From contig JBAZMW010000001.1 of the NCBI GenBank assembly GCA_041649575.1, forward strand, positions 154,711-218,710: 64,000 nucleotides of DNA, read 5' to 3'. The notes below the pieces were generated by a model, which ran no database searches, was not told the DNA's origin, and saw only the letters and a list, made by a program, of their open reading frames with translations. Shown here piece after piece: positions 1 through 64,000 of the stretch. How positions within the stretch are numbered: the stretch's first letter is position 1; each line of letters opens with the position of its first letter. The stretch comes from Patescibacteria group bacterium (GTDB lineage Bacteria; Patescibacteriota; Patescibacteriia; 2-01-FULL-39-33). Position numbers and translations under genes: made by a program.

Positions 1-2004
1 CGTGAAGCTGGAGTTGGTGGCTCCGCTTATTGCCACGCCGTCCTTCTTCCACTGATACGAGAGCGGCGTCGTGCCCGAGGCCACAACCGTGAACGTAACC
101 AGCGATCCAATACTGGCCGTCTGTGATACCGGTTGCGTGGTGATCGTCGGGGCGACCGCTGTCGATTCGATTGTCAGTGTAGCCACATTGGACGTTGCTG
201 TTCCAGCGGCGTTTTTCACGACACAGCGATAGGCGCCTTCGTTGATCGCACCTGCCGACAGAATAGTGAGCGCGGAGCTCTTCACACCTATCGAAGCGCT
301 GTTCTCTGCGATGTCAACGCCGTTCATCTGCCATTGGTATGACAGCGGCGCTGTGCCCGTAGCCGTGACACTGAAGGTGGCCGACGCACCCAGGTCCACA
401 GTAAGCGAGTCTGGCTGTTTGGTGATCGTCGGGGCGACGGCTGTCGACGCTAGCGTCAGCGTTGCCACGTTCGACGTTGCTGTTCCAGCGGCGTTCTTCA
501 CGATACAGCGGTAGGCGCCAGCATTCACTGTGCCAACTGACAAGATTGTAAGAGTCGGACTCTTTATTCCCGTAGACGCGCTGTTCTCGGGAATGTCCAC
601 TCCGTTGTCTTGCCATTGGTATGACAGTGGCGCTGTGCCGGTGGCCGTGACACTGAAGATCGCCTGTTCGCCGACGTTTACCGTCAGTGAATCCGGCTGT
701 TTGGTGATCGCCGGGCTGATGGCTTCTCCTGCGGCCATGGCCACGTCGATTTTGTAGTAGCCGAGTCCTTGCCCGCTGGAGCCGGTCTCCTCGTGGAGTT
801 CGGTTCCGCCACTCACGCCGATGCCTTGCACTGTGCCGTTCTCGGCGGCATCGACCCGCCAGAGTTTGACCCAGTAGAAATGGTCGGAGTTCGGGTGTTT
901 GGCTGCGAGTCGTAGCTCGATCTGTTCGGCGCCGGCCATGTTCTGTTGCCAGACACCTTTGAGATTGATCACGGCCGGCGTACCATACTCCCAGTCGGGT
1001 GGTGGTACTGGCAGGATGATGCCGCCAGTATCGTTCGGGTACGCGCAAACCATCGCGCAGAGTCCGCTCGGAGACTGGTCATCGGGCCATCCGATGAAGC
1101 AGTTCCTCAGATCCCAGTGGTGTACATCGCAGTACACCGAGAGTTCGTCGCTGGTGTTGACGACGTTCAAGGTGACAATCGCGCTGTCGTCTTGCCAGGG
1201 GATTTCGCCCTCTCCTTCGCCTTCGCCTTCTCCTTCTCCGGCGTGATGGTTGGGATGGTCGTCCGGATTCAGTGGGTCGGTACCGGCATTGATTTCTTCG
1301 CGGTCCGTGTAGCCGTCTCCATCCGTGTCGGATCCGTACTGACCATACGGCAGGGTACCATAGAAGCATTCCTGCCAGTTGGGTACGCCATCGCTGTCCG
1401 GATCGCCTAGGGACCCGTTTTCGCCCGCCGGATCGTGCGGATCCAGCGAGTTTAGTGACTCCCAGAAATTGGGCATGCCGTCGCCGTCGGTATCGTCCAG
1501 TTCCGGAGCTTGCCGCCGGATGAAGATCGTGATCACAGAGTCGTGTCCGTTTAGTTTAACGGATAGGTCGACTCTGATCGACTTCGCCGCCGGGCTTGGT
1601 GGTACCGTTACCTCCCACTGCGTGCCGTCTCCTTCGATGTGGGGCGGGTCACTGGGAACACCAAATGGTTTACCCACCTCATTGAGATAGAGTCCATCGG
1701 TGATGCCACTGGCTTTGCCGCAGTCAAGCGGGAAGTCGACCCACTGGCCTTGCATTTCGGGCAGGGAAATCTCATACGAAACCGTCCCGCCCCTGGCGCA
1801 GTCGAAGTGGGCGCCGTCGATCTTGATCTTGGCCCCGTGTGAAATAACCACTCCAGGGTTGGCAACCTCGACAATTCCGATTTGCTGTCCGGTCTCGCCG
1901 AAGGTCGTCACCAGGATCGACATCTCTCTTTTTTCGGGGCATCCTACGAACAGAAGCCCCATGGCCAACGTAACTGCCACGCACATACTCACTCTCGTCT
2001 TCAT
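1..2004 (-). CDS. Secreted/lipoprotein-like surface protein (partial; C-terminus runs off the left edge). N-terminal domain has DxDxDG TSP3-like Ca-binding repeats, followed by at least three tandem Ig-like (I-set type) domains.
   Basis: I translated the reverse complement by hand from ATG 2004..2002 with no stops to position 1. It reads MKTRVSMCVAVTLAMGLLFVGC (signal peptide), then DTDGDGMPNFW / DPDSDGVPNW / DTDGDGYTD repeats and a GEGEGEGE run. Three ~90-aa repeats (VAPTITKQPDSLTV...TGTAPLSYQWQ.NGVDI...AYRC.VKNAAGTATS) show up in the DNA as ~270-bp tandem repeats. RBS AAAGGAGGcaacATG. About 60% GC. The provided ORF track omits it because no stop falls in the window. Confidence 0.75.
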   Translation of the reverse strand, partial: MKTRVSMCVAVTLAMGLLFVGCPEKREMSILVTTFGETGQQIGIVEVANPGVVISHGAKIKIDGAHFDCARGGTVSYEISLPEMQGQWVDFPLDCGKASGITDGLYLNEVGKPFGVPSDPPHIEGDGTQWEVTVPPSPAAKSIRVDLSVKLNGHDSVITIFIRRQAPELDDTDGDGMPNFWESLNSLDPHDPAGENGSLGDPDSDGVPNWQECFYGTLPYGQYGSDTDGDGYTDREEINAGTDPLNPDDHPNHHAGEGEGEGEGEGEIPWQDDSAIVTLNVVNTSDELSVYCDVHHWDLRNCFIGWPDDQSPSGLCAMVCAYPNDTGGIILPVPPPDWEYGTPAVINLKGVWQQNMAGAEQIELRLAAKHPNSDHFYWVKLWRVDAAENGTVQGIGVSGGTELHEETGSSGQGLGYYKIDVAMAAGEAISPAITKQPDSLTVNVGEQAIFSVTATGTAPLSYQWQDNGVDIPENSASTGIKSPTLTILSVGTVNAGAYRCIVKNAAGTATSNVATLTLASTAVAPTITKQPDSLTVDLGASATFSVTATGTAPLSYQWQMNGVDIAENSASIGVKSSALTILSAGAINEGAYRCVVKNAAGTATSNVATLTIESTAVAPTITTQPVSQTASIGSLVTFTVVASGTTPLSYQWKKDGVAISGATNSSFT

Positions 2005-2097
2005 GTTGCCTCCTTTGCCCTTGAGGGCTGTCTGTGTTGGTCGCCCTCGGGGCAACCGTCTTCACTATGTGACACTCCATTACAACACTCTTACTTG

Positions 2098-2118
2098 CAA
2101 ACGAACAACGCGGTTGTT
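2098..2118. promoter_or_regulatory. Perfect 9-bp inverted repeat (ACGAACAAC-gcg-GTTGTTCGT) upstream of the Ig-like gene; possible operator
   Basis: Palindrome read directly, about 95 bp upstream of the minus-strand start at 2004. Confidence 0.3.
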
Positions 2119-2264
2119 CGTTTTCCTTCTTTGTTTCAAAGGACTGCCGACCACGAGTTCCATGGTCGCTTAAACTGGCCTAAGTCAAAAGAAAGACCGA
2201 CCAAGTTTAATATATTATTTTAGCAAGATTATATTTTTTTGTCAAGATCTAAAAAATTTTTTAA

Positions 2265-2291
2265 AAATAAAAACAAAAAATTCTGATTATC
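2265..2291. terminator. Perfect palindrome AAAAAATTCTGA-tta-TCAGAATTTTTT, bidirectional terminator-like
   Basis: A-run/hairpin/T-run between the GC-rich 5' island and the host minus-strand operon. Confidence 0.4.
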
Positions 2292-2318
2292 AGAATTTTT
2301 TGTTTAAATTTAGATAAA

Positions 2319-3596
2319 TTATTTAGCCTGAACTTTACCGTCACTTTTTTCGAATTCATCTCTGGATAAAGCGGTGGTAATTGAGTAAGGAGTGACAATA
2401 TCAATCAGCTCGCTGGTAAAATCATCAGAAGCTGCCAAAGAAATGTTTTCTAAAAGGGAAGCCGGCTGGCCGATTTGTTCTTCAGTGGGAATAATTTCTA
2501 TTTCAAAAGCGGCCCCGACGCTGGGTAAAAAATTCGATGGCGCATAGACCTTGTCTATATTCCAGTTAATCTTTTTATTCGCTGGGTCATAAATGATAGC
2601 CGAACCGTTGGCAGCACTGAAGCGATTAGTCCAGGAGACGTTAGTTGGCAGTTGGGCGCTGATAGTAAGGTTATTCAAGTCGTTGTATTTATTTTCTAGG
2701 TTCAGAAAAATCCAATACCTGGTTGGCTGGCCAACTTGCGGTGGCAGTGGGCCAAAACCAAGCTGATCACTCTCCTCGGTATAATAGCGGGCAAAAGCGA
2801 CTACTTTACTTTCGGTGCTTATCCTCTGGTTCAATGGTTGACCGGTGCTAAAAATAGGGGACGAATTTCTTTCATTATTTCGATAAAATGCTTCGACATG
2901 ACTGCTAAGAACGAAATTCTTATCGTGAGCAGAGCTCTGCGGCAGTGACTTTTTGGTTTTGATGGAGAATTTAATTTCGCCAGTTTGTCCCGGATCCACC
3001 GAGGCCAGTTGCGGCAGCTGTTCTTTATTCCAGGTAATGACGCTTTCGCCGTCAATCATTCTTTCGTCAAAGATGGCTTTTAGTCGCAGGTCTTTCAAAA
3101 TAAAATTTTCTCGATTTTCATATTTAAGCACATAGGAATAAAATTGCCCCAGGTCGATATTTTTTTCGGATGAAACCAGGCTTAGGATTAAGTTGGTTTT
3201 GGCCGCCGGGACTGTTTCAGTGGTAGACGCTTCTTGATAATTGCCATGAGAAATAAAGCTGTTAGAAAAATCATTTCTTGTTTTCGGTGAGGACAGTAAG
3301 AGTAAAAGATTGAAAACAATAAGAAAGATAATAGTTATAGCCAGCAGCAAATCCACAATCAGGTGCCAGTAGCCATATTTGTTCTTTTGCGGACTGTAGT
3401 GCTTGTGCCAGCGCTTTCTGGCGGGAGAGATAAAAACATTAAGCGTGCCAATAATGACGTTGCCGCTTTTTTTGACTTTTAACTGATCGGGATAAATAGT
3501 GACGGCCGTCTGATCGTCCGATTCTCTGGGTTTGGCCTCGATGATCTCGGCTTTTGTTTCATCGGGAAGTTCTATCAGGGAAGTTTGATCCGGCAT
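2319..3596 (-). CDS. Hypothetical single-pass membrane protein (425 aa), last gene of the envelope operon
   Basis: ORF with a hydrophobic helix (HLIVDLLLAITIIFLIVFNLLLLL); no recognisable catalytic motif. Confidence 0.5.
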   Translation of the reverse strand: MPDQTSLIELPDETKAEIIEAKPRESDDQTAVTIYPDQLKVKKSGNVIIGTLNVFISPARKRWHKHYSPQKNKYGYWHLIVDLLLAITIIFLIVFNLLLLLSSPKTRNDFSNSFISHGNYQEASTTETVPAAKTNLILSLVSSEKNIDLGQFYSYVLKYENRENFILKDLRLKAIFDERMIDGESVITWNKEQLPQLASVDPGQTGEIKFSIKTKKSLPQSSAHDKNFVLSSHVEAFYRNNERNSSPIFSTGQPLNQRISTESKVVAFARYYTEESDQLGFGPLPPQVGQPTRYWIFLNLENKYNDLNNLTISAQLPTNVSWTNRFSAANGSAIIYDPANKKINWNIDKVYAPSNFLPSVGAAFEIEIIPTEEQIGQPASLLENISLAASDDFTSELIDIVTPYSITTALSRDEFEKSDGKVQAK

Positions 3597-3611
3597 TTTT
3601 TTTCTTGATTA

Positions 3612-5738
3612 TTAATTCGCGGCATATTCAAAATTATTATTTTTTTCGATAAAGCTGGTGGTAAAAACATTGGTGGTTAGCGCCAGTATTTCGGCCTGGC
3701 CATCACTGTCAATGTCGCTCGCCAGCGGCTTGACGCCTTCGCGTTTTTGCGGATTGTAGGCCAGCCAAGAATTTAACAACCTGCCTTGCTGATTGAAAAT
3801 TTTTATCTCCGGGCTACCGCCGAATCCAGGACCGGTGATGATCTCGTCTTGGCCGTCGCCGTTAACATCGCCGCAAGCGACATTGACGCCGCCGGCAAAT
3901 TTTTTATCGTAAGCGAAGAAACCCATTGACAATAGTTTACCACGATTATCAAAGATTTTCACATGAGGCCCGCCAGGACTGGAGGCGCCAACAACAATTT
4001 CGCTCTGGCCGTCGCCGTTAACATCGCCAGCAGCTACATTAACTCCCATTTTAGTCCAAGCTTTATTATAGGCATAAAAGCTGGTTGGTTTTGTTTTCCC
4101 TTGCCAGTTGAAAATTTTGACCAAATTAGCGCCGCCGGTTTCCGGGCCAGTGATAATCTCTTGCCAGCCATCATTATCCAAATCGGCGACGGCCAGAGAT
4201 AGGCCGCCGGCAAACTTAGAGCCATAAGGATAAAATTCGGCAATATTCTCTTGAGCGCTGTTATAAATTGTTATTTTATTTTTGGCGGCTACCAAAAATT
4301 CTTTTTGACCGTCATTATTCAAATCGGTTTTGCTGATTTTATTGCCTCCCAGAAACAGTGAAACATAAGCAAAGAAGCCATTTCTCACGGTGTGTCCATA
4401 AGCATTAAAAGGTCTGGCAAAAGAACCATTAGCAAAAACGCCATCTTCGATTTCCGCTAGCGGTCTCAAAAGAATGACGCCATCGCCGGCTTCCAGCGAT
4501 AGTTTATCAAGACGCGAGCCATTGTTTATTTCTGGGTCTTGGATGCCGTGTATTTTCTCGTATTCCGAGTCAAAGCTGACGGTTTGTTTTTTGTCGGTTG
4601 AATTTACAATAGCCACGCCGTTGGCAAAATCTCTTTGCCACAAGCCGGGCTGGAGATTATTGTTCGAAGTCAGGAGGTTTTTAGGAGAGGATTTGGCCGG
4701 ACCTAAGTTGACGTCATATTCGTCGTACCACCAAAAGTGCTCTCTTAGCTGGGTTCCAAAATTAAAACCATAATAGCCATTATAGAGCAGAGCACTGGCC
4801 AGTCCAAAGCGCATCAACTGGTAATTGGTACGATTGCCGGTATTATCGGTGTCAACGTTGATAATATTTAGACGCGGCAGATAGCCAGAATTATTGGTAT
4901 CGCGGTAGCGTTTCATCGAGCCATCCCAGCCACCTTCCCAATATTCGGGAAAACCTTCAAACATCCGGCCATTAAGATCCAAGTATGGGCCGTCGCCATT
5001 GCCGACAATCAGATATTTATCGCCAAATTTGTTTCTTAGATTTTTAAACAGATTTTTATAACCTTCTTGCCAAAGACGATCGATTTTTTCGGCGGAATCC
5101 AGATAACCGTCAGCGTCAATATCGATGCGCGAATTAACCCAGGAGACGTTTTGCCAGACATTGTCGAGCAGCAAGCCGTCCCAAAGGCCGGTGGCCAGCA
5201 CTTTATTCTGATAGAAGTCGGCTAAATAATCGGCATAAGACTTTCCGAGCCGGTTTTTGACATAAAGATTCATGGAAATATTGCCCGGCCAGAAAGAGAT
5301 ATTTTCTCCAGCCACGGTTTTCAATTGCCAGCGGGGGTCGCTCTCCTTGGCCAAGGTGTGCCACAGGCCAGCGCCTTGCGGCTCAACCACTGATAGCCTT
5401 TCGAGCGGGATTTCGTTGGCGGAAGTATAGGCCAAAATAACAATCCTGGGGTTTAGTTTCCTGATTAGTTTGATTTCTTGCTGACTAGTGCTTTGAGCCT
5501 GCATATCCAGAGCCAACAGATCATAAGCAGCCAGCTTAACAGCCTCTTCTTGAGTGATTGGAGTTTTCCAATATAAATTGACGGTACGAGGAAAGTTATA
5601 ACTAAGCAAATCGACAGCTAAAAGCGACTTAAGCGGCAGAAGAATGGCGCTGAAAAAAGCCGCTAAAATCAAACTGCCGGCCAGAATTTTTTGCCAAAGC
5701 TTTATTTGCAAGTTGGTTTTGGGAAACAAAACAAACAT
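3612..5738 (-). CDS. Membrane-anchored protein with a glycoside-hydrolase-like (TIM-barrel GHL-type) central domain and C-terminal FG-GAP/VCBS repeats
   Basis: N-terminal TM segment. C-terminal repeats DLDNDGWQEIITGPETGG..KIF, GDVNGDGQSEIVVGASSPGGPHVKIF and GDVNGDGQDEIITGPGFGGSPEIKIF are typical FG-GAP. The GH-like assignment for the middle domain is weaker. Confidence 0.55.
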   Translation of the reverse strand: MFVLFPKTNLQIKLWQKILAGSLILAAFFSAILLPLKSLLAVDLLSYNFPRTVNLYWKTPITQEEAVKLAAYDLLALDMQAQSTSQQEIKLIRKLNPRIVILAYTSANEIPLERLSVVEPQGAGLWHTLAKESDPRWQLKTVAGENISFWPGNISMNLYVKNRLGKSYADYLADFYQNKVLATGLWDGLLLDNVWQNVSWVNSRIDIDADGYLDSAEKIDRLWQEGYKNLFKNLRNKFGDKYLIVGNGDGPYLDLNGRMFEGFPEYWEGGWDGSMKRYRDTNNSGYLPRLNIINVDTDNTGNRTNYQLMRFGLASALLYNGYYGFNFGTQLREHFWWYDEYDVNLGPAKSSPKNLLTSNNNLQPGLWQRDFANGVAIVNSTDKKQTVSFDSEYEKIHGIQDPEINNGSRLDKLSLEAGDGVILLRPLAEIEDGVFANGSFARPFNAYGHTVRNGFFAYVSLFLGGNKISKTDLNNDGQKEFLVAAKNKITIYNSAQENIAEFYPYGSKFAGGLSLAVADLDNDGWQEIITGPETGGANLVKIFNWQGKTKPTSFYAYNKAWTKMGVNVAAGDVNGDGQSEIVVGASSPGGPHVKIFDNRGKLLSMGFFAYDKKFAGGVNVACGDVNGDGQDEIITGPGFGGSPEIKIFNQQGRLLNSWLAYNPQKREGVKPLASDIDSDGQAEILALTTNVFTTSFIEKNNNFEYAAN

Positions 5739-5740
5739 CT

Positions 5741-6922
5741 TTAATTATTTAGGTTTAGTAATTGGCTATAAATAGCTGACAATGCCTGGTAATGCTGTTG
5801 TGGATTGTATTTTGTTGCCGCCAGCTCTCTGGCCTTTAGGCCGAGCTTTTTTATCTTTTCACGATCGCCCGCTAATTCCATAATAGCATTTTTTAGGGCA
5901 GTCGGGTTGTCCGGCTCAAAAAGCAAACCAGTATCCTCGCTGACAATTTCCGGCACTGCTCCGACACGAGCGGCCACTACTGGCTTGAAACAGCCGTAAC
6001 TTTCCAAAATACTCAAACCAAAAGTCTCATGGACGCGTGACGGGAAAACAGTAAACAAACTTCTGGCGATAAGTTTGGTTAGTTCAGTACCGGTTTTGCG
6101 GCCGACAAACTGTATCCGGCCGGCTAAGCCAGACTCGGCAGCCAAGGCTTTTAGTTCATCTTCTTGCGGCCCGCCGCCGGCAATTTTTAATTTGATGTCC
6201 GGGATTTCTTTTAGAGCCCTGATTAATAAATCCACGCCCTTGCTTTCGTCGAGGCGGCCGAAAAACAGCAAGTAATCTTCCGCTGGCAGTGGCTGGGCCG
6301 GATAAGATTTCAGATCAATAAAATGCGGCAGGATTTGAATTTTTTCTTTTTTGAAGTTGGCTTTCAGTAGTTGATCTTTGACAAATTGCGAGGGGGCGAT
6401 AAAAAGATCGATATTATTCTGATAAATTTTTAGCAGTTTATGAAAATTGAACTCCAGCTTCAAAATCCAGGCGATAAGAGAAGAATTCTTGTGTTTGGTT
6501 GGTTTGTTGTCGGCACGCAAAGTATAATCCGGTTTAACCAGCTTGAAATCATGCACGGTCATTACTATTGGCAGGCCGGCTTGTTTGAGAACCGGCAAAA
6601 TAGAGGGAGAAAGCTGATGATAAATGTTGTGCAAATGGACGATTTGCGGCCGGTCGGCCTTAATCAGCCGGCTGATTTTTCTGCGAGCCGAGAGTGACCA
6701 AAACATCCTGGGGATTTTCATAGCGCTTCTTAGACTGAATCGGCCCAGCTCCCAATCGGTAAGAAAATATTTTTCTTGTCCGCTGTTGATATTTTTGGGA
6801 TTTTTTTGGGAGAAGTAAATTATCTCGTGGCCATGACCAGTCAAGAGGCGGCTTAAATTGAACAGGTAGGCTTCGGCGCCGCCGCGAGGATAGAGAAATT
6901 TATTGACTTGGAGGATTTTCAT
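5741..6922 (-). CDS. Glycosyltransferase family 4 (GT-B fold)
   Basis: C-terminal motif ...VFPSRVHETFGLSILESYGCFKPVVAARVGAVPEIV..GLLFEP, the typical GT4 E-X7-E region. Confidence 0.75.
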   Translation of the reverse strand: MKILQVNKFLYPRGGAEAYLFNLSRLLTGHGHEIIYFSQKNPKNINSGQEKYFLTDWELGRFSLRSAMKIPRMFWSLSARRKISRLIKADRPQIVHLHNIYHQLSPSILPVLKQAGLPIVMTVHDFKLVKPDYTLRADNKPTKHKNSSLIAWILKLEFNFHKLLKIYQNNIDLFIAPSQFVKDQLLKANFKKEKIQILPHFIDLKSYPAQPLPAEDYLLFFGRLDESKGVDLLIRALKEIPDIKLKIAGGGPQEDELKALAAESGLAGRIQFVGRKTGTELTKLIARSLFTVFPSRVHETFGLSILESYGCFKPVVAARVGAVPEIVSEDTGLLFEPDNPTALKNAIMELAGDREKIKKLGLKARELAATKYNPQQHYQALSAIYSQLLNLNN

Positions 6923-6931
6923 AAAATAGCG

Positions 6932-8428
6932 TTAGCCGTTTGTTTCCGCAGGCAGTTTTTGGTTGTTAATTATTTTTCCGGTGCGAATCAGACCCAGAAT
7001 CAGCCAAAAGAAGACGCCGGTTAGATTAGTTTCCAGATAAGGCTGGAACAGGCTGGCAAAAATCAGGGCAGTAAGACAAGCGACTAGACCCAGGTAGTAA
7101 GGATTTAAGTCCTCGTTTAAAAAAATTTTTTTCCAACTCTTGGCCAAGACCGTGGCGATGACTAATAAAAAAAGCAAGAGACCAATAATTCCCATTTGCA
7201 CTAAAATAGCTAGTAGCGAGTTGTGGATATTGCGGACCTCTTCGAAGGTGTGCCAATCTGGCAGTTCCAGGGGGATTTTAAGACCGAAGCCTACCCCCAA
7301 AAAAGGATTAAGCAGCCAGACTCTTTGAGCCGTCTGCCACAAACTGATCCGCCAGCTGGCGCTGGTGTCGCCGGCGGTATTTAAGATAGAAACGACGCGT
7401 TCTTTCAGGTCGCCGCCGTAGTTGTTGATTCCTTCTGGCAAGCCCTGTAGCGGCAGAAGGTTGACTACCAGAACAACCAGGACAACAATGCTGGCCAAAA
7501 CCATAAGATTTTTAAGGCCATAGCCGATTAGCTTTTTTCGGTTGGTTTTGGGGGCGATAAAAAGAAGCACTAAGGCGCCAACAACCAAAGCCAGCCAGAG
7601 GTGTCGCATCAAGGAGACGGCAATCCCCAGGCCCCAAAGCCACAAAACCAGGCTGGGCAAGCTATTGTTATAGAAACGTTTGGCAGCCAGTAAACTCAAA
7701 ATTATTAAAAAAGTTAGAACCAGATAGAAGGCATGAGTTCCGGCCAAGAGGCGGACGCCGCCGGTGGAGAGGGGAGTAAATTCAGTCCACAATCCCTGGC
7801 CTCTGAAAAAACCGATAGCAATAAAAACAATCAGCGCCAAGCCGCTTAAAATCATAATATGAATGAGGTTCTTAAATTTTTTACTGTCTTGAATAATATA
7901 TATAACCAAGAAGTAGAGAATCGGATAAAAAGCGTAATTTTTGAAACTGCTGAAAACTACGGCCGGATCGGCGTTAATATCTATCAGACCGCGCAAAAAG
8001 TAGAGGCCGGTCAGGGCCATGAAAAGCAAGAGGATTTTTTCCGGGGCTTCCAAAAATAATTTGGGACGACTTTTTCTGTAAAAAATATTAATTAATAGTG
8101 CCAGACCGGTAATCAAAATAACAAGGTCGAGCGGATAAATTTTGTAGGCGGCTTGTTCTATGACCAGTGACTGCAGAGTGAAAAAGCGCTCAAAGATCAT
8201 GGTCAGACAAACAATTATTCCCAGCCCGAGAGAGTTGAGGGGCAAAATAAAAATAGCGGCGACAACGACAAAGAGGATAAAAATCAAAGGCGAAAAACTG
8301 AAATAGATTATGCCGATAACAAAAGCGGCCAGATAGATATAGGCCACTATGTTGTAAAGCAGAGTCCAATTAGGCGTCCGGCGCGGTGGACTCTTCTTAG
8401 CGGTTAGGTTTTTATTTTTACCAGTCAT
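6932..8428 (-). CDS. Polytopic membrane protein, O-antigen ligase/polymerase (Wzy_C-like) family
   Basis: At least 10 predicted TM helices with a large loop; sits in an operon with a GT and a Wzz-like protein. Confidence 0.5.
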   Translation of the reverse strand: MTGKNKNLTAKKSPPRRTPNWTLLYNIVAYIYLAAFVIGIIYFSFSPLIFILFVVVAAIFILPLNSLGLGIIVCLTMIFERFFTLQSLVIEQAAYKIYPLDLVILITGLALLINIFYRKSRPKLFLEAPEKILLLFMALTGLYFLRGLIDINADPAVVFSSFKNYAFYPILYFLVIYIIQDSKKFKNLIHIMILSGLALIVFIAIGFFRGQGLWTEFTPLSTGGVRLLAGTHAFYLVLTFLIILSLLAAKRFYNNSLPSLVLWLWGLGIAVSLMRHLWLALVVGALVLLFIAPKTNRKKLIGYGLKNLMVLASIVVLVVLVVNLLPLQGLPEGINNYGGDLKERVVSILNTAGDTSASWRISLWQTAQRVWLLNPFLGVGFGLKIPLELPDWHTFEEVRNIHNSLLAILVQMGIIGLLLFLLVIATVLAKSWKKIFLNEDLNPYYLGLVACLTALIFASLFQPYLETNLTGVFFWLILGLIRTGKIINNQKLPAETNG

Positions 8429-9233
8429 AATAGCGAGGAGTGGTGCCTTGCCCGTCGTCCATTACTTCCGGGTCGATGTCATTTTCGGTTGCCGCCGTCA
8501 TAAAAGACAGAGCTTCATTGTTTAAATTCAGCTGCATCAGAGAAGGCTTATCGGTTTGGTCGTTTTTTTCTATCAGCTCCAGAGTTTCATCTTTGAGGCG
8601 GCCGATTTTCGGCTTGAAAATCGATTCAAAAAGCTGTTGCTCCGGAAAAATAATAATCAGAGTGAAACCTAAGACGATGCCGGCCACCAGACCCAAAACC
8701 GTATTAGTGGCGGTTCGCGGCTGATCGGGCTTATCAGAGGCCACCGGCGCGTCAATCATTTTTATCAGAATTCGATCGCCCAGCCCGTGATAAAGCTGAT
8801 GTTTGGTCATGACGGTATAGCTGATGGCTTGAGCAAATTGGTTTGCTTGGTCGCGATCGCGGTTTAAAACATTGATAAAAATAATGCCTTTGTTTTCCTC
8901 GGTCTTGACCTGAACGGCTTTCTTCCAGTTTTTCAAGCGAGTTTCCGCGCCAATGCCCAGCTCGTCTTTGAGATTAAAGTTGCTTTTAAAAGTGTTGTCT
9001 ATAAAAGAGTTGGTATAAACCACTTCGGTTAAAACGTTGGCGATATAATCGGCAGTGCGACTGGCAGTGTAGGGGTCGACGTTTTCCTGATTGACCACTA
9101 CCAAGAGCTTGACCGAAGACTTGTATTTGGGAGTTTGCAGCAAGCTCACTGCCAAACTGGCGATCATTACCAAAAGGCCAATAGTAATAATGGTTCTGAT
9201 GTTTTTGGCGTTAAAAAGATAAGTTGAACTCAT
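8418..9233 (-). CDS. Polysaccharide chain-length determinant (Wzz/Cap8A-like)
   Basis: N-terminal TM, a periplasmic coiled region, then a C-terminal TM (TVLGLVAGIVLGFTLIIIF); 11-nt overlap with the downstream gene. Confidence 0.5.
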   Translation of the reverse strand: MSSTYLFNAKNIRTIITIGLLVMIASLAVSLLQTPKYKSSVKLLVVVNQENVDPYTASRTADYIANVLTEVVYTNSFIDNTFKSNFNLKDELGIGAETRLKNWKKAVQVKTEENKGIIFINVLNRDRDQANQFAQAISYTVMTKHQLYHGLGDRILIKMIDAPVASDKPDQPRTATNTVLGLVAGIVLGFTLIIIFPEQQLFESIFKPKIGRLKDETLELIEKNDQTDKPSLMQLNLNNEALSFMTAATENDIDPEVMDDGQGTTPRYYDW

Positions 9234-9395
9234 ATTTGTTTAAATTTGGCTATTTTTTATAATTGTTTATTAACATCATAGATTATCATATTTTTTATAA
9301 AATGTCAAACATAGCCCTGTTCGATGGCCCAACGCTATTAGACAATAAAGCCATAAGCGATTATAATATTTATATCCGGCGTTGCCAATAAAAAT

Positions 9396-9770
9396 ATGAT
9401 TTTTTTTAAACTTCACGAATTAATTTGGGTTAATCCGGCCAAGCGCGACAAGGTAATCCTGATTAATTTGTCTTTAGCCCTACTGATTAACCTGGCCTTG
9501 ATAGCGGCGCTGATTTTTAATTTTTGGTGGGCCAAAGAATTCATAATTTTGCGTTTTAATATTTATTTCGGTATCAGCAGCCTGGGTGCTTGGTACAAGG
9601 TTTTTTTGATGCCGCTAATCGGCTTGATAATAATTGTTGTTAATTTTTTATTGAGCTTTTATTTTTATCTTAAAGAAAAATTATTGAGTTATTATCTGGC
9701 CGCCGCCGCTTTGGTTTGTAATTTGATTTTATTGGTAGCGGGGGCTCTTTTAATTTATATTAATTTATAA
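9396..9770 (+). CDS. Small hypothetical integral membrane protein (3-4 TM)
   Basis: ORF made mostly of hydrophobic helices. Confidence 0.4.
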   Translation: MIFFKLHELIWVNPAKRDKVILINLSLALLINLALIAALIFNFWWAKEFIILRFNIYFGISSLGAWYKVFLMPLIGLIIIVVNFLLSFYFYLKEKLLSYYLAAAALVCNLILLVAGALLIYINL

Positions 9771-9788
9771 TTAATACAACCATTTCTT

Positions 9789-10844
9789 ATGCTGATCGAT
9801 TTTTTTGTAATCAAAATTTTCTTTTTGGCCTTTTTGTCGTTTATAGTGGCGATTGCCTGGACGCCGGCTTTGACTCATTTTTTATACAAATACAAGCTGG
9901 GCAAACAAATCCGCACTTCCGATCGGGCGCCGATTTTTTCGCAAATGCATCAAAAAAAATCGGGCACGCCGGTGATGGGCGGCTTGTTGATTTGGGTGAC
10001 GGTTTTGGTTTTTGCTTTTGCTTTTCATTTTTTGGCAGTCTGGTTTGACGGCATTTTCGGCAAGTTTGATTTTTTGAGCCGATCCCAGACTTGGCTGCCA
10101 CTAGGAGCGCTGGTGGTGACGGCCCTGGTTGGGCTAGCAGACGACTTCTTAAATATCAGAAAGATCGGGCCCTATGGCGGAGGCCTGTCGGTCAGACATC
10201 GGCTGGTGGTTTACACCCTAATTGCTTTGGTGGTGGCCTGGTGGTTTTATTTCAAACTGGATTGGGACTTTGTGCGCATTCCTTTTTTGGCCACTTTTAA
10301 TATCGGTCTGTGGTACATACCTCTGGTAATCGTGGTGGTGGTGGCCACTGCTTTTTCGGTCAATGAAATTGACGGTTTGGACGGTTTGGCCGGCGGGACG
10401 CTCTTGGCCGCTTTCTCCGCTTTTGGAGCGATTGCCTTTGCGCAAGGCCGCTATGATTTGGCGGCTTTCTGCGGCGTGATTTTGGGAGCGCTTTTGGCCT
10501 TCTTGTGGTTTAATATTACGCCGGCCAGGTTTTTTATGGGTGATACGGGAGCAATGGCTTTGGGGGTGGTATTGGCGATAATGGCGCTACTGACCAATTC
10601 GGTTTTGCTCTTGCCGGTAATCGGTTTTTTGTTTGTGGTGGAATCGGCCTCGGTGATTATTCAGGTTGCCTCCAAGAAGCTGCGCGGTGGCAAAAAGATA
10701 TTTTTGTCGACCCCGATTCATCACCATTTTGAGGCCAAGGGTTGGCCCGAGGCCAAGGTGGTAATGCGTTTTTGGGTTATTTCCGCCATGACTTCCATTA
10801 TTGGACTGGTGATATTTTTAATGGATAGAGGAGCGTGGCGTTAG
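9789..10844 (+). CDS. mraY: Phospho-N-acetylmuramoyl-pentapeptide transferase MraY
   Basis: Motifs KKSGTPVMGG, GLADDFLNIRK, NITPARFFMGDTGAMALG, HHHFE; multi-TM. Confidence 0.9.
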   Translation: MLIDFFVIKIFFLAFLSFIVAIAWTPALTHFLYKYKLGKQIRTSDRAPIFSQMHQKKSGTPVMGGLLIWVTVLVFAFAFHFLAVWFDGIFGKFDFLSRSQTWLPLGALVVTALVGLADDFLNIRKIGPYGGGLSVRHRLVVYTLIALVVAWWFYFKLDWDFVRIPFLATFNIGLWYIPLVIVVVVATAFSVNEIDGLDGLAGGTLLAAFSAFGAIAFAQGRYDLAAFCGVILGALLAFLWFNITPARFFMGDTGAMALGVVLAIMALLTNSVLLLPVIGFLFVVESASVIIQVASKKLRGGKKIFLSTPIHHHFEAKGWPEAKVVMRFWVISAMTSIIGLVIFLMDRGAWR

Positions 10845-10850
10845 TCTGGT

Positions 10851-11049
10851 CGCTTTTCTTTTCTAGAAAAGAAAAGCGCACGCAAAAGAAAAGTCGCGAG
10901 CTAACATGAAAAATTTTGCGTTTCAGACAAAATTCTAACAAAATTTTTAAATTCCCCGCTCAGGCGCTGACGCGCTGAGCGGGTCAAACAGTAAAAATTT
11001 AGTAACGAATTTTGCCTTCACTTTTTTCAAAATTTTTCATAGGCTCGCA
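10851..11049. mobile_element. MITE-like dispersed repeat, copy 1. A 28-bp perfect palindrome CGCTTTTCTTTTCTAGAAAAGAAAAGCG (10851-10878) is followed by a ~155-bp element with imperfect terminal inverted repeats (GCGAGCTAACATGAAAAATTTT ... AAAATTTTTCATAGGCTCGC).
   Basis: About 75-80% identical to 61235..61413. Copy 1 carries an extra internal hairpin (CCGCTCAGGCGCTGACGCGCTGAGCGG). Confidence 0.55.
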
Positions 11050-11074
11050 TTGGGTAACTATCAAAAACAATTGT

Positions 11075-12205
11075 ATGAAGTATTTAGAATTAAGGAATAG
11101 GATTGAAAATTTTACCAAGTATCCAAAAACTCAAAAGATCTCTCGCTCCCTCATTGTTAACAAGGGATTTCATGGTAATTTTAATATTAGTTTTGGCGAA
11201 GCGCCGTTCCTTGAAAAGTTTGGAAATTATTTGGACAATTCAGAAGCGTATAATTTTTCCACCATTCAGCAAGTTATAAGGGTAAATGATTTTAGAGACG
11301 ACTTGGACTCAACACATCTCTTACTGTTTGATATGGCAGATGTTTCTGGTTTTATTGGTGGAAAAAATGTTTCAGATGATGAAAGAAAAAATATTGCCAG
11401 TTTTACCATCAGAAAAACATTTGAGTTTTTAATTAATGAGTTGAAACTAAAGCCGGAACGTTTCAAGATTTCGTATTTGACCGGAGGAAATGTTGAAGTA
11501 TTGACAGCTGGAAAATATAAATTTGATAAATATGTTGAAGGCGACTCTTTTATAAAAACTGCAAAAGAATTTGGTATTTGTGATGAACAATTTATCCCCG
11601 ACCAGACAAGAACAACTCTGCTAGCATTGAATTTTCAGCCACCAGTTTGTTGGGGTTATCGCAATGAAATTTTATATCAAACTGACAGCCCGAGCGAATT
11701 ATTAGATATTGCTTCTATCGAAAACTTACTTTGGCGGCCGGTGTTTAAAAATGGAATCATAGCCGATCTGGCTAGATGGGAAAATTTTTGGTCTTTTCAG
11801 GTTGTGGGTGTAGAAAGGTTATTAATGCTGATAAATAATTCGGACAAAGTTTATGCGGCTGATCATATTATGCCACTTATCACTAAATTTTCAGAAGTGA
11901 CAAATAGTTTGGATATCCATGTTTGCCGTATTACAATGGAGCTGCTACGAGTTTTCCATAGAATTGTAGCTGATATGGAAGGTTTTTCAATATTGTCCAG
12001 CTCGAGAAAAGAAAAGCTCATACCATATCGTAGAAAATTTTTACAAAATTGTGAAAAATTAGGCTTTGACTATAAAACAAATTTAAAAGAATTATTGACT
12101 CTTAACGGCAAATTGCAGCCATGTTATCCTGAACTCCTTTCGGGCACTGAAGCTAAAACTAATAAAATAATAGAATGGTTGAGAAAAGGAAAGATATATA
12201 CTTAA
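11075..12205 (+). CDS. Hypothetical protein (377 aa) inserted between mraY and murD
   Basis: Host-like AT-rich ORF. I placed the start at ATG 11075 because the track's upstream extension overlaps the repeat element. No recognisable motif. Confidence 0.45.
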   Translation: MKYLELRNRIENFTKYPKTQKISRSLIVNKGFHGNFNISFGEAPFLEKFGNYLDNSEAYNFSTIQQVIRVNDFRDDLDSTHLLLFDMADVSGFIGGKNVSDDERKNIASFTIRKTFEFLINELKLKPERFKISYLTGGNVEVLTAGKYKFDKYVEGDSFIKTAKEFGICDEQFIPDQTRTTLLALNFQPPVCWGYRNEILYQTDSPSELLDIASIENLLWRPVFKNGIIADLARWENFWSFQVVGVERLLMLINNSDKVYAADHIMPLITKFSEVTNSLDIHVCRITMELLRVFHRIVADMEGFSILSSSRKEKLIPYRRKFLQNCEKLGFDYKTNLKELLTLNGKLQPCYPELLSGTEAKTNKIIEWLRKGKIYT

Positions 12206-13611
12206 AAAATAAAAAAGTGACAGTCATGGGGCTGGGTTTATATGAAAATGGTAGCGGAATTTCGGCTACCCGTTTTTTGGTGGAGCAGGGCGCTCGGGTG
12301 ACAGTGACCGATTTAAAGACCAGGGAACAACTGACTGATCAGGTAAAGCGACTGGGGTCGTTGGCTAGGAAAATAAAATTTGTTTTAGGTGAACATCGAG
12401 AGGAGGATTTTAAAAATATTGATTTACTTGTAAAAAATCCAGGCGTGCCCAACATTTCAAAATATTTGCGAATCGCTCGAGAAAATAAGATTCCCATTGA
12501 GACGGATATCTCTTTGTTTTTTAAGCTGGTGCCGCGAGAAAGAATTATTGGCATCACCGGCACGCGCGGTAAAAGCACCACCACCAGTTTGATCTATGAA
12601 ATAGTAAAACTGGCCGACAAAAACGCGGTTTTGGGCGGCAATATCACCAAGTCGCCGCTGGCGCAGATGATGGAAGTAAAAAAGGGAGGCATGGTAGTGC
12701 TGGAGTTGTCTTCTTGGATGCTGGAAAGCTTAGAACCGCACAAAATGAGTCCGCAGCTGGCCATTTTTACCAATATTTACCCAGATCATTTAAATACTTA
12801 CAAAAATATTGCCGAGTACGCGGCAGCCAAAGAAAATATTTTCCAGTGGCAGAACAAAGATGATTTAGTGGTGCTAAACCGCGATAATAGCTGGACCAGA
12901 AAAATGGGCGCTAAAGTTCCAGGCAAAAGGTTTTGGTTTTCCAAAAAATATTTTGCGGCAGAAAACGGAGTTTATTTGAAAGGAAAAGATGTCTATTTTC
13001 GGCTCGCTGGCGAGGAAATAAAAGTCTTAAAAAAAGATGACATTCAAATTCTCGGTGAACATAATTTGGAAAATGTTTTGGCGGCGGTAGCCGCCGCTAT
13101 GGCCTGGGGAATCAGGCCGGAAACTGTCAGGCGAGGTGTAAAAAGCTTCAAAGGCATTAGCGATCGGCTGGAATTTTTGAGAGAAATAAAAGGGGTAAAA
13201 TATTATAATGATACCACCTCGACCACGCCAGAAGCGACGATGGCGGCCCTAAGGGCCTTAAGTTTAAAACCAAAAAGTAAAAGCTTAAAAGAAAAAAATA
13301 TTATTTTGATAGGTGGAGGGTCGGATAAAGGGTTGAATTTTAAAGAATTGGCCAGGGAGATAAGAGATAGAGTAAAAAATTTAGTTTTATTAAGGGGAAG
13401 TGGCAGTGAAAGACTGGCTAAAGAATTTTTAGCTTTAAGTTTTAAGTTTTCAGTTGTTGGCTCTATGGCTGATGCGGTTGGTTTGGCTAAAAGTTTTGCC
13501 AAGAGGGGAGATATTGTTTTGCTTTCTCCCGCCTGCGCTTCTTTTGGCATGTTTAATAATGAGCTTGATCGTGGCGCGCAGTTTAGGATGATAGTTAGGA
13601 AGTTAAAGTGA
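12175..13611 (+). CDS. murD: UDP-N-acetylmuramoylalanine--D-glutamate ligase MurD
   Basis: KKVTVMGLGL N-terminus, P-loop GITGTRGKSTTTSLIYEI, Mur ligase C-terminal region. Confidence 0.85.
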   Translation: MVEKRKDIYLKNKKVTVMGLGLYENGSGISATRFLVEQGARVTVTDLKTREQLTDQVKRLGSLARKIKFVLGEHREEDFKNIDLLVKNPGVPNISKYLRIARENKIPIETDISLFFKLVPRERIIGITGTRGKSTTTSLIYEIVKLADKNAVLGGNITKSPLAQMMEVKKGGMVVLELSSWMLESLEPHKMSPQLAIFTNIYPDHLNTYKNIAEYAAAKENIFQWQNKDDLVVLNRDNSWTRKMGAKVPGKRFWFSKKYFAAENGVYLKGKDVYFRLAGEEIKVLKKDDIQILGEHNLENVLAAVAAAMAWGIRPETVRRGVKSFKGISDRLEFLREIKGVKYYNDTTSTTPEATMAALRALSLKPKSKSLKEKNIILIGGGSDKGLNFKELAREIRDRVKNLVLLRGSGSERLAKEFLALSFKFSVVGSMADAVGLAKSFAKRGDIVLLSPACASFGMFNNELDRGAQFRMIVRKLK

Positions 13612-13629
13612 TGGCTTCGGCGAGGCAGG

Positions 13630-13712
13630 CCCGCCTGCGCCAGTTTTGGCATGTTCAATAATGAGTTCGACCGAGGCGCGCAGTTTAGGATGATAATTGG
13701 TAAATTAAAATA
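13630..13712 (+). repeat. Tandem GC-shifted duplicate of the murD 3' end, encoding ACASFGMFNNEFDRGAQFRMIIGKLK* (murD itself ends ACASFGMFNNELDRGAQFRMIVRKLK*)
   Basis: Direct comparison of 13530-13611 with 13630-13712: the same peptide with mostly synonymous, GC-increasing substitutions. The spurious minus-strand ORF 13203..13736 shows the same duplication. Confidence 0.7.
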
Positions 13713-13736
13713 AAAAAAATACGGCGGCGAGGACAC

Positions 13737-14100
13737 TTGCGTATCACTCGCCGCGCTCTAGGTCACGGACTGCGTTCACGATTGACCCCACGGACATGGG
13801 ATCGTGCTCCTGGGGGGCCGTCCCACAAAGCACGGCGGTTACCGGGGGCCGCGCGTCGCGTCCGCGACTGCACAGAGGCCTTTATGGAAGGCCCGGCGTC
13901 CGCGGTCTACGTCCGCAGGACGTGTCGCCGGTGCCCGTCGATGGCCGCGCCCGTCGCGCTTGTGCTCGGAAACAGATTCGAATTCGATATGGACAATGCG
14001 AGATGGGTGCCTTTTCGGTGCTGAATGTGCATAGTGCGTGTTCCTCCTTGTTTGTTCCATTGAACCTCTTCCAGATTGAAACTATGTAAGGCCATATTAG
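13737..14100. other. GC-rich (about 65%) structured ~360-bp islet of unknown nature between murD and ftsW; candidate ncRNA or foreign remnant. Best ORF candidate is a 41-aa minus-strand ORF (14032..13907) with SD AAGGAGG.
   Basis: Many stable hairpins (GCGGCGAG..CTCGCCGC; GGCCTTtatggAAGGCC; GTCGCGtccGCGAC). Every longer ORF is Arg-rich, i.e. non-coding-like. Confidence 0.3.
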
Positions 14101-14224
14101 CATATTAGTAAATTTTTGTCAATAATTAATTAAATAAAAAAATAAAAAATATTAATTTTTTGTTTAAATTTAGACAAAAATAATTGTTCGAAAATTATTA
14201 AAATAAATAGCCAAAGATCAAATC

Positions 14225-15370
14225 ATGAAAATAAAGGTCAGGGAATTATTAAGAGAAATCATAAAAGGCAAAAAAGATCAGCCGCCGGATTGGTATTTGG
14301 TGGGGCTGATTGTCTTTTTGACGGTTTTTGGCCTGATTATGCTGTCATCGGCCGGAGCGGCCGTTGGCTGGCAGAAATTCGGCGACAGTTACTGGCACGT
14401 TAAACACCAAATTCTTTTCGGCTTATTGCCGGGACTGGTTTTGTTTTTTATTTTTTCGCGGCTGGATTATCACCGACTGAAAAGCCTGGCCTCGCCCATG
14501 CTTTTTATTTCTTTGATTTTATTAGTTTTGGTGTTTGTGCCTGGCATTGGCGCCAGCTGGGGCACCTCAAAAAGCTGGATCAATTTTTTTGGTTTTTCGC
14601 TCCAGCCGTCAGAAATCGTCAAGCTCACTTATTTGATTTATCTGGTTTCTTGGCTGGCGGCCAAGGAAGAAAGACATTTAAAAAACTTGCAGCAGGGTTT
14701 TTTGCCGTTTTTGTTTGTTTTGGGTATAATCACCATTCTGATGGTTTTGCAACCGGACACGGGCACCATGCTGATCATTGTTCTGACTTCGCTGATCGTT
14801 TATTTTGTGGCGGGCGGCAGTTTTTGGCACCTGTCGTGGCTGTCGGCGGTAGGTTTGGGCGGGCTGGCTTTGATTATCAAGATTTCTCCTTACCGCGCGG
14901 CGCGGCTGACGACCTTTTTGCATCCCGAGCTCGACCCGCAAGGCATCGGTTATCATATTAATCAGGCGCTCTTGGCGGTTGGCTCGGGTGGCTGGCTGGG
15001 CCGTGGGTTTGGCCATTCGCGGCAAAAGTTCGCTTACTTGCCGGAGGTGGCCGGCGATTCTGTTTTTGCCATTTTGGCGGAAGAACTGGGATTTTTCATC
15101 TCGGCGGCCGTGGTGGCGCTTTTCGTTTTTCTGGCTTTGAGAGTTTTGAAAATGGCCAAAAATTGCCGTGATCCGTTTGGCTCGCTCTTGGCGGTGGGAA
15201 TTATCGTCTGGTTTGTCATTCAGGCTTTCTTGAACATAGGAGCGATTATCGGCGTTCTGCCGCTGACCGGCGTGCCTTTGCCTTTTATTTCTTATGGCGG
15301 CACTTCGCTGATGATTTGCTTGGCCGCTTCGGGAATTTTGGTTAATATTTCAAGGCACAATAATAATTAA
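14225..15370 (+). CDS. ftsW: SEDS-family peptidoglycan glycosyltransferase FtsW/RodA
   Basis: 10-TM protein with conserved SEDS C-terminus (PLTGVPLPFISYGGTS); dcw context. Confidence 0.85.
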   Translation: MKIKVRELLREIIKGKKDQPPDWYLVGLIVFLTVFGLIMLSSAGAAVGWQKFGDSYWHVKHQILFGLLPGLVLFFIFSRLDYHRLKSLASPMLFISLILLVLVFVPGIGASWGTSKSWINFFGFSLQPSEIVKLTYLIYLVSWLAAKEERHLKNLQQGFLPFLFVLGIITILMVLQPDTGTMLIIVLTSLIVYFVAGGSFWHLSWLSAVGLGGLALIIKISPYRAARLTTFLHPELDPQGIGYHINQALLAVGSGGWLGRGFGHSRQKFAYLPEVAGDSVFAILAEELGFFISAAVVALFVFLALRVLKMAKNCRDPFGSLLAVGIIVWFVIQAFLNIGAIIGVLPLTGVPLPFISYGGTSLMICLAASGILVNISRHNNN

Positions 15371-15383
15371 TCATTAACATAAA

Positions 15384-16439
15384 ATGAAAATTTTATTAGT
15401 CGGCGGCGGAACAATGGGTTCGGTGAGCCCGCTTATCGCCGTCTACCAAAAAATCAAACAGCAACAGCCGGAGACGGAATTCTTGTTTGTCGGCACCAAA
15501 ACCGGGCCGGAGCGGGCGGCCGTAGAGAGCTACAAGATTCCCTTTCAGGCGATTTCTTCCGGCAAGCTTAGGCGCTATTTCAGCTGGCAGAATTTCAGCG
15601 ATCCTTTCAGGATCCTGGCCGGACTGATCAGGAGCTTTTTTCTGATTTTGAGGTTTCGGCCCAATGCCATTATGATCGCCGGCAGTTTTGTGGGCGTGCC
15701 GGTAGCCTACAATGCCTGGCTGCTAAGGGTTCCGGTGCTTATCCACCAGCAGGATATTGTTGCCGGCTTGGCCAACAAACTGATGGGCAACACGGCCCAA
15801 AAAATAACCGTTTCTTTTGACATTTCGTTTAAAGATTTTTTCCCGAAAAAAACAGTTTTGACCGGCAATCCGGTGCGAGCCGAATTTTACGACTGTCAGC
15901 CGGCCAAGAGTCGCAAGTTTTTTGGTCTCAAAGAAGATTTGCCGGTGGTGTTGATTTTTGGCGGTGGTACCGGCTCGCAAAAAATCAACGAAACAGTCAA
16001 AAAATCTTTGCCGGAGCTGTTGCAGTTTTGTCAGGTTATCCATGTCACCGGTCGCGGCAAAACAATTAGCGTCAAGGCCGACGATTATCATCAATTTGAA
16101 TTTTTGACCAACGAGTTTACCGACGCCCAGTGTGCGGCCGATATTATTGTTAATCGGGCGGGCATGTCGACTTTGTCGGAATTGGTGATTTTGGCCAAAC
16201 CAACGATTTTGATTCCTTTGCCCGGGCATCAAGAAGACAACGCCAGTTATTTTCAAAAAAATAACGCCGTTATCACCCTCTCGGAAGCGAACTTAAATAA
16301 TGAAATTTTCACCAGCACGATAAAAGAGCTGGTTTTCAACTCGGGGCGAAAAAATAATCTGTCGAGGAATATGGCCAAGATGATGAAAACCAAAGGAGCC
16401 GAGGAAGTGGCGAGATTGCTCTTGGAAATAGCCAAATAA
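15384..16439 (+). CDS. murG: UDP-GlcNAc--undecaprenyl-PP-MurNAc-pentapeptide GlcNAc transferase MurG
   Basis: N-terminal GGGTMGSVSPLIAV and C-terminal GT28 domain; dcw context. Confidence 0.85.
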   Translation: MKILLVGGGTMGSVSPLIAVYQKIKQQQPETEFLFVGTKTGPERAAVESYKIPFQAISSGKLRRYFSWQNFSDPFRILAGLIRSFFLILRFRPNAIMIAGSFVGVPVAYNAWLLRVPVLIHQQDIVAGLANKLMGNTAQKITVSFDISFKDFFPKKTVLTGNPVRAEFYDCQPAKSRKFFGLKEDLPVVLIFGGGTGSQKINETVKKSLPELLQFCQVIHVTGRGKTISVKADDYHQFEFLTNEFTDAQCAADIIVNRAGMSTLSELVILAKPTILIPLPGHQEDNASYFQKNNAVITLSEANLNNEIFTSTIKELVFNSGRKNNLSRNMAKMMKTKGAEEVARLLLEIAK

Positions 16440-16456
16440 TCAAATTGAAATTTATC

Positions 16457-17851
16457 ATGTCCATTTTAGACACGAAGCTGGAAGCAATAAATAAAATATA
16501 TTTTATTGGTATTGGCGGTAGCGGCGTTTCGGCGGCGGCGCGGATTTTGCAAAAGGAGGGAAAAGAAGTCTGGGGCAGCGATATCAGCGGCGGCGAAATC
16601 GTCGAGGAACTGATCGGGGAAGGCATAAAAATTTTCATCGGCCAGAAAAAAGAAAATATTGTTTCGGATATTGACCTGGTTGTCTACAGCGTGGCCGTGC
16701 CTCAAGACAATCCGGAGAGGCAAACGGCGGAGAAACTGGGCCTTTGCCAGATAACTTACCCGCAACTTTTGGGTTTGCTGATGCGGGATAAGTACGGCAT
16801 CGGCGTTTCCGGCACCAATGGCAAAACCACCACCACCGCCATGTTGGCCAAAATTTTTTTGGCGGCGGGCGAAGATCCGACCGTAGTGGTGGGCAGTAAA
16901 GTTGATTTTTTGGCTGGCAACTCGCGAGTGGGCCAAGGAAAATATTTTATCTTTGAAAGCGATGAATATCGGCGGGCTTTCGATAATTATTTCCCCAAAA
17001 TCGCTTTGGTGACTTATATCACCGCAGACCATCTGGACTATTTTAAAGATTTGGAAGAAATCAAAGCGGCCTTTGGAGATTATTTAAACCGCCTGCCTCG
17101 AGCTGGCTTGGCGGTGATAAACGGCGATGATGATAATTCTCTGGCAGCGGCCAAAAACTGCCAGGCCAAAATAGTCTCTTTTGGCCTGGACAGGCCTGCC
17201 AATTATTTGGCCCAGGAAATAAAAACGGCCGGCGGCAAACAGACTTTTGAGGTGAGAGAGAGGGGCGGTGAGCCGGAGAAAATAACCATTAATTTGCCGG
17301 CCAAATATAATATTTATAATGCCCTGGGCGCCATAGCGGTGGCCAGGATTTGCGGTTTGAGCTGGCCGGTTATCAAGGGCGCTTTGGCCGATTTTACCGG
17401 CACTTGGCGGCGTTGGCAAAAAATTGGTAAAATAGGGAAGACAGAGATTATTGTCGATTATGCCCATACGCCGGACGCGGTGGAAAAAACCATCGCCGCG
17501 GCCAAAGGATATTATGCCGGCAAAAAAGTATTAATTGTGTTTCAGCCGCACCAATACAGCCGCACCAAGGAATTATTTTTGCCTTTCAGTAAAAGTTTTT
17601 GGCAAGCCGACTGGGCGATTATCACTGATATTTTCTATGTCAAAGGAAGGGAGAAGCCGGAGGATTTTGCTGTCAGTTCACAAAAGCTGGCTGAGGCGAT
17701 AATAACCAATGGCAGCCGCGCCGAATATGGCGGCGACTTGGCGCAAACAGAGGAATTGATAAGAAATAAAGCTGGCGATTTTGACGCGGTTCTGATGTTG
17801 GGGGCCGGCAATATTTACGAAGCGGCCAAGAGACTGTCAGAAAACAACTAG
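16457..17851 (+). CDS. murC: UDP-N-acetylmuramate--L-alanine ligase MurC
   Basis: IYFIGIGGSGVSAAARIL and GVSGTNGKTTTTAML P-loop. The track start 16445 is a TTG; I prefer ATG 16457. Confidence 0.85.
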   Translation: MSILDTKLEAINKIYFIGIGGSGVSAAARILQKEGKEVWGSDISGGEIVEELIGEGIKIFIGQKKENIVSDIDLVVYSVAVPQDNPERQTAEKLGLCQITYPQLLGLLMRDKYGIGVSGTNGKTTTTAMLAKIFLAAGEDPTVVVGSKVDFLAGNSRVGQGKYFIFESDEYRRAFDNYFPKIALVTYITADHLDYFKDLEEIKAAFGDYLNRLPRAGLAVINGDDDNSLAAAKNCQAKIVSFGLDRPANYLAQEIKTAGGKQTFEVRERGGEPEKITINLPAKYNIYNALGAIAVARICGLSWPVIKGALADFTGTWRRWQKIGKIGKTEIIVDYAHTPDAVEKTIAAAKGYYAGKKVLIVFQPHQYSRTKELFLPFSKSFWQADWAIITDIFYVKGREKPEDFAVSSQKLAEAIITNGSRAEYGGDLAQTEELIRNKAGDFDAVLMLGAGNIYEAAKRLSENN

Positions 17852-17889
17852 TTTAGTTAACAATAAAATAAAAAGTCGGAAGAGCAATT

Positions 17890-18159
17890 ATGAACAATCT
17901 TATCGACGATGACAGCCATAAAGAGGAGGAGGGGGAGGAGCTAATAGGCAGGGACCAGGAGGTAGAGCAAAAAATCGAGTGGGAAGAAGAGCTGGAGAGA
18001 ACTTATGGCCAAACGAATCGCCGTGAAAACCAGAAAGGAAACAAACTGACGGGCACTGGTTTTGCCAAACAGAAGCAAGTAATGGAAGCCAATAATTTTT
18101 ATCAGAAGCCGAGGCGCCGGCCGCCAGTCAAGCTGGTTGATCAAACCAAAGGAAAATAG
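17890..18159 (+). CDS. Small acidic/charged hypothetical protein (89 aa)
   Basis: ORF between murC and murB with low-complexity charged sequence. Confidence 0.3.
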   Translation: MNNLIDDDSHKEEEGEELIGRDQEVEQKIEWEEELERTYGQTNRRENQKGNKLTGTGFAKQKQVMEANNFYQKPRRRPPVKLVDQTKGK

Positions 18160-18184
18160 TTTTACTTGGTATTAAACCAAGCTC

Positions 18185-19156
18185 ATGGACACTTTAAATA
18201 AATTAAAGGCGGTGGTTTCTGGTTCCATAAAGGAGCGGGAAATTTTGGCGCCTTATACCACTTTCAATATTGGCGGCGCGGCCAGCTATTTTTATTTGGT
18301 TAATAATTCGGACGAGATGATTAAATTGGTGGCAGTGGCCGAAAAGAAAAAATTATCTTATCTTATTCTGGGCGGCGGCAGTAATCTGTTGATCAGCGAC
18401 CAGGGCTTTCAGGGTTTGGTCATAAAAAATAATTGCGCCAAAATCAGAATAAAGAATGATTTAGTGGAAGCGGAAGCCGGGGTCTTGCTTTCCAAGCTGC
18501 TGGGTGAAACGATGGCTGGCGCCTTGCTGGGACTCGAGTGGGCGACGGGGATTCCGGGCACGGTGGGCGGCGCTGTTTGTAATAACGCCGGCGCCTATGG
18601 CGGGCAGATGAGCGACAATATTATTGGCGTTAAAATCATAAGAAACGGCAAAATAAAAGAATTGACAAACAAAAAATGCCAATTCGCTTATCGAGAAAGT
18701 ATTTTTAAAAAGCAAGAAAAGCGTGATGTCATTTTGTCGGTAGTCTTGAAGTTGAAAAAGGGGAGCGCTGTCCAGCTAATGAAGGCCAGAGAAAACATCA
18801 AACTAATAAACAAAAAGCGGGGCAAAAAATTCAGTAGCGCTTCAGCCGGCAGTGTTTTTAAGAATATTTTTTTGGCCGAAAAGGAAATAATCGATTTTAA
18901 AAATAAATTTTCGCAACTGCCGGAAGAGTTTATGGAAAGTAGAAAAATACCAGCTGCCTGGCTGATCGATCAGTGCGGTTTGAAAGGCAGGGCTATTGGC
19001 GGCGCTAAAGTTTCAGAGGAGCATGCCGGTATAATTATAAATACCGGAACAGCTACCGCGGAAAACGTCATTATGTTAATTAGTGTCATCAAACAAAAAG
19101 TGAGAAGCAAGTTTAATTTGCAGTTGATGGAAGAGGTGGAGTACGTGGGTTTTTAG
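18185..19156 (+). CDS. murB: UDP-N-acetylenolpyruvoylglucosamine reductase MurB
   Basis: FAD-binding N-terminus (TTFNIGGAA), GGGSNLL, C-terminal MurB domain. Confidence 0.85.
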   Translation: MDTLNKLKAVVSGSIKEREILAPYTTFNIGGAASYFYLVNNSDEMIKLVAVAEKKKLSYLILGGGSNLLISDQGFQGLVIKNNCAKIRIKNDLVEAEAGVLLSKLLGETMAGALLGLEWATGIPGTVGGAVCNNAGAYGGQMSDNIIGVKIIRNGKIKELTNKKCQFAYRESIFKKQEKRDVILSVVLKLKKGSAVQLMKARENIKLINKKRGKKFSSASAGSVFKNIFLAEKEIIDFKNKFSQLPEEFMESRKIPAAWLIDQCGLKGRAIGGAKVSEEHAGIIINTGTATAENVIMLISVIKQKVRSKFNLQLMEEVEYVGF

Positions 19157-19262
19157 TTGTCATCGCGAGGGAGCGTAAGCGACCGTCCGCCTAGGTTTAG
19201 CGAGATAGGTGGCAATCTCGCGGGATTGCTTCGCTAAGCTCGCAATGACAATTAGTAATTAA
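19157..19262. repeat. Large imperfect inverted repeat built from two copies of a ~40-nt unit (TTGTCATYGCGAGG.AGC..AAGCGAC...) plus an inner hairpin GCGAGATaggtggcaATCTCGC
   Basis: Left arm 19157-19193 is the reverse complement of right arm 19215-19259 with few mismatches. A third, single-arm copy lies inside cysS (41887..41929). Confidence 0.6.
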
Positions 19263-19271
19263 CCAAAAAAC

Positions 19272-19577
19272 ATGCAAATCAACATCAAAGCGACCAAGGC
19301 GCAGCTCACGCCCCAGGCCCATGATATTATCAATGAAAAAATCGAGAGCCTGGCTAAATACTGCGACTGTATTATCAAAGCGGACGTAGAAGTGGGATTG
19401 ACCAGCCTGCATCACAACAAAGGCGATATTTATCGGGCAGAGGTAAATTTGGAGGTGCCGGGAAAAGTTTTGCGCGCCGAAGCCGAGACCGAAAATATAA
19501 CCAAATCAATGAACGAGGTGAGAGATAAATTAAAAATGGAATTAGTGAAGTACAAGGAAAAAATCAGAGAAAAATAA
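19272..19577 (+). CDS. hpf: Ribosome hibernation promoting factor / RaiA family
   Basis: MQINIKATKAQLTPQAHDIINEKIESLAKY..., a typical HPF/YfiA N-terminus; about 100 aa. Confidence 0.8.
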   Translation: MQINIKATKAQLTPQAHDIINEKIESLAKYCDCIIKADVEVGLTSLHHNKGDIYRAEVNLEVPGKVLRAEAETENITKSMNEVRDKLKMELVKYKEKIREK

Positions 19578-19729
19578 ATAAAAAAATGAACTACCCCAGT
19601 TCTGATAAGAATTAGGGTAGTTTTATGAATCCAGAAATATTTTAATAGTTTGGACAGGTGGGGCAGCTTTTATTTGCCTTATCTTGACTTTTTTGTTAAA
19701 ATAATGGCGTTATTATTTATTTTTATCAA

Positions 19730-22450
19730 ATGTCAATATTTTCTAAAATTTTCGGAGATCCCAATAAAAAAGTAGTTGTAGAAATGCAGGCAGTTATTGA
19801 GGAAATCAATAAGCTGGAAGCGCAACTGGAAAAACTGTCTGACGAGGAATTAAAGGGACAAACTCAAAAACTGAAAGAACAATTGACGCAAGGCAAGTCT
19901 TTGGACGATATCTTGCCCGAGGCTTTTGCCACGGTGCGGGAAGCGGCTAAACGCACCATCGGTCAGCGGCATTTTGACGTACAGCTTATCGGTGGCATTG
20001 TTTTGCATCGCGGACAAATCGCAGAAATGAAAACCGGCGAAGGTAAAACTTTGGTCGCCACCGGCCCGATGTATTTAAACGCCTTGGCGGGCAAGGGAGC
20101 GCATCTGGTGACCGTTAATGACTATTTGGCGCGCATTCACGCCGACTGGATGGGTAAAATTTATGATTTTTTGGGGTTGACCGTCGGCTGCATCCAACAG
20201 CAAAACACTTCCTATAAATTTGACGCCAAGTATGAGCGCCAGGAGGGTGACCCGATTTTGGACGTGCAAAATTTAGTGCCTTGCACCCGCCGGGAAGCGT
20301 ATGCCTGCGATGTTTTGTATGGCACTAACAACGAATTCGGCTTTGATTATCTGCGCGACAATATGGTGCAGTCGCTGGAGGAAATGGTTCAGCGCGAAAT
20401 TCACTTTGCTATTGTCGACGAGGTAGACTCGATTCTGATCGACGAAGCGCGGACGCCGCTCATCATCTCGGCGCCGGACATGGAGTCGACCGACAAGTAT
20501 TATCAGTTTGCGCAAATTGTCAGCAAGCTGGAGGCGGAAACGGATTATAATATTGATGAAAAAATGCGCGCGGCGACTTTGACCGAAGACGGTTTGTCTA
20601 AGGTAGAAAAAATACTGGGTGTGGAAAACATTTATACCGACAGAGGTATCAGCGAAGTGCACCATGTCGAACAGGCGCTCAAGGCCCGGGCGTTATTTAA
20701 GAAAGATCGGGATTACGTGGTCAAGGACGGCGAGATAATCATTATTGACGAATTTACCGGCCGGATGATGTTTGGCCGGCGTTATAGCGAAGGCTTGCAC
20801 CAGGCCATCGAGGCCAAAGAAAACGTCAAAGTGCAGAGAGAGAGCCAGACTTTGGCCACCATTTCTTTTCAAAATTATTTCAGGTTGTATCAGAAGCTCT
20901 CTGGTATGACCGGAACGGCGGCGACTGAAGCCGAAGAATTTTCCAAGATTTATAATTTGGAGGTGGTAGCGATTCCCACCAACAAAGCCATGATCAGGCG
21001 CGACTTAAGCGACCGGATTTATAAGAATGAAGCTGGCAAATTTAAATCGCTGGTTAAGGAGGTTAAGCAGCGTCATGAACAAGGGCAGCCAGTATTAATC
21101 GGCACCATCTCTATTGAAAAAAATGAACTATTGGCAGAGCTGTTGGCGCGAGAAGGATTGGAATACCAAATTCTTAATGCCAAACACCACGAAAAAGAAG
21201 CCCATATTATCGCGCAGGCCGGTAAATTCGGCGCGATCACAGTGGCAACCAATATGGCCGGCCGTGGCGTGGATATTATTTTGGGCGGTTATCCGTTCAA
21301 TCAAGAGGAATACGAGAAGGTAGTGAAAAGCGGCGGCCTGTGTGTCCTGGGCACCGAGCGGCACGAATCGCGCCGCATTGACAACCAGTTGCGCGGCCGC
21401 AGCGGCCGGCAGGGTGATCCGGGTGAATCGCGATTTTTTATTTCTCTCGATGACGACTTGATGCGAATCTTCGGCTCTACCAATATGAAATCGATCATGG
21501 AACGACTGGGTTTGCCCGAGGATATGCCTATAGAAAACAAAACCATCTCCAAATTAATCGAACAGGCGCAGAAAAAAGTGGAGGGTAATAATTTTGATAT
21601 CCGCAAGCACTTGGTGGAGTACGACGATGTGATGAACAAGCAAAGAGAAACTATTTATCGCAAACGGCGCGAGATTCTCAATAACATTGATACCAAAGAA
21701 AATGTCTTAAACGCTCTAACCAAAGAAATTCAAACGGTGGTCGACTTTCATACCCAGAATCCGGCCGAAGAAGAATGGAATACCAAGGAGATTTACGAGA
21801 CTGTCAATACAATTTTTCCTGTCAAAAATGAAATGCGGCTGTCTTTGGAACAGTTGAGGCTGGAGGCAGGGGACGATCAGCAGGATAAGATTTCTCGTGA
21901 TAAAATTTTTGGCTATCTGAAAAAATTGGTAATCGATACCTACAATAATTTGGAAGAAAAAATTAATCAGTTGCCCAACCCTTTGCCGGAAGTTTTGCCC
22001 ATGCGGCAGGTTGAAAGGGGCATGCTGCTAAGAGTAATCGACACTTTTTGGGTGGAGCATTTGGAGACGATGCAATATTTGCGTACCGGCATCGGACTAC
22101 GCGGTTATGGCCAAAGGGATCCGCTGGTAGAGTACAAGCGGGAGGCGCTTAGAATGTTTAAAGAATTATTGGCCAATATCGATAAGCAAATAGCTTACAG
22201 TATTTTCAAAGTCGGTTTTATCACTCCCAGTGAAATCGCAGTCGAGAAGCAGCCGAAGAATTTGCAATTTTCGGCTCCCAGTAAGGAATCGTCTTTTCAT
22301 TCGCCAATGGAAGCCGATGAGGGGCTGGAAGAAAGAAAAGCCGATAAAATTATCAAAGACAGCAGTCATTATGACGGGCAAAAAGTTGGCCGCAACGATC
22401 CATGCCCTTGTGGTAGTGGCAAGAAGTTTAAGAATTGTCATGGGAAGTAA
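19730..22450 (+). CDS. secA: Preprotein translocase ATPase SecA
   Basis: 906 aa; Walker A MKTGEGKT; DEAD-like DEVDSILIDEARTPLIIS; C-terminal zinc motif CPCGSGKKFKNCHG. Confidence 0.95.
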   Translation: MSIFSKIFGDPNKKVVVEMQAVIEEINKLEAQLEKLSDEELKGQTQKLKEQLTQGKSLDDILPEAFATVREAAKRTIGQRHFDVQLIGGIVLHRGQIAEMKTGEGKTLVATGPMYLNALAGKGAHLVTVNDYLARIHADWMGKIYDFLGLTVGCIQQQNTSYKFDAKYERQEGDPILDVQNLVPCTRREAYACDVLYGTNNEFGFDYLRDNMVQSLEEMVQREIHFAIVDEVDSILIDEARTPLIISAPDMESTDKYYQFAQIVSKLEAETDYNIDEKMRAATLTEDGLSKVEKILGVENIYTDRGISEVHHVEQALKARALFKKDRDYVVKDGEIIIIDEFTGRMMFGRRYSEGLHQAIEAKENVKVQRESQTLATISFQNYFRLYQKLSGMTGTAATEAEEFSKIYNLEVVAIPTNKAMIRRDLSDRIYKNEAGKFKSLVKEVKQRHEQGQPVLIGTISIEKNELLAELLAREGLEYQILNAKHHEKEAHIIAQAGKFGAITVATNMAGRGVDIILGGYPFNQEEYEKVVKSGGLCVLGTERHESRRIDNQLRGRSGRQGDPGESRFFISLDDDLMRIFGSTNMKSIMERLGLPEDMPIENKTISKLIEQAQKKVEGNNFDIRKHLVEYDDVMNKQRETIYRKRREILNNIDTKENVLNALTKEIQTVVDFHTQNPAEEEWNTKEIYETVNTIFPVKNEMRLSLEQLRLEAGDDQQDKISRDKIFGYLKKLVIDTYNNLEEKINQLPNPLPEVLPMRQVERGMLLRVIDTFWVEHLETMQYLRTGIGLRGYGQRDPLVEYKREALRMFKELLANIDKQIAYSIFKVGFITPSEIAVEKQPKNLQFSAPSKESSFHSPMEADEGLEERKADKIIKDSSHYDGQKVGRNDPCPCGSGKKFKNCHGK

Positions 22451-22462
22451 TCGGGACGGTCA

Positions 22463-22484
22463 CTTTTTTCCTAGGAGAAAAAAG
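22463..22484. terminator. Palindrome CTTTTTTCCTAGGAGAAAAAAG downstream of secA
   Basis: Perfect hairpin with a CTAG centre, the same architecture as the 10851 palindrome. Confidence 0.4.
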
Positions 22485-22524
22485 CTGACTAAAAAGAAAT
22501 AGCTCGCATTATATAATTAGATAT

Positions 22525-22956
22525 ATGGATCACGTTGCTATAATGAATAAGTCGTGGAAGCTGATCCCGAAAATTTTATCAGGAGAGAAAACCATCGAAT
22601 CTCGTTGGTATCAGACAAAGCGCTCGCCTTGGGGAAAAATAATGGCTGGCCAGACTGTTTATTTTAAAAATTCTGGTGAGCCTGTTATTGCTAAGGCTAT
22701 AGTCTCTGAGGCGATGCAGTTTGAAATTAATAGCATTGATGATGCAAGGGATATTGTAAGCAAATACGGCCAAGAAATATGCCTGGTCGATAATAATCCA
22801 GCCCGATGGAGAAGGCTGGCTAAGTATTGCATTCTCATTCGTTTGAAAAATCCTGAAAGGTTAGCCACGCCATTTCAAATTGATAAAAAAGGATTTGGGA
22901 GCGGTGCGGCCTGGATTATAGTAGAAAGTATAGAAAAGATCAAAATAAAAGAGTAA
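22525..22956 (+). CDS. ASCH/PUA-like domain protein
   Basis: N-terminus WKLIPKILSGEKTIESRWYQTKRSPWGKI resembles ASCH domain proteins; 143 aa. Confidence 0.4.
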   Translation: MDHVAIMNKSWKLIPKILSGEKTIESRWYQTKRSPWGKIMAGQTVYFKNSGEPVIAKAIVSEAMQFEINSIDDARDIVSKYGQEICLVDNNPARWRRLAKYCILIRLKNPERLATPFQIDKKGFGSGAAWIIVESIEKIKIKE

Positions 22957-22968
22957 TTTTTATTTAGT

Positions 22969-23226
22969 ATGGATATCCTGGAAGAACGAATAAAAAAGAT
23001 TGAAGAGAGAAATCTCAAAGTAGAGGTAGACAAAGCCTGGGAAACCAGCTGGACCAGGAGGCTTTGCGTTGCTATTTTTACTTATCTGGCTATCAGTTTG
23101 TATATGTTGGCGGTTGATATAGACCGGCCCTGGCTTAATGCTATTGTGCCCACGGTTGGTTTTATGATTTCTACACTCGCCATACAGCCTATAAAAAATA
23201 TTTGGATTAAAATTAATAAAAAATAA
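22969..23226 (+). CDS. Small hypothetical membrane protein (2 TM)
   Basis: ORF with two hydrophobic helices. Confidence 0.35.
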   Translation: MDILEERIKKIEERNLKVEVDKAWETSWTRRLCVAIFTYLAISLYMLAVDIDRPWLNAIVPTVGFMISTLAIQPIKNIWIKINKK

Positions 23227-23236
23227 CAAGAATTAT

Positions 23237-23716
23237 ATGGAAGGCAAAATAAAAAAGCCACTAACTTTATGCTTAGTGCATCAGGAGAATAAAATTCTCT
23301 TAGGTATGAAAAAAAGAGGATTTGGCGCTGGCAGATGGAATGGCTTCGGCGGAAAATTACAAGAAGAAGAAAGCATCGAAGCAGCGGCTAAAAGAGAAAT
23401 GCTAGAAGAAGCAGGACTGGATGTGAGGGATTTAGAATTAGTGGGTATTATGGAATTTGACGCCCCGCATTTTGAAAAAATTCTAGAGGTCCATGTTTTT
23501 CGAGCGGGTGATTTTGAGGGTGAGCCAATAGAATCCGAAGAGATGTTGCCCCAGTGGTTTGAAACAAATCAATTGCCGTTTGACTCAATGTGGCCAGACG
23601 ATATACACTGGATGCCGCTTTTTTTGGCTGGCAAAAAATGGCGCGGTAGATTCTTTTTTGATGAAAAAACCAACGAAATTGTGGAAATGGAGATATCAGA
23701 AGTTGACTCTTTGTAG
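23237..23716 (+). CDS. NUDIX hydrolase
   Basis: Nudix box GGKLQEEESIEAAAKREMLEEAGL (GX5EX7REUXEEXGU). Confidence 0.8.
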   Translation: MEGKIKKPLTLCLVHQENKILLGMKKRGFGAGRWNGFGGKLQEEESIEAAAKREMLEEAGLDVRDLELVGIMEFDAPHFEKILEVHVFRAGDFEGEPIESEEMLPQWFETNQLPFDSMWPDDIHWMPLFLAGKKWRGRFFFDEKTNEIVEMEISEVDSL

Positions 23717-23793
23717 CTTTGACAAAAAGCAGCTGTCATAATACAATGTCATTTTAGGAGCGTGGTACTTTCAACAACAAGGAGGATCTGGCC

Positions 23794-24162
23794 ATGTTAC
23801 TGGACTGCGGGGCTTATCTCGAATTACCGGGCAATCTTCAGCGTGAGCTGGCTAGGCCACTGGCCGAGCTCAATCAGGAGCTCGGAAATCTCTGGCAGCG
23901 AGTAGGCGCCCTGGAAGAAGGACAAGGGGACTACCGAGCACTCGCCCAGGAAGTCTTTGAACAGCTTCTGGCCGAGGTCAAGATGTGGGTCAGAGGCATC
24001 GCCGCGCGGGAAGTATTGGACAGCGGCAGGCAGGCCGAACTTGCCAGGGCAGCCCGCAACTTCCAACTGCGGGTGATCGAGGCGGTTTATACTCTGGGGA
24101 TAGAGTTTTCCTCTACCGTGCTGGTGGAAGAACCATCGGCGGCAGCAGCGGTTGTCGGCTGA
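23794..24162 (+). CDS. GC-rich islet ORF, 122-aa predicted alpha-helical protein of unknown function
   Basis: SD cAAGGAGGatctggccATG; about 58% GC against the ~38% host; followed by a rho-independent terminator. Confidence 0.5.
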   Translation: MLLDCGAYLELPGNLQRELARPLAELNQELGNLWQRVGALEEGQGDYRALAQEVFEQLLAEVKMWVRGIAAREVLDSGRQAELARAARNFQLRVIEAVYTLGIEFSSTVLVEEPSAAAAVVG

Positions 24163-24194
24163 AAAGGTTTCGCCTTGAAGTTCTGGTGGCACAA

Positions 24195-24236
24195 GAGCTG
24201 CTCCAACGGCTTGGAGCAGCTTTTTCTTTTGTTTTT
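24195..24236 (+). terminator. Rho-independent terminator (GAGCTGCTCCAAcggcTTGGAGCAGC + TTTTTCTTTTGTTTTT)
   Basis: Perfect 12-bp stem followed by a T-tract. Confidence 0.7.
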
Positions 24237-24281
24237 AAAATGTTAAAATTTATCTACCTTGAATTTAAATAATCAAAAAAC

Positions 24282-25142
24282 ATGCCAGAATTGCCGGAAG
24301 TGCAGACCGTCGTATCTGAACTGCAAAAAAAGATAAAGAATAAAAAGATAAAGGAAGTGCGGGTAAGGGCTGCTAAGGTAGCTTTGCCTAGCGTTAAAAT
24401 TCTAATAGCCAAACTAAAGAACAAAAAGATTCATGGCGTTTCTCGCCGCGGCAAGATGATTATTATTGATTTGGGCGGTGATCACAATATTTTAATTCAT
24501 CTGAAGATGACCGGTCAGCTGGTTTATGTGTCTAAGTCTGGTAAAAAGGTTTCGGGTGGCCATCCAATTGGCAACGTTGGAATTTTGCCTAATAAATTTT
24601 CTCACGTGATTATAAAATTTACTGACGGTTCGGTTCTGTATTTCAACGATATACGTAAGTTCGGCTGGGTTAAATATGTTGATAATGCCAGACGGGATTT
24701 GGCCAAACAAAAATACGGCATTGAGCCGTTTGACAAGGAATACAAAATTGATTGGCTTGGGTCGCTCTTGAAAAGATATAAAAATAAAAAGATTAAGCAA
24801 CTATTAATGGATCAAGAAAAAATCGCTGGTATTGGCAATATTTACGCCGATGAGTCGTTGTTTGCGGCCGGCGTTTTGCCCACCAGAACCAGCGGTAGCT
24901 TGAAAAAAGCGGAAATTAGTAAATTATTTGAGGCAATTCCTAAAATTTTGAAATTAGCAATCACCAAGGGCGGTACCTCGGCCGACAATTACGTGCGCAC
25001 CGACGGCACCCAAGGCGGTATGATGAAATATTTGAAAGTTTATGGCCGAAAAGGAAAAAAATGCCGGCGTTGCGGCGGCAGAGTTAAAAAAATAAAACTG
25101 GGCGGCCGTGGCACGCATTTTTGCCCAGCTTGTCAAAAATAA
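24282..25142 (+). CDS. mutM: Formamidopyrimidine-DNA glycosylase (Fpg/MutM)
   Basis: N-terminal MPELPEV (catalytic Pro2, Glu3) and C-terminal zinc finger CRRCGGRVKKIKLGGRGTHFCPACQ. Confidence 0.9.
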   Translation: MPELPEVQTVVSELQKKIKNKKIKEVRVRAAKVALPSVKILIAKLKNKKIHGVSRRGKMIIIDLGGDHNILIHLKMTGQLVYVSKSGKKVSGGHPIGNVGILPNKFSHVIIKFTDGSVLYFNDIRKFGWVKYVDNARRDLAKQKYGIEPFDKEYKIDWLGSLLKRYKNKKIKQLLMDQEKIAGIGNIYADESLFAAGVLPTRTSGSLKKAEISKLFEAIPKILKLAITKGGTSADNYVRTDGTQGGMMKYLKVYGRKGKKCRRCGGRVKKIKLGGRGTHFCPACQK

Positions 25143-25209
25143 GACAACTCTCTCCTTTGGTTCAAGGAGAGAGCATGTGTACGATTGTTCGCTTGGCGCC
25201 TCGGGCTGG

Positions 25210-25632
25210 CTAGGCGGCCGGTGTTTTAACAGTTCTTAATGCTTCTAGATGCGTCCGGCATTGCTCGGCGAGCTTCTGGGCGGTTTCATACATTCTCATA
25301 TCGGCCGCATGTTCCGCCTCATCTTCCTGTCTGGCTTGCGCGACCATTTCATCGGAGACTCTGGCTTTTGCTTCAGCGATTTTCTCCGCGTCGCCGGTCG
25401 TCAGTTCTTCTATCTCGCCCGCCAAAGTCCTGGGGTTGATATAAGCCAGTTGTGGCTTTGTCATGCCCTCAAGCTCTTTGATCAGGTCTTCCAGAAGAAC
25501 CATTGAGACCCTGTCGATGATGGTTTCCGGGGTGTCTCCCTCTCGCAGGTTGATGTGGGCGTCACCGGGAGCGCCAACGCCCCCTACGCCCACATTAATT
25601 GAGCTGATTGTCCGCGCGCTGTCGTCTGGCAT
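25210..25632 (-). CDS. GC-rich islet ORF, 140-aa acidic helical protein of unknown function
   Basis: SD AAGGAGGGttacttATG on the minus strand; about 56% GC. Hairpin CTCTCTCCTTTggttcAAGGAGAGAG at 25149-25174, between the fpg stop and this gene's 3' end. Confidence 0.45.
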   Translation of the reverse strand: MPDDSARTISSINVGVGGVGAPGDAHINLREGDTPETIIDRVSMVLLEDLIKELEGMTKPQLAYINPRTLAGEIEELTTGDAEKIAEAKARVSDEMVAQARQEDEAEHAADMRMYETAQKLAEQCRTHLEALRTVKTPAA

Positions 25633-25729
25633 AAGTAACCCTCCTTTCCAAGGACTAGCTATTTTATATCAGTTAACCGGCAAAAAAGCAAACACCCTGA
25701 TAAACGGGTGCTTGTTGGTTTGATGGAGA

Positions 25730-26164
25730 TTAAAGTATTATAAAAATCAAATAAAGCAAGATAGTCAGGCCGATGCCGATGCCCGTGCCGATAATTACTT
25801 CCATTAAGCCGTGGCCAACCCGTTCTGGCAGATAGGTGATCGTCTTTTTGTTTTTGAAAATTTCTTTGGCCAGACGATTGGTGAGAGCGGCATTATCGCC
25901 GATTTCGCGGCGGAAACCGATAGCGTCCCGCACTACTATCACCCACAAGACAAAGGCAATGGCAAAGGCGGCGGAGTCAAATCTCTGGGTCAGGCCGACA
26001 ACAGTAGCCAGAGAAGTGACAAAAGCCGCATGAGAAGAAGGCATGCCGCCGTAATCTCTGACCAGGTGTTGCCAAGTCAAATTATTTGGTATACCATCAA
26101 TAGAGAGTTTGATAATTTGAGTGGCGATACCCACTATAACGGGAATCAAGATTAACTCGAACAT
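25730..26164 (-). CDS. Divergent PAP2 family membrane protein (DUF212/YuiD-like)
   Basis: Motif YGGMPSSHAAFVTSLATVVGL, which is characteristic of this family, with flanking TM helices. Confidence 0.6.
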   Translation of the reverse strand: MFELILIPVIVGIATQIIKLSIDGIPNNLTWQHLVRDYGGMPSSHAAFVTSLATVVGLTQRFDSAAFAIAFVLWVIVVRDAIGFRREIGDNAALTNRLAKEIFKNKKTITYLPERVGHGLMEVIIGTGIGIGLTILLYLIFIIL

Positions 26165-26178
26165 AGTTTTGATTTTTT

Positions 26179-27027
26179 ATGCAATATTTTTTAGCAATTT
26201 TTGCCGGAGTTCTGCAGGGGCTGACTGAATTTTTACCGATTTCCAGCTCCGGACACCTGGTAATCTTTCATCAGATTTTTAAGGTTTCTTTTATTGGCGG
26301 TCCGGGCGCGGGCGAGAGCTTGTCGGGAGATTTATTGTTTGATGTGGTGCTGCATCTGGGAACTCTGGTGGCTCTCTTGGTCTTTTTTTTCCGTGATGTG
26401 GAAAAAATTGTTCGTGGTTTTTTCTCCAGCCTGACCAACTGGAACTGGGCCAATAATTTTAATCAACGCCTGGCTTGGCTGGTAATTATCGGCACGATTC
26501 CGGCGGCAATCCTGGGGTTTTTTCTGGAAGATTTAATAACTAATTACTCGCGTTCCGCTTTTTTAGTGGCTATAATGTTGATTGTGGTGGCGGTACTATT
26601 TTGGATTTTTGAAAAATATTCTTTGAAACAGAAAGATTTGCAAACCGCCAGTAGATGGGATTCCTTGATTATTGGTTGCGCTCAAGCCCTGGCTCTGATT
26701 CCCGGAGTTTCACGCAGCGGCATTACCATTATAGCAGGTCTGGGCAGAAAGATGAAGCGAATCGAGGCCGCTAGGTTTTCTTTTTTGCTGTCGATGCCGA
26801 TAATTTTTGCCGCCGGCATCAAAAAAATATTAGAAATCGACAGCTTGGCCAATGTTAATTGGCTAATTTTGATTATTGGTTTTTTGACGGCCACCGTCTC
26901 TGGCTATTTGGTGATAAAATACTTTCTTAAATACCTGAATCGTCATTCTCTGAATATTTTTGCCTGGTATCGATTGATAATTGGCTGTTTGATATTGATT
27001 TGGTTGATTTTTTTCTTTGGCGCATAG
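26179..27027 (+). CDS. uppP: Undecaprenyl-diphosphatase UppP/BacA
   Basis: LTEFLPISSSGHL motif; 8 TM; ...PGVSRSG... Confidence 0.9.
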   Translation: MQYFLAIFAGVLQGLTEFLPISSSGHLVIFHQIFKVSFIGGPGAGESLSGDLLFDVVLHLGTLVALLVFFFRDVEKIVRGFFSSLTNWNWANNFNQRLAWLVIIGTIPAAILGFFLEDLITNYSRSAFLVAIMLIVVAVLFWIFEKYSLKQKDLQTASRWDSLIIGCAQALALIPGVSRSGITIIAGLGRKMKRIEAARFSFLLSMPIIFAAGIKKILEIDSLANVNWLILIIGFLTATVSGYLVIKYFLKYLNRHSLNIFAWYRLIIGCLILIWLIFFFGA

Positions 27028-27728
27028 AGAATAAGGCAAAAGCCGACAAAAACCATCAGCAAATAATTGTTTAAGCGGTTGAGCTCTTCCAGGTTTTCCA
27101 GTCTGACCAGTTTTTGCCAAAAATCCTCGGGGTAAAAATAATTGGCAGCCGGCTTTTGGTCACTGGAGTCGGCAGCAGAATCGGTTTCGGTGTCGCCCAG
27201 GACTCGGCTGCCAAAAAGTTGCACCACCACTATGGCCGAGTGATTTTCAAACTTTCCTTTCAGAGCGGCCAGCCCGATTTCCTGGTATTGCGGCTTGACA
27301 ATATTGTCTCGATGACTGGGGCTGTCAATCCAGGCGCGAAAAAGGTCTTGACTGTTATTAAAATCAATAGCCAGGTTTTCGCCAACGTAAAAATAATTGT
27401 AATTAATTTCTTTGATCCATTGAGAGAACTTTTTGCCGCTGGGTGAGGTGTGGCTGAAATATTGATTAGTCAAAAGATCACTGGCCTTGTTAACCGCCGC
27501 CTGTGTCAGACGAGCATTGACTTTTAGGGGATTGAGCCCCAGGCTAAGCCGGTAATTATTGGTTAAATCAATCAACTCTTGCGGCTTAATGGCCGTTTCC
27601 TCGTTAAGATTCGGGTTTACCCGCGGATACAAGAAAATTGTCGTGGTTAAAGCGATTTTACTGATAATCAAGACTACCGTTAAAAACAAAATTAGTTTTT
27701 TGAAAGACTGGAGACTCAAATTTAGCAA
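26943..27728 (-). CDS. CAP/SCP/PR-1-like (YkwD-type) secreted domain protein
   Basis: N-terminal TM/signal, then ...FSHTSPSGKKF...YVGENLA...AWIDSPSHRDNIVKPQYQEIGLA, typical of the CAP domain. Its 3' end overlaps the uppP 3' end by 85 bp (convergent). Confidence 0.6.
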   Translation of the reverse strand: MLNLSLQSFKKLILFLTVVLIISKIALTTTIFLYPRVNPNLNEETAIKPQELIDLTNNYRLSLGLNPLKVNARLTQAAVNKASDLLTNQYFSHTSPSGKKFSQWIKEINYNYFYVGENLAIDFNNSQDLFRAWIDSPSHRDNIVKPQYQEIGLAALKGKFENHSAIVVVQLFGSRVLGDTETDSAADSSDQKPAANYFYPEDFWQKLVRLENLEELNRLNNYLLMVFVGFCLILYAPKKKINQINIKQPIINRYQAKIFRE

Positions 27729-27807
27729 TTAAAAATTAATTAAAACTCACATATATTATAGCATAAATATTGTCTTAGCGGTTAGGTCAGGCTATTAAAA
27801 AACAGTT

Positions 27808-28815
27808 ATGGTTATAAAAATAAAATTAATAATAATTTTGGTTTTAATCGCGGCGCTAATCGGCGGTTTTTATCTGGCGAGTTTGATTTTGTCGCCGGCC
27901 AGCCGTGAGAGTAAGGTGACTTATTTTTCCATTGAAAGCGGCGAGACGGTGGAACAAATTGCCCAGGATTTAAAAGAGCAAAAATTAATAAAAAGCGAGC
28001 TGGCTTTCAAAGCCTATGTACGCTTTGTGGGCGCGGGTAAAAAATTTGCGGCTGGCCAGCATCAGCTTGGGACCAATATGAGCACAAGAGAAATAGTCGG
28101 AGCTTTAACCAGCAGCGACAATATAAGTAATGAGAAAAAAATTATTATTTTAGAGGGCTGGAGAGCCGAAGATATTGCTAGCTATTTGGCCCGGGCCAAC
28201 CTGGTTGATAAAAAGGAGTTTCTCAAAGCCTTACGGCTCGCCCTTTGGCGCGATAAGTATGATTTTTTGAAAGAGGTGCCCGCTAATAATTTGGAAGGAT
28301 TTCTGTTTCCTGATACTTATCGTGTTTTTGCCGATGCCACCAGCAGCGAGATAATAAAAAAAATGTTGGATAATTTTAATCAGAAACTGACGGAAAAAAT
28401 GAGGGCGGACATTAAGCGGCAAAATGGGGATGTTTTCAGTGTGATAATACTGGCTTCAATTATTGAGCGCGAGGGCTTGTCCGATAATGACAAAAAGATG
28501 ATTGCCGATGTATTTATAAAAAGACTAGAGAAAGGAATAGGGTTGCAATCGGACGCCACTATAAATTATATTACGGGCAAAGGAGATCTGCGGCCAAGTT
28601 TGGCGGATTTGCAAATCGATTCACCATATAATACTTATAAATATCGTGGTCTGCCACCGGGCCCAATTTCCAATCCAGGACTGGTCTCGATAATGGCGAC
28701 AATTTATCCGCAGCAAAATGATTATTATTACTTCTTGACCGACAAGAATGGCAAAGCCATCTTTGCCAAGACCTACGAGGAGCATCAGGCAAACATCAGA
28801 AAATATTTAGAATAA
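27808..28815 (+). CDS. mltG: Endolytic murein transglycosylase MltG (YceG-like)
   Basis: N-terminal TM, then EGWRAEDIA, FPDTYRV, IIEREG, YNTYKYRGLPPGPISNPG motifs. Confidence 0.85.
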   Translation: MVIKIKLIIILVLIAALIGGFYLASLILSPASRESKVTYFSIESGETVEQIAQDLKEQKLIKSELAFKAYVRFVGAGKKFAAGQHQLGTNMSTREIVGALTSSDNISNEKKIIILEGWRAEDIASYLARANLVDKKEFLKALRLALWRDKYDFLKEVPANNLEGFLFPDTYRVFADATSSEIIKKMLDNFNQKLTEKMRADIKRQNGDVFSVIILASIIEREGLSDNDKKMIADVFIKRLEKGIGLQSDATINYITGKGDLRPSLADLQIDSPYNTYKYRGLPPGPISNPGLVSIMATIYPQQNDYYYFLTDKNGKAIFAKTYEEHQANIRKYLE

Positions 28816-28820
28816 TTTTT

Positions 28821-29372
28821 ATGGATCAAGGGCATTACACTCGTGGTGAAAAAGAATTTTTGTTAAAGATCGTCAGAACTACGCTGGAGAAATATTTACA
28901 GACGGATGAAAAGTTTGAGCCCCAGACAGTGAACCAGAGACTTTGGGAGAAGCGAGGCGTATTTGTGACTTTGCACAAAAAAGGCGAGTTGCGTGGTTGC
29001 ATTGGTTATATCGAGCCGGTTGAGCCCATAATGATGGCGGTACGCGATAACGCTATTGCGGCGGCTAATGATCCGCGTTTTTTACCATTGGCGGAAGAAG
29101 AATTAAAAGAAATAGAGATTGAGATTTCTATTTTGACGCCCTTGGAAAAAACGGTTTTGAGCGAAATAAAAAAGGGTGATGGCGTAATGATTAAACGAGG
29201 CAGAGCCGGCGCTACTTATTTGCCTCAGGTTTGGGACGATTTACCCGAGCCAGAAGTATTTTTTGGCAGTTTATGTCAGAAAGCGGGACTAGAAAGAGAA
29301 TGTTACAAAGATCAAAAGACAGAATTTTATAAATATTCGGCCATTGTTTTTAAAGAGGGGGAGATTTTGTAG
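28821..29372 (+). CDS. AMMECR1 domain protein
   Basis: LRGCIGYIEP motif and overall ~180 aa architecture. Confidence 0.8.
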   Translation: MDQGHYTRGEKEFLLKIVRTTLEKYLQTDEKFEPQTVNQRLWEKRGVFVTLHKKGELRGCIGYIEPVEPIMMAVRDNAIAAANDPRFLPLAEEELKEIEIEISILTPLEKTVLSEIKKGDGVMIKRGRAGATYLPQVWDDLPEPEVFFGSLCQKAGLERECYKDQKTEFYKYSAIVFKEGEIL

Positions 29373-29404
29373 GAGAAACGGGTGGAGTTAAAATTTTATT
29401 GCTG

Positions 29405-29432
29405 TTGACAAAATTTTTGTAGCTGCTATACT
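29405..29432 (+). promoter_or_regulatory. Sigma70-like promoter TTGACA-16-TATACT for the rplJL operon
   Basis: Read directly as TTGACAaaatttttgtagctgcTATACT. Confidence 0.6.
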
Positions 29433-29439
29433 GTTATTA

Positions 29440-29583
29440 ACAATCAAATTTTCCACAGACAATGGGCGCCCAAAAGGCTTAATTTACCGCCAAAGCGGTA
29501 GACCTATCGAGGAAATAAGGCTAGAGAGCCATTTTTCGAGTCTGTGGAAAACCACGGATTTTTATTTTATAATCATAATTTTT
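29440..29583 (+). ncRNA. Ribosomal protein L10 leader-like cis-regulatory 5' UTR
   Basis: About 145-nt structured leader directly upstream of rplJ with a long-range stem CCACAGAC...GTCTGTGG. Its position matches the known L10(L12)4 autoregulatory leader. Confidence 0.5.
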
Positions 29584-30111
29584 ATGCCAAAAACCAAAAT
29601 TAAAAAGCAGGAGATTTTAAAAAGCTTGGAAGAGCAAATCGCTCAAGCCAAGTCGGTTGTTTTCGTTAATTTTTCTGGTATACCGGTAAAAGAGATTGAT
29701 GCTCTAAGAAGTAAGGGTAAGGAACAAAAAATTTCTTATACGGTCACCAAAAAAACATTGCTAAAGAGGGTGTTAAAAGAGGGTGGCTATAAGATTGAGG
29801 CAGATAATGATTTTTCAGGGGAGCTGGCCGCTGTTTTAGGTTTGGAGGATGAGGTGGCGCCAGCCAAGCTGGTGAACGACTTTGCTAAAAGTAATGACAA
29901 GTTAAAAATTATTGGTGGTATTTTGGAACACAATCTGATCGGCTCTGATAAAATAGTGGCCTTAGCTAAGCTGCCTTCCAAAAAAGAATTATTGGCCAGG
30001 GCAGTTGGCAGTTTAGCCGCTCCGTTATCGGGATTGGTTAATGTTCTAGAGGGTAATTTGCGCGGTTTGATTTATGCCTTGGGCGCCATCAAAGACAAAA
30101 AGTCAGCTTAA
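29584..30111 (+). CDS. rplJ: 50S ribosomal protein L10
   Basis: 175 aa, conserved uL10 N-terminus, directly upstream of rplL. Confidence 0.9.
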   Translation: MPKTKIKKQEILKSLEEQIAQAKSVVFVNFSGIPVKEIDALRSKGKEQKISYTVTKKTLLKRVLKEGGYKIEADNDFSGELAAVLGLEDEVAPAKLVNDFAKSNDKLKIIGGILEHNLIGSDKIVALAKLPSKKELLARAVGSLAAPLSGLVNVLEGNLRGLIYALGAIKDKKSA

Positions 30112-30141
30112 TTAAAAAAATAAATTAATAATTTAAAATCT

Positions 30142-30570
30142 ATGTCAGAAGAAAAACCTGTCTCGCCGAGCCAAGGCGGAGAAGTGATTGTTCCGGAAAG
30201 GTTCAAAACACTGGTAGAGCAAATCGAAAAACTAAGCGTTTTGGATTTATCGGAATTAGTTAAGGTGTTGGAAGAAAAATTTGGCGTGTCCGCCGCCGCT
30301 CCGGTAGCCATGATGGCTGCTGGCGCCGCCGCCGCTCCGGCCGAAGCTGTCGAAGAAAAGAGCAGTTTTGATATCGAGTTAACCGCCGCCGGAGAAAACA
30401 AGATTGCCGTCATCAAGGCGGTGCGGGTGGTCACCGAACTGGGCCTGAAAGAAGCCAAAGATTTGGTGGACGGAGCTCCTAAGATGGTTAAGGAAGGCGT
30501 CAAAAAAGAGGATGCCGAAAAGATCAAGAAAGAATTGGAAGCGGCCGGCGCCACCGTCACCCTAAAATAA
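30142..30570 (+). CDS. rplL: 50S ribosomal protein L7/L12
   Basis: Ala-rich hinge plus C-terminal [56 protein letters not shown]. Confidence 0.95.
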
Positions 30571-30592
30571 AAGGGCTGATAAAAACACCCCG

Positions 30593-30629
30593 AAAGATCT
30601 CGGGGTGTTTTTGGTTTTTAGAAATTAAT
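30593..30629. terminator. Rho-independent terminator (AACACCCCGAaagatcTCGGGGTGTT + TTTTGGTTTTT), bidirectional
   Basis: Perfect stem and T-tract; overlaps the stop of the convergent minus-strand gene. Confidence 0.75.
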
Positions 30630-33023
30630 GTCGATTTGGTAAATTTTATTATCTGCCAGCAGGTAGATTTTTTTATCTTTTTCGGCCACCGACATGGCTT
30701 TTATTTCAGAAAAGTTTTTGGAAATGAATTGGGTCTTCAGGTTGCCTTTTTTGTCTACGACAACGATTCTTTTATTGGTTCGATTTAGCAGGTAAAGATA
30801 GTTAGAATCGGCTTCGGTTTGGATTTGGGCGATATCACTGAAGGCTGGGTCGAGCTTGATACTGAAAGATTCTTTTATTTTGCCGGCAGCCAAATAATTT
30901 ATTTCCCCATTGTTTTTGGCGGTAAAAACACCGCCGTCGATAGCCAAGGCGGTGGCCTCCTTAACGCTGGTACCGTCTTTAATCCAGGGACTACCGGAGT
31001 TGTAGACGTCATTACTGGGGTAGTGTTTGAAAATTTGATTTTTGGCGGTTTTGAGCGTATAGAGCTTGTCGCCATAAACAGCAAAATCTCTAATAGCAGT
31101 GTCGGCGGTGAGAACTTTCTCGGTGGTACCGCCGGAAAAATTGTGGCGGAAAAATTCCCGGTCGCCATTTAAAATTAAAACGCTATTATTTAAGGCGACG
31201 ATCTTGGCCACTTGAGTTAAGGGGTTGTTGAGCTGGATAGGGATGGTTTGCGATTTATCCAAATCTATTTTATAGAGTTTTTGATTCTGGTTGTCGAAGG
31301 TAAACAGCAGACCGCCACTCTTTGCTAAACCGACCGTCTGGGAATCAGGGTTCTGATTTTTTAGATCGGCGACTACTTTAGGATTTTCCAAGTAAGAGAC
31401 TTTTTGCAAAAGCTGATTCAGATCGGAGACTTTTTTGCCTAAATCGTCGCGGGTTTTTTTGTATTTGCGGGTCAAGGGAATTTTTCCCAACAGCTCGCTG
31501 GCCTGGCTCAGGGAATTCTTGGCTCCCGCTTCGTCATTGAAAATATTTTGCGCTTCGGCGGAGTTGATGCTCTCCTCGATTTGTTTGGTCAGCTCATCAA
31601 TATTTACTTGGGAGTTGGCCGTTGCCTCCCGTCCTTGCCAGACCAGACTTTGGCAAAACAAAAAAACCAAAACAAAGAGAGCGATTATTAGTATTTGCTT
31701 GGGTCGGCGAAGGTTGATAAATTTGGCGATTTGCCGGTTTAGCCAGTCGCTAATAGCCAAGAGCGGCCTGGGTCTTTTTTGAAAAGTTATTATTTTTTTG
31801 TAATTATCCAGGTTGATCTGATCGGCGATTCTTTTTATTACCGCGGCCGGCCGGATAATCTTTGGCTCTCTTGTTTCGGCCAACTCGTTTGAGGCCAACG
31901 ATTCATCGGCCATTCTTTTTTTAGCAACCTCGATTCTTGGCGGCTCGGCGGCGCTGGACAAGGCCTGCTCCGGAGCGGTTTCGTCAGCGAAAGAAAAATC
32001 TTCTGGAGTCGGCTTGACCTGGGGCCGGCGGGCAACAATTTTTTGTTTGAAACCAGAGAAAACGGCAGAAACTGCCAGGCCAATTTTTGCCAAACCAATT
32101 TTTAGATAACCAAATAATTTTTTTGTCGCTTTACCCAGAGCGGAAAAAATTATAATCAGCGCCTTCTTCCAATTAGGCAACAGGGAAGGGGTAAGATACT
32201 TTTCGGTTTTTTCCTGGGTGTCGAGTAGCCGGTTGATGGAGTGTTGGGGGTGGGCATTGGGTCCACTAAGAGCTCTGTCTGCTACCAGTCGTTGGCTTGT
32301 TTCTTTGGTGGCGGCTTCTTCCTCGGGGCCTGGCGATTGGATAATAACGGCATAAAAATTACCCTTGGCTCCTTGCATTTTCAGCACTTTTTCTATTTCA
32401 CTGATAGTGGCCATGGAAGTGTTTTCAGCGGCAATCTCCATTAAGTTGCTTTGCGACAAATATTCTAGAATAGCGTTGTTACAAATCAGCAGGTCGTCTT
32501 TGGAAGTAATAGAGCCGCTGATAATATTGGAGAACATCTTTTCCGGATTGTGCTTGGATTTTTTTTCTCCCGCTTGGCTAAAAATGTCAATGATTAAATG
32601 TTCGTAGCGTTTTTTGTAATGGAAGAGAAAGGCGTTGTTTTTGCCGATCTGGCTAAGATAGATTTTGTTTTTGTGGATCAGGCCGATTAAGGAATTAATG
32701 CCGCCCAGATCGATTTCGGCAATGGATTCCTGGATCATCCTGTAAAGCCGGCGGTTGGCTCGTTGCAGGCATTCCTCGAATCTTTTTTCCAGGCCGTATT
32801 CTATCTCGAAAGGCGGCAAATAATATTCTGTCTGTAAATCAGAAATAATTTCGGAAAATTTTTCCGTCACCTCGTCGGGTAGGCCGGAAAGTTCTATAAT
32901 ACCGAAAATCACGCCTAGTTTGTTTTTAAGCTCTTTATCGGTATCGGCGATGAAAGCGTCGCCCAGCACGTCCGGATCGGTCTCCCAGGCCAGCCGGCCA
33001 ATTTTTATTGGAAAGTTAGTCAT
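30618..33023 (-). CDS. Large hypothetical membrane protein (801 aa) with a cytoplasmic N-terminal domain, TM segments and a C-terminal beta-rich (propeller-like) domain
   Basis: Long ORF with hydrophobic segments (ALIIIFSALGKA..., ILIIALFVLVFLFCQ); no confident motif. Confidence 0.45.
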   Translation of the reverse strand: MTNFPIKIGRLAWETDPDVLGDAFIADTDKELKNKLGVIFGIIELSGLPDEVTEKFSEIISDLQTEYYLPPFEIEYGLEKRFEECLQRANRRLYRMIQESIAEIDLGGINSLIGLIHKNKIYLSQIGKNNAFLFHYKKRYEHLIIDIFSQAGEKKSKHNPEKMFSNIISGSITSKDDLLICNNAILEYLSQSNLMEIAAENTSMATISEIEKVLKMQGAKGNFYAVIIQSPGPEEEAATKETSQRLVADRALSGPNAHPQHSINRLLDTQEKTEKYLTPSLLPNWKKALIIIFSALGKATKKLFGYLKIGLAKIGLAVSAVFSGFKQKIVARRPQVKPTPEDFSFADETAPEQALSSAAEPPRIEVAKKRMADESLASNELAETREPKIIRPAAVIKRIADQINLDNYKKIITFQKRPRPLLAISDWLNRQIAKFINLRRPKQILIIALFVLVFLFCQSLVWQGREATANSQVNIDELTKQIEESINSAEAQNIFNDEAGAKNSLSQASELLGKIPLTRKYKKTRDDLGKKVSDLNQLLQKVSYLENPKVVADLKNQNPDSQTVGLAKSGGLLFTFDNQNQKLYKIDLDKSQTIPIQLNNPLTQVAKIVALNNSVLILNGDREFFRHNFSGGTTEKVLTADTAIRDFAVYGDKLYTLKTAKNQIFKHYPSNDVYNSGSPWIKDGTSVKEATALAIDGGVFTAKNNGEINYLAAGKIKESFSIKLDPAFSDIAQIQTEADSNYLYLLNRTNKRIVVVDKKGNLKTQFISKNFSEIKAMSVAEKDKKIYLLADNKIYQIDINF

Positions 33024-33134
33024 TTAAATAAATAATAAAGAAACAGAGAAGCTTAAATGATTTTACATTAAATCTACAATATTATACAATATTTAACAGA
33101 GTTAAGTCCAATATTACTTTACAGGACACAAGGC

Positions 33135-33758
33135 ATGCTTGAACAACTTTTTGGTTCAAAAACCAGAGTTTGTTTACTTCGGCTTTTTTTAAACAACCCG
33201 GAGAAATTTTTCTTTGTGCGAGAATTGTCCAGAAATTTAGAATTACAGCTCAACTCAATCCGCAGGGAACTGGAAAATCTGGAAAATATCGGCATCATTA
33301 CCTGCCACACAAAAAGGGATTTGGAGAAGGAAGTGGAAAAAGAATTAAAGGACAACAAAAAGTATTACAAACTCAATAATAATTTTGTTTTTGTCGAGGA
33401 ACTTCGTGTGCTGCTTATTAAGGCTCAGCTGATATTGGAAAAATCGCTGGTGGAAAAGGTGGAAAAACTGGGCAGCGTTCATTTCTTTTTGTTGTCGGGA
33501 ATTTTTGTAGGTCGCAGTGACGCGCCGGCTGATTTATTGGTAGTCGGCAAAGTCAATCGCAGAAAGTTTCATAATTTGATCAAGGGATTTGAGAAAGAAT
33601 TGGGCCAGTCGATAAATTATACCGTAATGACTAGAGCCGATTTTCAATATCGTCGCGATGTGACTGATAAGTTTTTATACGATTTGTTAGAAGGAAAAAA
33701 CATGGTGATTATGGACAGGTTGCCGCCACAATCAACCAGAGTTTATAAAAAGCATTGA
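33135..33758 (+). CDS. Putative winged-helix transcriptional regulator (207 aa)
   Basis: N-terminus KTRVCLLRLFLNNPEKFFFVRELSRNL looks wHTH-like; the C-terminal domain is unassigned. Confidence 0.35.
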   Translation: MLEQLFGSKTRVCLLRLFLNNPEKFFFVRELSRNLELQLNSIRRELENLENIGIITCHTKRDLEKEVEKELKDNKKYYKLNNNFVFVEELRVLLIKAQLILEKSLVEKVEKLGSVHFFLLSGIFVGRSDAPADLLVVGKVNRRKFHNLIKGFEKELGQSINYTVMTRADFQYRRDVTDKFLYDLLEGKNMVIMDRLPPQSTRVYKKH

Positions 33759-33777
33759 TTTTAGAAACTAAAAGTTT

Positions 33778-35175
33778 ATGAATAACAGAATCGGTTGGCT
33801 GATTTTTGGGGGATTGTTTTTGGGAGGATTATTTTTTTTGCCACAATTGTCGCTGGCCGTGACACCAAAAATTTTACCGGAGATTAAAATTTTTGACGCG
33901 CAAGGCGTTCTCAAAAAGAGTTTTTTGGTTTTCGGTAAAAATTATCAGGGGACAGCCGATTTGGCGGTTGTGGATTTGGGTGGCGATGGCACCAAGGAAA
34001 TCATAGTCGGCGCCGGCGGCGGCAACTGGCCGGCGGTGGAGGTTTGGCGCGGTGAGGGCAGTAAAATTTATGATTTTTTGGCTTATGATAAGAATTTTAA
34101 AGGCGGGGTTTTTGTCGGCGCTGGCGATATTGACGGTGACAAAAAAGAAGAGATCATCACGGGCGCCGGCTATGGCGGCGGGCCGCACGTTAGAATTTTT
34201 AAGGACAAGGAGCCGATTTTGAACTTTTTTGCCTTTAATAAAGACGATCGGCAAGGGACAAAAGTAACAGCAGCCGATTTGGGCGGCGACGGCCGGGTAG
34301 AGATATTGGCCGGCTCCAGCTTCAATCAACAGCCAGAGTTGTTGCTTTTTGACAATCTGGGCGGCAAATTAAGCACCGGACAAAAATTTAATTTTTCTTC
34401 GAATAGCGGACTAAATTTAAGCAAGCTGGACATTAACGGCGACAAGAAAAATGAGATTCTTTTGGCTTCAGGCTATGGCAATCCGCCGGAAGTTTTTATT
34501 TTGGATAATCGGCTTAAGGAAATAGGCAAATTTTTGGCGGCGGAAGCGAACTACCAGGGAGGCATTAATGTGGCCGGCGGGGATATTGATAATGACGGCC
34601 AAGACGAGATAATCACCAGTATCAGTTTTGCCGGCCAGCCGAGAATAAAAATTTTCAAAGCCAATGGTGAATTAATCAAAGAGTTTTGGGCTTACGATAC
34701 GGGCTACCGGGGCGGGGTCAAGGTGGCGGCGGGAGATGTCGACGGCGACGGTCGGCTGGAAATTATCACCCTGCCGGAGAGAATTTTCGGCAATTTAAGG
34801 ACGGAATACAAATACATAGAAGTTGACTTAAAGCAACAGCGCTTAAAGTATTGGCAGGGCGGCTATCAGCTGGGTAGTTTTTTAATTTCTTCCGGTTTGG
34901 CCAAAACGCCAACACCGACAGGAGAGTTTGTGATTTATAACAAGCGTCCCAAGGTGACGATGAGCTGGTATTACGGACCCAACAATCCTATGAATTATAA
35001 TTTACCCGGCGTACCCTGGGTCTCGTCTTTTTCCGGCCATTATACCATTCATGGCACCTATTGGCATAATAATTTCGGCCACCCCATGAGCCATGGCTGC
35101 ATTAATATGAAGACACCAGAAGCAAAAATAATTTATGACTGGGCGGATCTGGGAACTAAAGTGATTATTAACTGA
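33778..35175 (+). CDS. Secreted FG-GAP repeat protein fused to a C-terminal L,D-transpeptidase (YkuD) catalytic domain
   Basis: Signal peptide; six FG-GAP repeats (e.g. GDIDGDKKEEIITGAGYGGGPHVRIF); catalytic motif HGTYWHNNFGHPMSHGCINM of L,D-transpeptidases. Confidence 0.8.
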   Translation: MNNRIGWLIFGGLFLGGLFFLPQLSLAVTPKILPEIKIFDAQGVLKKSFLVFGKNYQGTADLAVVDLGGDGTKEIIVGAGGGNWPAVEVWRGEGSKIYDFLAYDKNFKGGVFVGAGDIDGDKKEEIITGAGYGGGPHVRIFKDKEPILNFFAFNKDDRQGTKVTAADLGGDGRVEILAGSSFNQQPELLLFDNLGGKLSTGQKFNFSSNSGLNLSKLDINGDKKNEILLASGYGNPPEVFILDNRLKEIGKFLAAEANYQGGINVAGGDIDNDGQDEIITSISFAGQPRIKIFKANGELIKEFWAYDTGYRGGVKVAAGDVDGDGRLEIITLPERIFGNLRTEYKYIEVDLKQQRLKYWQGGYQLGSFLISSGLAKTPTPTGEFVIYNKRPKVTMSWYYGPNNPMNYNLPGVPWVSSFSGHYTIHGTYWHNNFGHPMSHGCINMKTPEAKIIYDWADLGTKVIIN

Positions 35176-35180
35176 TTTTT

Positions 35181-35582
35181 ATGATTCTAATCATTAACAC
35201 CGCTGGTAGCGATTTCTCGGAAATAATTTTGGCTAAAACCAAGGATAAGTTTTTGATCAAAAAAATAGCCGGACATGGCCGACAACAATCAGAAAAATTA
35301 TTGGCAACAGTGGATGCTTTTTCAAAGAAAAATAAAGTAAAGCTGGCTCAGCTTAAAGCTATTGGGGTGGTGAGCGGTCCCGGAAGTTTTACGGCGCTAA
35401 GAATAGGCGTTACAGCAGCCAATACCCTGGCTTATGCTTTAAAGTTGCCGCTCGTTGGCTTAAAATTAGGAGAATTTAACGACAGCAAACAGCTGGTTGA
35501 TAAAATTTTTAGAAAAATAGTAAAAACCAAACCAGGAAGAATCGTGTCTCCCTTCTATAACAAAGAACCCAATATAAGTTAG
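35181..35582 (+). CDS. tsaB: TsaB/YeaZ-like tRNA t6A biosynthesis protein (short form)
   Basis: VVSGPGSFTALRIGVTAANTLAYALKLPL motif; only 133 aa. Confidence 0.55.
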   Translation: MILIINTAGSDFSEIILAKTKDKFLIKKIAGHGRQQSEKLLATVDAFSKKNKVKLAQLKAIGVVSGPGSFTALRIGVTAANTLAYALKLPLVGLKLGEFNDSKQLVDKIFRKIVKTKPGRIVSPFYNKEPNIS

Positions 35583-35685
35583 CTGGCCTTATTTATCCCC
35601 AATTTATTAACTTATTGTCGAAATAATGAAAAAAATGGCTTAAAATCAGGCCATTTTTTGTGTTTAAAAATAATTGACGCCAGTG

Positions 35686-35744
35686 TTGAAAAGTAAAATA
35701 AAGTGGTGTATAATAAATGATATATGGGGAAAAGTGGGGAAAAC
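35686..35744 (+). promoter_or_regulatory. mraZ promoter (TTGAAA-17-TGTATAAT, extended -10) followed by two direct TGGGGAAAA repeats, candidate MraZ operator
   Basis: Read directly; repeats at 35725 and 35736 upstream of mraZ. Confidence 0.5.
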
Positions 35745-35800
35745 CTGTTTGGTAAGAGGATAAATCCAATACAAAATTATAAAAAAGTCAATTAAAGACC

Positions 35801-36229
35801 ATGTTTGTCGGCCAATATTCACACAATTTAGATAATAAAGGCAGGGTGGCGGTGCCAGCCAAGTTTCGTCAGGAATTGAAAAAAGCAGTGGTTACCAAGG
35901 GTTTGGATGACTGCCTTTTTTTATATCCCAAAAATGAGTGGGACAAAATTGCCACCAAGGTGGCTAATTTGCCCATGGATAAGCCGGAAAATCGCGCTTT
36001 CGCCCGCTCGCTTCTGGCCGGCGCTTCGGAAACAGAGTTTGATAAGCAAGGAAGAATAATTCTGCCGGAGTATTTAAGGGAGTTTGCCGGCATCAATAAA
36101 AATGTCATCATAGTCGGTTTGTATAATCGTTTGGAAATCTGGGATGAAAAGAAATGGGATAATTATAGAAAGGAAAGCGACAGGAATTATAACAACATCG
36201 CTAACGCGTTGAATGACTTAAGATCCTGA
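35801..36229 (+). CDS. mraZ: Transcriptional regulator MraZ
   Basis: MFVGQYSHNLDNKGRVAVPAKFR, two SpoVT/AbrB-like halves. Confidence 0.9.
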   Translation: MFVGQYSHNLDNKGRVAVPAKFRQELKKAVVTKGLDDCLFLYPKNEWDKIATKVANLPMDKPENRAFARSLLAGASETEFDKQGRIILPEYLREFAGINKNVIIVGLYNRLEIWDEKKWDNYRKESDRNYNNIANALNDLRS

Positions 36230-36235
36230 AAAATC

Positions 36236-37135
36236 ATGCTGGAAATCCAGAGCCTACATCAGCCAGTATTATTGAGAGAGGTTTTATCTTATCTTAGTCC
36301 ACAGCCCGGCAAAAATTTTGTGGACTGCACTTTTGGCGGCGCCGGACACGCTTTGGAAATTTTGGAGAAGATTAAGCCGCAGGGCAGATTAATCGGTATT
36401 GATTGGGACGATTCGGCGATTCTGACCAGCCGTAATGAGAATTTAATCTTAGTCAATGATAATTATAAAAATTTAAAAAAAATAATCAATGATGCTGGAA
36501 TTGATAAAATTAGCGGAATACTGCTGGACCTGGGGCTGTCTTCAAATCAGCTCGGCCGAGAGGATCGGGGATTTGGTTTCCAGAGCCAGGGACATCTTGA
36601 CTTAAGATACAGCCAGCAGACCAACGGATTGACGGCGAGAGATATTTTAAAAAGTTACAGCGAGGAAGAGTTGTTTCAAATATTTAAAAATTATGGAGAA
36701 GAGCCACTGTCTCGGCCAATCGCCAAGAAAATAATCGCGAAACGCCAAGAAGGTCGGGCCATTGAGACGGCTGAAATGCTTGTCCAGCTAGTCTCACAAG
36801 TCTACTCCCATTATTTTAAATCACGTTCGCGCCGTAATCCGGCCACCAGAGTTTTTCAGGCGCTAAGAATCGCTGTTAATGATGAATTTGGCAATCTGCG
36901 GAGTGTTTTGCCGCAAGCAGTGGAGGCCCTAGTTCCTGGCGGCCGGCTGGCGGTAATTTCCTTTCATTCTGGAGAGGATCGTATTGTCAAACAGTTCTTC
37001 AGGCAGGAGGCCAAAAAAGATCGGCCGACAGTTAAAATTTTGACCAAAAAGCCGATAACAGCTTCGACTCAAGAGAGAGAAAAAAATCCCCGCAGCCGCA
37101 GCGCTAAACTAAGAGTAGTCGAAAAAATTAATTAA
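36236..37135 (+). CDS. rsmH: 16S rRNA (cytosine1402-N4)-methyltransferase RsmH
   Basis: HQPVLLREVL..DCTFGGAGH..DLGLSSNQL motifs. Confidence 0.9.
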   Translation: MLEIQSLHQPVLLREVLSYLSPQPGKNFVDCTFGGAGHALEILEKIKPQGRLIGIDWDDSAILTSRNENLILVNDNYKNLKKIINDAGIDKISGILLDLGLSSNQLGREDRGFGFQSQGHLDLRYSQQTNGLTARDILKSYSEEELFQIFKNYGEEPLSRPIAKKIIAKRQEGRAIETAEMLVQLVSQVYSHYFKSRSRRNPATRVFQALRIAVNDEFGNLRSVLPQAVEALVPGGRLAVISFHSGEDRIVKQFFRQEAKKDRPTVKILTKKPITASTQEREKNPRSRSAKLRVVEKIN

Positions 37136-37163
37136 TAATAAAAGTGGCTAGCAAAACAAGTTT

Positions 37164-37535
37164 ATGTGCAAACTTTGGAAAAAAGAAGAGAGCAATCATC
37201 ATTTTCCCGAACTGAACAAAAAAAAGAAAATCGTTTCCATAGTTAAAAGTTGTTTCGGTTGGAACAAGCTGAGTTTGGTTTTGGTGGCCCTAACCATCAC
37301 GATCGGCCTGACTTATTTGTTTCAGACCAATGCCACGGTAGCCGACGGTTATAAAATTAAAGGATTGGAAGATAAAATCAACAGTTTAAAAGAGGAAAAT
37401 AAAAAATTAAATTTAAAAAGCATTGAGTTGCAGTCAATGGCCAATATTTCCAGTCAAGTAGCCGACCTAAATTTAGTAACGACCAAAGACATCGAAATTA
37501 TAACGCCAGTTGGTTCGGCCGTGGCCTTACGTTAA
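37164..37535 (+). CDS. ftsL: Cell division protein FtsL-like (single TM plus coiled coil)
   Basis: Small bitopic protein between rsmH and ftsI. Confidence 0.55.
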   Translation: MCKLWKKEESNHHFPELNKKKKIVSIVKSCFGWNKLSLVLVALTITIGLTYLFQTNATVADGYKIKGLEDKINSLKEENKKLNLKSIELQSMANISSQVADLNLVTTKDIEIITPVGSAVALR

Positions 37536-37541
37536 AAAGAA

Positions 37542-39437
37542 ATGAGTTGGCGGCAAAACAAACCAGAAAAATCGGGAAACCATGGCGGCAGCAAGGTTAG
37601 AATCAGACTTCTAGCCATTTTTTTTATAGTTTTTGGATTTTTGGCGATAGTCCGGTTATTCGATCTGCAAATTTTAAAAGGCAGTTTTTATACCGCCTTA
37701 GCTTCTGGTCAACATGAGTTGTATCAGCGGTTATTTCCCGAAAGGGGCTCGGTTTATGTGATAGAAAAAGAGGGCAACAAAGAAACGCTTTTCCCTTTGG
37801 TTACTAATCATGATCTATACATGCTTTATGCCATACCGAAAGAAATTGTCGATCCCGAGGAAACAGCCAAAAAAGTAATGGCTATCTTCGGTTTGCCGGA
37901 AGAGATTAATTTTAAGCAAGTGGAAAAAGAGTTGTTTGCCGATATCTCGGCCAGTACTAGTCCCAAGCTGGCGGCCGAAATAAAAGAGGAGAGAAAGAAG
38001 AAGTGGTACCAGGAGCAGCTGGATTTGGAAATAAAAAAATTAGCTGACAAATTTTCCAGAAAAGAAGATCCTTATGAGCCGATCAGGCATAAATTAACGC
38101 CAGAGCAGGTGGAAGAGATCAAGGCATTGAATATTGATGGGCTGGCTTTTCAAAAAGAAGTTTGGCGATTTTACACGGAAAAAGGTTTGGGTGGCCATCT
38201 TTTTGGCTTTTGGGGTTTTGCCGGCGATAATCGTCAAGGAAAATATGGTTTGGAGGGTTATTTTGATCAAATTTTGGCGGGCAAATTCGGAGAAATTCAC
38301 TCGGAACGCGATGCTTGGGGCAATATCATAGCGGTCGGTAAGAATTCGTTGGTAGAAAAGATTGATGGTTCTGATTTGGTTTTGACCATTGACAGGGCTG
38401 TTCAGTACAAGGCTTGCCAGGCGTTGTATCAGGCGGTAGATCATTTTGAGGCGGCTGGCGGAGCGGTGGTGGTGATGAATCCTAAAACCGGAGCCATTTT
38501 GGCTATGTGCGGGGCTCCCGACTACAACCCCGACGAATATAATAAAGTTGACGATATCCAAGTTTATAATAACCCGGCGATTTTCAAGGCCTATGAGCCA
38601 GGCTCGATTTTCAAAGTGATCACTATGGCGGCGGCTTTAGACGCTGGCAAGATAGAACCAACAACAACCTATGAAGATAAAGGAGAAGTGGTTTACGATC
38701 ATTTTCATATCAAGAATTTCAATGACAAAATATATGGCCGCCAGACAATGATCGAGGTTTTGGAAAAATCAATAAACACCGGAGCCATTTATGCCATGAA
38801 ACAGACGACGGCCAAAGTTTTTACTAAATACGTGAAAGACTTCGGTTTCGGACAAAAGACCGGAATCGAATTGGATAAAGAGGTGGTTGGCGACATTTCC
38901 AATTTAGACAGAAGAGGCGAGATTTATGCGGCCACCGCTTCTTTTGGACAGGGTATTATGGTGACGCCGCTCCAGATGTTGACAGCGGTTTCGGCTATTG
39001 CCAATGAGGGAAAAATTATGAAGCCATATATCGTGTCTAAAATTATCAGCCACAACAAGGGCCAGGATGAGATTGAGGAGTTTCGGCCGCAGGAAGTGCG
39101 GCAGGTTATATCTCCTAAGGCGGCGGCCATGCTTTCCGGCATGATGGTGAGCGTGGTGGAAAGCGGCCATGGCAAACCGGCAGCAGTGCCCGGCTATCGA
39201 GTGGCCGGCAAGACCGGCACCGCCCAAATAGCCAACAAAAATAGCGGCGGTTATTCCTCGGCGGTTTATACTTCTTTTGTCGGTTTTGCTCCTTTCGCCG
39301 ACCCCAGGATCGCTATAATTGTGAGCCTCGACAATCCGCAAAGAGGCCGAGAGGCGATGGTGGTGGCGGCGCCGGTTTTTGCCGACATTGCCAAATTTGC
39401 CCTGCAGTATTATAATGTGCCTTACGATAATAAATAA
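37542..39437 (+). CDS. ftsI: Peptidoglycan D,D-transpeptidase FtsI (class B PBP)
   Basis: SXXK (GSIFKV), SXN (KSINTG), KTGT (GKTGTAQ) motifs; N-terminal TM. Confidence 0.85.
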   Translation: MSWRQNKPEKSGNHGGSKVRIRLLAIFFIVFGFLAIVRLFDLQILKGSFYTALASGQHELYQRLFPERGSVYVIEKEGNKETLFPLVTNHDLYMLYAIPKEIVDPEETAKKVMAIFGLPEEINFKQVEKELFADISASTSPKLAAEIKEERKKKWYQEQLDLEIKKLADKFSRKEDPYEPIRHKLTPEQVEEIKALNIDGLAFQKEVWRFYTEKGLGGHLFGFWGFAGDNRQGKYGLEGYFDQILAGKFGEIHSERDAWGNIIAVGKNSLVEKIDGSDLVLTIDRAVQYKACQALYQAVDHFEAAGGAVVVMNPKTGAILAMCGAPDYNPDEYNKVDDIQVYNNPAIFKAYEPGSIFKVITMAAALDAGKIEPTTTYEDKGEVVYDHFHIKNFNDKIYGRQTMIEVLEKSINTGAIYAMKQTTAKVFTKYVKDFGFGQKTGIELDKEVVGDISNLDRRGEIYAATASFGQGIMVTPLQMLTAVSAIANEGKIMKPYIVSKIISHNKGQDEIEEFRPQEVRQVISPKAAAMLSGMMVSVVESGHGKPAAVPGYRVAGKTGTAQIANKNSGGYSSAVYTSFVGFAPFADPRIAIIVSLDNPQRGREAMVVAAPVFADIAKFALQYYNVPYDNK

Positions 39438-39477
39438 GGAAAACGCGGTTTATCAAATTTAATAACAGGAAAGAAAA

Positions 39478-40764
39478 ATGAAATTTTTTAAAAAGATTGT
39501 CCAAAAAATTTTACGGCTGTTGGCGCGGCTGATTTTGAATAAATACCAGCCGGAGATCATTGGTATCACCGGCAGCTTTGGCAAGACTTCGACCAAGGAA
39601 GCGATTTACACCGTTTTATCAAAAAGATTTAACGTGCGAGAGAACATCAAAAATTACAACAACGAAATCGGTTTGCCTTTGACAATTATTGGCGCCGGTA
39701 GCGGCGGTCGTTCGGTGTGGGGCTGGGTAGGAGTATTTGCCAAGGCGTTAGTGTTGTTGATTTGGAAAGACAAAAGATACCCGGAAATTTTGGTTTTGGA
39801 AATGGCAGTCGATCGGGTGGGTGATATGAAGTATCTGACCGATTTGGCGCCTTGTAAAATAGGAGTGGTCACCAATATCGGCCCGGTGCATCTGGAGTTT
39901 TTCAAAACCCTAGAGAGAATCGCCAAGGAAAAATCAGTGATTGTCTCGCAACTGACCACCAACGGCTGGGCGATCTTAAATGCCGATAATGATTATGTGC
40001 GGCAGATGGCCGAAGAGACCAAAGCCAGAATCATGACTTATGGTATTTTAGAAAAAGATACAAGTATCAGGGCATCGGAAATCATTATTTCACAGAATAA
40101 TCAAGAAGAGATCGCGGGTTTGAGTTTTAAACTCTCATACCGTGGCAGTACGGTGCCGGTTTTCCTGCCTAATATTTTGGGCGAACATTTGATTTACGCG
40201 GCGCTGGCGGCAGCGGCCATCGGCCTGGTTTATGAAATGAATTTGCTGGAAATTTCCGAGGCTTTGCGACTGTTTAAAGCGCCAAGCGGCCGCATGAACT
40301 TGCTGGTAGGAATCAAGCAGACAAAGATCATTGACGATAGCTATAATGCCGGTCCGGATTCGATGCTGGCGGCTTTGAAGGTTTTGGGAAAAATTAATGG
40401 CGGTGGCAGAAAAATAGCGGTTTTGGGCGATATGTTGGAACTGGGCGATTATACCGACGAAGGACACCGTCAGGTAGGGGCGGAAGTGGTTAAGAATAAG
40501 ATAGATATTTTAATTACAGTGGGCGAGAGAGCGAGAACAATCGCGGCCGAATCGCAAAGACAAGGCCTGGACAGTGATCTGATTTTTAATTTTTCCGACA
40601 CGGAAAGAGCCGGATCTTTTTTGCAGGAAAGAATGGAAGAAGGCGACCTGGTTTTGGTCAAAGGGTCGCAAGGAATGCGAATGGAGAAGATTGTCAAAGA
40701 AATAATGGCCGAGCCGCTTAGAGCCAAAGAACTTTTAGTACGCCAGGAAAAGCCCTGGAATTAG
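39478..40764 (+). CDS. murF: UDP-MurNAc-tripeptide--D-alanyl-D-alanine ligase MurF
   Basis: GITGSFGKTSTKEAIY P-loop, Mur ligase middle and C-terminal domains; follows ftsI directly with no murE. Confidence 0.85.
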   Translation: MKFFKKIVQKILRLLARLILNKYQPEIIGITGSFGKTSTKEAIYTVLSKRFNVRENIKNYNNEIGLPLTIIGAGSGGRSVWGWVGVFAKALVLLIWKDKRYPEILVLEMAVDRVGDMKYLTDLAPCKIGVVTNIGPVHLEFFKTLERIAKEKSVIVSQLTTNGWAILNADNDYVRQMAEETKARIMTYGILEKDTSIRASEIIISQNNQEEIAGLSFKLSYRGSTVPVFLPNILGEHLIYAALAAAAIGLVYEMNLLEISEALRLFKAPSGRMNLLVGIKQTKIIDDSYNAGPDSMLAALKVLGKINGGGRKIAVLGDMLELGDYTDEGHRQVGAEVVKNKIDILITVGERARTIAAESQRQGLDSDLIFNFSDTERAGSFLQERMEEGDLVLVKGSQGMRMEKIVKEIMAEPLRAKELLVRQEKPWN

Positions 40765-40837
40765 GTTTGCTAAAAATTCTAGAAAATTTTAAAATTATCA
40801 TATTAATAATTAAACAGATGGCTGTAATCGAGGATTT

Positions 40838-42265
40838 ATGCCAAAAATTTATAACACCTTAACTCGCAAAAAAGAAGAATTTGAACCACTTAAAGACAAA
40901 GTGGTTACTTTTTATCAATGCGGTCCGACGGTTTATTGGACACAGCATATCGGCAATATGCGAGCCATGGTTTTGGCGGATTTGATTAGGCGTTCGCTGG
41001 AATATTTGGGTTATAAAGTGAAGTTTGCCAGAAATTATACCGATGTCGGCCACTTGACCAGCGATGAAGACGAAGGCGAGGATAAAATGGCCAAGGCCGC
41101 TAGTAGGGAAAAATTAACGCCGGAAGAAATCGCGGATAAATATATTGGAATTTTTGAACAGGACGTGAAGGCCCTGAATTGCGAGGAGCCAACTTATGAG
41201 CCACAAGCCACCAAGTATATAAAAGAGATGCAAAAAATGGTGCAAACCTTGATTGACAGGGGCTATGCTTATGCCACTGATTTGGCGATTTATTTTGATG
41301 TTAATTATTATATTGAAAAAGGCGGGGATTATACTGGTCTGTCCGGCCAGGATTTAGAAAAAAATATTACTAATGCCGGCAAGGGCGAAGTAAGTGACAA
41401 GCAAAAAAAGAAGCCGCAGGATTTTGCAATCTGGTTTTTTAAAGTCGGTGAACACCAAAATGCTTTGCAGACTTGGGACAGCGAGTTCAAATTGCCTGAC
41501 GGGCAAAGCATAAAAAAAGAAGGTTTTCCGGGCTGGCATTTGGAATGTTCGGCGATGAACAAGGCGCTATTTGGCGATACGATTGATATTCACATGGGCG
41601 GCATTGAACATGTTCCGGTGCATCACACCAATGAGATTGCCCAGAGCGAGGCGGCCAACGGCAAGAGGTTTGTAAATTATTGGCTGCATAATGAGCATTT
41701 GACGATTGACGGTGGAAAGATGTCTAAATCTGAAGGCACAGCCTATTCTTTGGCAGATATTAGAGCCAAGGGACTTGACTCGCTGGTTTTGAGATACTTC
41801 TTTTTGCAGGCGCATTATCGCAGCAAACAAAATTTTACTTGGAAGGCATTGGAGTCGGCCAGTGTGGCTTTGAATAATTTAAAGAATGTCATTGCGAGGA
41901 GCAAAGCGACGAAGCAATCCCGTGGCAATATAAGCGAAGAGTTTAAACAAAAATTTACTGCCGTTTTGGGTGATGATTTCAATATTCCGCAGGCCTTATC
42001 TATTGTTTGGGAAATATTAAAATCGAATTTGCATGATGAGGACAAGGTGGCGACTATTTTGGATTTTGATAAAGTTTTGGGCTTAGGACTTGATAAAATT
42101 AAGGCAGAAGAGATTCCGCAGGCGGTAATTGATTTGGCCGAGGAGAGACTGAAAGTCAGGCAGGACAAGGATTTTAAAAAATCTGATGAGTTGAGAGAGA
42201 AGATGAAAGAGACGGGTTGGGAGATAGAGGATGAGAAGGAAGGATATAAATTAAAGAAGTTATAA
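40838..42265 (+). CDS. cysS: Cysteine--tRNA ligase
   Basis: HIGN (TQHIGNMRA) and KMSKS motifs, CysRS Zn ligands; 475 aa. Confidence 0.9.
   Translation: MPKIYNTLTRKKEEFEPLKDKVVTFYQCGPTVYWTQHIGNMRAMVLADLIRRSLEYLGYKVKFARNYTDVGHLTSDEDEGEDKMAKAASREKLTPEEIADKYIGIFEQDVKALNCEEPTYEPQATKYIKEMQKMVQTLIDRGYAYATDLAIYFDVNYYIEKGGDYTGLSGQDLEKNITNAGKGEVSDKQKKKPQDFAIWFFKVGEHQNALQTWDSEFKLPDGQSIKKEGFPGWHLECSAMNKALFGDTIDIHMGGIEHVPVHHTNEIAQSEAANGKRFVNYWLHNEHLTIDGGKMSKSEGTAYSLADIRAKGLDSLVLRYFFLQAHYRSKQNFTWKALESASVALNNLKNVIARSKATKQSRGNISEEFKQKFTAVLGDDFNIPQALSIVWEILKSNLHDEDKVATILDFDKVLGLGLDKIKAEEIPQAVIDLAEERLKVRQDKDFKKSDELREKMKETGWEIEDEKEGYKLKKL
41887..41929 (+). repeat. In-frame copy of the 19157-family palindromic repeat unit inside cysS (GTCATTGCGAGGAGCAAAGCGACGAAGCAATCCCGTGGCAATA)
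   Basis: Shares GTCATTGCGAG and AGCGAAGCAATCCCG blocks, in the same order, with 19157..19262. Confidence 0.5.
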
Positions 42266-42277
42266 ATAAAATTTTTA

Positions 42278-42325
42278 GACAAATTTAATACCGGAAAGTC
42301 GCTGGCGCAACCTTCCAGTATAGTG
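42278..42325. repeat. Direct repeat copy 1 (TTTAGACAAATTTAATACCGGARRGTCGCTKGCGCAACCYYCCRGTAT), hairpin-containing, immediately 3' of the minus-strand 122-aa gene
   Basis: Differs from 42782..42829 at 5 positions. Contains inverted TACCGG..CCGGTA arms and a TTGCGCAA palindrome. Confidence 0.7.
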
Positions 42326-42348
42326 TTTACCGTGCATTATAATCCAGC

Positions 42349-42717
42349 TCACTCTACTTGAGCATTGATTTCTGCTGTAATGCCGGAGTACAACTTGTGG
42401 CGTTCCGGCCCCACGATAAATGAGAGAGCGACAAACCCCAGTACAGTTTTATTATGTTTGTATCGAATGTTCCGGCAAAGCCTTTTCATGATGCCATGTA
42501 AGTACACTGGGTGAGAGCGAATCAAGGCACGGCGAGTGCGTGGGTCCTGCCATTCTTTCAACACCTCCCATGCTTTTTGTTCGTCGTATTTTTGACTTTC
42601 TTGTAATGCCTGGCGTAATTCGTCCGCATAGTCGCGGCGAAAGTTGTCGATCTCTGCGATCGACAAGACTATTGGCACCCCATCATCCATTTCCCCGTTT
42701 CCACTTTCCGTTCCCAT
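42349..42717 (-). CDS. GC-rich island gene 1, 122-aa hypothetical protein
   Basis: SD AGGAGGGatcgtcATG; about 57% GC; no recognisable motif. Confidence 0.55.
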   Translation of the reverse strand: MGTESGNGEMDDGVPIVLSIAEIDNFRRDYADELRQALQESQKYDEQKAWEVLKEWQDPRTRRALIRSHPVYLHGIMKRLCRNIRYKHNKTVLGFVALSFIVGPERHKLYSGITAEINAQVE

Positions 42718-42781
42718 GACGATCCCTCCTGTTGTAGGTACTGTTTTTAGTCTATCAGATGGTTTTAAAATAGTAAAATTT

Positions 42782-42829
42782 ATATTTAGACAAATTTAAT
42801 ACCGGAGGGTCGCTTGCGCAACCTCCCGG
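42782..42829. repeat. Direct repeat copy 2, immediately 3' of the minus-strand 475-aa gene
   Basis: See copy 1. Preceded on the gene side by a second small hairpin ATCGCCgtcaGGCGAT. Confidence 0.7.
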
Positions 42830-42858
42830 TATGTTGATGTACGATCGCCTGACGGCGA

Positions 42859-44286
42859 TTAGTTGAGAGCGACTGCCTCCTGCCTGCCCTCGGTGCTCAG
42901 GACCACATGGTCCTCCTCGAGCCTTAGCACGGCGATGGCGGCGCTGCCCGCGCTCTCATAGGCGTGGTTCTCGTAGATCAGCCGCGGCTCCTGGCCCGGC
43001 ACCATGACATAGAGCTCATAGCGTAGTTGCGGGTCGGCGATGCGGTGATCGATCTGCTCCTCGGCCACGAAGACCGCCAGGCCCAGTCGCGCGCTTATGA
43101 TCCTGTGCCGTACCGACGGCGTGCGGTAGGACACTTGGCCGGGAGTCCCCATCGGCATCTGTATGACTACGCCGTACTTCTGATCCCCGTAGTCTTGGTA
43201 CATCTTTGGCTTCAGGCGCCAAGATGCCATCTTTTGCGCCAGGATCTGGGCGATCGCCGCGTCCACCTCGCCCTCAAAGGCGGCCTGCTCGGTCTCGTTG
43301 AGCTTGGGCGGACTCGGAGTCGCTTCAGTCGGCTCGAAGACAAACTCGGCGATGCGGTTGCCGTACTCCTCGTTGACGAGTTCGACGGTGATTTTCACCT
43401 GGCCGCCCCTTTCGTCAATTTGGATTTGCCCCAGGTCGTTGATGCACAAATCGTGCCGGTCGGCGCTACTGCTGTAGCGGTTGCGCCACTGCCATTCTTG
43501 CATCTGGTCTCGGCCGTGGTGGTAGATCACCACTTGATCGAAGTAGCCGATGCCGCCACTGCCACCCCACTCGCTTCGGGCTACCAGAAACACGGCCGTG
43601 TCGGGATCGAGCACCCTGACCTTCCCGATACTGCACCGCTCCATCTTCATCAACTCCTCAATGAACAACCGGAGCCGTGCCGACACTTCTTGCCCGCCGA
43701 GTACCTCGGCCAATGCCTCCTCATGACTCAACCGCGAGTCATCCTCCAGCAATGCTTTGACGCTGGCGGCGGCTTCGGCCAGCTCTTCCCGCTTCTGCTG
43801 GATTTGGCTGGCAAACTCTTCGCCACCGAGAAGAGCCAGCGCTTGGTGTGCGTCGGAGTAGGATTGCCGCCCGATCTCGTAAGTTTCCCGCGGGAAGTTG
43901 TCGGGGGGGAGCTCTTGTACCAAACTCCTGATGCCCAACTCATCGGTCAGGGCCAGGAACTTTTCCGTGAGCTTTCTTTCACAGCAACCACAACCATTCA
44001 TGGTCGGGTCGATTGCACTGAAGGCCTCGGCGATCGCCAGCCGGACCAGGGGATCGGGCTGGGCATTGATGGCCTTGACGATCCGCCCCCGTTCCTCGGC
44101 CGGCAATTCGCGGAGGCGTTGCACATACTTCCCGCCGCGCTGGCCATCGGCCATGGTCACAGGGATGCCGGTGACCTGCTGGGCAACTTGTAGGCAGACA
44201 GACAATTCCAACTGCCGCAGTTGTCGGCCAATCTCTTCCTCCACTTTCCGCGCTTCTTTCAGCGCTCTTTCTCTTTCCTTGTTCAT
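42859..44286 (-). CDS. GC-rich island gene 2, 475-aa hypothetical protein (no recognisable domain)
   Basis: SD GGAGGAGacaacaATG at 44286. The track's longer 509-aa version overlaps the upstream gene. Coiled-coil-like N-terminus (MNKERERALKEARKVEEEIGRQLRQL), a CGCC cluster, C-terminal beta-rich half. The antisense 388-aa ORF is Arg/Gly-rich and rejected. Confidence 0.6.
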   Translation of the reverse strand: MNKERERALKEARKVEEEIGRQLRQLELSVCLQVAQQVTGIPVTMADGQRGGKYVQRLRELPAEERGRIVKAINAQPDPLVRLAIAEAFSAIDPTMNGCGCCERKLTEKFLALTDELGIRSLVQELPPDNFPRETYEIGRQSYSDAHQALALLGGEEFASQIQQKREELAEAAASVKALLEDDSRLSHEEALAEVLGGQEVSARLRLFIEELMKMERCSIGKVRVLDPDTAVFLVARSEWGGSGGIGYFDQVVIYHHGRDQMQEWQWRNRYSSSADRHDLCINDLGQIQIDERGGQVKITVELVNEEYGNRIAEFVFEPTEATPSPPKLNETEQAAFEGEVDAAIAQILAQKMASWRLKPKMYQDYGDQKYGVVIQMPMGTPGQVSYRTPSVRHRIISARLGLAVFVAEEQIDHRIADPQLRYELYVMVPGQEPRLIYENHAYESAGSAAIAVLRLEEDHVVLSTEGRQEAVALN

Positions 44287-44308
44287 TGTTGTCTCCTCCG
44301 TTCGTCGC

Positions 44309-44606
44309 CTAGTGCGCGAACGCGTTGAGAAACTTTGCCAGCTCCCTCGGCTCTTTCTTGGAATGCCGAAGGAATCTGACGCACGCACCCACTAACTCTG
44401 CTCCGAAATTCTCTTCCCGGCAGGCGATAGCGTACCACCTGGCTGCCAGCGCCTTTTTGCGTTTGCCGGTCCTGGCTAGGACCAGATTATACGCCTTGGA
44501 AGGACTGGTAGCAGACTCGGTGAGGTTGAGCAGTTCGGGTACGGCCCAAACCGCCTTGGCGCGTGCCAATAACTCGATCAGACGCTTGACGTCTTTTGGT
44601 GTCATG
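44309..44606 (-). CDS. GC-rich island gene 3, 98-aa basic helical protein (possible small regulator/partner)
   Basis: SD AGGAAAGGAGcaagccATG; 20-bp gap to gene 2; a probable operon with it. Confidence 0.5.
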
Positions 44607-44773
44607 GCTTGCTCCTTTCCTCTGTAAGGTGCTATCAAGCTGATTGCCAGCTTAACTAATAATTATATCATATTATAACATAATTGTCAATGGTATTTTG
44701 TTATTTTATTTAAATTTAGCCAAAAATAATAAGTATTTTTGCCAAAAGTAGCAATTTGAATTAAAATATAGTT

Positions 44774-45853
44774 ATGAATTTTTGGAAAAAAATAAAAAAG
44801 CCCTGCCTATCCGGCAGGCAGGCGATTTTGGCTCTAGCCCCAATGGCTGGGGTTTCTGATTCGGCTTTTCGACAGGTCTGCAGAGAGTATGGCGCCGATG
44901 TAGTCTATACCGAAATGGTATCGGCCGACGGCCTTTTTTATGATTCCAAAAAAACTTTGGAATTTTTAAAATTCAATAAAAAAGAACATCCGGTGGTAAT
45001 TCAGCTGTTTGGCAAACAGTCTGAAAGATTCACTAAGGCCGCGCAAATTTGCGAGCAAGCCGGCTTTGACGGTATTGATATTAATTTTGGTTGTCCGGCC
45101 AAAAAAGTTGCTGGCCATGGCGGCGGAGTGACGCTGATGCGCGATTTGCCAAAGTGTCGAGAAATCATTGAGGCGGTTTTGGCTGGCACCAAGTTGCCGG
45201 TATCGGTGAAGTTGAGATCTAGTATTAATGTCAGGGGTTTGCCATGGCAAACCCCTGCATGCGGCAACCTGGTGACAGCTTTGGATTTTATAAAATTTAT
45301 GAAAGATTTGCCGCTCTCGGCAGTGATGATTCATGGCCGGCCATACGAAAACCCTTTCAATGCCGAAATAGATTATGAGATGATTAAGAAATGCGTTGAA
45401 TTTATAAAAAATAATTATTATTTAATGACACGGGATTGCCACCTGTCTCGCCGAGCCAAGGCGGACGCTCCGCTCGCAATGACAGCGCCAATAGTTTTGG
45501 GTAATGGCGGTATTAAGACACCAGAAGATGCAAAAAGAATGTTGGAACAAACCGGCGCCGATGGTGTTGGGCTGGCTCGCGGGCTTTATGGCCGGCCGTG
45601 GCTGTTTCGGCAAATTAAAGACTATTTAAAGAAAGGAAAATACAGTAATCTAAAACTAGAAGAGATAAAAAAAATTATTTTAGAGCATGCTAAATTGGCT
45701 TTTGAAAACAAGGATAAACACGGCATAGTGGAATTAAGGAAGCATTTGGCTTGGTATATTACTGGCCAGCCTGGCGCCAGAGAGTTAAGGGCTAAGTTGG
45801 TACGGGTGGAAGATGTAAAAGAAATAAAAGCGATTTTAAAGTATTTAAAATAA
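44774..45853 (+). CDS. dusB: tRNA-dihydrouridine synthase (Dus family)
   Basis: LAPMAGVSDSAFR...VDINFGCP...catalytic Cys region; FMN-binding TIM barrel. Confidence 0.8.
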   Translation: MNFWKKIKKPCLSGRQAILALAPMAGVSDSAFRQVCREYGADVVYTEMVSADGLFYDSKKTLEFLKFNKKEHPVVIQLFGKQSERFTKAAQICEQAGFDGIDINFGCPAKKVAGHGGGVTLMRDLPKCREIIEAVLAGTKLPVSVKLRSSINVRGLPWQTPACGNLVTALDFIKFMKDLPLSAVMIHGRPYENPFNAEIDYEMIKKCVEFIKNNYYLMTRDCHLSRRAKADAPLAMTAPIVLGNGGIKTPEDAKRMLEQTGADGVGLARGLYGRPWLFRQIKDYLKKGKYSNLKLEEIKKIILEHAKLAFENKDKHGIVELRKHLAWYITGQPGARELRAKLVRVEDVKEIKAILKYLK

Positions 45854-45911
45854 TTTATTTTATTAATCTAAAAATACCGGCCGTTAAGACCGGTATTTTT
45901 AAAGGAAATTA

Positions 45912-46853
45912 TTACAACAATTTTTTTTTCTTGAAGATAAATAACAGGAAAAGGACGGTTAGGAGCATCAGAATGATAACCCCCCAAAAGCCGGCTTGAT
46001 TATCAAGAAAGGGCATGCCAATGACAGTATTCATGCCGAAGATGCCGGAGATTAAAGACAAGGGGAGAATTAAAACCGAGAAGACGGTCAAAGTTCTCAT
46101 AATATCGTTAAGCTTGAAATAAACCAAAGAGCCGTTGGTGTCCTCCAAGGCCTCGATCATTTCTTTGTGGCTGTTAAGCAAATCCCAAATATTTTTGGTG
46201 TGTTCAATCAGGTTATTATAATAGGCCTTTTGTTTGTTGACAGGAAAATACTCAACTCCTTCGTGGATGATTTTCTGAATGACATTTTTGTGGTTTTCCA
46301 TGATTTTGCGGAAATTCAAAATATTTCTTTTGATGTTTAGGATTTCGGTGACCATGCGCCGTTCGTGCCCGGCGAAGATGTTTTTTTCGATGTTTTTGAC
46401 ATCCAAACTGATATGGTCGAGGATGGGATAGCAGTATTCTTGCAAGCGGACAATGATTTCGTAAAGCAAGGCGGCGTTGTTGCCGGTCAGGTATTGGCGG
46501 CAATAAAACTCGTCGCTGGAACAAAGATTGAAGATTTCGGTCAGCGGCGGCAGGTTGTTTTTGTGTACGGTGATAACAAAATCTCGGCCGATGAAAAAAT
46601 CAACTTCTTCCGGCTCGATGGAGCGGCTCTTGCTGTTGTAGAAAGGAAATTGCAGAATTAGGAAGCAGTAATTTTGGCGTTGGTAAAATTTGGGCCGCTG
46701 GGCATATTGCGAGGCGAAAGAATCCTTTAAATCCAATTCGTTAAACTTGTATTTTCTTCTTAGATATTCGATTTCTTTTTTTTGGGCGCTAATGATATTA
46801 ATCCAGGCAAGATTGCCGGTCGGGGATTTTAGGGTGGTGATATTTTTGTTCAT
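45912..46853 (-). CDS. corA: CorA-family Mg2+/Co2+ transporter
   Basis: C-terminal two TM with GMN motif (IFGMNTVIGMPF). Confidence 0.8.
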   Translation of the reverse strand: MNKNITTLKSPTGNLAWINIISAQKKEIEYLRRKYKFNELDLKDSFASQYAQRPKFYQRQNYCFLILQFPFYNSKSRSIEPEEVDFFIGRDFVITVHKNNLPPLTEIFNLCSSDEFYCRQYLTGNNAALLYEIIVRLQEYCYPILDHISLDVKNIEKNIFAGHERRMVTEILNIKRNILNFRKIMENHKNVIQKIIHEGVEYFPVNKQKAYYNNLIEHTKNIWDLLNSHKEMIEALEDTNGSLVYFKLNDIMRTLTVFSVLILPLSLISGIFGMNTVIGMPFLDNQAGFWGVIILMLLTVLFLLFIFKKKKLL

Positions 46854-46903
46854 TTGAAGCCAGGTTAGTAATTACCTTTTTATTATAGCATAAAAATATT
46901 GTT

Positions 46904-47473
46904 TTGTGCTATAATAAAAATGAAATAATTACTCCGTCAAACCAAATGGTTGATTCGCAAAAAATGAAAAAAGTGGAGCAAGAACCCTTGGGTACGGCCG
47001 ATTTCAAGCCGGAGGCTTTCAGGCTGCCCCAAAAAGAAAAAGCTCCTTTGCCGGTGCCAGAGAAACCGCAACTGGAGTCCGGGGACAATCTGGAATCCTC
47101 CAGGCTGTCCAACCAGTCGGAGATGGTGCAGGCGGGGGAATTGATTCAGCGCCATGCTCTGCCGCCAACCGCCAGCCTTTACGAAGAAGACTACCGGCGC
47201 ATCGAGAAGGTGCTGGAGGAGAATTTGAGTGATTTTTATTTTCGTCTCTCGCCCTTGGAACAACAGAAGTTCAAGCAAAAAGGCGAGGAGACAACGGTGG
47301 CAATTTTAAGGATTATTTCCAAGCCTAGATTCAAAATAAGAAGAATAGTGGAGCTGATAAAAAATTGGCTGAAGCTGTTGCCGGGAATCAACCGTTTTTT
47401 TCTGGAGCAAACAGCCAAGATTAAAGCCGATAAAATCATAGTGGAAGTCACCAGAAAAAGACCATATTTTTGA
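46904..47473 (+). CDS. Hypothetical protein (189 aa), translationally coupled to the downstream ATPase
   Basis: ORF whose stop overlaps the next start (ATGA). Confidence 0.4.
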   Translation: MCYNKNEIITPSNQMVDSQKMKKVEQEPLGTADFKPEAFRLPQKEKAPLPVPEKPQLESGDNLESSRLSNQSEMVQAGELIQRHALPPTASLYEEDYRRIEKVLEENLSDFYFRLSPLEQQKFKQKGEETTVAILRIISKPRFKIRRIVELIKNWLKLLPGINRFFLEQTAKIKADKIIVEVTRKRPYF

Positions 47474-50037
47474 TTATGGATCTGACTCTTAATCAAACAA
47501 CCGCGGTATTGCCGGAGCTGGTAAACCAAATTGCTTTTTGGCTGGTTTTTGGCTTGGCCCTAGCGCTGGCGGTGGTTTTAATTTTGTTGACTTTGAGAAA
47601 GATTTTGCGTTCTTATAAAATTTATGCGGCGGTTTTTGAAAATAAAATTTTTCGGCTGACGCTGCCCAAAAGAACAATCGAAAAAGAAGAAGAACGCAAA
47701 ACTGTCAAAGAAATGCTCTCCGGCGTGGAAAATCTCTATGCCAATTTGGGAGGACTAAGGGCGTCGCGCGGTTTCAAGACCTGGCTGTTCGGCCGCTATG
47801 ATCATTGGGCGCTGGAGATCGTGGTGGGCGAGGACCAGCTGATCACTTTTTATCTGGCGGTGCCCAAATATTTGGAAGATTATTTAAAACAGCAGTTTTT
47901 GTCGCAGTATCCGTATTGTCAAATTGAAGAAGTTGAAGATTACAATATTTTCAAGCCCCAAGGCTATGTGGCGGTTGGCCACTTAAAGACGATAAAAAAC
48001 AAAATGTTTCCCATTCTGACCTATAAACAGATGGAGATCGATCCTTTGGTGGCGGTTTTGAGCTCGCTGGCCAAGCTGCCACCGGGGCAGACGGCCGCTA
48101 TCCAGCTGGTGATGCGTTCGGCCAGAGGCGAATGGCGCAACCAGGGAATCAAAGTCGCTTCCCAAATGCAGCAGGGCAAAAATTTAAAACAAGCCCTGGG
48201 CGCGGTCAGTTCCAAAGGAGTTTCCGGCGCTCTAGGCAAGCCGGCAGACTGGTTTTATGCCGCCGGCACCGGCAAAAACAAGTCGCAACAACTTAACAAG
48301 CAACCGGAGCTATATCGCTTGTCGCCGATGGAAGAGCAAGTGGTCAAATCTCTGGAAGAAAAGGCTTCCAAGGCCGGGTTGGACGTCAATATCAGAATCG
48401 TGGCCTTTGCTCCGCTGGAAAATCAGGCCAAAGAGATTTTGCGGCGGATTTGCAACTCTTTCGCCCAGTATTCCAGCTACGAATATGCCAATGGCTTTAA
48501 GGCCGTAATCAAGGGTACGGGCAGAAAATTGATCGGCGATTTCATTTACCGTCATTTTGACGAAAGCATCAACATGATTTTAAATACCGAGGAACTGACT
48601 TCTTTGTGGCACTTGCCGCTACCCAATACCGAAGTGCCCAATATTCTTTGGCTCCAGGCCAGAAAGCTGCCGCCGCCGGTCAATATGCCGCCAGAGGGAA
48701 TAATTTTGGGAGAAAATGTTTACCGCGGCCAGCAGACAATCGTTAGAATGAAAGACGCGGATCGCCGGCGCCATATGTATATTATTGGTATGACCGGCAC
48801 CGGCAAATCGACAACCATGGCCACCATGGCCATTCAGGATATCAGAGCCGGCAAGGGCGTCTGTGTCATTGATCCGCACGGCAGCCTGATGGAAGAAATT
48901 ATTCCCCATATTCCCGAAGAAAGGTTTGAAGACGTGATTATTTTTGATCCCGCCGACGTCGAGCGGCCGCTGGGGCTTAATATGCTGGAGGCCAAGAGCT
49001 CCTACGAAATGGACACGGCGGCTCAAGAAATGATCACTATTTTTTATAAATTATTGCCGGATCCGGCCATGGCTGGCCCGATGTTTGAGCATTATATGAG
49101 AAACGCGCTTTTGGCGTTGATGGCCGATCAGGATGATCCTGGCACCTTGGTGGAACTGGCCAGAATTTTTACCGACGAGCCGTTCCGCAAAAAGAAATTG
49201 GAGCATGTCAAGGATATTTTAGTCAAGGATTTTTGGGAAAGAGAATACACGGCCTCGCAAAAGGGATCGACCGGCGCCGACATGCTTTCTTATGTCATTT
49301 CCAAAACCGGCCGTTTTGTGGAAAACGAGCTGATGAGAAATATCATTGGTCAGTCGAAATCAGGCATCAACTTTCGCGAGGCGATGGACCGGCAAAAAAT
49401 ACTGCTGATGAATTTATCCAAAGGAAAAATCGGCGACACCAATAGTAATCTATTGGGGCTGATCGCCGTTTCCAAACTGCAAATGGCGGCTTTAGCCAGA
49501 GCCGACATGCCTGAGAGCCAGCGTAAAGATTTTTATCTGTATATCGATGAGTTTCAGAATTTCATTACCGACAGCATTTCTGTAATTTTATCGGAGGCCA
49601 GAAAATACAAACTCAATTTGGTGATGGCTCACCAGTACATCGCCCAATTAGTGCAGAACAACGATACGCGGGTTAAGGACGCGGTTTTTGGCAATGTGGG
49701 TACGATAGTCTGCTACCGCATCGGCGTGGACGACTCCGAGGTGATGGCCAAACAACTGGCTCCGCAAGTCAATGAGTTTGACGTGATGAATATTGAAAAA
49801 TACCATGCCTATGTCAGGCTGTTGATAGATAACACCGCCTCGGAAACTTTCAATATGCTGGCTTATCCGCCAGACAAAGTGGCGGCCAGCTCGGCGGATC
49901 CGGAAATCGTCAAGCCGCTGAAAGAGCTGTCCCGGCTGAAATACGGCCGTGACCGCAACTTGGTGATAAGAGAAATAATAGAGCGGTCGAAAATCGGGCA
50001 GCTGGGCGTCAAGCCGCCTAGCCCGCTTGGCAAATAA
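47470..50037 (+). CDS. Membrane-anchored P-loop ATPase of the VirD4/TraG (T4SS coupling protein)/DUF87 superfamily
   Basis: N-terminal TM; Walker A HMYIIGMTGTGKST; Walker B-like DFYLYIDEFQNF; 855 aa. Confidence 0.55.
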   Translation: MIMDLTLNQTTAVLPELVNQIAFWLVFGLALALAVVLILLTLRKILRSYKIYAAVFENKIFRLTLPKRTIEKEEERKTVKEMLSGVENLYANLGGLRASRGFKTWLFGRYDHWALEIVVGEDQLITFYLAVPKYLEDYLKQQFLSQYPYCQIEEVEDYNIFKPQGYVAVGHLKTIKNKMFPILTYKQMEIDPLVAVLSSLAKLPPGQTAAIQLVMRSARGEWRNQGIKVASQMQQGKNLKQALGAVSSKGVSGALGKPADWFYAAGTGKNKSQQLNKQPELYRLSPMEEQVVKSLEEKASKAGLDVNIRIVAFAPLENQAKEILRRICNSFAQYSSYEYANGFKAVIKGTGRKLIGDFIYRHFDESINMILNTEELTSLWHLPLPNTEVPNILWLQARKLPPPVNMPPEGIILGENVYRGQQTIVRMKDADRRRHMYIIGMTGTGKSTTMATMAIQDIRAGKGVCVIDPHGSLMEEIIPHIPEERFEDVIIFDPADVERPLGLNMLEAKSSYEMDTAAQEMITIFYKLLPDPAMAGPMFEHYMRNALLALMADQDDPGTLVELARIFTDEPFRKKKLEHVKDILVKDFWEREYTASQKGSTGADMLSYVISKTGRFVENELMRNIIGQSKSGINFREAMDRQKILLMNLSKGKIGDTNSNLLGLIAVSKLQMAALARADMPESQRKDFYLYIDEFQNFITDSISVILSEARKYKLNLVMAHQYIAQLVQNNDTRVKDAVFGNVGTIVCYRIGVDDSEVMAKQLAPQVNEFDVMNIEKYHAYVRLLIDNTASETFNMLAYPPDKVAASSADPEIVKPLKELSRLKYGRDRNLVIREIIERSKIGQLGVKPPSPLGK

Positions 50038-50098
50038 ATTAAATTGTGATATATCAAATATTGCTAGGGAGCGTCTAACTTGGGAAGGAGGAAACACC

Positions 50099-50359
50099 AT
50101 GATTACGACCGTGACCCTGACAAAGCCTTTACAGGTGGCGGATTTTTCCGGCAGTGACTGGAAGTTTCGGACTCTGCCACAAGGAGAGTACCAGGTGGAG
50201 GATGTGGCCAATCCCTTGGGTCTGGCAGGCGAAGACGATCATTGGCTGGTGCTGGCAGGCACCCAGGAAGGCATGAGAGAAAGCGTCTGGCGACGGCACT
50301 GCTGCAGGGGGCAGAAGCGGAGCTGGCTAAAGACTTTGCCAGAGCCGTGTCCGGCGTAG
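50099..50359 (+). CDS. GC-rich islet ORF, 86-aa hypothetical protein
   Basis: SD GGAAGGAGGaaacaccATG; about 56% GC; followed by an imperfect hairpin and T-run at 50375-50428. Confidence 0.45.
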   Translation: MITTVTLTKPLQVADFSGSDWKFRTLPQGEYQVEDVANPLGLAGEDDHWLVLAGTQEGMRESVWRRHCCRGQKRSWLKTLPEPCPA

Positions 50360-50434
50360 GACTCGTGGAGGACTAGTATTAGAGACGGCCGTTTAACCGA
50401 GGCAACCGGTTAGACGGCTCGATTTTTATCTAAG

Positions 50435-50463
50435 TTGCCGAAAACCAAGCCTTGGCCTATAAT
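50435..50463 (+). promoter_or_regulatory. Sigma70-like promoter TTGCCG-17-TATAAT upstream of dnaX
   Basis: Read directly. Confidence 0.5.
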
Positions 50464-50488
50464 TAAAGAAAAGAAAACACGGGTTTTT

Positions 50489-52219
50489 ATGTCGACTTTA
50501 TACCGCAAATACCGGCCGCAAACTTTCAAGGACTTAATCGGCCAGAATCATATAAAAATCACTCTGCAGCATGAGCTGGAGCTGTATCAGATCGGCCACG
50601 CTTATCTTTTTTGCGGGCCCAGGGGTCTGGGCAAAACCAGTGCGGCGCGGTTGTTTGCCAAGGCGGTTAATTGTCAAAACATAAAAGAAGGCGAGAGCGA
50701 GCCCTGCAATGTTTGCGAATCTTGCCTGGCGATTACCAGCAGTCGAGCGCTGGATATTATAGAAATCGACGCGGCCAGCCATACGGGCGTAGATCAGGTG
50801 CGGGAAAACATTATCGAGAACGTGCGCTTTACCCCCAGCGGCAGCAAATACAAAGTTTTTATCATTGACGAGGTGCACATGCTGTCGATTTCGGCCTTTA
50901 ACGCTTTGCTAAAAACACTGGAGGAGCCGCCGGCGCACGCCATTTTTATTTTGTGCACCACCGAGATCCACAAAGTGCCGCAGACGATCATTTCCCGCTG
51001 CCAGCGTTTTGATTTTAGAAAAGTTTCTAAAGCCGATTTGTTAAAAAGATTAAAATATATTGTTAAGGCAGAAAATAAGCAGGTGGCCGACAAGGTGTTG
51101 GAGAACATTATTATTTATTCCGAAGGCTGTGTGCGCGATGCGGAGAGCCTGCTGGGTAAGATTTTGACTTTGGGCGATGATATTAGCGAAGAGATGGCCG
51201 AGATAGTTCTGCCGCATTCTGATTTCAGCCTGATTGTTTCTTTTTTGGATTTTATTCTGGAGAAAAATACCACCGGCGCCATAGAATTAATCAATAAGCT
51301 GGTCACCGACGGCGTTGATTTGCAAATTTTCACCGACAGTCTGGTTGAATTTTTGCGTAAGGTTTTGTTATTGAAGGCGGGCGGCAGTTTGGGAGAATTC
51401 GGCATCGAACTGGACGAAGCAACAGAAGCCGCGGCGGCCAGACTGGCGGAAAGGTTCGACTACGCCAAACTACTTTCGGTAATAGAGTTATTCTTGGCTA
51501 AAAAGCAGGAACTGAAAACCGCTTTTATCCAGCAGTTGCCTTTGGAAACGGCGGCGGTGCAGCTAAGCGAAGAAGTGATTTGCCGGCGGGATGACGATTC
51601 TGAAAATAAGGATTCCGGCGCCGGCGGCTGTCCGGAAGGTTTTAAAAAGGAAAAACAAGAAGACAAGGAAGCGGCAGAGAAAAAAATCAAAGAAAAGATA
51701 AAAGATCGGCTGGCGCGTTTTAGCCATTTAAAAAGCAAGGAGGCGGCGCCGGAAACAGCAGAGAGCCAGGCAGCCAGCGATCAGCCAGAAAGTAAAACCG
51801 ATGAAAACCAAAAAATAGTTAGTTTTGAAGAAATAACAGAAAGTTGGCAAAAAATAATCGAAGTCTTATTGAAAAAAAACTACACTTTGGGCTCGCTACT
51901 GAAAATCAGCCGGCCATTGGAGTGCCAAGACAACATCTTGGAAATCGGCCTGAAGAGCAAGTTTTATAAAGATCGTCTGGAGGATTTGAAAAACAAGAAG
52001 CTGATTGGCGACGTAGTTTCGGAAGTAGTAGCGGCGGCGGTGGTTGTCAGGGGAGTGATAAAAGAAGACGTTGAGCCGTTGATGGCGGGGCAGCAGAGCG
52101 GGCCGGCTGCCGGCGCCGAGGCTCTCGATGCCAAAATCGAAAGCGCTGCAATTAGTATTGAACCGATAAAAATCCAAAAATCAGGCGATGTGGCCCAGGA
52201 AGTGATAGCCATGTTTTAG
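50489..52219 (+). CDS. dnaX: DNA polymerase III subunit gamma/tau
   Basis: MSTLYRKYRPQTFKDLIGQ, GHAYLFCGPRGLGKTS, Zn module CxxC...CxxC, DEVHML. The start is set at ATG 50489 because the track start overlaps the promoter. Confidence 0.85.
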   Translation: MSTLYRKYRPQTFKDLIGQNHIKITLQHELELYQIGHAYLFCGPRGLGKTSAARLFAKAVNCQNIKEGESEPCNVCESCLAITSSRALDIIEIDAASHTGVDQVRENIIENVRFTPSGSKYKVFIIDEVHMLSISAFNALLKTLEEPPAHAIFILCTTEIHKVPQTIISRCQRFDFRKVSKADLLKRLKYIVKAENKQVADKVLENIIIYSEGCVRDAESLLGKILTLGDDISEEMAEIVLPHSDFSLIVSFLDFILEKNTTGAIELINKLVTDGVDLQIFTDSLVEFLRKVLLLKAGGSLGEFGIELDEATEAAAARLAERFDYAKLLSVIELFLAKKQELKTAFIQQLPLETAAVQLSEEVICRRDDDSENKDSGAGGCPEGFKKEKQEDKEAAEKKIKEKIKDRLARFSHLKSKEAAPETAESQAASDQPESKTDENQKIVSFEEITESWQKIIEVLLKKNYTLGSLLKISRPLECQDNILEIGLKSKFYKDRLEDLKNKKLIGDVVSEVVAAAVVVRGVIKEDVEPLMAGQQSGPAAGAEALDAKIESAAISIEPIKIQKSGDVAQEVIAMF

Positions 52220-52269
52220 CTTGATTTTTTTGCTTTTTTTTGTTAAATTAATTATTCGATTATTTTTAT

Positions 52270-52343
52270 TGCGGGATCGTCTAATGGTAGGACACGCCCC
52301 TCTGGAGGGCGGTATCATGGTTCGAGTCCATGTCCCGCAGCCA
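52270..52343 (+). tRNA. tRNA-Gln (anticodon CTG)
   Basis: I folded it by hand: acceptor TGCGGGA/TCCCGCA, anticodon stem CGCCC/GGGCG with loop CTCTGGA, T-arm CATGG-TTCGAGT-CCATG, CCA encoded. Confidence 0.8.
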
Positions 52344-52401
52344 ATTGCGTTTTTCTGGTTATTTCCTATAATAAAGTCAGAATTACCTAACTAAAAAACA
52401 T

Positions 52402-55400
52402 ATGAAAAAAGGCAAACTAATATTTGTTGGTTTGGCTTTATTTTTTTGTTTGATTGGTATTTATAAGCTGGTTTTGGCGCAAACCAGCTGTTATTTCAAG
52501 GGCCCTGAGACTTCGCCGGATCTTTTGCGTCTAAGCAGCCTTGATATTAGCGGTAACGGCAATTTGCTAGTTGGGGATACGGTGACGGTCGGTTTTAATT
52601 TGCAAAATTATGGCCAAAGCGATATCAAGCTTGGTTCAAAGGGAATCTTTGCCGCTGGATTCGATCCCAGCAGTTCCGACGCCTCGTTTGGCTTTTCTTA
52701 CGCCAATGCCATCTTAAAGCCGGGGCAAACAGTTTCTTTCAAGGCTTCAAGAGTTTTGGATAAAGAGGGGGTTTGGACAATCTGGCCGTCATATCAGATT
52801 GTTAGCGGCAAGACGGAAAAACTAGGGCCAGACAATTGGCGCGCCTGTCCTTTAAGCGTAGCGGCGGCTCAAAAAGACTCCGACCAGGATGGCGTTTATG
52901 ACGAAAGCGATAATTGTCCCAGCGCTTATAATCCCAATCAGGAAGATATTGATGGCGACAAAATTGGCGATGCCTGCGATGGTTGCGATGACAGGGATTG
53001 GGATCAGGATAAGATTAAGAACTGCTCCGACAAATGTCCCGATCAGCCAGAGATTTTTAATCAATATCAAGATGAAGACGGCTGCCCCGACGAAAAGCCG
53101 CAGGAAACCAAAGACAGCGATCAAGATGGAGTTGATGACAGCAAAGATAATTGTCCGAACGCTTATAATCCCGATCAAAAAGACGGTAACAGTAATAACC
53201 AGGGCGACGCTTGCGAACAAAGAACAGACGGACAAGATTTACCGGAAGAGAACAAAGAATCGCCGGTTTCACTAGTTACCGGTTTGCCAGCCGAGACTGC
53301 CGGCAATGTTAATTTAAATATCAATGCTTCGCGAGTCCCGACAGAAGAAATAAGCGTCCCTTGCGACCTTTCGGGAACGATTTGGAATTTTAAATATTTG
53401 TCAAAAACCTTAAAGGTGAGGATTTGCGAAGCCGAAAGAATCGGTGGCGGCTGTCTGCCAACCCCGCCGTTTACCTGCACTGGTGGCGCTGTCAGTTGTA
53501 AAGAAGGTGGCGCCAGTTGGCTAGAAAATGTCAGTCGGGTTTGGACCGGAGAGGAAGCCTACCGTAATCCCGGGCCGCTGTCTTACCGGGCCAGGGTCGG
53601 TTGTGGCAGTAGTTATTTGATTACGCCGAGCTACGAACCATTCGAACAAGAATGCCAGTGGCAGGGACGTTTTAGCCCAACCAGAAGCAATTTTGTCAAT
53701 ATGAGCGGCACCAGCCAGACGGGTTATGATTTTAATTTCACTGCCAACGAACTCACGCCACCCAGTGTTAACATGATAAGTGACGATGTCAGGCGGCCGG
53801 CTACCTTTAAGGGCGAAGGTAATTTTAAGGTTTTGGTTAACGCTTTTGACGCCAGCGGTATCAAAAACATAAAGATAACCGGCAGCTATACGGTGAAGTA
53901 TTTTTCAGCCGATGAAACCGGGCCGTTGGAAACTGGCCGCGGTGATGAGACGGTGACAGTGGACAGAAGTTGCAGCATTTCTCCCTGCGATGTGTTTTTG
54001 CCTTATTATGCTGGAGGCAAACAAATCAGCTTTGATTTGCATATTAGCGCCTGCGACAACAACGGCAATAAAATTGAAACCACTTATAACCATGTTTTTC
54101 CCGATAATTCGGGCGATCTTGTTGTCGCCGCCACCGATCCGGTGCAAGTGATTTATGACGCGCCTTTGGTCAAAAATAAGAACACGGCTTTTCGGATTAA
54201 GGTCAATTCAACTTTTCCTTATCCGACAGAAGCCAAGTTTCGTCTTGATTTGCCGCCGGATAAATGGAGCATGACCAGCCGTAGCGGCAGTTATCTTTTG
54301 GGGTTTACTCCAGGTTGGCGCTATAAAGATCTGTGGGGGCCGATAAAAATTCCGGCCAACGCCAGGAATCATGAGATCATGTTGCCGATAATTGCCGATT
54401 GGCAAAAAGAACTCGATTATGACAGTACCGCTGACAGGGAAGGCAAGGTGTTGCGCGGACGCGAGGTTAGCGGCGTTTGGGGACTGGATGTCCGATTATT
54501 GCCCATTCCCGCGGCTGACAGAGTAAATTATTCCGTCAGTATTGATCCGGAAAACCAAATTTCCGAAACTAACGAGAGAAATAATATTATTAATTCCGTT
54601 GAATATTCGACAGCCAAAACTAAGGCTTGGCGGTTTTTGTTCATTCCTTATCGTGATGGTTCTGGCGGCGGTATGTGCGCGCCAACCGAGGGCATGCGTC
54701 AAGGTGGAGCCAAAAGACAACTGGAATATGTGCTGGCCACGTTCCCAATCGCTGAAAACAAAATTGAATATGGTTTTTCTTATACCAATTTTTCCCTTGG
54801 TTGCGGCGGCGATCCTGACGGCCAGTGCGAATATGCGCGGGCTTTTAATGTCAGCCGCGGTGAATTTTTGAGGTGGATGGCGCGTTTGGCTCTGGACGAG
54901 GGTTATGATTTCGGCGTGGCTATTGGCTGCGGCGGCGGTGGCGGCGCCGGCGGATCAGATAAGGCCGTGTTTATCGGGGCAGACGGAAATGAAGCGCTGC
55001 TGGCGCATGAGTTTAATCATGTGGTATCGCCGGTCAGCGACGTTTATTCTCGGGATTGCTATAGCAGCTGGAATGAAAGCTACTGTGAGAAGCCGGATGG
55101 CCAACGTTTCTACTGCTGCTGGCAGGATTACAACGACGAGAAAGACCGCCGTGAAAGCAATGGAGTCGATCCAATGGAAGGCTGCACGGTTGACTGCGGC
55201 CAAAACGAGACTTCGGGTTGTGATGGAGCTTGCTGCCACGCCCGCTGTCAGCCGGGTTGCGCTGCGGCCGGTGGTGTTAATTATTACGCACCGGATTTAC
55301 GGATTGATCTGCCGGCCACTAACGGTTTTTGGGCCAATGAATGGCAGAAAAAAGAAAGCAAGCAATATTTTATGGACGGTCCAAGAGGTGATAACTGGAT

Positions 55401-56229
55401 GACGGCCCGAAGCGTGCGGGACAGCGGTTTCAGCTTTTGTCCCAGCCCGGATATCAATGTTGATTATGATGGTTACCTGAATTTATTAAACAACCCTCGT
55501 TTCAAGAGCGCTAGCGACCCCCAGGGCTTATTAGTCAGCGGTACGATTAATAAAAATGGCACAGTTAAATTTGACCCGTTTGTCTATTTGCCAGAAACCT
55601 TTCTTGATTTAGAACCAAATAGTGGGGGTGACTACCAGTTTGTTTTACTCGATGAAAACAAAAAGGAATTAAGCAAGTCGGGTTTTGATGTTTATTTTTA
55701 TCAGTATGATCCCGGTGGCGGGCCGCTGGAGGAGACTTCTTTTGCCTACCGGATTGAGTGGAAGGAAGGAACTAGCTTGATAGAATTACGCAACAAAGCC
55801 GGTCAGGTTTTGGCTAGCCGGCAGGTATCAAAGAACAAGCCGGAAATCGAAGTGGTTTATCCCAACGGCGGTGAGGTTTTTAAGATTGGCAAAAAAATAG
55901 AGCTTAATTGGCAAGCGAGCGATGCCGACGGCGACGAATTGTTTTATTCTTTGGCCGTAAGCTCGGATGGCGGCAAAAGTTGGCTACCCGTGGACATGGA
56001 TTTGAAAACGACAAGCTATGAACTTAATACCGCCGCTTTAAGGCCGGGCGATTATCTACTTAAAGTCAAGGCCAGTGACGGTGTAAATACATCACAGGAT
56101 GTTTCTGACAAGACTTTTGAAGTTAAGGCTGTAAAAAAAATCAAAAATTTGTATTTTTTGGCTTGGGGCGTGGCGATGCTGATTTTATTGGGGATTTTAT
56201 GGAAGAAAAAGTTTGTCCGAAAGAAATAG
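52402..56229 (+). CDS. Giant surface protein (1275 aa) with signal peptide, TSP3-type Ca-binding repeats, a CARDB-like region, a putative zinc-metalloprotease HExxH site (HEFNH), Cys-rich modules and a C-terminal TM anchor
   Basis: DSDQDGVYDESDNCPSAYNPNQEDIDGDKIGDACD repeats; ALLAHEFNHVV; C-terminal LAWGVAMLILLGILWKKK. Confidence 0.7.
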   Translation: MKKGKLIFVGLALFFCLIGIYKLVLAQTSCYFKGPETSPDLLRLSSLDISGNGNLLVGDTVTVGFNLQNYGQSDIKLGSKGIFAAGFDPSSSDASFGFSYANAILKPGQTVSFKASRVLDKEGVWTIWPSYQIVSGKTEKLGPDNWRACPLSVAAAQKDSDQDGVYDESDNCPSAYNPNQEDIDGDKIGDACDGCDDRDWDQDKIKNCSDKCPDQPEIFNQYQDEDGCPDEKPQETKDSDQDGVDDSKDNCPNAYNPDQKDGNSNNQGDACEQRTDGQDLPEENKESPVSLVTGLPAETAGNVNLNINASRVPTEEISVPCDLSGTIWNFKYLSKTLKVRICEAERIGGGCLPTPPFTCTGGAVSCKEGGASWLENVSRVWTGEEAYRNPGPLSYRARVGCGSSYLITPSYEPFEQECQWQGRFSPTRSNFVNMSGTSQTGYDFNFTANELTPPSVNMISDDVRRPATFKGEGNFKVLVNAFDASGIKNIKITGSYTVKYFSADETGPLETGRGDETVTVDRSCSISPCDVFLPYYAGGKQISFDLHISACDNNGNKIETTYNHVFPDNSGDLVVAATDPVQVIYDAPLVKNKNTAFRIKVNSTFPYPTEAKFRLDLPPDKWSMTSRSGSYLLGFTPGWRYKDLWGPIKIPANARNHEIMLPIIADWQKELDYDSTADREGKVLRGREVSGVWGLDVRLLPIPAADRVNYSVSIDPENQISETNERNNIINSVEYSTAKTKAWRFLFIPYRDGSGGGMCAPTEGMRQGGAKRQLEYVLATFPIAENKIEYGFSYTNFSLGCGGDPDGQCEYARAFNVSRGEFLRWMARLALDEGYDFGVAIGCGGGGGAGGSDKAVFIGADGNEALLAHEFNHVVSPVSDVYSRDCYSSWNESYCEKPDGQRFYCCWQDYNDEKDRRESNGVDPMEGCTVDCGQNETSGCDGACCHARCQPGCAAAGGVNYYAPDLRIDLPATNGFWANEWQKKESKQYFMDGPRGDNWMTARSVRDSGFSFCPSPDINVDYDGYLNLLNNPRFKSASDPQGLLVSGTINKNGTVKFDPFVYLPETFLDLEPNSGGDYQFVLLDENKKELSKSGFDVYFYQYDPGGGPLEETSFAYRIEWKEGTSLIELRNKAGQVLASRQVSKNKPEIEVVYPNGGEVFKIGKKIELNWQASDADGDELFYSLAVSSDGGKSWLPVDMDLKTTSYELNTAALRPGDYLLKVKASDGVNTSQDVSDKTFEVKAVKKIKNLYFLAWGVAMLILLGILWKKKFVRKK

Positions 56230-56239
56230 CTTATAATAA

Positions 56240-56273
56240 AAACACCCCCGATAATTTTCGGGGGTGTTTTTTT
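56240..56273. terminator. Bidirectional rho-independent terminator (ACACCCCCGataattttCGGGGGTGT + T7)
   Basis: Perfect 9-bp stem between convergent genes. Confidence 0.75.
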
Positions 56274-56284
56274 ACAAATAAGCT

Positions 56285-57358
56285 TTAATACAGGGGACAA
56301 GTTTGAGATAAAATTGGTTTATTGGCGGTAGTGCCGCAATTATTAATATCTAGACAATTCCGGTATCTTTGACCGTCTAAATAGCAGACGCTCCAGGCAG
56401 TGCAGGACCAATTTTCAGTGCAGAGGCAGGCTTGGCTGGTGCTGGGTCGGTAGTAATAAGTGCCGCAGCTGTTGCTGTCGGTACAGGAGCGGTATTGCTG
56501 GCCGCCTTGGCAGACGCCCCAATTATTACAAGTCCAATTTTCAACGCAAGAAAAACAAGATTGGCTTTCCGGAGGTTTATTATCATTTACACCGCAGCGA
56601 TTACTGTCAGTGCAGGTGCGGTATTGTCTATTGTAAACGCAAGAAGACCAGCTGTTACAGGTCCAGTTAGGATTGCAATGATAATTCAGGCTGACGCTGA
56701 TTTTGGTCAGGGCATCTTCGCGGTTGTAGATTGTCGATCCATTGGGGTAGGTCATTGAAGGATCCACGTCGAGAATCACCGATTCGAAACGAAAATTATT
56801 ACTGGTAAAGCCACTGTCGGTCACCAGTCGTTTTTGGCCGTTTTGGATGTAGTAAGTATCAAAAGAATTTTTATAGCGCAGCAGCGTGCCGTCTGGCAGT
56901 TTTTGATTGGAAGTGATATCACAAACGCCGTCATTGTAGTAACTAGATTCAAAGCCGGCGGGAATAACCAAAGCGCGGTTATATTGGTAGTTGCCATAAT
57001 GAGCAGGAGCGCGGCAAAGTCTTCCGTTGGGCAGTACGGCGTACATCTTTAGGCTGCTGCCAAACCGCACCAGAGCATAGCCAGGGCGAACCGTGACGTT
57101 TTTTCCGACAAGCAGCTGGTTAAACTCTGATTCCGAAACGGTGATAACCGACTGGTTTTTCCAAGAGCCGGTATACCAACTGAAGAAAGTTGATTCGGTC
57201 GGAAAGAGATGGCGTCGATCATTGGCATCCACATAATAAACACTGGGGTTGTTGCGGATTTTAATCAGATCACCATCGCTCGGATAATAAGCCAGTGCCG
57301 GCGCGGTGACCAGAACCGACAACGCCATAATGGCTAAAACAAGCAGTTTTTTGGTCAT
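56285..57358 (-). CDS. Secreted protein with three tandem ~40-aa Cys-rich modules (C-x2-NWxC-x2-W-x2-C...R-x-C-x-D-x-N-x-CG)
   Basis: Signal peptide MTKKLLVLAIMALSVLVTAPALA; repeats CNPNWTCNSWSSC..RTCTDSNRCG, CVENWTCNNWGVC..RSCTDSNSCG, CTENWSCTAWSVC..RNCLDINNCG. Confidence 0.6.
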   Translation of the reverse strand: MTKKLLVLAIMALSVLVTAPALAYYPSDGDLIKIRNNPSVYYVDANDRRHLFPTESTFFSWYTGSWKNQSVITVSESEFNQLLVGKNVTVRPGYALVRFGSSLKMYAVLPNGRLCRAPAHYGNYQYNRALVIPAGFESSYYNDGVCDITSNQKLPDGTLLRYKNSFDTYYIQNGQKRLVTDSGFTSNNFRFESVILDVDPSMTYPNGSTIYNREDALTKISVSLNYHCNPNWTCNSWSSCVYNRQYRTCTDSNRCGVNDNKPPESQSCFSCVENWTCNNWGVCQGGQQYRSCTDSNSCGTYYYRPSTSQACLCTENWSCTAWSVCYLDGQRYRNCLDINNCGTTANKPILSQTCPLY

Positions 57359-57516
57359 AGTTTTTAATCAAGGTAGTTAAAAGTTGTTAGAAACTTAACA
57401 AAAAACAACCGGCTTGTCAATTAGAAAAATTGGTTGTTGGCAGCGGCAGAAAGTTTGAGCCAAACGGTTGTTTTCCTTTCTAATTTTGCTATACTTAAAT
57501 TCAGTTAAGTGTTTTT

Positions 57517-58881
57517 ATGAAAATTTCTTTTTACGGCGCCTGCCGCGAGGTCACCGGCTCGTGTATTTTGGTGGTAACAACCAAAAATAAATTTTTGGTT
57601 GACTGTGGTATTTTTCAGGGCGAAAAATTTGCTATGGCAAAAAATTTTGAACCGTTTGAATTCGACGCCAGTTCGATAGATTTTGTGCTACTGACTCATG
57701 CGCATCTAGATCATTGCGGCCGGCTGCCCAAGCTGGTCAAGGCGGGATTTAAGGGAAAAATATATTGCAGCGAACCAACCAAGGATTTGACCGAAATTAT
57801 TTTAGAAGATTCGGCCAGAGTGATCCAGGAAGAGGCAAGACGGCACCAGCACCAGCCGCTTTATCTGGCCAAAGATGTTTTGAGAGTTAAACCGTTTTTA
57901 TCGCCCTTAGCCTATGGCCAAAAGATTAAAATTAATTCTAATACTAGTATTAGAATTTTAGATGCCGGGCACATTTTGGGTTCGGCAATTTTTGAAGTTT
58001 GGCTTAAAGAGAAAGATGGAGAAAAGAAGCTGGTTTTTTCCGGTGACTTGGGCAACCCACCGGCGCCGATAGTGAGAGACACGGAATTTGTCTCAGGCGC
58101 TGATTTGGTGGTTGTCGAGTCAACTTATGGCGGCAGGACCCACGAGTCGCCGGAACTACGACGACAACTCCTGCAACAAGCGGTTAAGGATTCTGTCGGT
58201 CGGGGAGGGGCGCTCTTAATCCCGGCTTTCGCCCTTGAAAGAACGCAGGAAGTTTTGTACGAATTAAATTTTTTGGTGGAAAACAAAATGGTGCCGGCGG
58301 TGCCGATTTTTGTCGACAGCCCTTTGGCCATCAAGGTCACTAGTATTTATAAAAAGTACGCCTCGTTTTATGATCAGGAGTCGAGAAAGCTGATTGAGGC
58401 TGGTGATGATTTGTTTAATTTTCCAGGCTTGGTTTATACGCCGACAGTGGAAGAATCGAAAAAGATTAATATTACACCGGCGCCAAAAGTGATTTTGGCC
58501 GGCAACGGCATGGCTAACGGCGGCCGCATTCCCTACCACTTGAAACTAAATCTGGACAATCCTAACAACCAGCTGTTGATTATTGCCTATCAGGTGGCCG
58601 GATCCTTGGGCAGGCAGCTCTTGGATGGCGCAGAAAAAGTGATTATCGACGGGGCAGAAGTAAGAGTCAGAGCTAAAGTGACGGCCATTGGTTCTTATTC
58701 TTCCCATGCCGACGGGCCCACCCTGCTGCATTGGCTGGAAAAAATAAAGCAGCCGAAACCCAGGCAGATTTTTGTAGTGCATGGCGAAAAAGAGTCAAAC
58801 TTCATGTTGGCCGACAAAATCAAAGAAAAATTAGGAATTTCGGCGACGGTTCCCGAGCCCGGCCGAATTTATGAAATTTAA
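57517..58881 (+). CDS. Metallo-beta-lactamase fold beta-CASP ribonuclease (RNase J/CPSF-like)
   Basis: HAHLDHCGRLP motif 2, downstream beta-CASP motifs; 454 aa. Confidence 0.75.
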   Translation: MKISFYGACREVTGSCILVVTTKNKFLVDCGIFQGEKFAMAKNFEPFEFDASSIDFVLLTHAHLDHCGRLPKLVKAGFKGKIYCSEPTKDLTEIILEDSARVIQEEARRHQHQPLYLAKDVLRVKPFLSPLAYGQKIKINSNTSIRILDAGHILGSAIFEVWLKEKDGEKKLVFSGDLGNPPAPIVRDTEFVSGADLVVVESTYGGRTHESPELRRQLLQQAVKDSVGRGGALLIPAFALERTQEVLYELNFLVENKMVPAVPIFVDSPLAIKVTSIYKKYASFYDQESRKLIEAGDDLFNFPGLVYTPTVEESKKINITPAPKVILAGNGMANGGRIPYHLKLNLDNPNNQLLIIAYQVAGSLGRQLLDGAEKVIIDGAEVRVRAKVTAIGSYSSHADGPTLLHWLEKIKQPKPRQIFVVHGEKESNFMLADKIKEKLGISATVPEPGRIYEI

Positions 58882-58945
58882 AAACCGCTTGCCTATTAAT
58901 CATCAAAGTTATAAAATAAGAAAAAGATAATTAACAAACAACAAT

Positions 58946-59704
58946 ATGGAAAATTTCAAATCACCCAAGGCGATTATAGCCCTTTTGGCGTTAATCGCCA
59001 TTACGGCGGTAGTTATCATTTCGATTTTAAGAGATAGAATCGTTAACCAGCAGCCTTGGCAGGTGGCGGTCGTCGGCCAAGGCAAGGTGGCTTATCAGCC
59101 GGACATTGCCGATGTCACTTTGGGGGTACAAATAGACAAGGTGGCCAAGGCGGAAAACGCCCTAAATCAGTTGAATGACAAAGTTAATAAAATTATCGCG
59201 GCCGTAAAGGCGGCCGGCATTCCGCCGGAAGATATTCAGACTCAAAATTATTCTCTTTATCCGCAATATGATTCGCCAGACAATGTCATGAGTCTATCGG
59301 GGTACAATGCCAATCAGCAGCTATTAATAAAAGTCAGGGGCATAGACAAGGAACCAGAGAGGGTCAGTAAGGTGGTGGCGGAAGCCACTAAGGCCGGAGT
59401 CAATCAAGTGGTGGGAGTAAGTTTTGATGTCTCTAATTTGGAAGAATTAAAGCAACAGGCGAGAATCAAGGCCATAGGCGATGCGCAAATCAAGGCCAGC
59501 AGTCTGGCCGCGGCGGCCAGAGTGAGATTGGGCAAGGTTATTGGTTGGTGGGAAAATATAATTCAAGCGCCAGGAATAGGTAATGCTTATTATGGTGATA
59601 AGGGAGGCATGGGAGGCGGACTGGGCACGGGAGCGACGTCTTCATTGCCGACCGGCAGTCAAGAAGTTATTTTAGAAATCAACCTTAATTATCAGGTTAG
59701 ATAA
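58946..59704 (+). CDS. SIMPL/DUF541 domain protein
   Basis: N-terminal TM then QNYSLYPQYD and overall SIMPL-like pattern; 252 aa. Confidence 0.6.
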   Translation: MENFKSPKAIIALLALIAITAVVIISILRDRIVNQQPWQVAVVGQGKVAYQPDIADVTLGVQIDKVAKAENALNQLNDKVNKIIAAVKAAGIPPEDIQTQNYSLYPQYDSPDNVMSLSGYNANQQLLIKVRGIDKEPERVSKVVAEATKAGVNQVVGVSFDVSNLEELKQQARIKAIGDAQIKASSLAAAARVRLGKVIGWWENIIQAPGIGNAYYGDKGGMGGGLGTGATSSLPTGSQEVILEINLNYQVR

Positions 59705-59729
59705 ATTGTATAAAAAAGTTATTAAAAAT

Positions 59730-59756
59730 GACTCCGTTAAAACGGAGTTATTTTTT
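59730..59756 (+). terminator. Rho-independent terminator (GACTCCGTTaaAACGGAGTT + ATTTTTT)
   Basis: Hairpin plus T-tract after the SIMPL gene, followed by a TTGACA-16-TAAAAAT promoter-like sequence for the tRNA cluster. Confidence 0.6.
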
Positions 59757-59803
59757 GACAAAATTAATAAAAAATGTAAAAATATCAGATAAATGGGCTT
59801 ATG

Positions 59804-59841
59804 GTCTAGTGGTATGACGCCACATTCGTCCCGCCCCTTTT
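59804..59841 (+). pseudogene. tRNA-like 5' fragment (acceptor plus D-arm, GGGCTTATGGTCTAGTGGTATGAC...) lacking an anticodon or T arm
   Basis: Resembles the 5' third of the tRNA-Gln at 52270, but no complementary anticodon stem or 3' half can be drawn before tRNA-Ala begins. Confidence 0.3.
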
Positions 59842-59915
59842 GGGCTCGTAGCTCAGTTGGCTAGAGCGCCGCATTCGCATTGCGGAGGTCAGGGGTCCGA
59901 CTCCCCTCGAGTCCA
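59842..59915 (+). tRNA. tRNA-Ala (anticodon CGC), with G3:U70
   Basis: Acceptor GGGCTCG/CGAGTCC with the G3-U70 identity pair, anticodon stem CCGCA/TGCGG, loop TTCGCAT, T-arm AGGGG-TCCGACT-CCCCT; CCA not encoded. Confidence 0.8.
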
Positions 59916-59983
59916 AAAGGAGCGGGATGGAGGCGGCAGCCTGCCTGCCGGCAGGCAGGTTTGATTCGGTCTAGATCCAATTG

Positions 59984-60057
<74 letters not shown>

Positions 60058-60075
60058 ATGATTATTTTTTTCATG

Positions 60076-61020
60076 TTTAAGCGACATTCAAAAATTTTTT
60101 ATTTTATTTTTTTTCTGGCCGGGGTAGCGGTTTTTTTATTATTGGCCAGCCCGAGTCTGTCCTCAAAAGTCAAGCCGTTTTTTGTAAAGCCAGCCGTTGA
60201 AAAATCAGCTGATAGCTTGGAAGGCAGGGAAACGGAGAGCGCGGAAATATCAAAGATTTTTGGGGCGGCTATTAACACGGCCACTACCACAGCCACCACT
60301 CATAGTCAAGCTCGATCGTTTAGTGAAACAAAAACAGCAAAAAAAATATCTCTGGAGTTGCCCATCCTCATCTATCATCATATCGACAAACTACCACAGA
60401 AAACTGCTTACCCGGGTTTGTTCAATGATCCGGCTGTTTTTGAGCAACAGTTGATTGCTTTGAAAAATGATGGTTACCAAACGATTTTTTTGAAAGACCT
60501 GGCCGAAGCGTTGACAGGCAAAAAACAGCTGCCAGTCAAGTCATTAGCCTTGACTTTTGATGATGGTTATGAAGATTTTTATCAGCAGGCTTTTCCTTTG
60601 CTGAAAAAATATGACAGCAGGGCCACCGTTTTCGTAATTGTTGATTCTTTGAATACTCCCGGGTATTTGACAACAAAACAGCTAAAAGAAATGTCGGCCA
60701 GCGGCTTGGTGAAAATCGGTTCGCACACCTTGAGCCATATTAATTTGAAAATAGCTTCTGATCAGCAGATCAGAGAAGAAATTGTAAACAGCAAAAAGAA
60801 GTTAGAAAAGATTTTGGGTCAGGCGGTCGATGATTTCGCCTATCCTTACGGTTTTTTTAACGGCCGCGATGAGCAAACCGTTAGAGAGGCTGGTTATTCC
60901 TCGGCCGTGTCCACCAGGATCGGAAAATATCAGAGCCAAAATGATATTTTTTCTCTGCGGCGTCTGCGACCGGGCAATAGGGTGGCCAGCGGATTATTAG
61001 ATTTTTTAAAAGCTTTTTAA
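60076..61020 (+). CDS. Polysaccharide deacetylase (NodB/CE4 family), membrane-anchored
   Basis: N-terminal TM, LTFDDGYEDFY and HTLSH motifs. The start is set after tRNA-Val. Confidence 0.8.
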   Translation, partial: FKRHSKIFYFIFFLAGVAVFLLLASPSLSSKVKPFFVKPAVEKSADSLEGRETESAEISKIFGAAINTATTTATTHSQARSFSETKTAKKISLELPILIYHHIDKLPQKTAYPGLFNDPAVFEQQLIALKNDGYQTIFLKDLAEALTGKKQLPVKSLALTFDDGYEDFYQQAFPLLKKYDSRATVFVIVDSLNTPGYLTTKQLKEMSASGLVKIGSHTLSHINLKIASDQQIREEIVNSKKKLEKILGQAVDDFAYPYGFFNGRDEQTVREAGYSSAVSTRIGKYQSQNDIFSLRRLRPGNRVASGLLDFLKAF

Positions 61021-61234
61021 TTCTTATGAAAAATCATGCTAAAGTCGGCGGGCGCAAAGGTCTGCCGGGATACCGGACACCTTCGAGCTTTAGGTTTCGT
61101 AAAGACTTAGCAGTAAAAAGCTTGAAAGCTTTTAAAAGGGTTAAATAGTTGTCAGGAGGCACAGAGTTTGTTATACTAGTCCCTAGCCGACCAAAGCACG
61201 GTGATTTTTGCGTATATTTGCGTATATAAGTTAT

Positions 61235-61413
61235 TTTTTCTTTTCTAGGAAAAGAAAAAGCTAACAAAAAGAAAAGTCGCGAGCTAGATGAAAATTTGGC
61301 GCTTCAAGTCAAAATCCTAACAAAATTTTATAACTCCTCGCTTCGCTCGTCAAACAGATGAAACTTAGTAACGAATTTTGACTTACGCTTATCCCAAATT
61401 TTCATAGGCTCGC
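61235..61413. mobile_element. MITE-like dispersed repeat, copy 2 (palindrome TTTTTCTTTTCTAGGAAAAGAAAAAG, then a TIR-bounded element GCGAGCTAGATGAAAATTT...AAATTTTCATAGGCTCGC)
   Basis: Aligns with 10851..11049 at about 75-80% identity and lacks that copy's internal hairpin. Confidence 0.55.
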
Positions 61414-61437
61414 AAAATAAGAAAACAATTTTTAATA

Positions 61438-63276
61438 ATGTCAGGAAAATTATTTAAATTAAAATCTAAATTTGCCCCAGCGGGCGATCAGCCTCAAGCG
61501 ATTGAGAAGCTTTGGCATGGCCTTGAGAAAGGGGATGCTTTTCAAACGCTGCTGGGCGTTACGGGGTCAGGCAAAACTTTTACCATGGCCAATTTGATAG
61601 CCCGACTAGATCGTCCAGTACTAGTGATGGCGCCGAACAAGGCTTTGGCGGCCCAGCTTTATCGCGAGTATAAAAATTTTTTTCCGGAAAACAGTGTTAA
61701 TTATTTTGTGTCTTACTATGATTATTATCAGCCGGAAGCGTACCTGCCGACGACTGATACTTATATCGACAAAGAAGCGATGATTAATGAAGAGATAGAT
61801 CGTTTGCGGCACCAGGCCACTTCGGCTTTGTTGTCGCGACGGGATGTGATCGTGGTGGCCTCGGTTTCCTGTATTTACAACCTGGGTCTGCCGGAAAGCT
61901 ATTTGGAGTCGCGTCTGCATTTGACGGTCGGCCAGCCGATTGTTCGCGCCGATCTGATTCGCCAACTGGTCAAAATCCAGTTTACCCGGACTCCTGGTGA
62001 GCTGAAACGCGGGACTTTTAGGGTGCGCGGTGATGTTTTTGAGATTATGCCGGCAGCGGCGCAGGTGGTTTACAGAGTAGAATTAGCGGAGCAAAAAATA
62101 AAAGAAATTCACATTATCAATCAATTGACAAGAAAAAGATTGGCAAGTTTGTTCGAGCTTGTTGTTTTTCCGCCCAAACACTTTGTTTCTTCCAAGCCGG
62201 AAATCGAAAGAGCCATTAAAGATATTAAATTAGAATTGAAAGACAGATTGAAATACTTTAATAAAAAAAATTTATATTTGGAGACGGAGCGACTAGAGCG
62301 GCGCACTCGTTATGATATGGAAATGTTGAAAAGTATCGGTTATTGCCATGGCATCGAGAATTATTCGCGTCATTTGACTGGCAAACTGTCGGGTGAAGCG
62401 CCGGAGACATTACTAGCCTATTTTCCTAAAGATAAGAAAGGCCAGCCAGACTTTTTGACTATTATGGATGAATCACATATCGGCTTACCGCAAGTGCGAG
62501 GCATGTACGCTGGCGATCGAAGTAGAAAAGAAGTTTTAGCGCAGTATGGTTGGCGATTGCCCTCCGCTTTGGATAATCGGCCACTGACTTTTGACGAGTT
62601 TTTGCGGCGTATTGGCCAAACTATTTTTACTTCAGCGACTCCGGGTGATTGGGAAATTAAGCATTCGACTCAAGTGGCGGAGCAGGTGATTCGGCCGACC
62701 GGACTAATTGATCCGCCAGTAGAGGTAAGGCCGGTTTTTGACAAAAAGAATAATTACAGTCAGGTTGATGATGTGATTAAAGAAGCTAGAAAAATAGTAA
62801 AGCAGGGTGAGCGGGCGATTATTAATACTTTAACTAAGAAGCAAGCTGAGGATTTGGATAATTATTTGCGCGGCAAGGGAATCAAATCCGATTACTTGCA
62901 CAGCGACATTAATACGATCCAGCGCACCGAAATTCTAATGAATTTCCGCAAAGGCAGGTTCGATGTTTTAATCGGCGTCAATTTGCTCCGGGAAGGCCTG
63001 GATTTGCCGGAAGTGACTTTAGTGGCTATTTTGGATGCGGATAGGGAAGGATTTTTGCGCAGCGAGGTATCGCTAATGCAAACCATGGGTCGGGCGGCCA
63101 GAAATGTCACCGGCAAGGTAATTTTGTATGCTGATAATCTGACCGGTTCGATTAGAAGGGCGATAAAAGAGGTAGCCAGAAGGCGTAAATTACAAATGGA
63201 ATACAACAAGCAACACGGCATTCGGCCGGAGACAATTATCAAAGAGATTGAAAATTTTTTGGATATTGAAAATTAA
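61438..63276 (+). CDS. uvrB: Excinuclease ABC subunit B UvrB (short form, 612 aa)
   Basis: GVTGSGKTF Walker A, beta-hairpin region YYDYYQPEAY, helicase motifs, VLIGVNLLREGLDLPEV. The C-terminal UVR domain appears to be absent. Confidence 0.9.
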   Translation: MSGKLFKLKSKFAPAGDQPQAIEKLWHGLEKGDAFQTLLGVTGSGKTFTMANLIARLDRPVLVMAPNKALAAQLYREYKNFFPENSVNYFVSYYDYYQPEAYLPTTDTYIDKEAMINEEIDRLRHQATSALLSRRDVIVVASVSCIYNLGLPESYLESRLHLTVGQPIVRADLIRQLVKIQFTRTPGELKRGTFRVRGDVFEIMPAAAQVVYRVELAEQKIKEIHIINQLTRKRLASLFELVVFPPKHFVSSKPEIERAIKDIKLELKDRLKYFNKKNLYLETERLERRTRYDMEMLKSIGYCHGIENYSRHLTGKLSGEAPETLLAYFPKDKKGQPDFLTIMDESHIGLPQVRGMYAGDRSRKEVLAQYGWRLPSALDNRPLTFDEFLRRIGQTIFTSATPGDWEIKHSTQVAEQVIRPTGLIDPPVEVRPVFDKKNNYSQVDDVIKEARKIVKQGERAIINTLTKKQAEDLDNYLRGKGIKSDYLHSDINTIQRTEILMNFRKGRFDVLIGVNLLREGLDLPEVTLVAILDADREGFLRSEVSLMQTMGRAARNVTGKVILYADNLTGSIRRAIKEVARRRKLQMEYNKQHGIRPETIIKEIENFLDIEN

Positions 63277-63583
63277 AACCCGCAGGCTGGAGTGCTTGCG
63301 GTGTTAGAGAACAGGGGGGGGGATGTGCTGCTAGCGGGTTAAGGTGCGCGGTGATCCGGAGGTGGGAGGGGGAACTTCGGGTGATTTGATTTGAAGCCCG
63401 AGGAGTCCGTGTTAGAAATGTGCTGGCCGACAACTTTGACCGCGTTGCCGACTTCCTGGTAACAGCCCAGGGCGAAGTTATGAGGAAGAAGAGGGGCGTT
63501 AGGGTTAGGATCAGTCCCAAAAACAGAGCCATCACGCAACCTTTGGGGGGAGGCCCTAGTGGCGTTTCATTGGTGTTTTCCAT
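63239..63583 (-). CDS. GC-rich tail-region ORF, possible small membrane protein (TM helix VMALFLGLILTLTPLFFLITSPW). The C-terminal two-thirds are low-complexity and overlap the uvrB 3' end, so probably only the first ~45 aa, if any, are real.
   Basis: SD AAGGAGActgatcATG; antisense to the 63420..63638 ORF. Confidence 0.25.
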   Translation of the reverse strand: MENTNETPLGPPPKGCVMALFLGLILTLTPLFFLITSPWAVTRKSATRSKLSASTFLTRTPRASNQITRSSPSHLRITAHLNPLAAHPPPCSLTPQALQPAGFNFQYPKNFQSL

Positions 63584-63638
63584 GATCAGTCTCCTTGTGG
63601 GGTTAATGTACGCATTGATAGTTAATTATATTGTTTAA
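63420..63638 (+). CDS. GC-rich tail-region ORF, 72-aa protein with a C-terminal TM helix
   Basis: SD GAGGAGtccgtgttagaaATG; ends directly before a strong terminator hairpin. It is mutually exclusive with the antisense ORF. Confidence 0.35.
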   Translation: MLADNFDRVADFLVTAQGEVMRKKRGVRVRISPKNRAITQPLGGGPSGVSLVFSMISLLVGLMYALIVNYIV

Positions 63639-63650
63639 TAGTAATTTGTC

Positions 63651-63712
63651 AATAAAAAAAAGAGTCCCCGAAAACCAGTCTTCCGCGAAGACCGGTTTTC
63701 GGGGGGTTTGTC
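63651..63712. terminator. Strong bidirectional terminator: A8 + CCCCGAAAACCaGTCTTccgcgAAGACcGGTTTTCGGGG + GGTTTG
   Basis: 16-bp stem with one mismatch. T-run on the minus strand (for gene 63921..63721), G/T-rich on the plus strand. Confidence 0.75.
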
Positions 63713-63720
63713 AACCTTGT

Positions 63721-63921
63721 CTAACTGACAAGAGCGAGCGGCTGAGCAACGGACGTACACTCATATGGATACGCCCAGCGCTTGCCAGCCAGGCCAGCAA
63801 AGTGAAGAGTCAGAAAGTCTCCTGGCTCGGCGACGACACTAGCTGTCTTGCCGTTAAGTTTGTTTCCTCCTTGAGCTGAATTGAAGATGACGGTTCTGTT
63901 CTGGCGATGTGTTTCACTCAC
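63721..63921 (-). CDS. GC-rich tail-region small ORF (66 aa, GTG start) of unknown function
   Basis: SD GAGGAGaaacagctGTG; terminated by the 63651-63712 hairpin; beta-rich sequence (VIFNSAQGGNKLNGKTASVVAEPGDFLTLHF). Confidence 0.4.
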   Translation of the reverse strand: MSETHRQNRTVIFNSAQGGNKLNGKTASVVAEPGDFLTLHFAGLAGKRWAYPYECTSVAQPLALVS

Positions 63922-64000
63922 AGCTGTTTCTCCTCATAGTTGTTGACAGAAAATGGAGCTTCTGTAGTGTATTACATAATAAGAATTTTGTCAAATATTA

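Follow-up and report, generated by a model that had tools for sequence, protein, structure and literature searches.

GC-rich, Shine-Dalgarno-led islets between the core genes of a Parcubacteria chromosome

The chromosome of an uncultured, 'Ca. Buchananbacteria'-like member of the Parcubacteria (CPR/Patescibacteria), a tiny bacterium of groundwater type represented by a metagenome-assembled genome, carries small GC-rich islets whose open reading frames (ORFs) are led by strong Shine-Dalgarno (SD) sequences, in a backbone of core genes that lack this signal. In the window, by which we mean the whole 64,000-nucleotide stretch of chromosomal DNA that was analyzed, islets occupied at least seven core-gene spacers; further SD-led islets outside the window brought the number of occupied spacers on the contig to at least nine. 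We favor the reading that the islets are moron-like accessory cassettes of foreign ancestry, located at insertion hotspots between core genes. Their cargo includes Ig/TSP3 lipoproteins, the conserved two-gene I5c-I5b module, and several small orphan proteins.

The first-pass annotation described at least eight islets of 55 to 65% GC in a backbone of 38 to 40% GC. It listed seven segments, for which we measured 57.7% GC (1-2210), 59.9% (13737-14100), 56.3% (23750-24236), 53.4% (25143-25700), 56.1% (42266-44640), 56.3% (50060-50430), and 51.2% (63277-63960), a range of 51 to 60%. The pooled GC content of the seven segments was 56.1% versus 43.8% in the remaining 56,951 bases. While the backbone value had been set too low, the shift in composition at the segments was reproduced: the 400-nt windows of the backbone had a standard deviation of 4.8 points and a maximum of 54.7%, and none of the 283 windows reached 55% GC. 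Every islet boundary fell in a spacer or at the 3' end of a gene, as had been proposed.

For the first, second and third codon positions, the GC contents of the backbone were 0.49/0.35/0.50, and those of the islets were 0.61/0.45/0.67. The backbone favored T-ending two-fold codons even in GC3-rich genes (TTT 0.73-0.76), whereas the islet ORFs favored C-ending codons (ATC 0.73, GAC 0.68). Codon usage in the islets and the backbone differs in kind, not just in degree. The tetranucleotide check suggested with the original claim agreed with it on average only, as the mean z-score correlation was 0.52 between islets and host and 0.66 within the host, with overlapping ranges.

SD strength was scored as the duplex energy between the 20 nt upstream of each start and the anti-SD sequence ACCUCCUUA, from which the 3' end of the host's own 16S rRNA may differ. 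The islet ORFs had a median of -11.1 kcal/mol, and all ten were at or below -7.9 kcal/mol. The backbone genes had a median of -0.6 kcal/mol and a best value of -5.9 kcal/mol, and none of the 48 reached -6 kcal/mol. The claim that an SD stands before every islet ORF and is absent from the host genes was thus borne out (10/10 versus 0/48; Fisher p = 1.9e-11). The leaders of the core genes were AT-rich, unstructured and devoid of an SD, and the islet start regions were GC-richer and more structured (mean minimum free energy from -30 to +30 of -7.8 versus -4.6 kcal/mol; p = 0.01). In four related genomes, an SD preceded 0 of 35 Pfam-annotated genes versus 11 of 19 unannotated genes (p = 8e-7), and the split between SD-led accessory genes and an SD-less core is clade-wide. 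Since the SD-led small genes of genomes L115 and L116 were not GC-rich, SD and GC richness are separable. The anti-SD motif is reportedly missing in about half of the Parcubacteria (PMC9297842).

The typical islet was a mostly self-contained unit with a predicted sigma-70-like promoter, an SD leader, one to three GC-rich ORFs and a predicted GC-rich hairpin terminator. In consensus scans, the top promoter-like and terminator-like predictions of the scanned regions were the islet sites. A predicted promoter was readable for most units; the one of islet 4 was weak, and islet 6 had none. The islet promoters sat in AT-rich DNA resembling the host intergenic spacers. The islets were dispersed, 0.4 to 5.5 kb in size, with one to three genes each, and their neighbors were housekeeping genes (murD/ftsW, fpg, cysS/dus, dnaX and uvrB/uvrA). 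Although they had been put forward collectively as a candidate accessory system, they turned out to be units of one to three genes that are independent of each other and encode unrelated proteins. Neither integrase nor transposase domains were found among the source's precomputed Pfam matches, where on record, for the genes called on ~85 kb, and no phage structural gene was found in the ~85 kb. No islet adjoined any of the three tRNA genes, and flanking direct repeats were seen only at I5a.

Islet 1 starts the window. I1 (1..2004, minus strand) is the 5' part (668 codons; GC 0.59, GC3 0.69) of a gene for an 831-aa lipoprotein, the first gene of a ~5.5-kb three-gene GC-rich island of which ~3.4 kb runs left past the window start. 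In its leader (2005..2245, minus strand), the SD AAGGAGG precedes the ATG by 6 nt, and a promoter-like sequence, TTGACA-17-TAAAAT, can be read at 2245-2217. The protein has a lipobox signal peptide, one bacterial TSP3 repeat and three Ig I-set domains. The Ig part shared 45 to 53% identity with Ig proteins whose labels were Acidobacteria-type (Acidiferrales, Acidoferrum), Verrucomicrobia or Proteobacteria, and the only PHROG matches of the islet proteins were Ig-domain ones, for I1. Secreted Ig/TSP3 lipoproteins are plausibly used by the episymbiont for surface contact.

Islet 2 (13715..14122, minus strand) has a promoter-like site at 14122-14094 (10/12, TG-extended) and an SD at ~14040-14046. 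An SD-led ORF of 41 aa (13907-14032, minus strand) is the sole ORF of a predicted GC-rich transcript of ~370 nt; it is followed by ~190 nt that have 65% GC but lack a long ORF, and by a putative hairpin and T-run terminator at ~13719-13757. The coding status of islet 2 is uncertain. A 102-nt duplicate of the murD 3' end adjoins this islet.

Islet 3 (23719..24224, plus strand) has a promoter-like site at 23719-23747 (11/12), the SD AAGGAGG, an ORF of 122 aa (23794-24162, plus strand; GC 0.59) and a predicted terminator at 24193-24224 with a 14-bp stem. Islet 4 (25147..25700, minus strand) has a weak promoter by eye, the SD GGAGGG, an ORF of 140 aa (25210-25632, minus strand; GC 0.55) and a predicted terminator at 25174-25147. 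Islet 6 (50060..50419, plus strand) begins 61 nt past the stop of a traG-like gene. It has the SD GGAAGGAGG, an ORF of 86 aa (50099-50359, plus strand; GC 0.59, GC3 0.68) and a predicted terminator at 50387-50419 with a 13-bp stem, but no clear promoter of its own. In islet 7 (63277..63999, minus strand), which takes up the uvrB-uvrA spacer, a hairpin (63666-63704) separates two SD-led ORFs. I7a (63239-63583, minus strand; 114 aa) and I7b (63721-63921, minus strand; 66 aa, GTG start) each have a predicted TTGACA-type promoter, at ~63651-63623 and ~63994-63966.

Islet 5 lies in the cysS-dus spacer. Its upstream part (44309..44690, minus strand) has a perfect match to the promoter consensus, TTGACA-17-TATAAT (12/12, TG), at 44690-44662, and encodes I5c (44309-44605, minus strand; 98 aa) behind the SD GGAAAGGAG. 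I5b (42859..44286, minus strand; 475 aa) has a GC content of 0.61 and a GC3 of 0.76. An N-terminal coiled coil and a CxCC motif are present in this protein, and its C-terminal domain, which is conserved and beta-rich, carries the motifs SRSEWGGSGGIGYFDQ, EWQWRDRY, EEQIDHR and DPQxRYELYV. The statement that no islet protein is recognizable failed for I1, with its Ig I-set and bacterial TSP3 domains, but stood for I5b, which had no match in Pfam, PHROG, PADLOC or NCBIfam and no fold match. Homologues of I5c lie upstream of I5b homologues in the related genomes L087, L106 and L107, and both I5b and I5c show clear constraint at the protein level.

The I5a cassette (42266..42858, minus strand) holds an SD-led 122-aa ORF (42349-42717; GC 0.48). 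On either side of it lies a copy of the conserved cysS terminator hairpin with the motif TTTAGACAAATTTAATACCGG; the two copies (42271-42321 and 42782-42832) share 88% identity. We considered this 51-nt repeat as an element end and rejected it, because it is the host cysS terminator, conserved beside cysS in L087 and in a further relative, L113. The PADLOC models had no match among the islet proteins, save an insignificant one for I5a (E = 0.005).

The cysS-dus spacer held I5c-I5b and I5a in the window, I5c-I5b in L087, and a GC-rich lipoprotein and a membrane protein, unrelated to those of the window, in L113. In all three, the cargo lay between the same cysS terminator and motif and the same dus-side -35 box. 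The promoter, leader hairpin, SD and terminator of I5c-I5b were all conserved between the window and L087, and the leader hairpin showed compensatory changes. The I5c-I5b proteins of the two genomes diverged (57-72%) like those of the flanking core genes (57-73%), and their GC3 was still 0.62-0.76 in both. Synonymous-site identity was 0.57-0.64 in the module and 0.35-0.47 in the flanks, and no recombination tract was found in the flanks of I5c-I5b in this comparison. All contexts in which the I5b family was seen were low in GC, and the family was usually GC-richer than its flanks; its members were richer in C-ending codons than their neighbors in eight of nine genomes, and an SD was present in most of the 21 members examined (30-57% identity). 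Maintenance by selection would explain this signature no less well than import from high-GC donors, and the I5c-I5b module is not behaving like an ameliorating import.

The islets varied among sibling genomes, in which the first-pass annotation had suggested looking for them. Islets 3 and 4 were missing from the related genome L005, which has the same gene order, with 50 bp in the NUDIX-fpg spacer and 94 bp in the fpg-DUF212 spacer. I6 was missing from L087 and L113, with 66 bp and 4 bp between traG and dnaX, and I5a was missing from both genomes. Because the islets were mostly missing in relatives and the cargo of the slot differed, the pattern is one of turnover, not conservation. Nine islet proteins, seven of them window ORFs, were singletons at 90% identity among ~15 billion proteins. 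The best non-self relative of I5b (57% identity) was at the same site of a low-GC Patescibacteria genome, and a distant-homologue search with I5b and I1 found no closer donor for either. Repeated foreign acquisition was sustained as far as the foreign-looking composition and translation signal, the core-gene spacers and the variable presence are concerned. A recent import from one high-GC donor was not supported, in view of the singletons, of the low-GC genome of the closest I5b relative and of the low-GC contexts in which that family was seen.

It was proposed that mis-assembly or chimerism may have produced the islets; GC-rich fragments of other community members would then have been joined into the CPR contig. 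The abrupt change in composition at each boundary and the metagenomic source of the assembly would fit such a chimera or contamination, but we consider it hardly credible. At each islet, host sequence lay no more than a few hundred bases from both junctions, and the islet promoters were in host-like AT-rich DNA. The ENA/MEGAHIT and Logan contigs matched the window with 100% identity or one mismatch at every junction covered, one 3,075-bp Logan contig spanned cysS, islet 5 and dus, and a 244.9-kb contig in the JGI and NCBI records encoded the same proteins. The junctions recur in three other assemblies, and the cysS-dus spacer holds a GC-rich islet in two other species. Some islets may not code for proteins: islet 2 and I7a would be structured or non-coding transcripts, or else pseudogenes with frameshifts, and would have a short leader peptide. 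Islet 2 has only its 41-aa ORF in ~370 nt, and I7a had no codon-position GC periodicity (GC1/2/3 of 0.52/0.55/0.50) and was uncalled in the source annotation; the real part of I7a is probably its N-terminal membrane segment only. However, the fold z-score of islet 2 was just -1.9 with no Rfam match, both have canonical SD and start geometry, and no more than two or three of the ten islet ORFs are concerned. We consider this explanation very improbable. That the islets are morons or cargo left after the loss of CPR prophages or integrative elements seems unlikely as well. The architecture fits the published definition of morons, with their own promoter and terminator, different GC and hotspots (PMC2920897), small orphan proteins are typical of the mobilome, and a 51-nt direct repeat surrounds I5a while the murD duplicate lies beside islet 2. 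Yet genes for integrases, transposases or phage structural proteins were not found in the ~85 kb, the islets are flanked by core cellular genes, the PHROG matches are limited to the Ig domains of I1, and the 51-nt repeat is the cysS terminator. No relatives of I5b were found in IMG/VR, GenBank phages or PLSDB plasmids, and no close relatives of I3, I4, I5a or I6 in IMG/VR.

The main alternative to foreign ancestry is that the islets are a native, long-resident and lineage-specific gene class, in which SD and GC- or C-ending codons are kept by selection in a two-tier translation system. SD initiation would then be a separate channel for accessory and symbiosis genes, and the promoter/terminator slots would be expression platforms. 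The syntenic I5c-I5b module of L087 with its conserved signals, the composition persisting in eight of nine genomes and the SD in most of 21 members of the I5b family, the higher synonymous identity of the module without a flank recombination tract, the lack of a donor in the searches and the clade-wide SD split all speak for this alternative. They are opposed by the absence of most islets from the nearest relatives, by the species-specific cargo of the slot, by the SD-led genes of L115 and L116 that are not GC-rich and by the likeness of the I1 Ig domains to proteins of other phyla; furthermore, we know of no mechanism that would keep GC3 20 to 25 points above the rest of the genome. We regard a native class as possible but not probable. 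Foreign cassettes, which we consider the likelier explanation, are supported by the contrasts in SD (10/10 versus 0/48), GC content (56% versus 44%) and pyrimidine preference at two-fold codons, by insertion at sites where relatives have the two flanking genes side by side, by the swappable cysS-dus cargo and by the Ig domains of I1. Against them stand the distance of the best outside relatives (57% for I5b and ~50% for I1, in the Ig part only), the synteny of I5c-I5b in L087 with core-like divergence and a GC3 that is still high, and again L115 and L116. Somewhat doubtfully, we also raise a two-channel form of initiation, with an SD-less core and SD-led, turnover-prone cassettes in conserved slots, in which SD is effectively reserved for accessory and symbiosis genes and part of the cassettes is kept rich in GC and C-ending codons over the long term, their composition being maintained rather than ameliorated.

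If the islets are foreign cassettes, they would enter or be swapped at permissive intergenic hotspots by recombination. Because no integrase was found, we infer that DNA is taken up and then recombines, either illegitimately or guided by homology in the flanks. The expression of a cassette would be independent of its neighbors. GC richness and SD would be coupled because the source gene pool presumably uses SD and because a translational filter may operate, such that a GC-rich, structured start would be translatable in the host only with a strong SD. Since SD and GC are separable, this filter cannot be the whole story.

Like phage morons in the concept of Hendrix and Juhala, which have their own promoter and terminator, atypical GC and insertion hotspots (PMC2920897), the islets are autonomous units with predicted promoters and terminators, inserted between genes adjacent in relatives, with atypical GC, hotspots with differing units per genome and mostly uncharacterized cargo. 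Unlike morons, they lie among housekeeping genes of a cellular chromosome, not in a phage or prophage, and they also differ from the host in their translation-initiation signal; they are GC-richer than the host, whereas Burkholderia morons are GC-poorer than their phages (PMC2920897). In the passages of PMC12455944 searched, the horizontally acquired islands of Patescibacteria are likewise atypical accessory DNA, mostly old transfers with few identifiable donors, and encode surface and hypothetical proteins; relative to these, the islets are far smaller (0.4-5.5 kb), dispersed and without integrase. The islets are also marked by cargo that is SD-led in a genome whose core is SD-less, a contrast of which the same passages make no mention. 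The islets resemble integron cassettes in being small and mostly single-ORF, with cargo mostly uncharacterized and exchangeable at a fixed platform whose promoter side is conserved, and in the repeated hairpin-forming sequence on both sides of I5a. They differ in having no IntI, in being dispersed over at least seven spacers instead of arrayed and in mostly having their own promoter, and the I5a repeat is the host cysS terminator, not attC. Atypical composition and variable presence are shared with classical genomic islands and integrative elements, but the islets have no integrase or transposase and no tRNA site. Baez et al. in 2019 and Jha et al. in 2021 are said to have described SD-independent initiation with rare SD-led genes in Bacteroidota. 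The core without SD, the A/T-rich leaders and the small strong-SD minority are alike, but the SD-led minority here is made of compositionally atypical accessory genes, whereas the Bacteroidota example is a regulated housekeeping gene, rpsU.

A large, uncultured share of bacterial diversity belongs to the CPR, in which the gain and expression of accessory genes are poorly known. The distinction between SD-led and SD-less genes provides a clean sequence mark and an easy finder of the mobile and accessory gene pool of this clade, and it makes testable whether, and for which genes, Parcubacteria ribosomes still use SD recognition. The cysS-dus slot and the I5c-I5b module, persistently GC-rich in several low-GC genomes, offer a test case for amelioration models. 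I5b represents a new uncharacterized family of 242 clusters at 50% identity without a recognizable fold, and the Ig/TSP3 lipoproteins are candidates that may be host-attachment factors.

We scored Shine-Dalgarno (SD) motifs as the anti-SD pairing energy in the 20 nt upstream of each start, in a hand-curated set of 48 backbone genes and the 10 ORFs of the seven GC-rich segments (islets 1 to 7); no fetched locus contained a 16S rRNA 3' end. The pairing energies of all 10 islet ORFs lay between -7.9 and -12.1 kcal/mol, whereas the best backbone gene reached -5.9 kcal/mol and the backbone median was -0.6 kcal/mol. A strong SD was found for 10/10 islet ORFs and 0/48 backbone genes (Fisher p = 1.9e-11). 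The GC content of the seven segments was 51.2-59.9% (pooled 56.1%), compared with 43.8% in the remaining 56,951 bases, where 400-nt windows never reached 55%. These results confirmed the first-pass annotation in its picture of GC-rich, SD-led islets within an SD-less backbone. Its backbone figure of 38-40% GC was too low, the measured value being about 44%, and the GC-rich label holds for the pooled segments but not for I5a (a 122-aa cassette of islet 5), which is merely 48% GC.

The contrast extended to codon usage. Among two-fold codons, C-ending codons were favored in the islets and T-ending codons in the backbone, GC3-rich backbone genes included, and islet ORFs had GC1/2/3 of 0.61/0.45/0.67, against 0.49/0.35/0.50 for backbone genes. 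The start regions of islet genes were also more structured and GC-richer than those of the backbone. Tetranucleotide usage likewise set the islets apart, but the difference was only moderate (correlation of 0.52 between islet and host, 0.66 within the host).

The backbone includes the dcw cluster (mraZ, rsmH, PBP, murF, mraY, murD, ftsW, murG, murC, and murB), secA, fpg, uppP, rplJ-rplL with an L10 leader, cysS, dus, corA, dnaX, uvrB, a gene for a TraG/VirD4-like ATPase, and three tRNAs. Fpg was 75-76% identical to that of two 'Candidatus Buchananbacteria' MAGs, its remaining relatives being all Patescibacteria; GenBank lists the window proteins under 'Patescibacteria group bacterium' (accessions MFA50292xx, locus tags WC518_, 244,907-bp contig). 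The L10 leader (RF00557, 54 bits) lies at 29435-29574 upstream of rplJ, and neither rplK-rplA nor rpoB-rpoC adjoins rplJ-rplL in the window or in the related locus L005, a context that bears on the reported overlap of uL1-less and anti-SD-less lineages in Parcubacteria. The TraG/VirD4-like coupling ATPase (DUF8128, TrwB_AAD_bind; 47470-50037) is syntenic in four related loci (L087, L113, L115, and L116), in the clade-conserved order corA, 171-189 aa ORF, traG-like gene, dnaX, and no further type IV secretion genes lie close by. A 1275-aa protein with internal 237-nt repeats and faint TSP3 matches (52402-56229) and the FG-GAP proteins at 3612-5738 and 33778-35175 are large surface proteins that share the composition of the backbone and lack an SD.

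Most islets are, as judged from predicted signals, self-contained transcription units. The top-scoring sigma-70-like sites in the scanned regions were exactly the predicted islet promoters, namely 44690-44662 for islet 5 (12/12, extended TG), 23719-23747 for islet 3 (11/12), and 14122-14094 for islet 2 (10/12), and the top terminator-like hairpins there were the islet terminators (24193-24224, 25174-25147, and 50387-50419). Since backbone genes also use TTGACA/TATAAT-type promoters, e.g., upstream of rplJ, the predicted islet promoters are host-compatible, and islets differ from the backbone in leader and ORF. Seven of the 10 islet ORFs run antisense to the operons around them; islet 2 lies within the dcw cluster, and the uvrB-uvrA spacer contains islet 7. 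Two more SD-led single-gene units, each with a TTGACA-type promoter, were found on the minus strand of the same contig to the right of the window (L112): 15396-15584 between uvrA and uvrC (62 aa, GC 0.47) and 18857-19117 between Sua5-family and PfkB-family genes (86 aa, GC 0.57, GC3 0.69). To the left, the lipoprotein gene I1 (1-2004) opens an island of roughly 5.5 kb with three GC-rich, separately promoted genes for secreted Ig-type proteins. The leaders of its second and third genes (L085:14088-14390 and 15531-15770) contain repeated TTGTCCAC/GTGGACAA inverted motifs, which may be operator sites. An RNA explanation of the GC-rich segments was dropped: the sole hits of Rfam and ARAGORN in the window were the L10 leader and three tRNAs, all outside the islets, and islet 2, whose sole ORF encodes 41 aa, had no Rfam match even at E = 1 and a fold z-score of -1.9.

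We found no family match for the islet proteins in Pfam, PHROGs, PADLOC, or NCBIfam beyond the Ig and TSP3 domains of I1; the earlier statement that no islet protein is recognizable fails for this lipoprotein (TSP3 plus Ig I-set). The Ig region of I1 matched proteins labelled Acidobacteria-type, Verrucomicrobia, or Proteobacteria at 45-53% identity, and the N-terminal half of I1 had no relatives in the searches. An all-against-all comparison of SD-led ORFs from about 110 fetched loci linked the window islet ORFs only to homologues of I5c (98 aa) and I5b (475 aa), the two-gene module of islet 5. A lipobox or signal peptide was predicted for all three left-island genes and for a lipoprotein of L113, and a membrane segment for I7a of islet 7, although the latter is doubtful as a 114-aa protein. 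Export of several cargo proteins, as predicted here, is the sole functional statement that the sequences can support, and it would fit a function at the surface of an episymbiont cell.

The cysS-dus spacer, which hosts islet 5, was compared among relatives. L087, from another Patescibacteria species (44% GC), has homologues of I5c and I5b (72% and 57% identical) likewise between dus and cysS, with an SD, the promoter position, terminator, and motif as in the window, and compensatory changes in the leader hairpin; I5a and I6 (the islet 6 ORF) are absent from it. The flanking core proteins were 57-73% identical, so divergence in the module is similar to that in its neighbors. Its GC3 was 0.62-0.76 in both genomes, compared with about 0.5 in the neighbors. 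In L113 and L114 (Dus 69% identical), the cysS terminator, the TTTAGACAAATTTAATACCGG motif, and the dus-side -35 box are the same as in the window, while the cargo is an unrelated GC-rich lipoprotein (195 aa, SD-led, GC3 0.70) plus a 129-aa membrane protein. The spacer is thus a slot whose edges are conserved and whose GC-rich cargo is exchangeable. The direct repeat of 51 nt that flanks I5a is a duplicated cysS terminator. In L005 (Fpg 75% identical), the order secA ... NUDIX-fpg-DUF212-uppP-yceG-AMMECR1-rplJ-rplL is kept, with spacers of 50 bp and 94 bp in place of islets 3 and 4.

The spacers beside dus in L115 and L116 contain other small SD-led ORFs without a high GC content; GC richness marks just part of the SD-led class. 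In L087, L113, L115, and L116, an SD preceded 0/35 Pfam-annotated and 11/19 unannotated genes (p = 8e-7), so the division into core genes without and accessory genes with an SD is clade-wide. This clade-level claim is based on the annotated genes of these four relatives and on homology-defined I5b loci. A crude screen detected GC-rich SD-led ORFs in 13 of 80 Patescibacteria fpg loci, with similar counts for control motifs, and phylum-wide generality is not claimed from it.

Several repeats were observed in the window. The AT-rich near-palindrome TTTGTTTAAATTTAGACAAA had 9 matches (up to 3 mismatches; 3.2 expected), with copies in spacers adjoining divergent promoters (2299-2318, 9235-9254, 14159-14178, and 44705-44724), and is conserved beside dus in L113 and L087. 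We rejected it as an attachment site, since it and the cysS-side hairpin motif belong to the intergenic DNA of the host, are shared with relatives, and are not element ends; it may be an operator or promoter-associated site. Two copies, about 75% identical, of an intergenic element of roughly 200 nt (10845-11074 and 61225-61437) each start with the palindrome tttcttttctagaaaagaaaag and lie just upstream of a plus-strand gene (the 11075 ORF and uvrB); the element is a candidate MITE-like or regulatory repeat. Spacers at 19181-19227, 44801-44844, and 59930-59981 carry short GC-rich palindromic repeats, which are also found in frame within dus (45399-45485). Compared with a homologue of 69% identity, the window's Dus is longer by three segments: 26 aa at about residues 210-237, about 9 aa around residues 155-163, and 7 aa at residues 10-16. 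Repeat copies account for the positions of the 26-aa and 7-aa segments. The last ~100 nt of murD are tandemly duplicated directly beside islet 2 (13528-13607 and 13630-13709, spacing 102 nt), with 80 nt aligning at 85% identity and the frame and most amino acids kept in copy 2.

It was proposed that the islets reflect assembly chimerism or import from a high-GC donor. Contigs from ENA (MEGAHIT) and Logan were identical to the window or had a single mismatch, among them a 3,075-bp Logan contig that extends from cysS across islet 5 to dus and one of 10.8 kb with islets 3 and 4, and the same proteins are on record at JGI and NCBI; the islets are not an assembly artifact. Recent import from a single high-GC donor is not borne out either: each of the nine islet proteins looked up was a singleton when about 15 billion proteins were clustered at 90% identity. 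A word-indexed search gave four other relatives of I5b, while a full HMM search gave 242 clusters at 50% identity, indicating a real uncharacterized family. The surroundings of this family in 21 metagenome loci are GC-poor (flank GC 0.37-0.50); its members usually have an SD and exceed the GC of their flanks by up to 0.17; I5c also lies upstream of I5b in L106 and L107, and the C-ending codon fraction of the pair was about 1.6-2.2 times that of its neighbors in 8/9 genomes. A phage or plasmid origin was rejected, as IMG/VR scans found no relatives of I5b and no close ones of I3, I4, I5a, or I6, and tblastn searches with I5b gave no matches in GenBank phages or PLSDB. The islets resemble phage morons, which have their own promoter and terminator, deviating GC, and insertion between adjacent genes at hotspots (PMC2920897), except that they sit in a cellular chromosome without an integrase.

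We read the islets as accessory cassettes of foreign ancestry, keeping the accessory, foreign-looking part of the earlier reading. Recombination at permissive spacers would bring such cassettes in and replace them. The best account of the co-variation of GC and SD, perfect in this genome, has two parts: the source gene pool would use SD, and the islet genes, with start regions of higher GC and more structure, would need an SD in a host whose own genes rely on AT-rich leaders. One observation does not fit: an old import should have ameliorated, and the syntenic I5 module has not. Four-fold-site identity between the window and L087 was 0.57-0.64 in the module and 0.35-0.47 in its flanks, and no recombination tracts were seen beside the slot, which would mean either that the module was exchanged later or that its synonymous sites are under selection. 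Such selection is the basis of a rival reading, two-tier translation, which gains interest because the anti-SD motif is reported missing in about half of Parcubacteria (PMC9297842). Moron-like islets at hotspots are of a known kind; added here are the clean SD dichotomy and a still unexplained retention of atypical composition, both of which merit systematic follow-up.

Follow-up and report, generated by a model that had tools for sequence, protein, structure and literature searches.

A candidate surface-lipoprotein gene with its own promoter and structured leader in an islet of foreign codon usage in a Patescibacteria genome

At the left end of the window, by which is meant the whole stretch of 64,000 nucleotides that was analysed, GC content stands at 0.59/0.58 for positions 1-2000, compared to about 0.44 in the rest. 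The initial annotation had described this end as a foreign-looking 5' island of about 60% GC, encoding a repeat-bearing surface protein behind a palindromic operator, and its estimate of the GC content holds. The locus raises the question of what its product is, how the gene is expressed and how a sequence of this composition came to lie in this genome. The reading favoured here, to which a probability of roughly 0.6 can be given, is that of a surface-lipoprotein gene with its own promoter and leader, placed in an islet of foreign codon usage, with a horizontal origin, a hairpin in the leader and a likely role in attachment or in the surface coat.

The gene, referred to as g1, lies on the reverse strand (positions 1-2004) as an open frame in which no stop or frameshift was found across 668 codons read from position 2004 to position 1, an outcome that upholds the translation first proposed. 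These are the first 668 of 831 codons, the final 163 and the stop codon being past the left edge of the window, and it is because the frame runs off the window that g1 is absent from the list of open reading frames. The complete gene occupies positions 11593-14088 of the sequence L001, and L001 and the window agree at 100% identity across 13.6 kb. A Shine-Dalgarno sequence, AGGAGG, can be read directly at 2009-2014 (reverse strand), 4 nt 5' of the ATG. The protein opens with a signal peptide (1939-2004, reverse strand), beginning with MKTR, that had already been regarded as lipoprotein-like; it closes with the lipobox TLAMGLLFVGC, which matches a PROSITE PS51257-type pattern and is accompanied by K/R within the first 4 positions, as in bacterial lipoprotein signals. 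The product is probably lipidated at the final residue of this motif, Cys22. Frame, Pfam matches and motifs agree with the original description of a secreted lipoprotein-type protein in which TSP3 loops and a GE linker are combined with tandem Ig-like domains.

Following the lipobox, D1 (aa 23-165; 1510-1938, reverse strand) is predicted to be all-beta, and searching with it by itself returned zero homologues. Next come three bacterial TSP3 repeats (1249-1509, reverse strand; DTDGDG, DPDSDG and DTDGDG), predicted to bind calcium, which match the Pfam family TSP3_bac (PF18884) at 47.9 bits against a cut-off of 25; the three DxDxDG loops reported initially are indeed present, at aa 171, 201 and 226. 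An acidic (GE)6 linker occupies 1204-1242 (reverse strand), where Tandem Repeats Finder reported a period of 6/12 at 1204-1239, and the run GEGEGEGEGEGE at aa 256-267 corresponds to the linker noticed at the outset. Beyond it lies D2 (aa 268-430; 715-1203, reverse strand), an orphan all-beta domain with four cysteines, for which homology searches were near-empty: comparison with 1.84 billion cluster representatives gave a single marginal and partial match, and the best match in the PDB was no better than E 0.2. AlphaFold reached a pLDDT of 30 for aa 1-430, aligned with the homologue P0001, leaving the model unusable, and of 37 for D2 modelled alone.

This homologue, P0001, is the only one found for the N-terminal module. 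It is an unannotated protein of 710 aa from an archaeal metagenomic contig (L015) that carries proteasome, exosome, aCPSF1 and L37ae genes. The two proteins are collinear from the signal peptide with its Cys through D1 and the three TSP3 repeats to the GE linker, with 37% identity over 250 aa (E 1e-41); identity is about 60% in the TSP3 portion and 28% in the D1 portion, which is likewise collinear (pairwise E 1e-6) and makes P0001 the sole homologue at the position equivalent to D1. After the linker they differ, as P0001 continues with PASTA and Flg_new_2 domains, whereas g1 continues with D2, the Ig domains and the C-terminal domain. P0001 also belongs to another domain of life, and its GC3 fits that of its own neighbours. 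By the searches made, D1, D2 and the C-terminus of g1 are orphans, apart from the homology of D1 to P0001. The TSP3 loops of Myxococcus CglD/MtsD and of the Amuc_1099 family pilus-like system protein also match g1, at aa 164-252. All of these are lipoprotein-type surface proteins, and g1 adjoins a type IV pilus cluster; nonetheless, the NCBIfam models score 19.9, 24.1 and 20.4 bits for CglD, MtsD and Amuc_1099 against cut-offs of 400, 800 and 50, the match consists of the TSP3 stretch alone, and g1 is placed outside these families. Two other sequences, L003 and L026, were considered as partial relatives and rejected, being unrelated proteins that carry TSP3.

The remainder of the coding sequence within the window is taken up by tandem Ig-like domains, all on the reverse strand. 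Ig1 (aa 431-524; 433-714) was recognised from Pfam and PDB matches, Ig2 (aa 525-618; 151-432) from tandem-repeat analysis and comparison with Ig1, and the first half of Ig3 (aa 619-668 of 619-about 705; 1-150) from Pfam, the window edge cutting this last domain. The three stretches are far above the Pfam cut-offs of the I-set/Ig_3 bacterial proteins (PF07679/PF13927, YQW...YxC), with 117 bits in one search and 127.5 bits in another against 23.7 for I-set, and 115 bits against 30 for Ig_3, and PDB matches of the region, down to E 1e-32, include an Ig-like domain protein, a phage tail protein and titin. The tandem repetition noticed initially is thus real, although its period is 282 bp (94 aa) and not about 270 bp, and the domains do not lie at 90-360, 360-630 and 630-760 as had been proposed, since positions 715-760 fall in a different, non-Ig domain. 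At least three domains had been announced, and the full gene has exactly three, followed by a 123-aa orphan C-terminal domain outside the window. They are not near-identical, however: Ig1 and Ig2 share 76% of their nucleotides and 80% of their residues, and Ig3 shares 45-49% of its residues with them and is 48% identical to the sole Ig domain of the third gene of the islet. A dS of about 1.2 and a dN/dS of about 0.1 between Ig1 and Ig2 indicate an old duplication under purifying selection, which contradicts the suggestion of a recent expansion. Repeat collapse is of no concern, the longest exact run common to the copies being 23 nt.

Both the core Trp (YQW) and the F-strand YxC are kept in these domains. 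The canonical pair of B-strand and F-strand cysteines was not found, as there is one Cys per domain (C500, C594 and C681). Single-Cys Ig-like domains are common in bacteria and phages, and the feature is by itself no bar to membership. Ig domains 45-67% identical to those of g1 occur in numerous proteins from metagenomes and MAGs (Undibacterium, Rhodoferax, Holophagaceae); compared to such I-set/Ig_3 proteins, g1 has no canonical intradomain disulfide, and relatives of D1, D2 and the C-terminus were not found among them. When Ig3 and the C-terminus were used together as a query, all matches ended at the Ig domain, and a search for a DGR-type template/variable repeat pair for C-terminal domains found none.

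The accounts of Leptospira LigA/LigB in two publications (PMC7821625, PMC2892007) describe tandem Ig-like lipoproteins that bind Ca2+ and host matrix. As in these proteins, tandem Ig-like repeats come after an N-terminal lipobox in g1, and both have in common a calcium-binding capacity, predicted in the case of g1, and the logic of a surface adhesin. The differences are considerable, with Lig repeats being of the Big_2 type and numbering 12-13 per protein, and with calcium bound inside the Ig-like domains of Lig while in g1 it is predicted to be held in the TSP3 loops; the sequences are unrelated. Taken by itself, the g1 product is a domain-shuffled surface lipoprotein of familiar type. Its domain content suggests an adhesin function, and an enzymatic or nutrient-binding role may also be considered, given that D1, D2 and the C-terminal domain have neither recognisable relatives nor a usable model.

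Expression of g1 appears to start from a host-type sigma-70-like promoter, TTGACA-17-TAAAAT (2217-2245, reverse strand), with 11/12 matches and a TG 5' of the -10 box, immediately downstream of which the sequence switches from AT-rich to GC-rich. Farther upstream lies an AT-rich bidirectional intrinsic terminator (2271-2305; inverted repeat I1, at 11292-11326 of L001), composed of a 16-pair stem and a T-run and belonging to the upstream host gene (2319-3596). Between promoter and coding sequence, the 5' leader (2005-2210, reverse strand) is about 205 nt long with 49% GC, and is predicted to form one 5'-terminal hairpin and at least four more. Its minimum free energy is -74.7 kcal/mol (z -3.82), a value equalled by 0/200 shuffles, and the leaders of the two other islet genes are equally structured (z -3.2 and -3.4). 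A scan of the leaders against Rfam gave nothing at E<=1, its two chance-level matches both falling within coding sequence, and the three leaders do not align with one another past their promoters.

The palindrome lies within this leader. An inverted-repeat search located it at 2099-2123 as AAACGAACAAC-gcg-GTTGTTCGTTT, with arms at 2099-2109 and 2113-2123 and a spacer of 3 nt; the initial annotation was right about its perfection and its distance of about 95 bp from the gene, and too short in giving the arms 9 bp, as they extend over 11 bp. Its description as an operator, that is, as a DNA site for a dimeric repressor of the surface-protein gene, is an unlikely one. The site does stand in the 5' non-coding region of g1, and perfect arms of at least 11 bp, here with a 3-bp spacer, arose in just 12/3000 dinucleotide shuffles of the intergenic region (0.4%). 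Yet the sole promoter-like site lies about 100 nt upstream of the palindrome's centre, no other site of at least 9/12 matches occurring between palindrome and ATG, and a search of 72 kb with up to 3 mismatches allowed found no second copy. There is no regulator or transcription-factor gene in or beside the islet either; the sister genes have different hairpins at this place, and all three leaders fold better than their shuffles. In the transcript, whose start is predicted to lie about 100 nt upstream of it, the palindrome is predicted to form a leader hairpin at a distance of 95 nt from the ATG, and an RNA hairpin is accordingly more likely than a DNA operator. An upstream open reading frame of 27 codons running through the palindrome was rejected, as it has no ribosome-binding site.

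The long half-lives of S-layer gene mRNAs have been attributed to long structured 5' UTRs (PMC3666127). The S-layer units, with Lactobacillus slpA as an example (PMC3666127), and g1 are alike in being monocistronic and in the strength of promoter, ribosome-binding site and terminator; the S-layer units have a long 5' UTR with stabilising secondary structure, and the g1 leader is likewise long and folded. No S-layer or SLH domain was detected in the g1 protein.

The same arrangement is found in the neighbouring genes. The islet measures 5.7 kb and comprises three GC-rich monocistronic genes for secreted proteins. The first is g1; the product of the second is a lipoprotein of 381 aa carrying a DUF5011/Bact_surface_Ig-like domain, and that of the third a secreted protein of 396 aa with a single I-set Ig domain. 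Protein accession numbers run in gene order across the islet. It is located between a cell-envelope glycan cluster, with glycosyltransferases, Wzy and Wzz on that flank, and the type IV pilus genes pilB/pilC, with GT4, PilB, PilC and GspH on the opposite flank. All three genes are preceded by a host-type TTGACA-17-TAnAAT promoter (11/12 matches), a leader that is long and structured and a strong ribosome-binding site, and all have a terminator of their own; a hairpin with a T-run can be read 3' of every gene, the scan itself having flagged that of gene 2 only.

Synonymous sites and codon usage in the islet deviate from the host in the manner of a genomic island. GC3 is 0.70, 0.63 and 0.72 in the three genes (about 0.69 overall), against 0.503±0.048 for host genes with a maximum of 0.593, in keeping with the first impression of a foreign-looking region (0.70 against 0.50±0.05). 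The RSCU correlation between islet and host is 0.31, compared to 0.93 between two halves of the host set; when the islet is set against a second GC-rich cassette, at 42.9-44.7 kb, the value is 0.81. In the four transcription units of both GC-rich patches, AT-rich sequence gives way to GC-rich sequence 12-16 nt downstream of a host promoter that is close to perfect, and a 5'-terminal hairpin stands at the start of every unit. No further GC-rich cassette was found within 10 kb past the right end of the window. Signs of mobility of the kind that accompany genomic islands were not found: there is no tRNA within 50 kb on the window side, no integrase among the called genes, and no clear flanking repeat, a 30-nt AT-rich repeat on both flanks being 77% identical and possibly due to chance. 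No related genomes or contigs were found among GTDB representatives or JGI metagenomes, and searches of GTDB, JGI metagenomes, IMG/VR, PLSDB plasmids and GenBank phages gave TSP3-repeat matches only, or nothing. As neither integrase, tRNA and clear repeat nor an islet-free relative was found, it is from composition that we infer transfer, and the islet genes were probably acquired horizontally.

It has also been considered whether the genes are native, owing their high GC to a surface protein rich in Gly, Ala, Thr and Pro or to high expression. The mature g1 protein is abundant in G, S, T, A and V, GC2 is raised (0.50 against about 0.35), and the promoters and terminators resemble those of the host. 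This reading is nevertheless quite improbable, as GC3, which is independent of amino-acid content, exceeds the host mean by about 4 standard deviations and the codon usage correlates with that of the host at just 0.31. A gene of the ribosomal-protein region, beside the L10 leader, has an ordinary GC3 of 0.45, and the host's own TSP_3 surface protein (52402-56229) stands at the host level with 0.49.

Even less probable is a remnant of a phage or mobile element, with Ig domains corresponding to those that decorate phage heads and tails. In PHROG, tail, Hoc-like head-decoration and major tail proteins are matched at E values down to 1e-43, and a phage tail protein and an 'Ig-like domain protein' are two of the best PDB matches. 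These matches are confined to the Ig domains (aa 417-714), however, and the protein starts with a lipoprotein signal, the neighbourhood holds no other phage gene, integrase or tRNA, and no relative was found in IMG/VR or GenBank phages; g1 does not group with the Ig-decorated structural proteins of phages (Hoc-like, tail tube). That the GC-rich end is an assembly chimera or a contaminant, fused at about 2210 to a genome of low GC, deserves next to no weight, although GC changes abruptly by about 15 points there. The junction has no common repeat able to mislead an assembler and is base-for-base the same in three contigs, one from Logan (16.5 kb), one from ENA (126 kb) and one from an NCBI MAG (245 kb), made with different assemblers though possibly from one sequencing run and samples not necessarily independent, while AT-rich host-type promoters and terminators lie between the GC-rich genes, GC in L001 is 0.51-0.61 at about 11500-17000 and then back to about 0.40, and host-type genes (GT4, pilB, pilC) resume with host composition after 5.7 kb. 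The islet is real and the junction, which had been singled out for this check, is not chimeric.

In the favoured reading of a horizontally acquired surface-lipoprotein gene, positions 1-2245 of the window would hold the promoter, the leader and the initial 80% of a monocistronic gene that encodes a cell-surface lipoprotein of 831 residues in an uncultured member of the Patescibacteria (CPR) with an ultra-small genome. The protein would be exported and lipid-anchored through Cys22, and its three TSP3 loops would hold Ca2+. The flexible acidic GE linker, the orphan D2 and the three Ig domains may then form a stalk holding the orphan C-terminal domain out from the cell, where the protein would probably serve to attach to a partner cell or to matrix, or else to build a surface coat. 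In the 5' UTR the palindrome would fold into an RNA stem-loop that, together with the 5'-terminal hairpin, may stabilise the mRNA in a way comparable to S-layer leaders. The genes would have come from a higher-GC source by horizontal transfer and been placed under host-type promoters.

A broader and rather doubtful extension is that this episymbiont takes up genes for surface proteins time and again from a single partner of higher GC and refits them beside its pilus genes, with the combination of signal peptide and Cys, D1, TSP3 and GE linker serving as a surface-anchor cassette exchangeable between domains of life. The partner would be the host organism or a co-resident archaeon, and the stereotyped refit would consist of a host promoter and a stabilising leader.

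Apart from type IV pili, little is known of the means by which Patescibacteria recognise and hold partner cells (PMC9894109, PMC11623550). A trio of secreted Ig-domain proteins of foreign composition, encoded beside pilB/pilC, provides reasonable candidates for surface-interaction factors, and the promoters, leaders and ribosome-binding sites of the islet look built for what is predicted to be strong expression. The islet also offers a concrete case of gene acquisition by a reduced genome.

GC content amounts to 58-59% in the window's initial 2 kb, compared with an average of ~44% for the remainder of its 64 kb. This end carries g1, a surface-lipoprotein gene on the minus strand (2004->1), with 668 codons and no stops, which upholds the open frame translated by hand in the initial annotation. 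The gene is absent from the ORF listing because its frame runs past the window edge, and its full length on the extending contigs is 831 residues. The product begins with MKTRVSMCVAVTLAMGLLFVGC, which matches the lipoprotein signal pattern, with Cys22, followed by a domain termed D1 (residues 23-165), three TSP3 loops (166-252; DxDxDG at positions 171, 201 and 226), a (GE)6 linker (256-267) between the loops and a second non-Ig domain, D2 (268-430, four Cys), three Ig-like domains, Ig1-Ig3 (431-~705, a single Cys in each), and a C-terminal domain (709-831). Pfam assigns 47.9 bits (cut-off 25) to the bacterial TSP3 repeats and 117-127 bits (cut-off 23.7) to the three I-set/Ig_3 domains; the lipoprotein-like signal, calcium loops, GE linker and Ig domains first described by eye have all been recovered by pattern, motif and Pfam evidence.

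Ig1, Ig2 and Ig3 occupy window positions 433-714, 151-432 and 1-150, respectively. The tandem DNA repeat described earlier is genuine, with a period of 282 bp rather than ~270 bp. Its copies are far from the near identity once attributed to them, since Ig1 and Ig2 are 76% identical in nucleotides (80% in residues) and Ig3 shares <50% of residues with either. The divergence of Ig1 and Ig2 (dS ~1.2, dN ~0.125) refutes a recent expansion and indicates that their duplication is old and retained under purifying selection. The longest exact run common to two copies, 23 nt, is too short to collapse an assembly. These domains are 45-67% identical to many bacterial and phage Ig domains. Over a 52-nt stretch encoding YQWKKDG.AISGATNS (13535-13586 and 16387-16438 on L001, an overlapping contig), Ig3 reaches 85% identity with the Ig domain of the neighbouring gene g3, against 59% across the rest of the domains, which suggests a patch of gene conversion or strong constraint.

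Three genes transcribed from one strand, g1, g2 and g3, form an islet. The 381-residue g2 product combines an LSGC lipobox with a domain of the Bact_surface_Ig-like/DUF5011 type, and the 396-residue g3 product has a conventional signal peptide and a single I-set Ig domain that shares 47% identity with Ig3. All three genes are individually equipped with a TTGACA-17-TAnAAT promoter (11/12 matches), a Shine-Dalgarno sequence and, after the stop codon, a terminator-like hairpin with a T-run, flagged by the terminator scan for g2 and read from the sequence for g1 and g3. The inverted repeat upstream of g1 is perfect and its near edge lies 95 bp from the ATG, as initially noted, with arms of 11 bp (2099-2109 and 2113-2123) in place of 9; when the intergenic region was dinucleotide-shuffled 3000 times, 12 of the shuffles contained an inverted repeat of this length. 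The sole promoter-like site upstream of g1 (2245-2217) predicts a leader of ~205 nt and places the palindrome centre near +100. Folding of this leader (z = -3.8) yields a 5'-terminal hairpin and several others, the palindrome among them. The g2 and g3 leaders (~175 and ~120 nt; z -3.2 and -3.4) are as structured, with unrelated sequences, and host leaders behind promoters of equal quality are unstructured and span 16-43 nt. That the palindrome serves as an operator, as was first proposed, is improbable given its position downstream of the only promoter-like site, its single occurrence in 72 kb and the lack of a regulator gene nearby. These observations, along with the leader folding, point to an RNA stem-loop, probably within a stabilising leader. 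On the sense strand its hairpin has no U-tract, a terminator-like reading being confined to the antisense strand, and Rfam gave no match to the leader. A precedent is offered by S-layer gene transcripts, the long half-lives of which have been ascribed to long structured 5' UTRs (PMC3666127).

The islet is set apart by its codon composition. GC3 is 0.70, 0.63 and 0.72 in g1, g2 and g3, against 0.503±0.048 (maximum 0.593) in 19 host genes, and the RSCU correlation between islet and host is 0.31, against 0.93 between host halves. Host-level GC3 is found both in a ribosomal-protein-region gene by the L10 leader and in the gene of a 1275-aa TSP_3 protein, so neither expression level nor surface-protein composition accounts for the shift. 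The short spacers with promoters and terminators are AT-rich and host-like, the switch to GC-rich sequence falling 12-16 nt past the -10 box. At synonymous sites the islet genes are clearly foreign, and horizontal acquisition is the best reading. An assembly chimera is very unlikely, as two joins would be needed, both returning to one genome: high GC runs for 5.7 kb and gives way to ~40% from a GT4 glycosyltransferase gene onward, after which come pilB, pilC and a gene for a GspH-type pseudopilin. The neighbouring 425-aa protein has been located on the ENA contig L001 (126 kb) and the Logan contig L002 (16.5 kb), to which the window is 100% identical over 13.6 kb and 10.4 kb in assemblies that may derive from common raw reads, and the junction questioned initially is taken as authentic. 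The same proteins, with accession numbers in gene order, occur on a 245-kb contig of an NCBI MAG, 'Patescibacteria group bacterium'. Neither an integrase nor a tRNA accompanies the islet, no repeat on its flanks is convincing, and GTDB representatives and JGI metagenomes yielded no relative in which the site is empty. An imperfect AT-rich 30-nt direct repeat, AAAT[A/G]ATTTATC...AAACAAAAAAT, flanks the islet (L001 11273-11302 and 17035-17064, 77% identical; left copy at window 2324-2295) and could stem from target-site duplication or from chance.

A second GC-rich cassette (42859-44690, minus strand; ~60% GC, GC3 0.75) has a promoter matching the consensus at 12/12 positions (44690-44662), a 53-nt leader with a hairpin at its start, and ORFs of 98 aa (44605-44309) and 475 aa (44286-42859), for which Pfam, PHROG and NCBIfam gave no match. 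In codon usage the cassette resembles the islet genes (correlation 0.81) far more than the host (0.39). All four GC-rich transcription units switch composition 12-16 nt past the -10 box at a (C/T)TGG(T/C) motif, picked post hoc from these few units (n=4), at L001 11380-11400, 14203-14225 and 15639-15665 and window 44662-44640, and their predicted transcripts start with a 5'-terminal stem-loop. Adjoining the cassette, two copies of a 51-nt bidirectional terminator (42271-42321 and 42782-42832, direct repeat, 88% identical) flank a small minus-strand gene (~42350-42716) and look like a duplicated insertion point. Elsewhere, ~75% identical copies of a 130-nt intergenic element (10906-11036 and 61288-61402) precede two unrelated genes, uvrB (from 61438) and another with its start at 11012, and could represent a shared regulatory element or small RNA. 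An 80-nt direct repeat (13528-13607 and 13630-13709; 85% identical, spacing 102 nt) lies at and just past the murD 3' end.

The g1 product bears a working likeness to Lig and CglD, as a lipid-anchored surface protein with calcium loops and a stalk of Ig domains. Its TSP3 stretch matches CglD, MtsD and Amuc_1099 weakly, far under their cut-offs, the curated thresholds of named TSP3 lipoprotein families are not reached, and family membership is limited to the I-set and TSP3_bac domain families. TSP3-type surface proteins are also native to this genome, as indicated by the host composition of the 1275-aa protein gene (52402-56229, plus strand), which encodes eukaryote-type TSP_3 repeats (PF02412), weak PKD/Big_7 matches and a C-terminal membrane anchor, and is annotated by NCBI as a thrombospondin type 3 repeat protein. 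Among 1.84 billion representatives, D2 gave one marginal partial match; D1 as sole query gave none, and no match covered the C-terminal domain. Two AlphaFold runs predicted an all-beta fold in unusable models (pLDDT 30-37). The sole real relative is P0001 (37% identity over 250 aa, E 1e-41; D1 alone 28%, E 1e-6), encoded on an archaeal contig, L015, with proteasome, exosome and aCPSF1 genes, in a gene of the same composition as its neighbours. Beside it lies a 555-aa cysteine-rich protein of CxxDSxCGxxxW...YC units (L015 666-2333), probably another surface protein, for which a Pfam search gave no match. The signal peptide with its Cys, D1, the TSP3 loops and the GE linker are collinear in both proteins, and P0001 continues beyond the linker with PASTA and Flg_new_2 domains; the N-terminal part thus resembles an anchor module that can be reused with interchangeable domains distal to it. 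Considering the 0.81 codon match, the common cassette junction architecture and the archaeal homologue, a broader reading may be put forward as a long shot (a probability of roughly 0.12), namely that a single foreign source would have furnished surface genes, captured in a stereotyped manner, and that domains of life would have an anchor module in common.

Follow-up and report, generated by a model that had tools for sequence, protein, structure and literature searches.

Two copies of a composite intergenic element

The 64,000-nt stretch of DNA analysed here (the window) contains two homologous intergenic segments, copy 1 at positions 10848-11049 and copy 2 at 61230-61414, which are 75% identical with gaps and 86% identical without gaps (blastn E 6e-31). 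When 10851-11049 was searched against the window by blastn, it aligned with 61236-61414 in the same orientation at 75.9% identity over 199 columns (E 5.8e-31), which confirms the pair of similar segments reported in a preliminary description of this DNA. No third full copy was found in the window by blastn or nhmmer with the same query. The neighbours are also as described there: genes for MraY (PF00953) and a CE4 deacetylase (PF01522), assigned with Pfam, lie upstream of copies 1 and 2, respectively, and downstream a 376-aa ORF starts 25 nt after copy 1 and UvrB starts 24 nt after copy 2 (uvrB ATG at 61438). The 80 closest UvrB loci in species-representative genomes come almost all from Patescibacteria, and the nearest of them, with 71-79% identity, are labelled Candidatus Buchananbacteria. 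By sequence similarity, the host is a Buchananbacteria-like Patescibacterium.

Each element is a non-coding composite of ~175-205 bp (roughly 190 bp) with three parts. Hairpin-1 has a lower stem of 3-5 bp, usually with a one-base bulge on the 3' side (mostly C), and an upper part in which a pyrimidine run (CTTTTTCTTTT-like), a CTAG(G) loop and a complementary purine run (R1) follow one another. A second purine run (R2) begins 1-2 nt after hairpin-1 and leads into an invariant junction, (G)TC. Hairpin-2 is an imperfect hairpin of 122-153 nt with a variable tip, closed by GCKMGC...GCKMGC and usually followed by A. The conserved sequence begins at the lower stem of hairpin-1, and the outer similarity stops at GCTCGC(A).

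In copy 1, hairpin-1 occupies 10848-10883 (plus strand), with the lower stem GGTCGC / GCG(C)AC, the T-run TTTTCTTTT at 10854-10862, the loop CTAG and the A-run AAAAGAAAAG at 10867-10876; its assignment rests on the sequence, on a perfect palindrome and on covariation of the lower stem across the family. The single-stranded purine tract R2, again AAAAGAAAAG, and the invariant TC junction lie at 10884-10895 (plus strand), as located by a pattern match and by the mirror relation to the A-run. Hairpin-2 (153 nt, GCGAGC...GCTCGC plus A) spans 10896-11049 and is assigned to the minus strand from folding energy and the family alignment, which also places a variable GC tip hairpin within it at 10954-10983. 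In copy 2, hairpin-1 is found at 61230-61265 (plus strand), with the lower stem GTTA / (C)TAAC, a T-run at 61234-61244, the loop CTAGG and an A-run at 61250-61260. R2 (AAAAAGAAAAG, the mirror of the A-run AAAAGAAAAAG) and TC occupy 61266-61278 (plus strand), and a hairpin-2 of 135 nt occupies 61279-61414 (minus strand, from folding energy and motif counts). Its tip GCTTCGC (61340-61346) reads as a GCGAAGC mini-hairpin on the minus strand.

These assignments revise several points of the preliminary description. The CTAG-centred palindrome that opens each copy is perfect in copy 1 (10851-10878, 28 nt, self-match 28/28 on the opposite strand) and imperfect in copy 2 (88-96%). The inverted pair GCGAGCTA..ATGAAAA / TTTTCATAGGCTCGC is present in both copies as stated; it forms the base of hairpin-2, ~48 nt inside the element, and therefore does not mark the ends of the element as terminal inverted repeats would. 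The GC hairpin of copy 1 exists, but it is a variable region and not an insertion, since other family members carry different GC hairpins at the tip position, where copy 2 has GCTTCGC. A conserved micro-ORF on the minus strand had been proposed as well. From the common ATG, copy 1 encodes MKNFEKSEGKIRY (13 aa, then a stop) and copy 2 encodes MKIWDKRKSKFVTKFHLFDERSEEL (25 aa, then a stop) in different frames, and in relatives a stop follows after 5 aa, as read by eye. As neither frame nor length is conserved, we rejected a micro-ORF or toxin peptide.

A degenerate solo copy lies 3' of secA at 22459-22508 (plus strand) and retains hairpin-1, R2 and the end of hairpin-2 only. It reads GTCAC TTTTTTCC TAGG AGAAAAAAG CTGAC, with R2 AAAAAGAAA and the final 8-9 nt of hairpin-2 (TAGCTCGCA), and has no hairpin-2 body. 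Its lower-stem type is that of two metagenome loci, L095 and L177. We note that this remnant misses the nhmmer cut-off of E 0.01 and is the least certain of the assigned parts. In the 81 kb analysed of the 126-kb source contig there are two full copies and this one remnant, a low copy density.

A dispersed and insertion-polymorphic family

The pattern AAAAGAAAA-N6-10-AAAAGAAAA-N0-2-GTCGC is expected zero times by chance in the window. Scanning metagenome contigs with it gave at least 117 loci, and among the matches listed ~40 have the full module and an upstream pyrimidine run. Profile searches over the retrieved loci identified at least 35 elements with hairpin-2 from at least eight metagenome projects, and two Buchananbacteria genomes (L010 and L007) carry copies. 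The elements are located in short spacers between genes, can point either way and stand alone or form tail-to-tail pairs. Several hairpin-2 sub-families can be distinguished (the window type, a GCTCGCTGTAAAAAATCATGGCCAAATTTT type, an L010/L106 type and an L092/L178/L189 type), and they combine with several hairpin-1 variants.

Four copies from one sample series (L095, L113, L141 and L177) are 94-99% identical to each other and have unrelated flanks. No target-site duplication, such as the preliminary description suggested looking for, was found at these four copies or at copies 1 and 2, in the form of a flanking direct repeat. The left flanks are simply T/A-rich, with no common target motif or fixed tetra- or pentanucleotide. 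Inverted repeats at the outer ends are absent; the ~48 nt of hairpin-1 and purine tract lie outside the inverted repeat on one side only. In 8 of the 14 members of sub-family B, both closing 6-mers read GCTCGC, so that on the plus strand they do not form an inverted repeat at all. Three contigs (L010 at 17400-17452, L082 and L118) break off within or at the element. In L118, the sequence to the left of the element is that of one locus and the sequence to the right that of another, a pattern typical of repeats in assemblies.

Comparison of orthologous sites shows turnover. Upstream of copy 2 lies the uvrB promoter TTGTCA-17-TATACT (61149-61177), which together with a small leader hairpin spans 61149-61226 on the plus strand, as found by a promoter scan, and is kept in relatives. 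In the 16 relatives inspected, the promoter, the small hairpin and the motif GATTTTTGCGTAT run directly into the ATG of uvrB, and in the window copy 2 splits this promoter and leader from the ATG. No element is found directly upstream of uvrB in the other 79 uvrB loci. These comparisons mark copy 2 as an insertion into the uvrB promoter-leader region; a conserved uvrB leader was rejected as an identity for it, as the relatives have another, short leader without the element. At a second pair of orthologous sites, L147 and L161, the same upstream gene is followed by a full-length hairpin-2 in one and by a 32-nt hairpin-2 in the other. By such comparisons, elements are shown to have been gained and lost between related genomes. 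We also considered that the 5' strand of the lower stem might be derived from the target (guide-target pairing) and rejected this, since L147 and L161 have different lower stems.

Copy 1 is syntenic with the element at L177, where the mraY-element-murD junction is kept. Copy 1 is 91-93% identical (ungapped) to the L177 copy and to the paralogues in that genome, with the syntenic copy no closer than the others, and the mraY genes of the two genomes share only 80% nucleotide identity. The family consensus is therefore held much tighter than neutral sequence, possibly by selection, by conversion or by repeated insertion.

What was found is a dispersed multi-copy family with insertion polymorphism, and not a regulatory region limited to two syntenic copies. 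The reading of the segments as a regulatory module shared by the downstream genes is not supported: across the family, unrelated genes adjoin the elements (uvrB, murD, clpP, RNase H, NUDIX and others), both orientations are found, and many copies are flanked by convergent genes. The proposal of a non-autonomous mobile element holds in that the elements are short, non-coding, dispersed and insertion-polymorphic; the features that define a MITE are absent.

The family is new, in that it has no match among the catalogued RNA and repeat families in Rfam or in the literature searched. At both gathering and permissive thresholds, neither window copy, none of 20 related loci and no sequence of a Bacteroidota relative matched Rfam 15, and the best E-values (0.2-1) were to unrelated eukaryotic families. 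ARAGORN predicts just three tRNA genes in the window, and a search for literature on CPR repeats or MITEs returned nothing relevant. An origin from phages or plasmids was rejected, as no true module occurs in IMG/VR viral contigs and no blastn match was found among phage and plasmid records.

Folding strand and mirror purine tracts

Both copies fold well beyond chance (z -4.4 to -8.6). The minimum free energy of hairpin-2 is -62 kcal/mol on the minus strand versus -52 on the plus strand in copy 1 (z -8.6), and -43.6 versus -36.3 in copy 2. Across the family, the lower stem of hairpin-1 occurs in at least eight differing complementary sequences, including TTA/TAA, GTCA/TGAC, CGCA/TGCG, CACA/TGTG, CTTA/TAAG and CCA/TGG. 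The hairpin-2 consensus of sub-family B (n=14) comprises 31 pairs, of which 16 show compensatory changes, and 92.6% of the cells are paired. None of 500 shuffles reached any of the five pairing measures, and slid registers drop to 30-46% pairing. Judged from these alignments, both hairpins are supported by compensatory changes.

Several counts show that selection for folding has acted on the minus strand, as defined for the window copies. The consensus helices contain 15 G.U against 1 A.C on the minus strand; read on the plus strand, a single position would pair as G.U. The minus-strand fold is the more stable one in 20 of 23 elements, with a mean gain of ~8 kcal/mol, and mismatch positions are G/A (purine-purine) 151 times on the minus strand versus 51 times on the plus strand. 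In 8 of 14 closing stems, GCGAGC faces GCGAGC on the minus strand and gives tandem G.A pairs, where the plus strand would have UC opposite UC. On the plus strand, 15 of 35 elements contain the tip motif GCTNCGC, with 21 occurrences in total, and GCGNAGC has none. The d(GCGNAGC) sequence forms an exceptionally stable DNA mini-hairpin whose RNA counterpart is much less stable, and it is found naturally at single-stranded DNA priming sites (PMC13037366). Mainly because the tips are of this DNA type, a DNA form is favoured over an RNA form, and the motif preferences suggest that the folded form would be DNA.

In asymmetric pairs of purine runs, R2 repeats R1 in mirror image and not directly. The class A4GA5|A5GA4 is found at a minimum of eight loci including copy 2, and A5GA4|A4GA5 at a minimum of seven; A4GA6|A6GA4 occurs in L107 and AAAAGAAG|AAGAAAA in the second copy of L095. 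L174 is the single direct-repeat exception among the pairs of purine runs. The order on the minus strand is thus 5'-pyrimidine run, 1-2 nt, lower stem, pyrimidine run, loop, purine run-3'. With this mirror order, the first pyrimidine run would lie parallel to the purine run with C opposite G, as a T.A-T/C+.G-C (or U.A-U) triplex needs, and the register keeps C opposite G in 10 consecutive triples. The linker of 1-2 nt passes a lower stem of 5-6 levels, which is the geometry of loop 1 in a pseudoknot. The minus strand of the element could therefore stack as a T.A-T / C+.G-C triple helix, a potential that we read from the order and register of the runs.

The arrangement is reminiscent of ENE/MALAT1 elements and of H-DNA, in which two pyrimidine runs and one purine run have a polarity and register that permit U.A-U and C+.G-C triples; UUUUUCUUUU is also the sequence of U-rich motif 1 of MALAT1. 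In contrast to an ENE, which is an internal loop that clamps a 3' A-tail, the CPR element is a closed hairpin with a 5' tail. To our knowledge, ENE or MALAT1-type elements are not known in bacteria.

The same module was observed in large Bacteroidota-type contigs, within a conserved structured region of ~300 nt. There, a hairpin-1 with a CTCTC loop is followed by a mirror R2, GTC and a ~75-nt domain closed by GCRGC/GCYGC, and then A (L086, L088, L090, L111, L126, L127, L135, L136, L138, L152, L163 and L185). The module also occurs in L122, from a further lineage, and neither the Bacteroidota-type nor the L122 modules match Rfam. The Bacteroidota relatives look plus-sense, from Bacteroidetes-type -7 boxes spotted by eye in the alignment. 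The presence of the module in the Bacteroidota-type contigs and L122 indicates that it predates the CPR repeat family or has been exchanged over a wider range, and hairpin-1, purine tract and GTC may together have a general function. That this constant module works as a bacterial triple-helix device is a rather doubtful proposal. On the pyrimidine-rich strand, 9-10 U.A-U/C+.G-C triples would cap a structured nucleic acid and would either protect an RNA 3' end, like the ENE/MALAT1 elements of eukaryotes and viruses, or serve as a recognition handle for mobilisation of single-stranded DNA.

Mode of spread and possible roles in the host

We searched for an enzyme that could mobilise the family. 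Among ~50 window proteins, Pfam identified no transposase, integrase or HUH (Y1_Tnp) protein, and precomputed Pfam calls for the 17 kb beyond the window contain none either; the cognate transposase that the preliminary description proposed to look for was thus not found in 81 kb of the source contig. The 376-aa ORF inserted after copy 1 has no Pfam match and by eye resembles an AlaRS-type catalytic core and neither a nuclease nor a transposase. Between two elements in L180 lies a gene for a VirD4/TraG-like ATPase, also identified by eye. A cognate enzyme next door was therefore rejected. The GUC junction, a CUGAUGA-like string and the long hairpin also brought hammerhead, box C/D or K-turn, retron msr/msd, DGR and group II intron into consideration. 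All were rejected by inspection, as the junction is two-way, a1/a2 repeats are absent and no reverse transcriptase is adjacent.

The reading we favour is that the segments belong to a REP/REPIN-like, non-autonomous repeat family of CPR (Parcubacteria-type) bacteria, which folds strand-specifically and would spread in a single-stranded DNA form. The family would be spread, or homogenised, through the single-stranded form of the minus strand, recognised by a hairpin-binding enzyme encoded elsewhere in the genome, as for REP/REPIN-RAYT or IS200/IS605-derived elements, and not by DDE cut-and-paste. This is the most economical account, since spread of folded single-stranded DNA explains the missing terminal repeats and duplications, the strand asymmetry and the DNA-type mini-hairpins. 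As no enzyme, target motif or replication-strand rule was found, we hold it with moderate confidence.

Comparison with known systems places the family closest to, and still apart from, several of them. Like REP, BIME and REPIN sequences, the elements are intergenic imperfect palindromes, often behind genes or between convergent genes, single or in inverted pairs, without target duplication and similar within a genome, and REPs are recognised as folded single strands. In contrast, a REP unit is 20-40 nt long with a 5' GTAG and has hundreds of copies, whereas the present element is a ~190-bp composite with a GTC junction, its density of ~1 per 30 kb in the source contig is far below that of classical REP families, and no RAYT (TnpA_REP) was found in the window by Pfam. 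With IS200/IS605-derived PATEs the family shares strand-specific single-strand chemistry, subterminal hairpins and the lack of terminal inverted repeats and duplications, a compatible but not specific likeness. It lacks a conserved 4-5-nt left-end target and a nearby TnpA or TnpB, the hairpins at its two ends are not related to each other, and its orientation does not track the lagging-strand template, unlike that of IS608. By GC skew, the plus strand is the leading one throughout the window, which makes the leading-strand template the strand on which both window copies fold. Correia/NEMIS, ERIC, RUP and BOX elements are similar in length (100-200 bp), hairpin potential over the whole element, co-transcription and internal size variants. 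Correia, RUP and similar elements, however, end in true inverted repeats and are accompanied by a duplication, of TA or otherwise; the CPR family has neither and carries an asymmetric extra module at one end. Integron attC sites resemble the element in their imperfect hairpin of variable length, variable tip and position after ORFs, often folded opposite to the strand of the neighbouring gene. An attC identity was rejected, as the ends are GCKMGC and not RYYYAAC/GTTRRRY core sites, there is no cassette array and no match to an intI integrase; the window copies are 50 kb apart among housekeeping genes (dcw, secA, uvrB).

Alternatively, a host function could account for the high conservation between genomes, and the occurrence of the module within a structured, RNA-like region in Bacteroidota argues for an RNA-level role of the module. 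The RNA-level roles considered below (plus-strand mRNA module, minus-strand small RNA and one-way terminator) are compatible with each other and not mutually exclusive.

An unlikely alternative to spread as single-stranded DNA is a host cis-element in plus-sense operon mRNA, an intercistronic or 3'-UTR module that acts as a REP-like stabiliser; after a cut in the A-rich single strand, the upstream message would end in hairpin-1 as its 3' cap and the downstream message would begin with hairpin-2 as its 5' cap. Both window copies must be transcribed in the plus sense together with their neighbours: at copy 2, the uvrB promoter lies beyond the element and the ATG is only 24 nt away, so the plus strand must be transcribed there. 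The persistence of the element at the mraY-murD junction in two genomes and the plus-sense look of the Bacteroidota relatives, from the -7 boxes read by eye, also fit a cis-element. Hairpin-1 often starts 0-12 nt past a stop codon, which is a weak indicator of orientation because convergent junctions satisfy it either way. By crude ORF calls, the element lies at co-directional junctions where the operon reads its plus sense in 11 cases and its opposite sense in 6, at 7 convergent junctions and at 1 divergent junction, with 9 undetermined. This split of 11 to 6 speaks against a cis-element and led us to reject strict co-orientation with the upstream gene; a first count of 19/24 had been inflated by uninformative convergent junctions. 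Further evidence against a plus-sense mRNA module is that wobble pairs, G.A pairs and tip loops all belong to the opposite strand, and that the orthologous uvrB site is empty in 79 relatives.

The preference of all folding signals for the minus strand would suit minus-strand small RNA genes, in which a long GA-rich hairpin is combined with a U-rich strand in the major groove of hairpin-1 as a 3'-terminal protective triplex, as in ENE/MALAT1. The mirror register with its 10 consecutive C-opposite-G triples and the pseudoknot-like linker and stem are in line with such RNAs. We nevertheless consider them quite unlikely. No conserved promoter is present: similarity ends at GCTCGC(A), the upstream flanks are simply AT-rich, and matches to a minus-strand promoter in or beside the element are at chance level for AT-rich sequence; a good match inside copy 2 was rejected, as the tip hairpin destroys it in other members. 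At copy 2, the position 24 nt from the uvrB ATG, with the promoter on the opposite side, means that the plus strand must be transcribed there, and the GNA triloops, which are not GNRA tetraloops, favour DNA.

The minus sense also resembles a terminator, as hairpin-2 is directly followed by GAC-UUUUCUUUU(U), that is, by a U4CU4-5 tract after a 3-nt GAC spacer; in the plus sense, the A-tract precedes hairpin-2 and nothing conserved comes after it. A dedicated one-way terminator or insulator kept by the host, strong hairpin and U-tract in the minus sense and weak hairpin and A-tract in the plus sense, is nonetheless improbable in our estimate. The minus-sense GCUCGC-GAC-UUUUCUUUU(U) follows a hairpin of -44 to -65 kcal/mol, 7 of the 25 classifiable copies lie between convergent genes, and there are four tail-to-tail pairs, 23-50 nt apart. 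In L010, where both orientations occur within 500 bp, we observed by eye a perfect TTGATA-17-TATAAT promoter just after a copy in reverse orientation. On the other side, the U-tract is separated by the 3-nt spacer, and a terminator scan made no call on either strand, in part because of its loop limit of 8 nt. The genome already has canonical terminators among the ordinary promoters and terminators of the window (for example at 30580-30613), ordinary terminators stand directly beside the element in L174 and L187, and hairpin-1 and the mirror repeat would be left unexplained.

Finally, a classical MITE, an internally deleted DDE-type IS with terminal inverted repeats that moves by cut-and-paste, would account for a short, non-coding, multi-copy and insertion-polymorphic element with a long inverted repeat, but it is very improbable, given that this repeat is not terminal and leaves ~48 nt of conserved sequence outside on one side, that the flanks of the four near-identical copies share no direct repeat, that both closing 6-mers can read GCTCGC and that no transposase was found in 81 kb.

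Transcription of the host would probably be affected as a side effect. Hairpin-2 with GAC-UUUUCUUUU(U) in the minus sense would likely be a one-way terminator or an exonuclease block. In the plus sense, which is that of both window copies, the hairpin is weaker and is combined with an A-tract, so operon transcripts could pass.

The genomes of CPR/Patescibacteria are very small and compact, and descriptions of repeat families or non-coding elements in them are rare. In practice, the element breaks metagenome assemblies and makes chimeric contigs, and it offers a marker of strain-level variation. The mirror-repeat module that it has in common with Bacteroidota is a concrete candidate for bacterial nucleic-acid triple helices. 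The family is conserved better than neighbouring synonymous sites, is under structural constraint on one strand and sits within essential operons (the dcw cluster and the uvrB leader). These properties suggest either a successful genomic parasite that uses a single-strand route or a structural module recruited by the host.

Sites around uvrB, secA and murD

Patescibacterial uvrB genes share an arrangement in which a small GC hairpin comes after the promoter and a GATTTT(T)GCGTAT motif stands immediately 5' of the ATG (61149-61226 in the window; upstream of uvrB in the related loci L002-L017). Together they make up a conserved leader. A tandem duplication of TTTGCGTATA is located at 61207-61226, immediately to the left of copy 2, the inserted element.

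A 'solo' remnant of the element is found at 22459-22508, 9 nt past the secA stop. It keeps hairpin-1, the purine tract and TAGCTCGCA without the long hairpin, and is directly followed on its 3' side by a TATATAAT box and the ATG of the next gene (22525).

Between copy 1 and murD lies a 376-aa ORF (11075-12205), which overlaps the murD start by 31 nt and has no match in Pfam. By eye, it contains motifs resembling the AlaRS catalytic core (QQVIRVNDF..THLLLFDM). In the syntenic locus L177, the order is mraY-element-murD, without this ORF.

The division/cell-wall cluster of the window is split in two (9396-19156 and 35801-40764), and the halves are on the same strand in reversed order: mraY-(ORF)-murD-ftsW-murG-murC-murB at 9.8-19 kb, and mraZ-mraW-(ORF)-ftsI-murE at 35.8-40.8 kb. 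The window also contains an L10 leader 5' of rplJ (29435-29574; Rfam, 54 bits) and a textbook bidirectional terminator between rplL and a convergent 801-aa gene (30580-30613).

Element pairs at other loci

At L180 (8057-10449), a lone gene for a 677-aa VirD4/TraG-like ATPase has one element on either side, and the two are convergently oriented; a related coupling-protein gene in the window (47470-50037; PF10412, PF02534) has no elements. On L010, a contig from a Buchananbacteria MAG, there are three copies in 17 kb (at 4297-4703 and 17395-17452), one of them cut by the contig end. The other two are arranged tail-to-tail, with glmS on one side and a beta-CASP RNase gene on the other, and a perfect TTGATA-17-TATAAT promoter follows the pair.

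Related modules

G-rich analogues of the module occur at other Patescibacteria loci (L004 10763-10802 and 19780-19817, L042 11364-11414, and L008 17569-17599), where a second GGGAGGGG run comes after a CCCCTCCC hairpin. Such analogues may represent anti-SD/SD-like pairs, or else a further device built on mirror or direct purine repeats.

The hairpin/mirror-purine/GTC module is also present in L086, L088, L090, L111, L126, L127, L135, L136, L138 (5004-5654), L152, L163 and L185, and at L122 (7780-7960). These contigs are large, up to 1.1 Mb, with Bacteroidota-like neighbour genes at one locus. In these large contigs, the module is part of a conserved structured region of ~300 nt, mostly located between convergent genes, in which stem insertions vary and the closing stems GCRGC/GCYGC covary. 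Because it has no match in Rfam, this ~300-nt region is possibly an ncRNA or a repeat that has not been described before.
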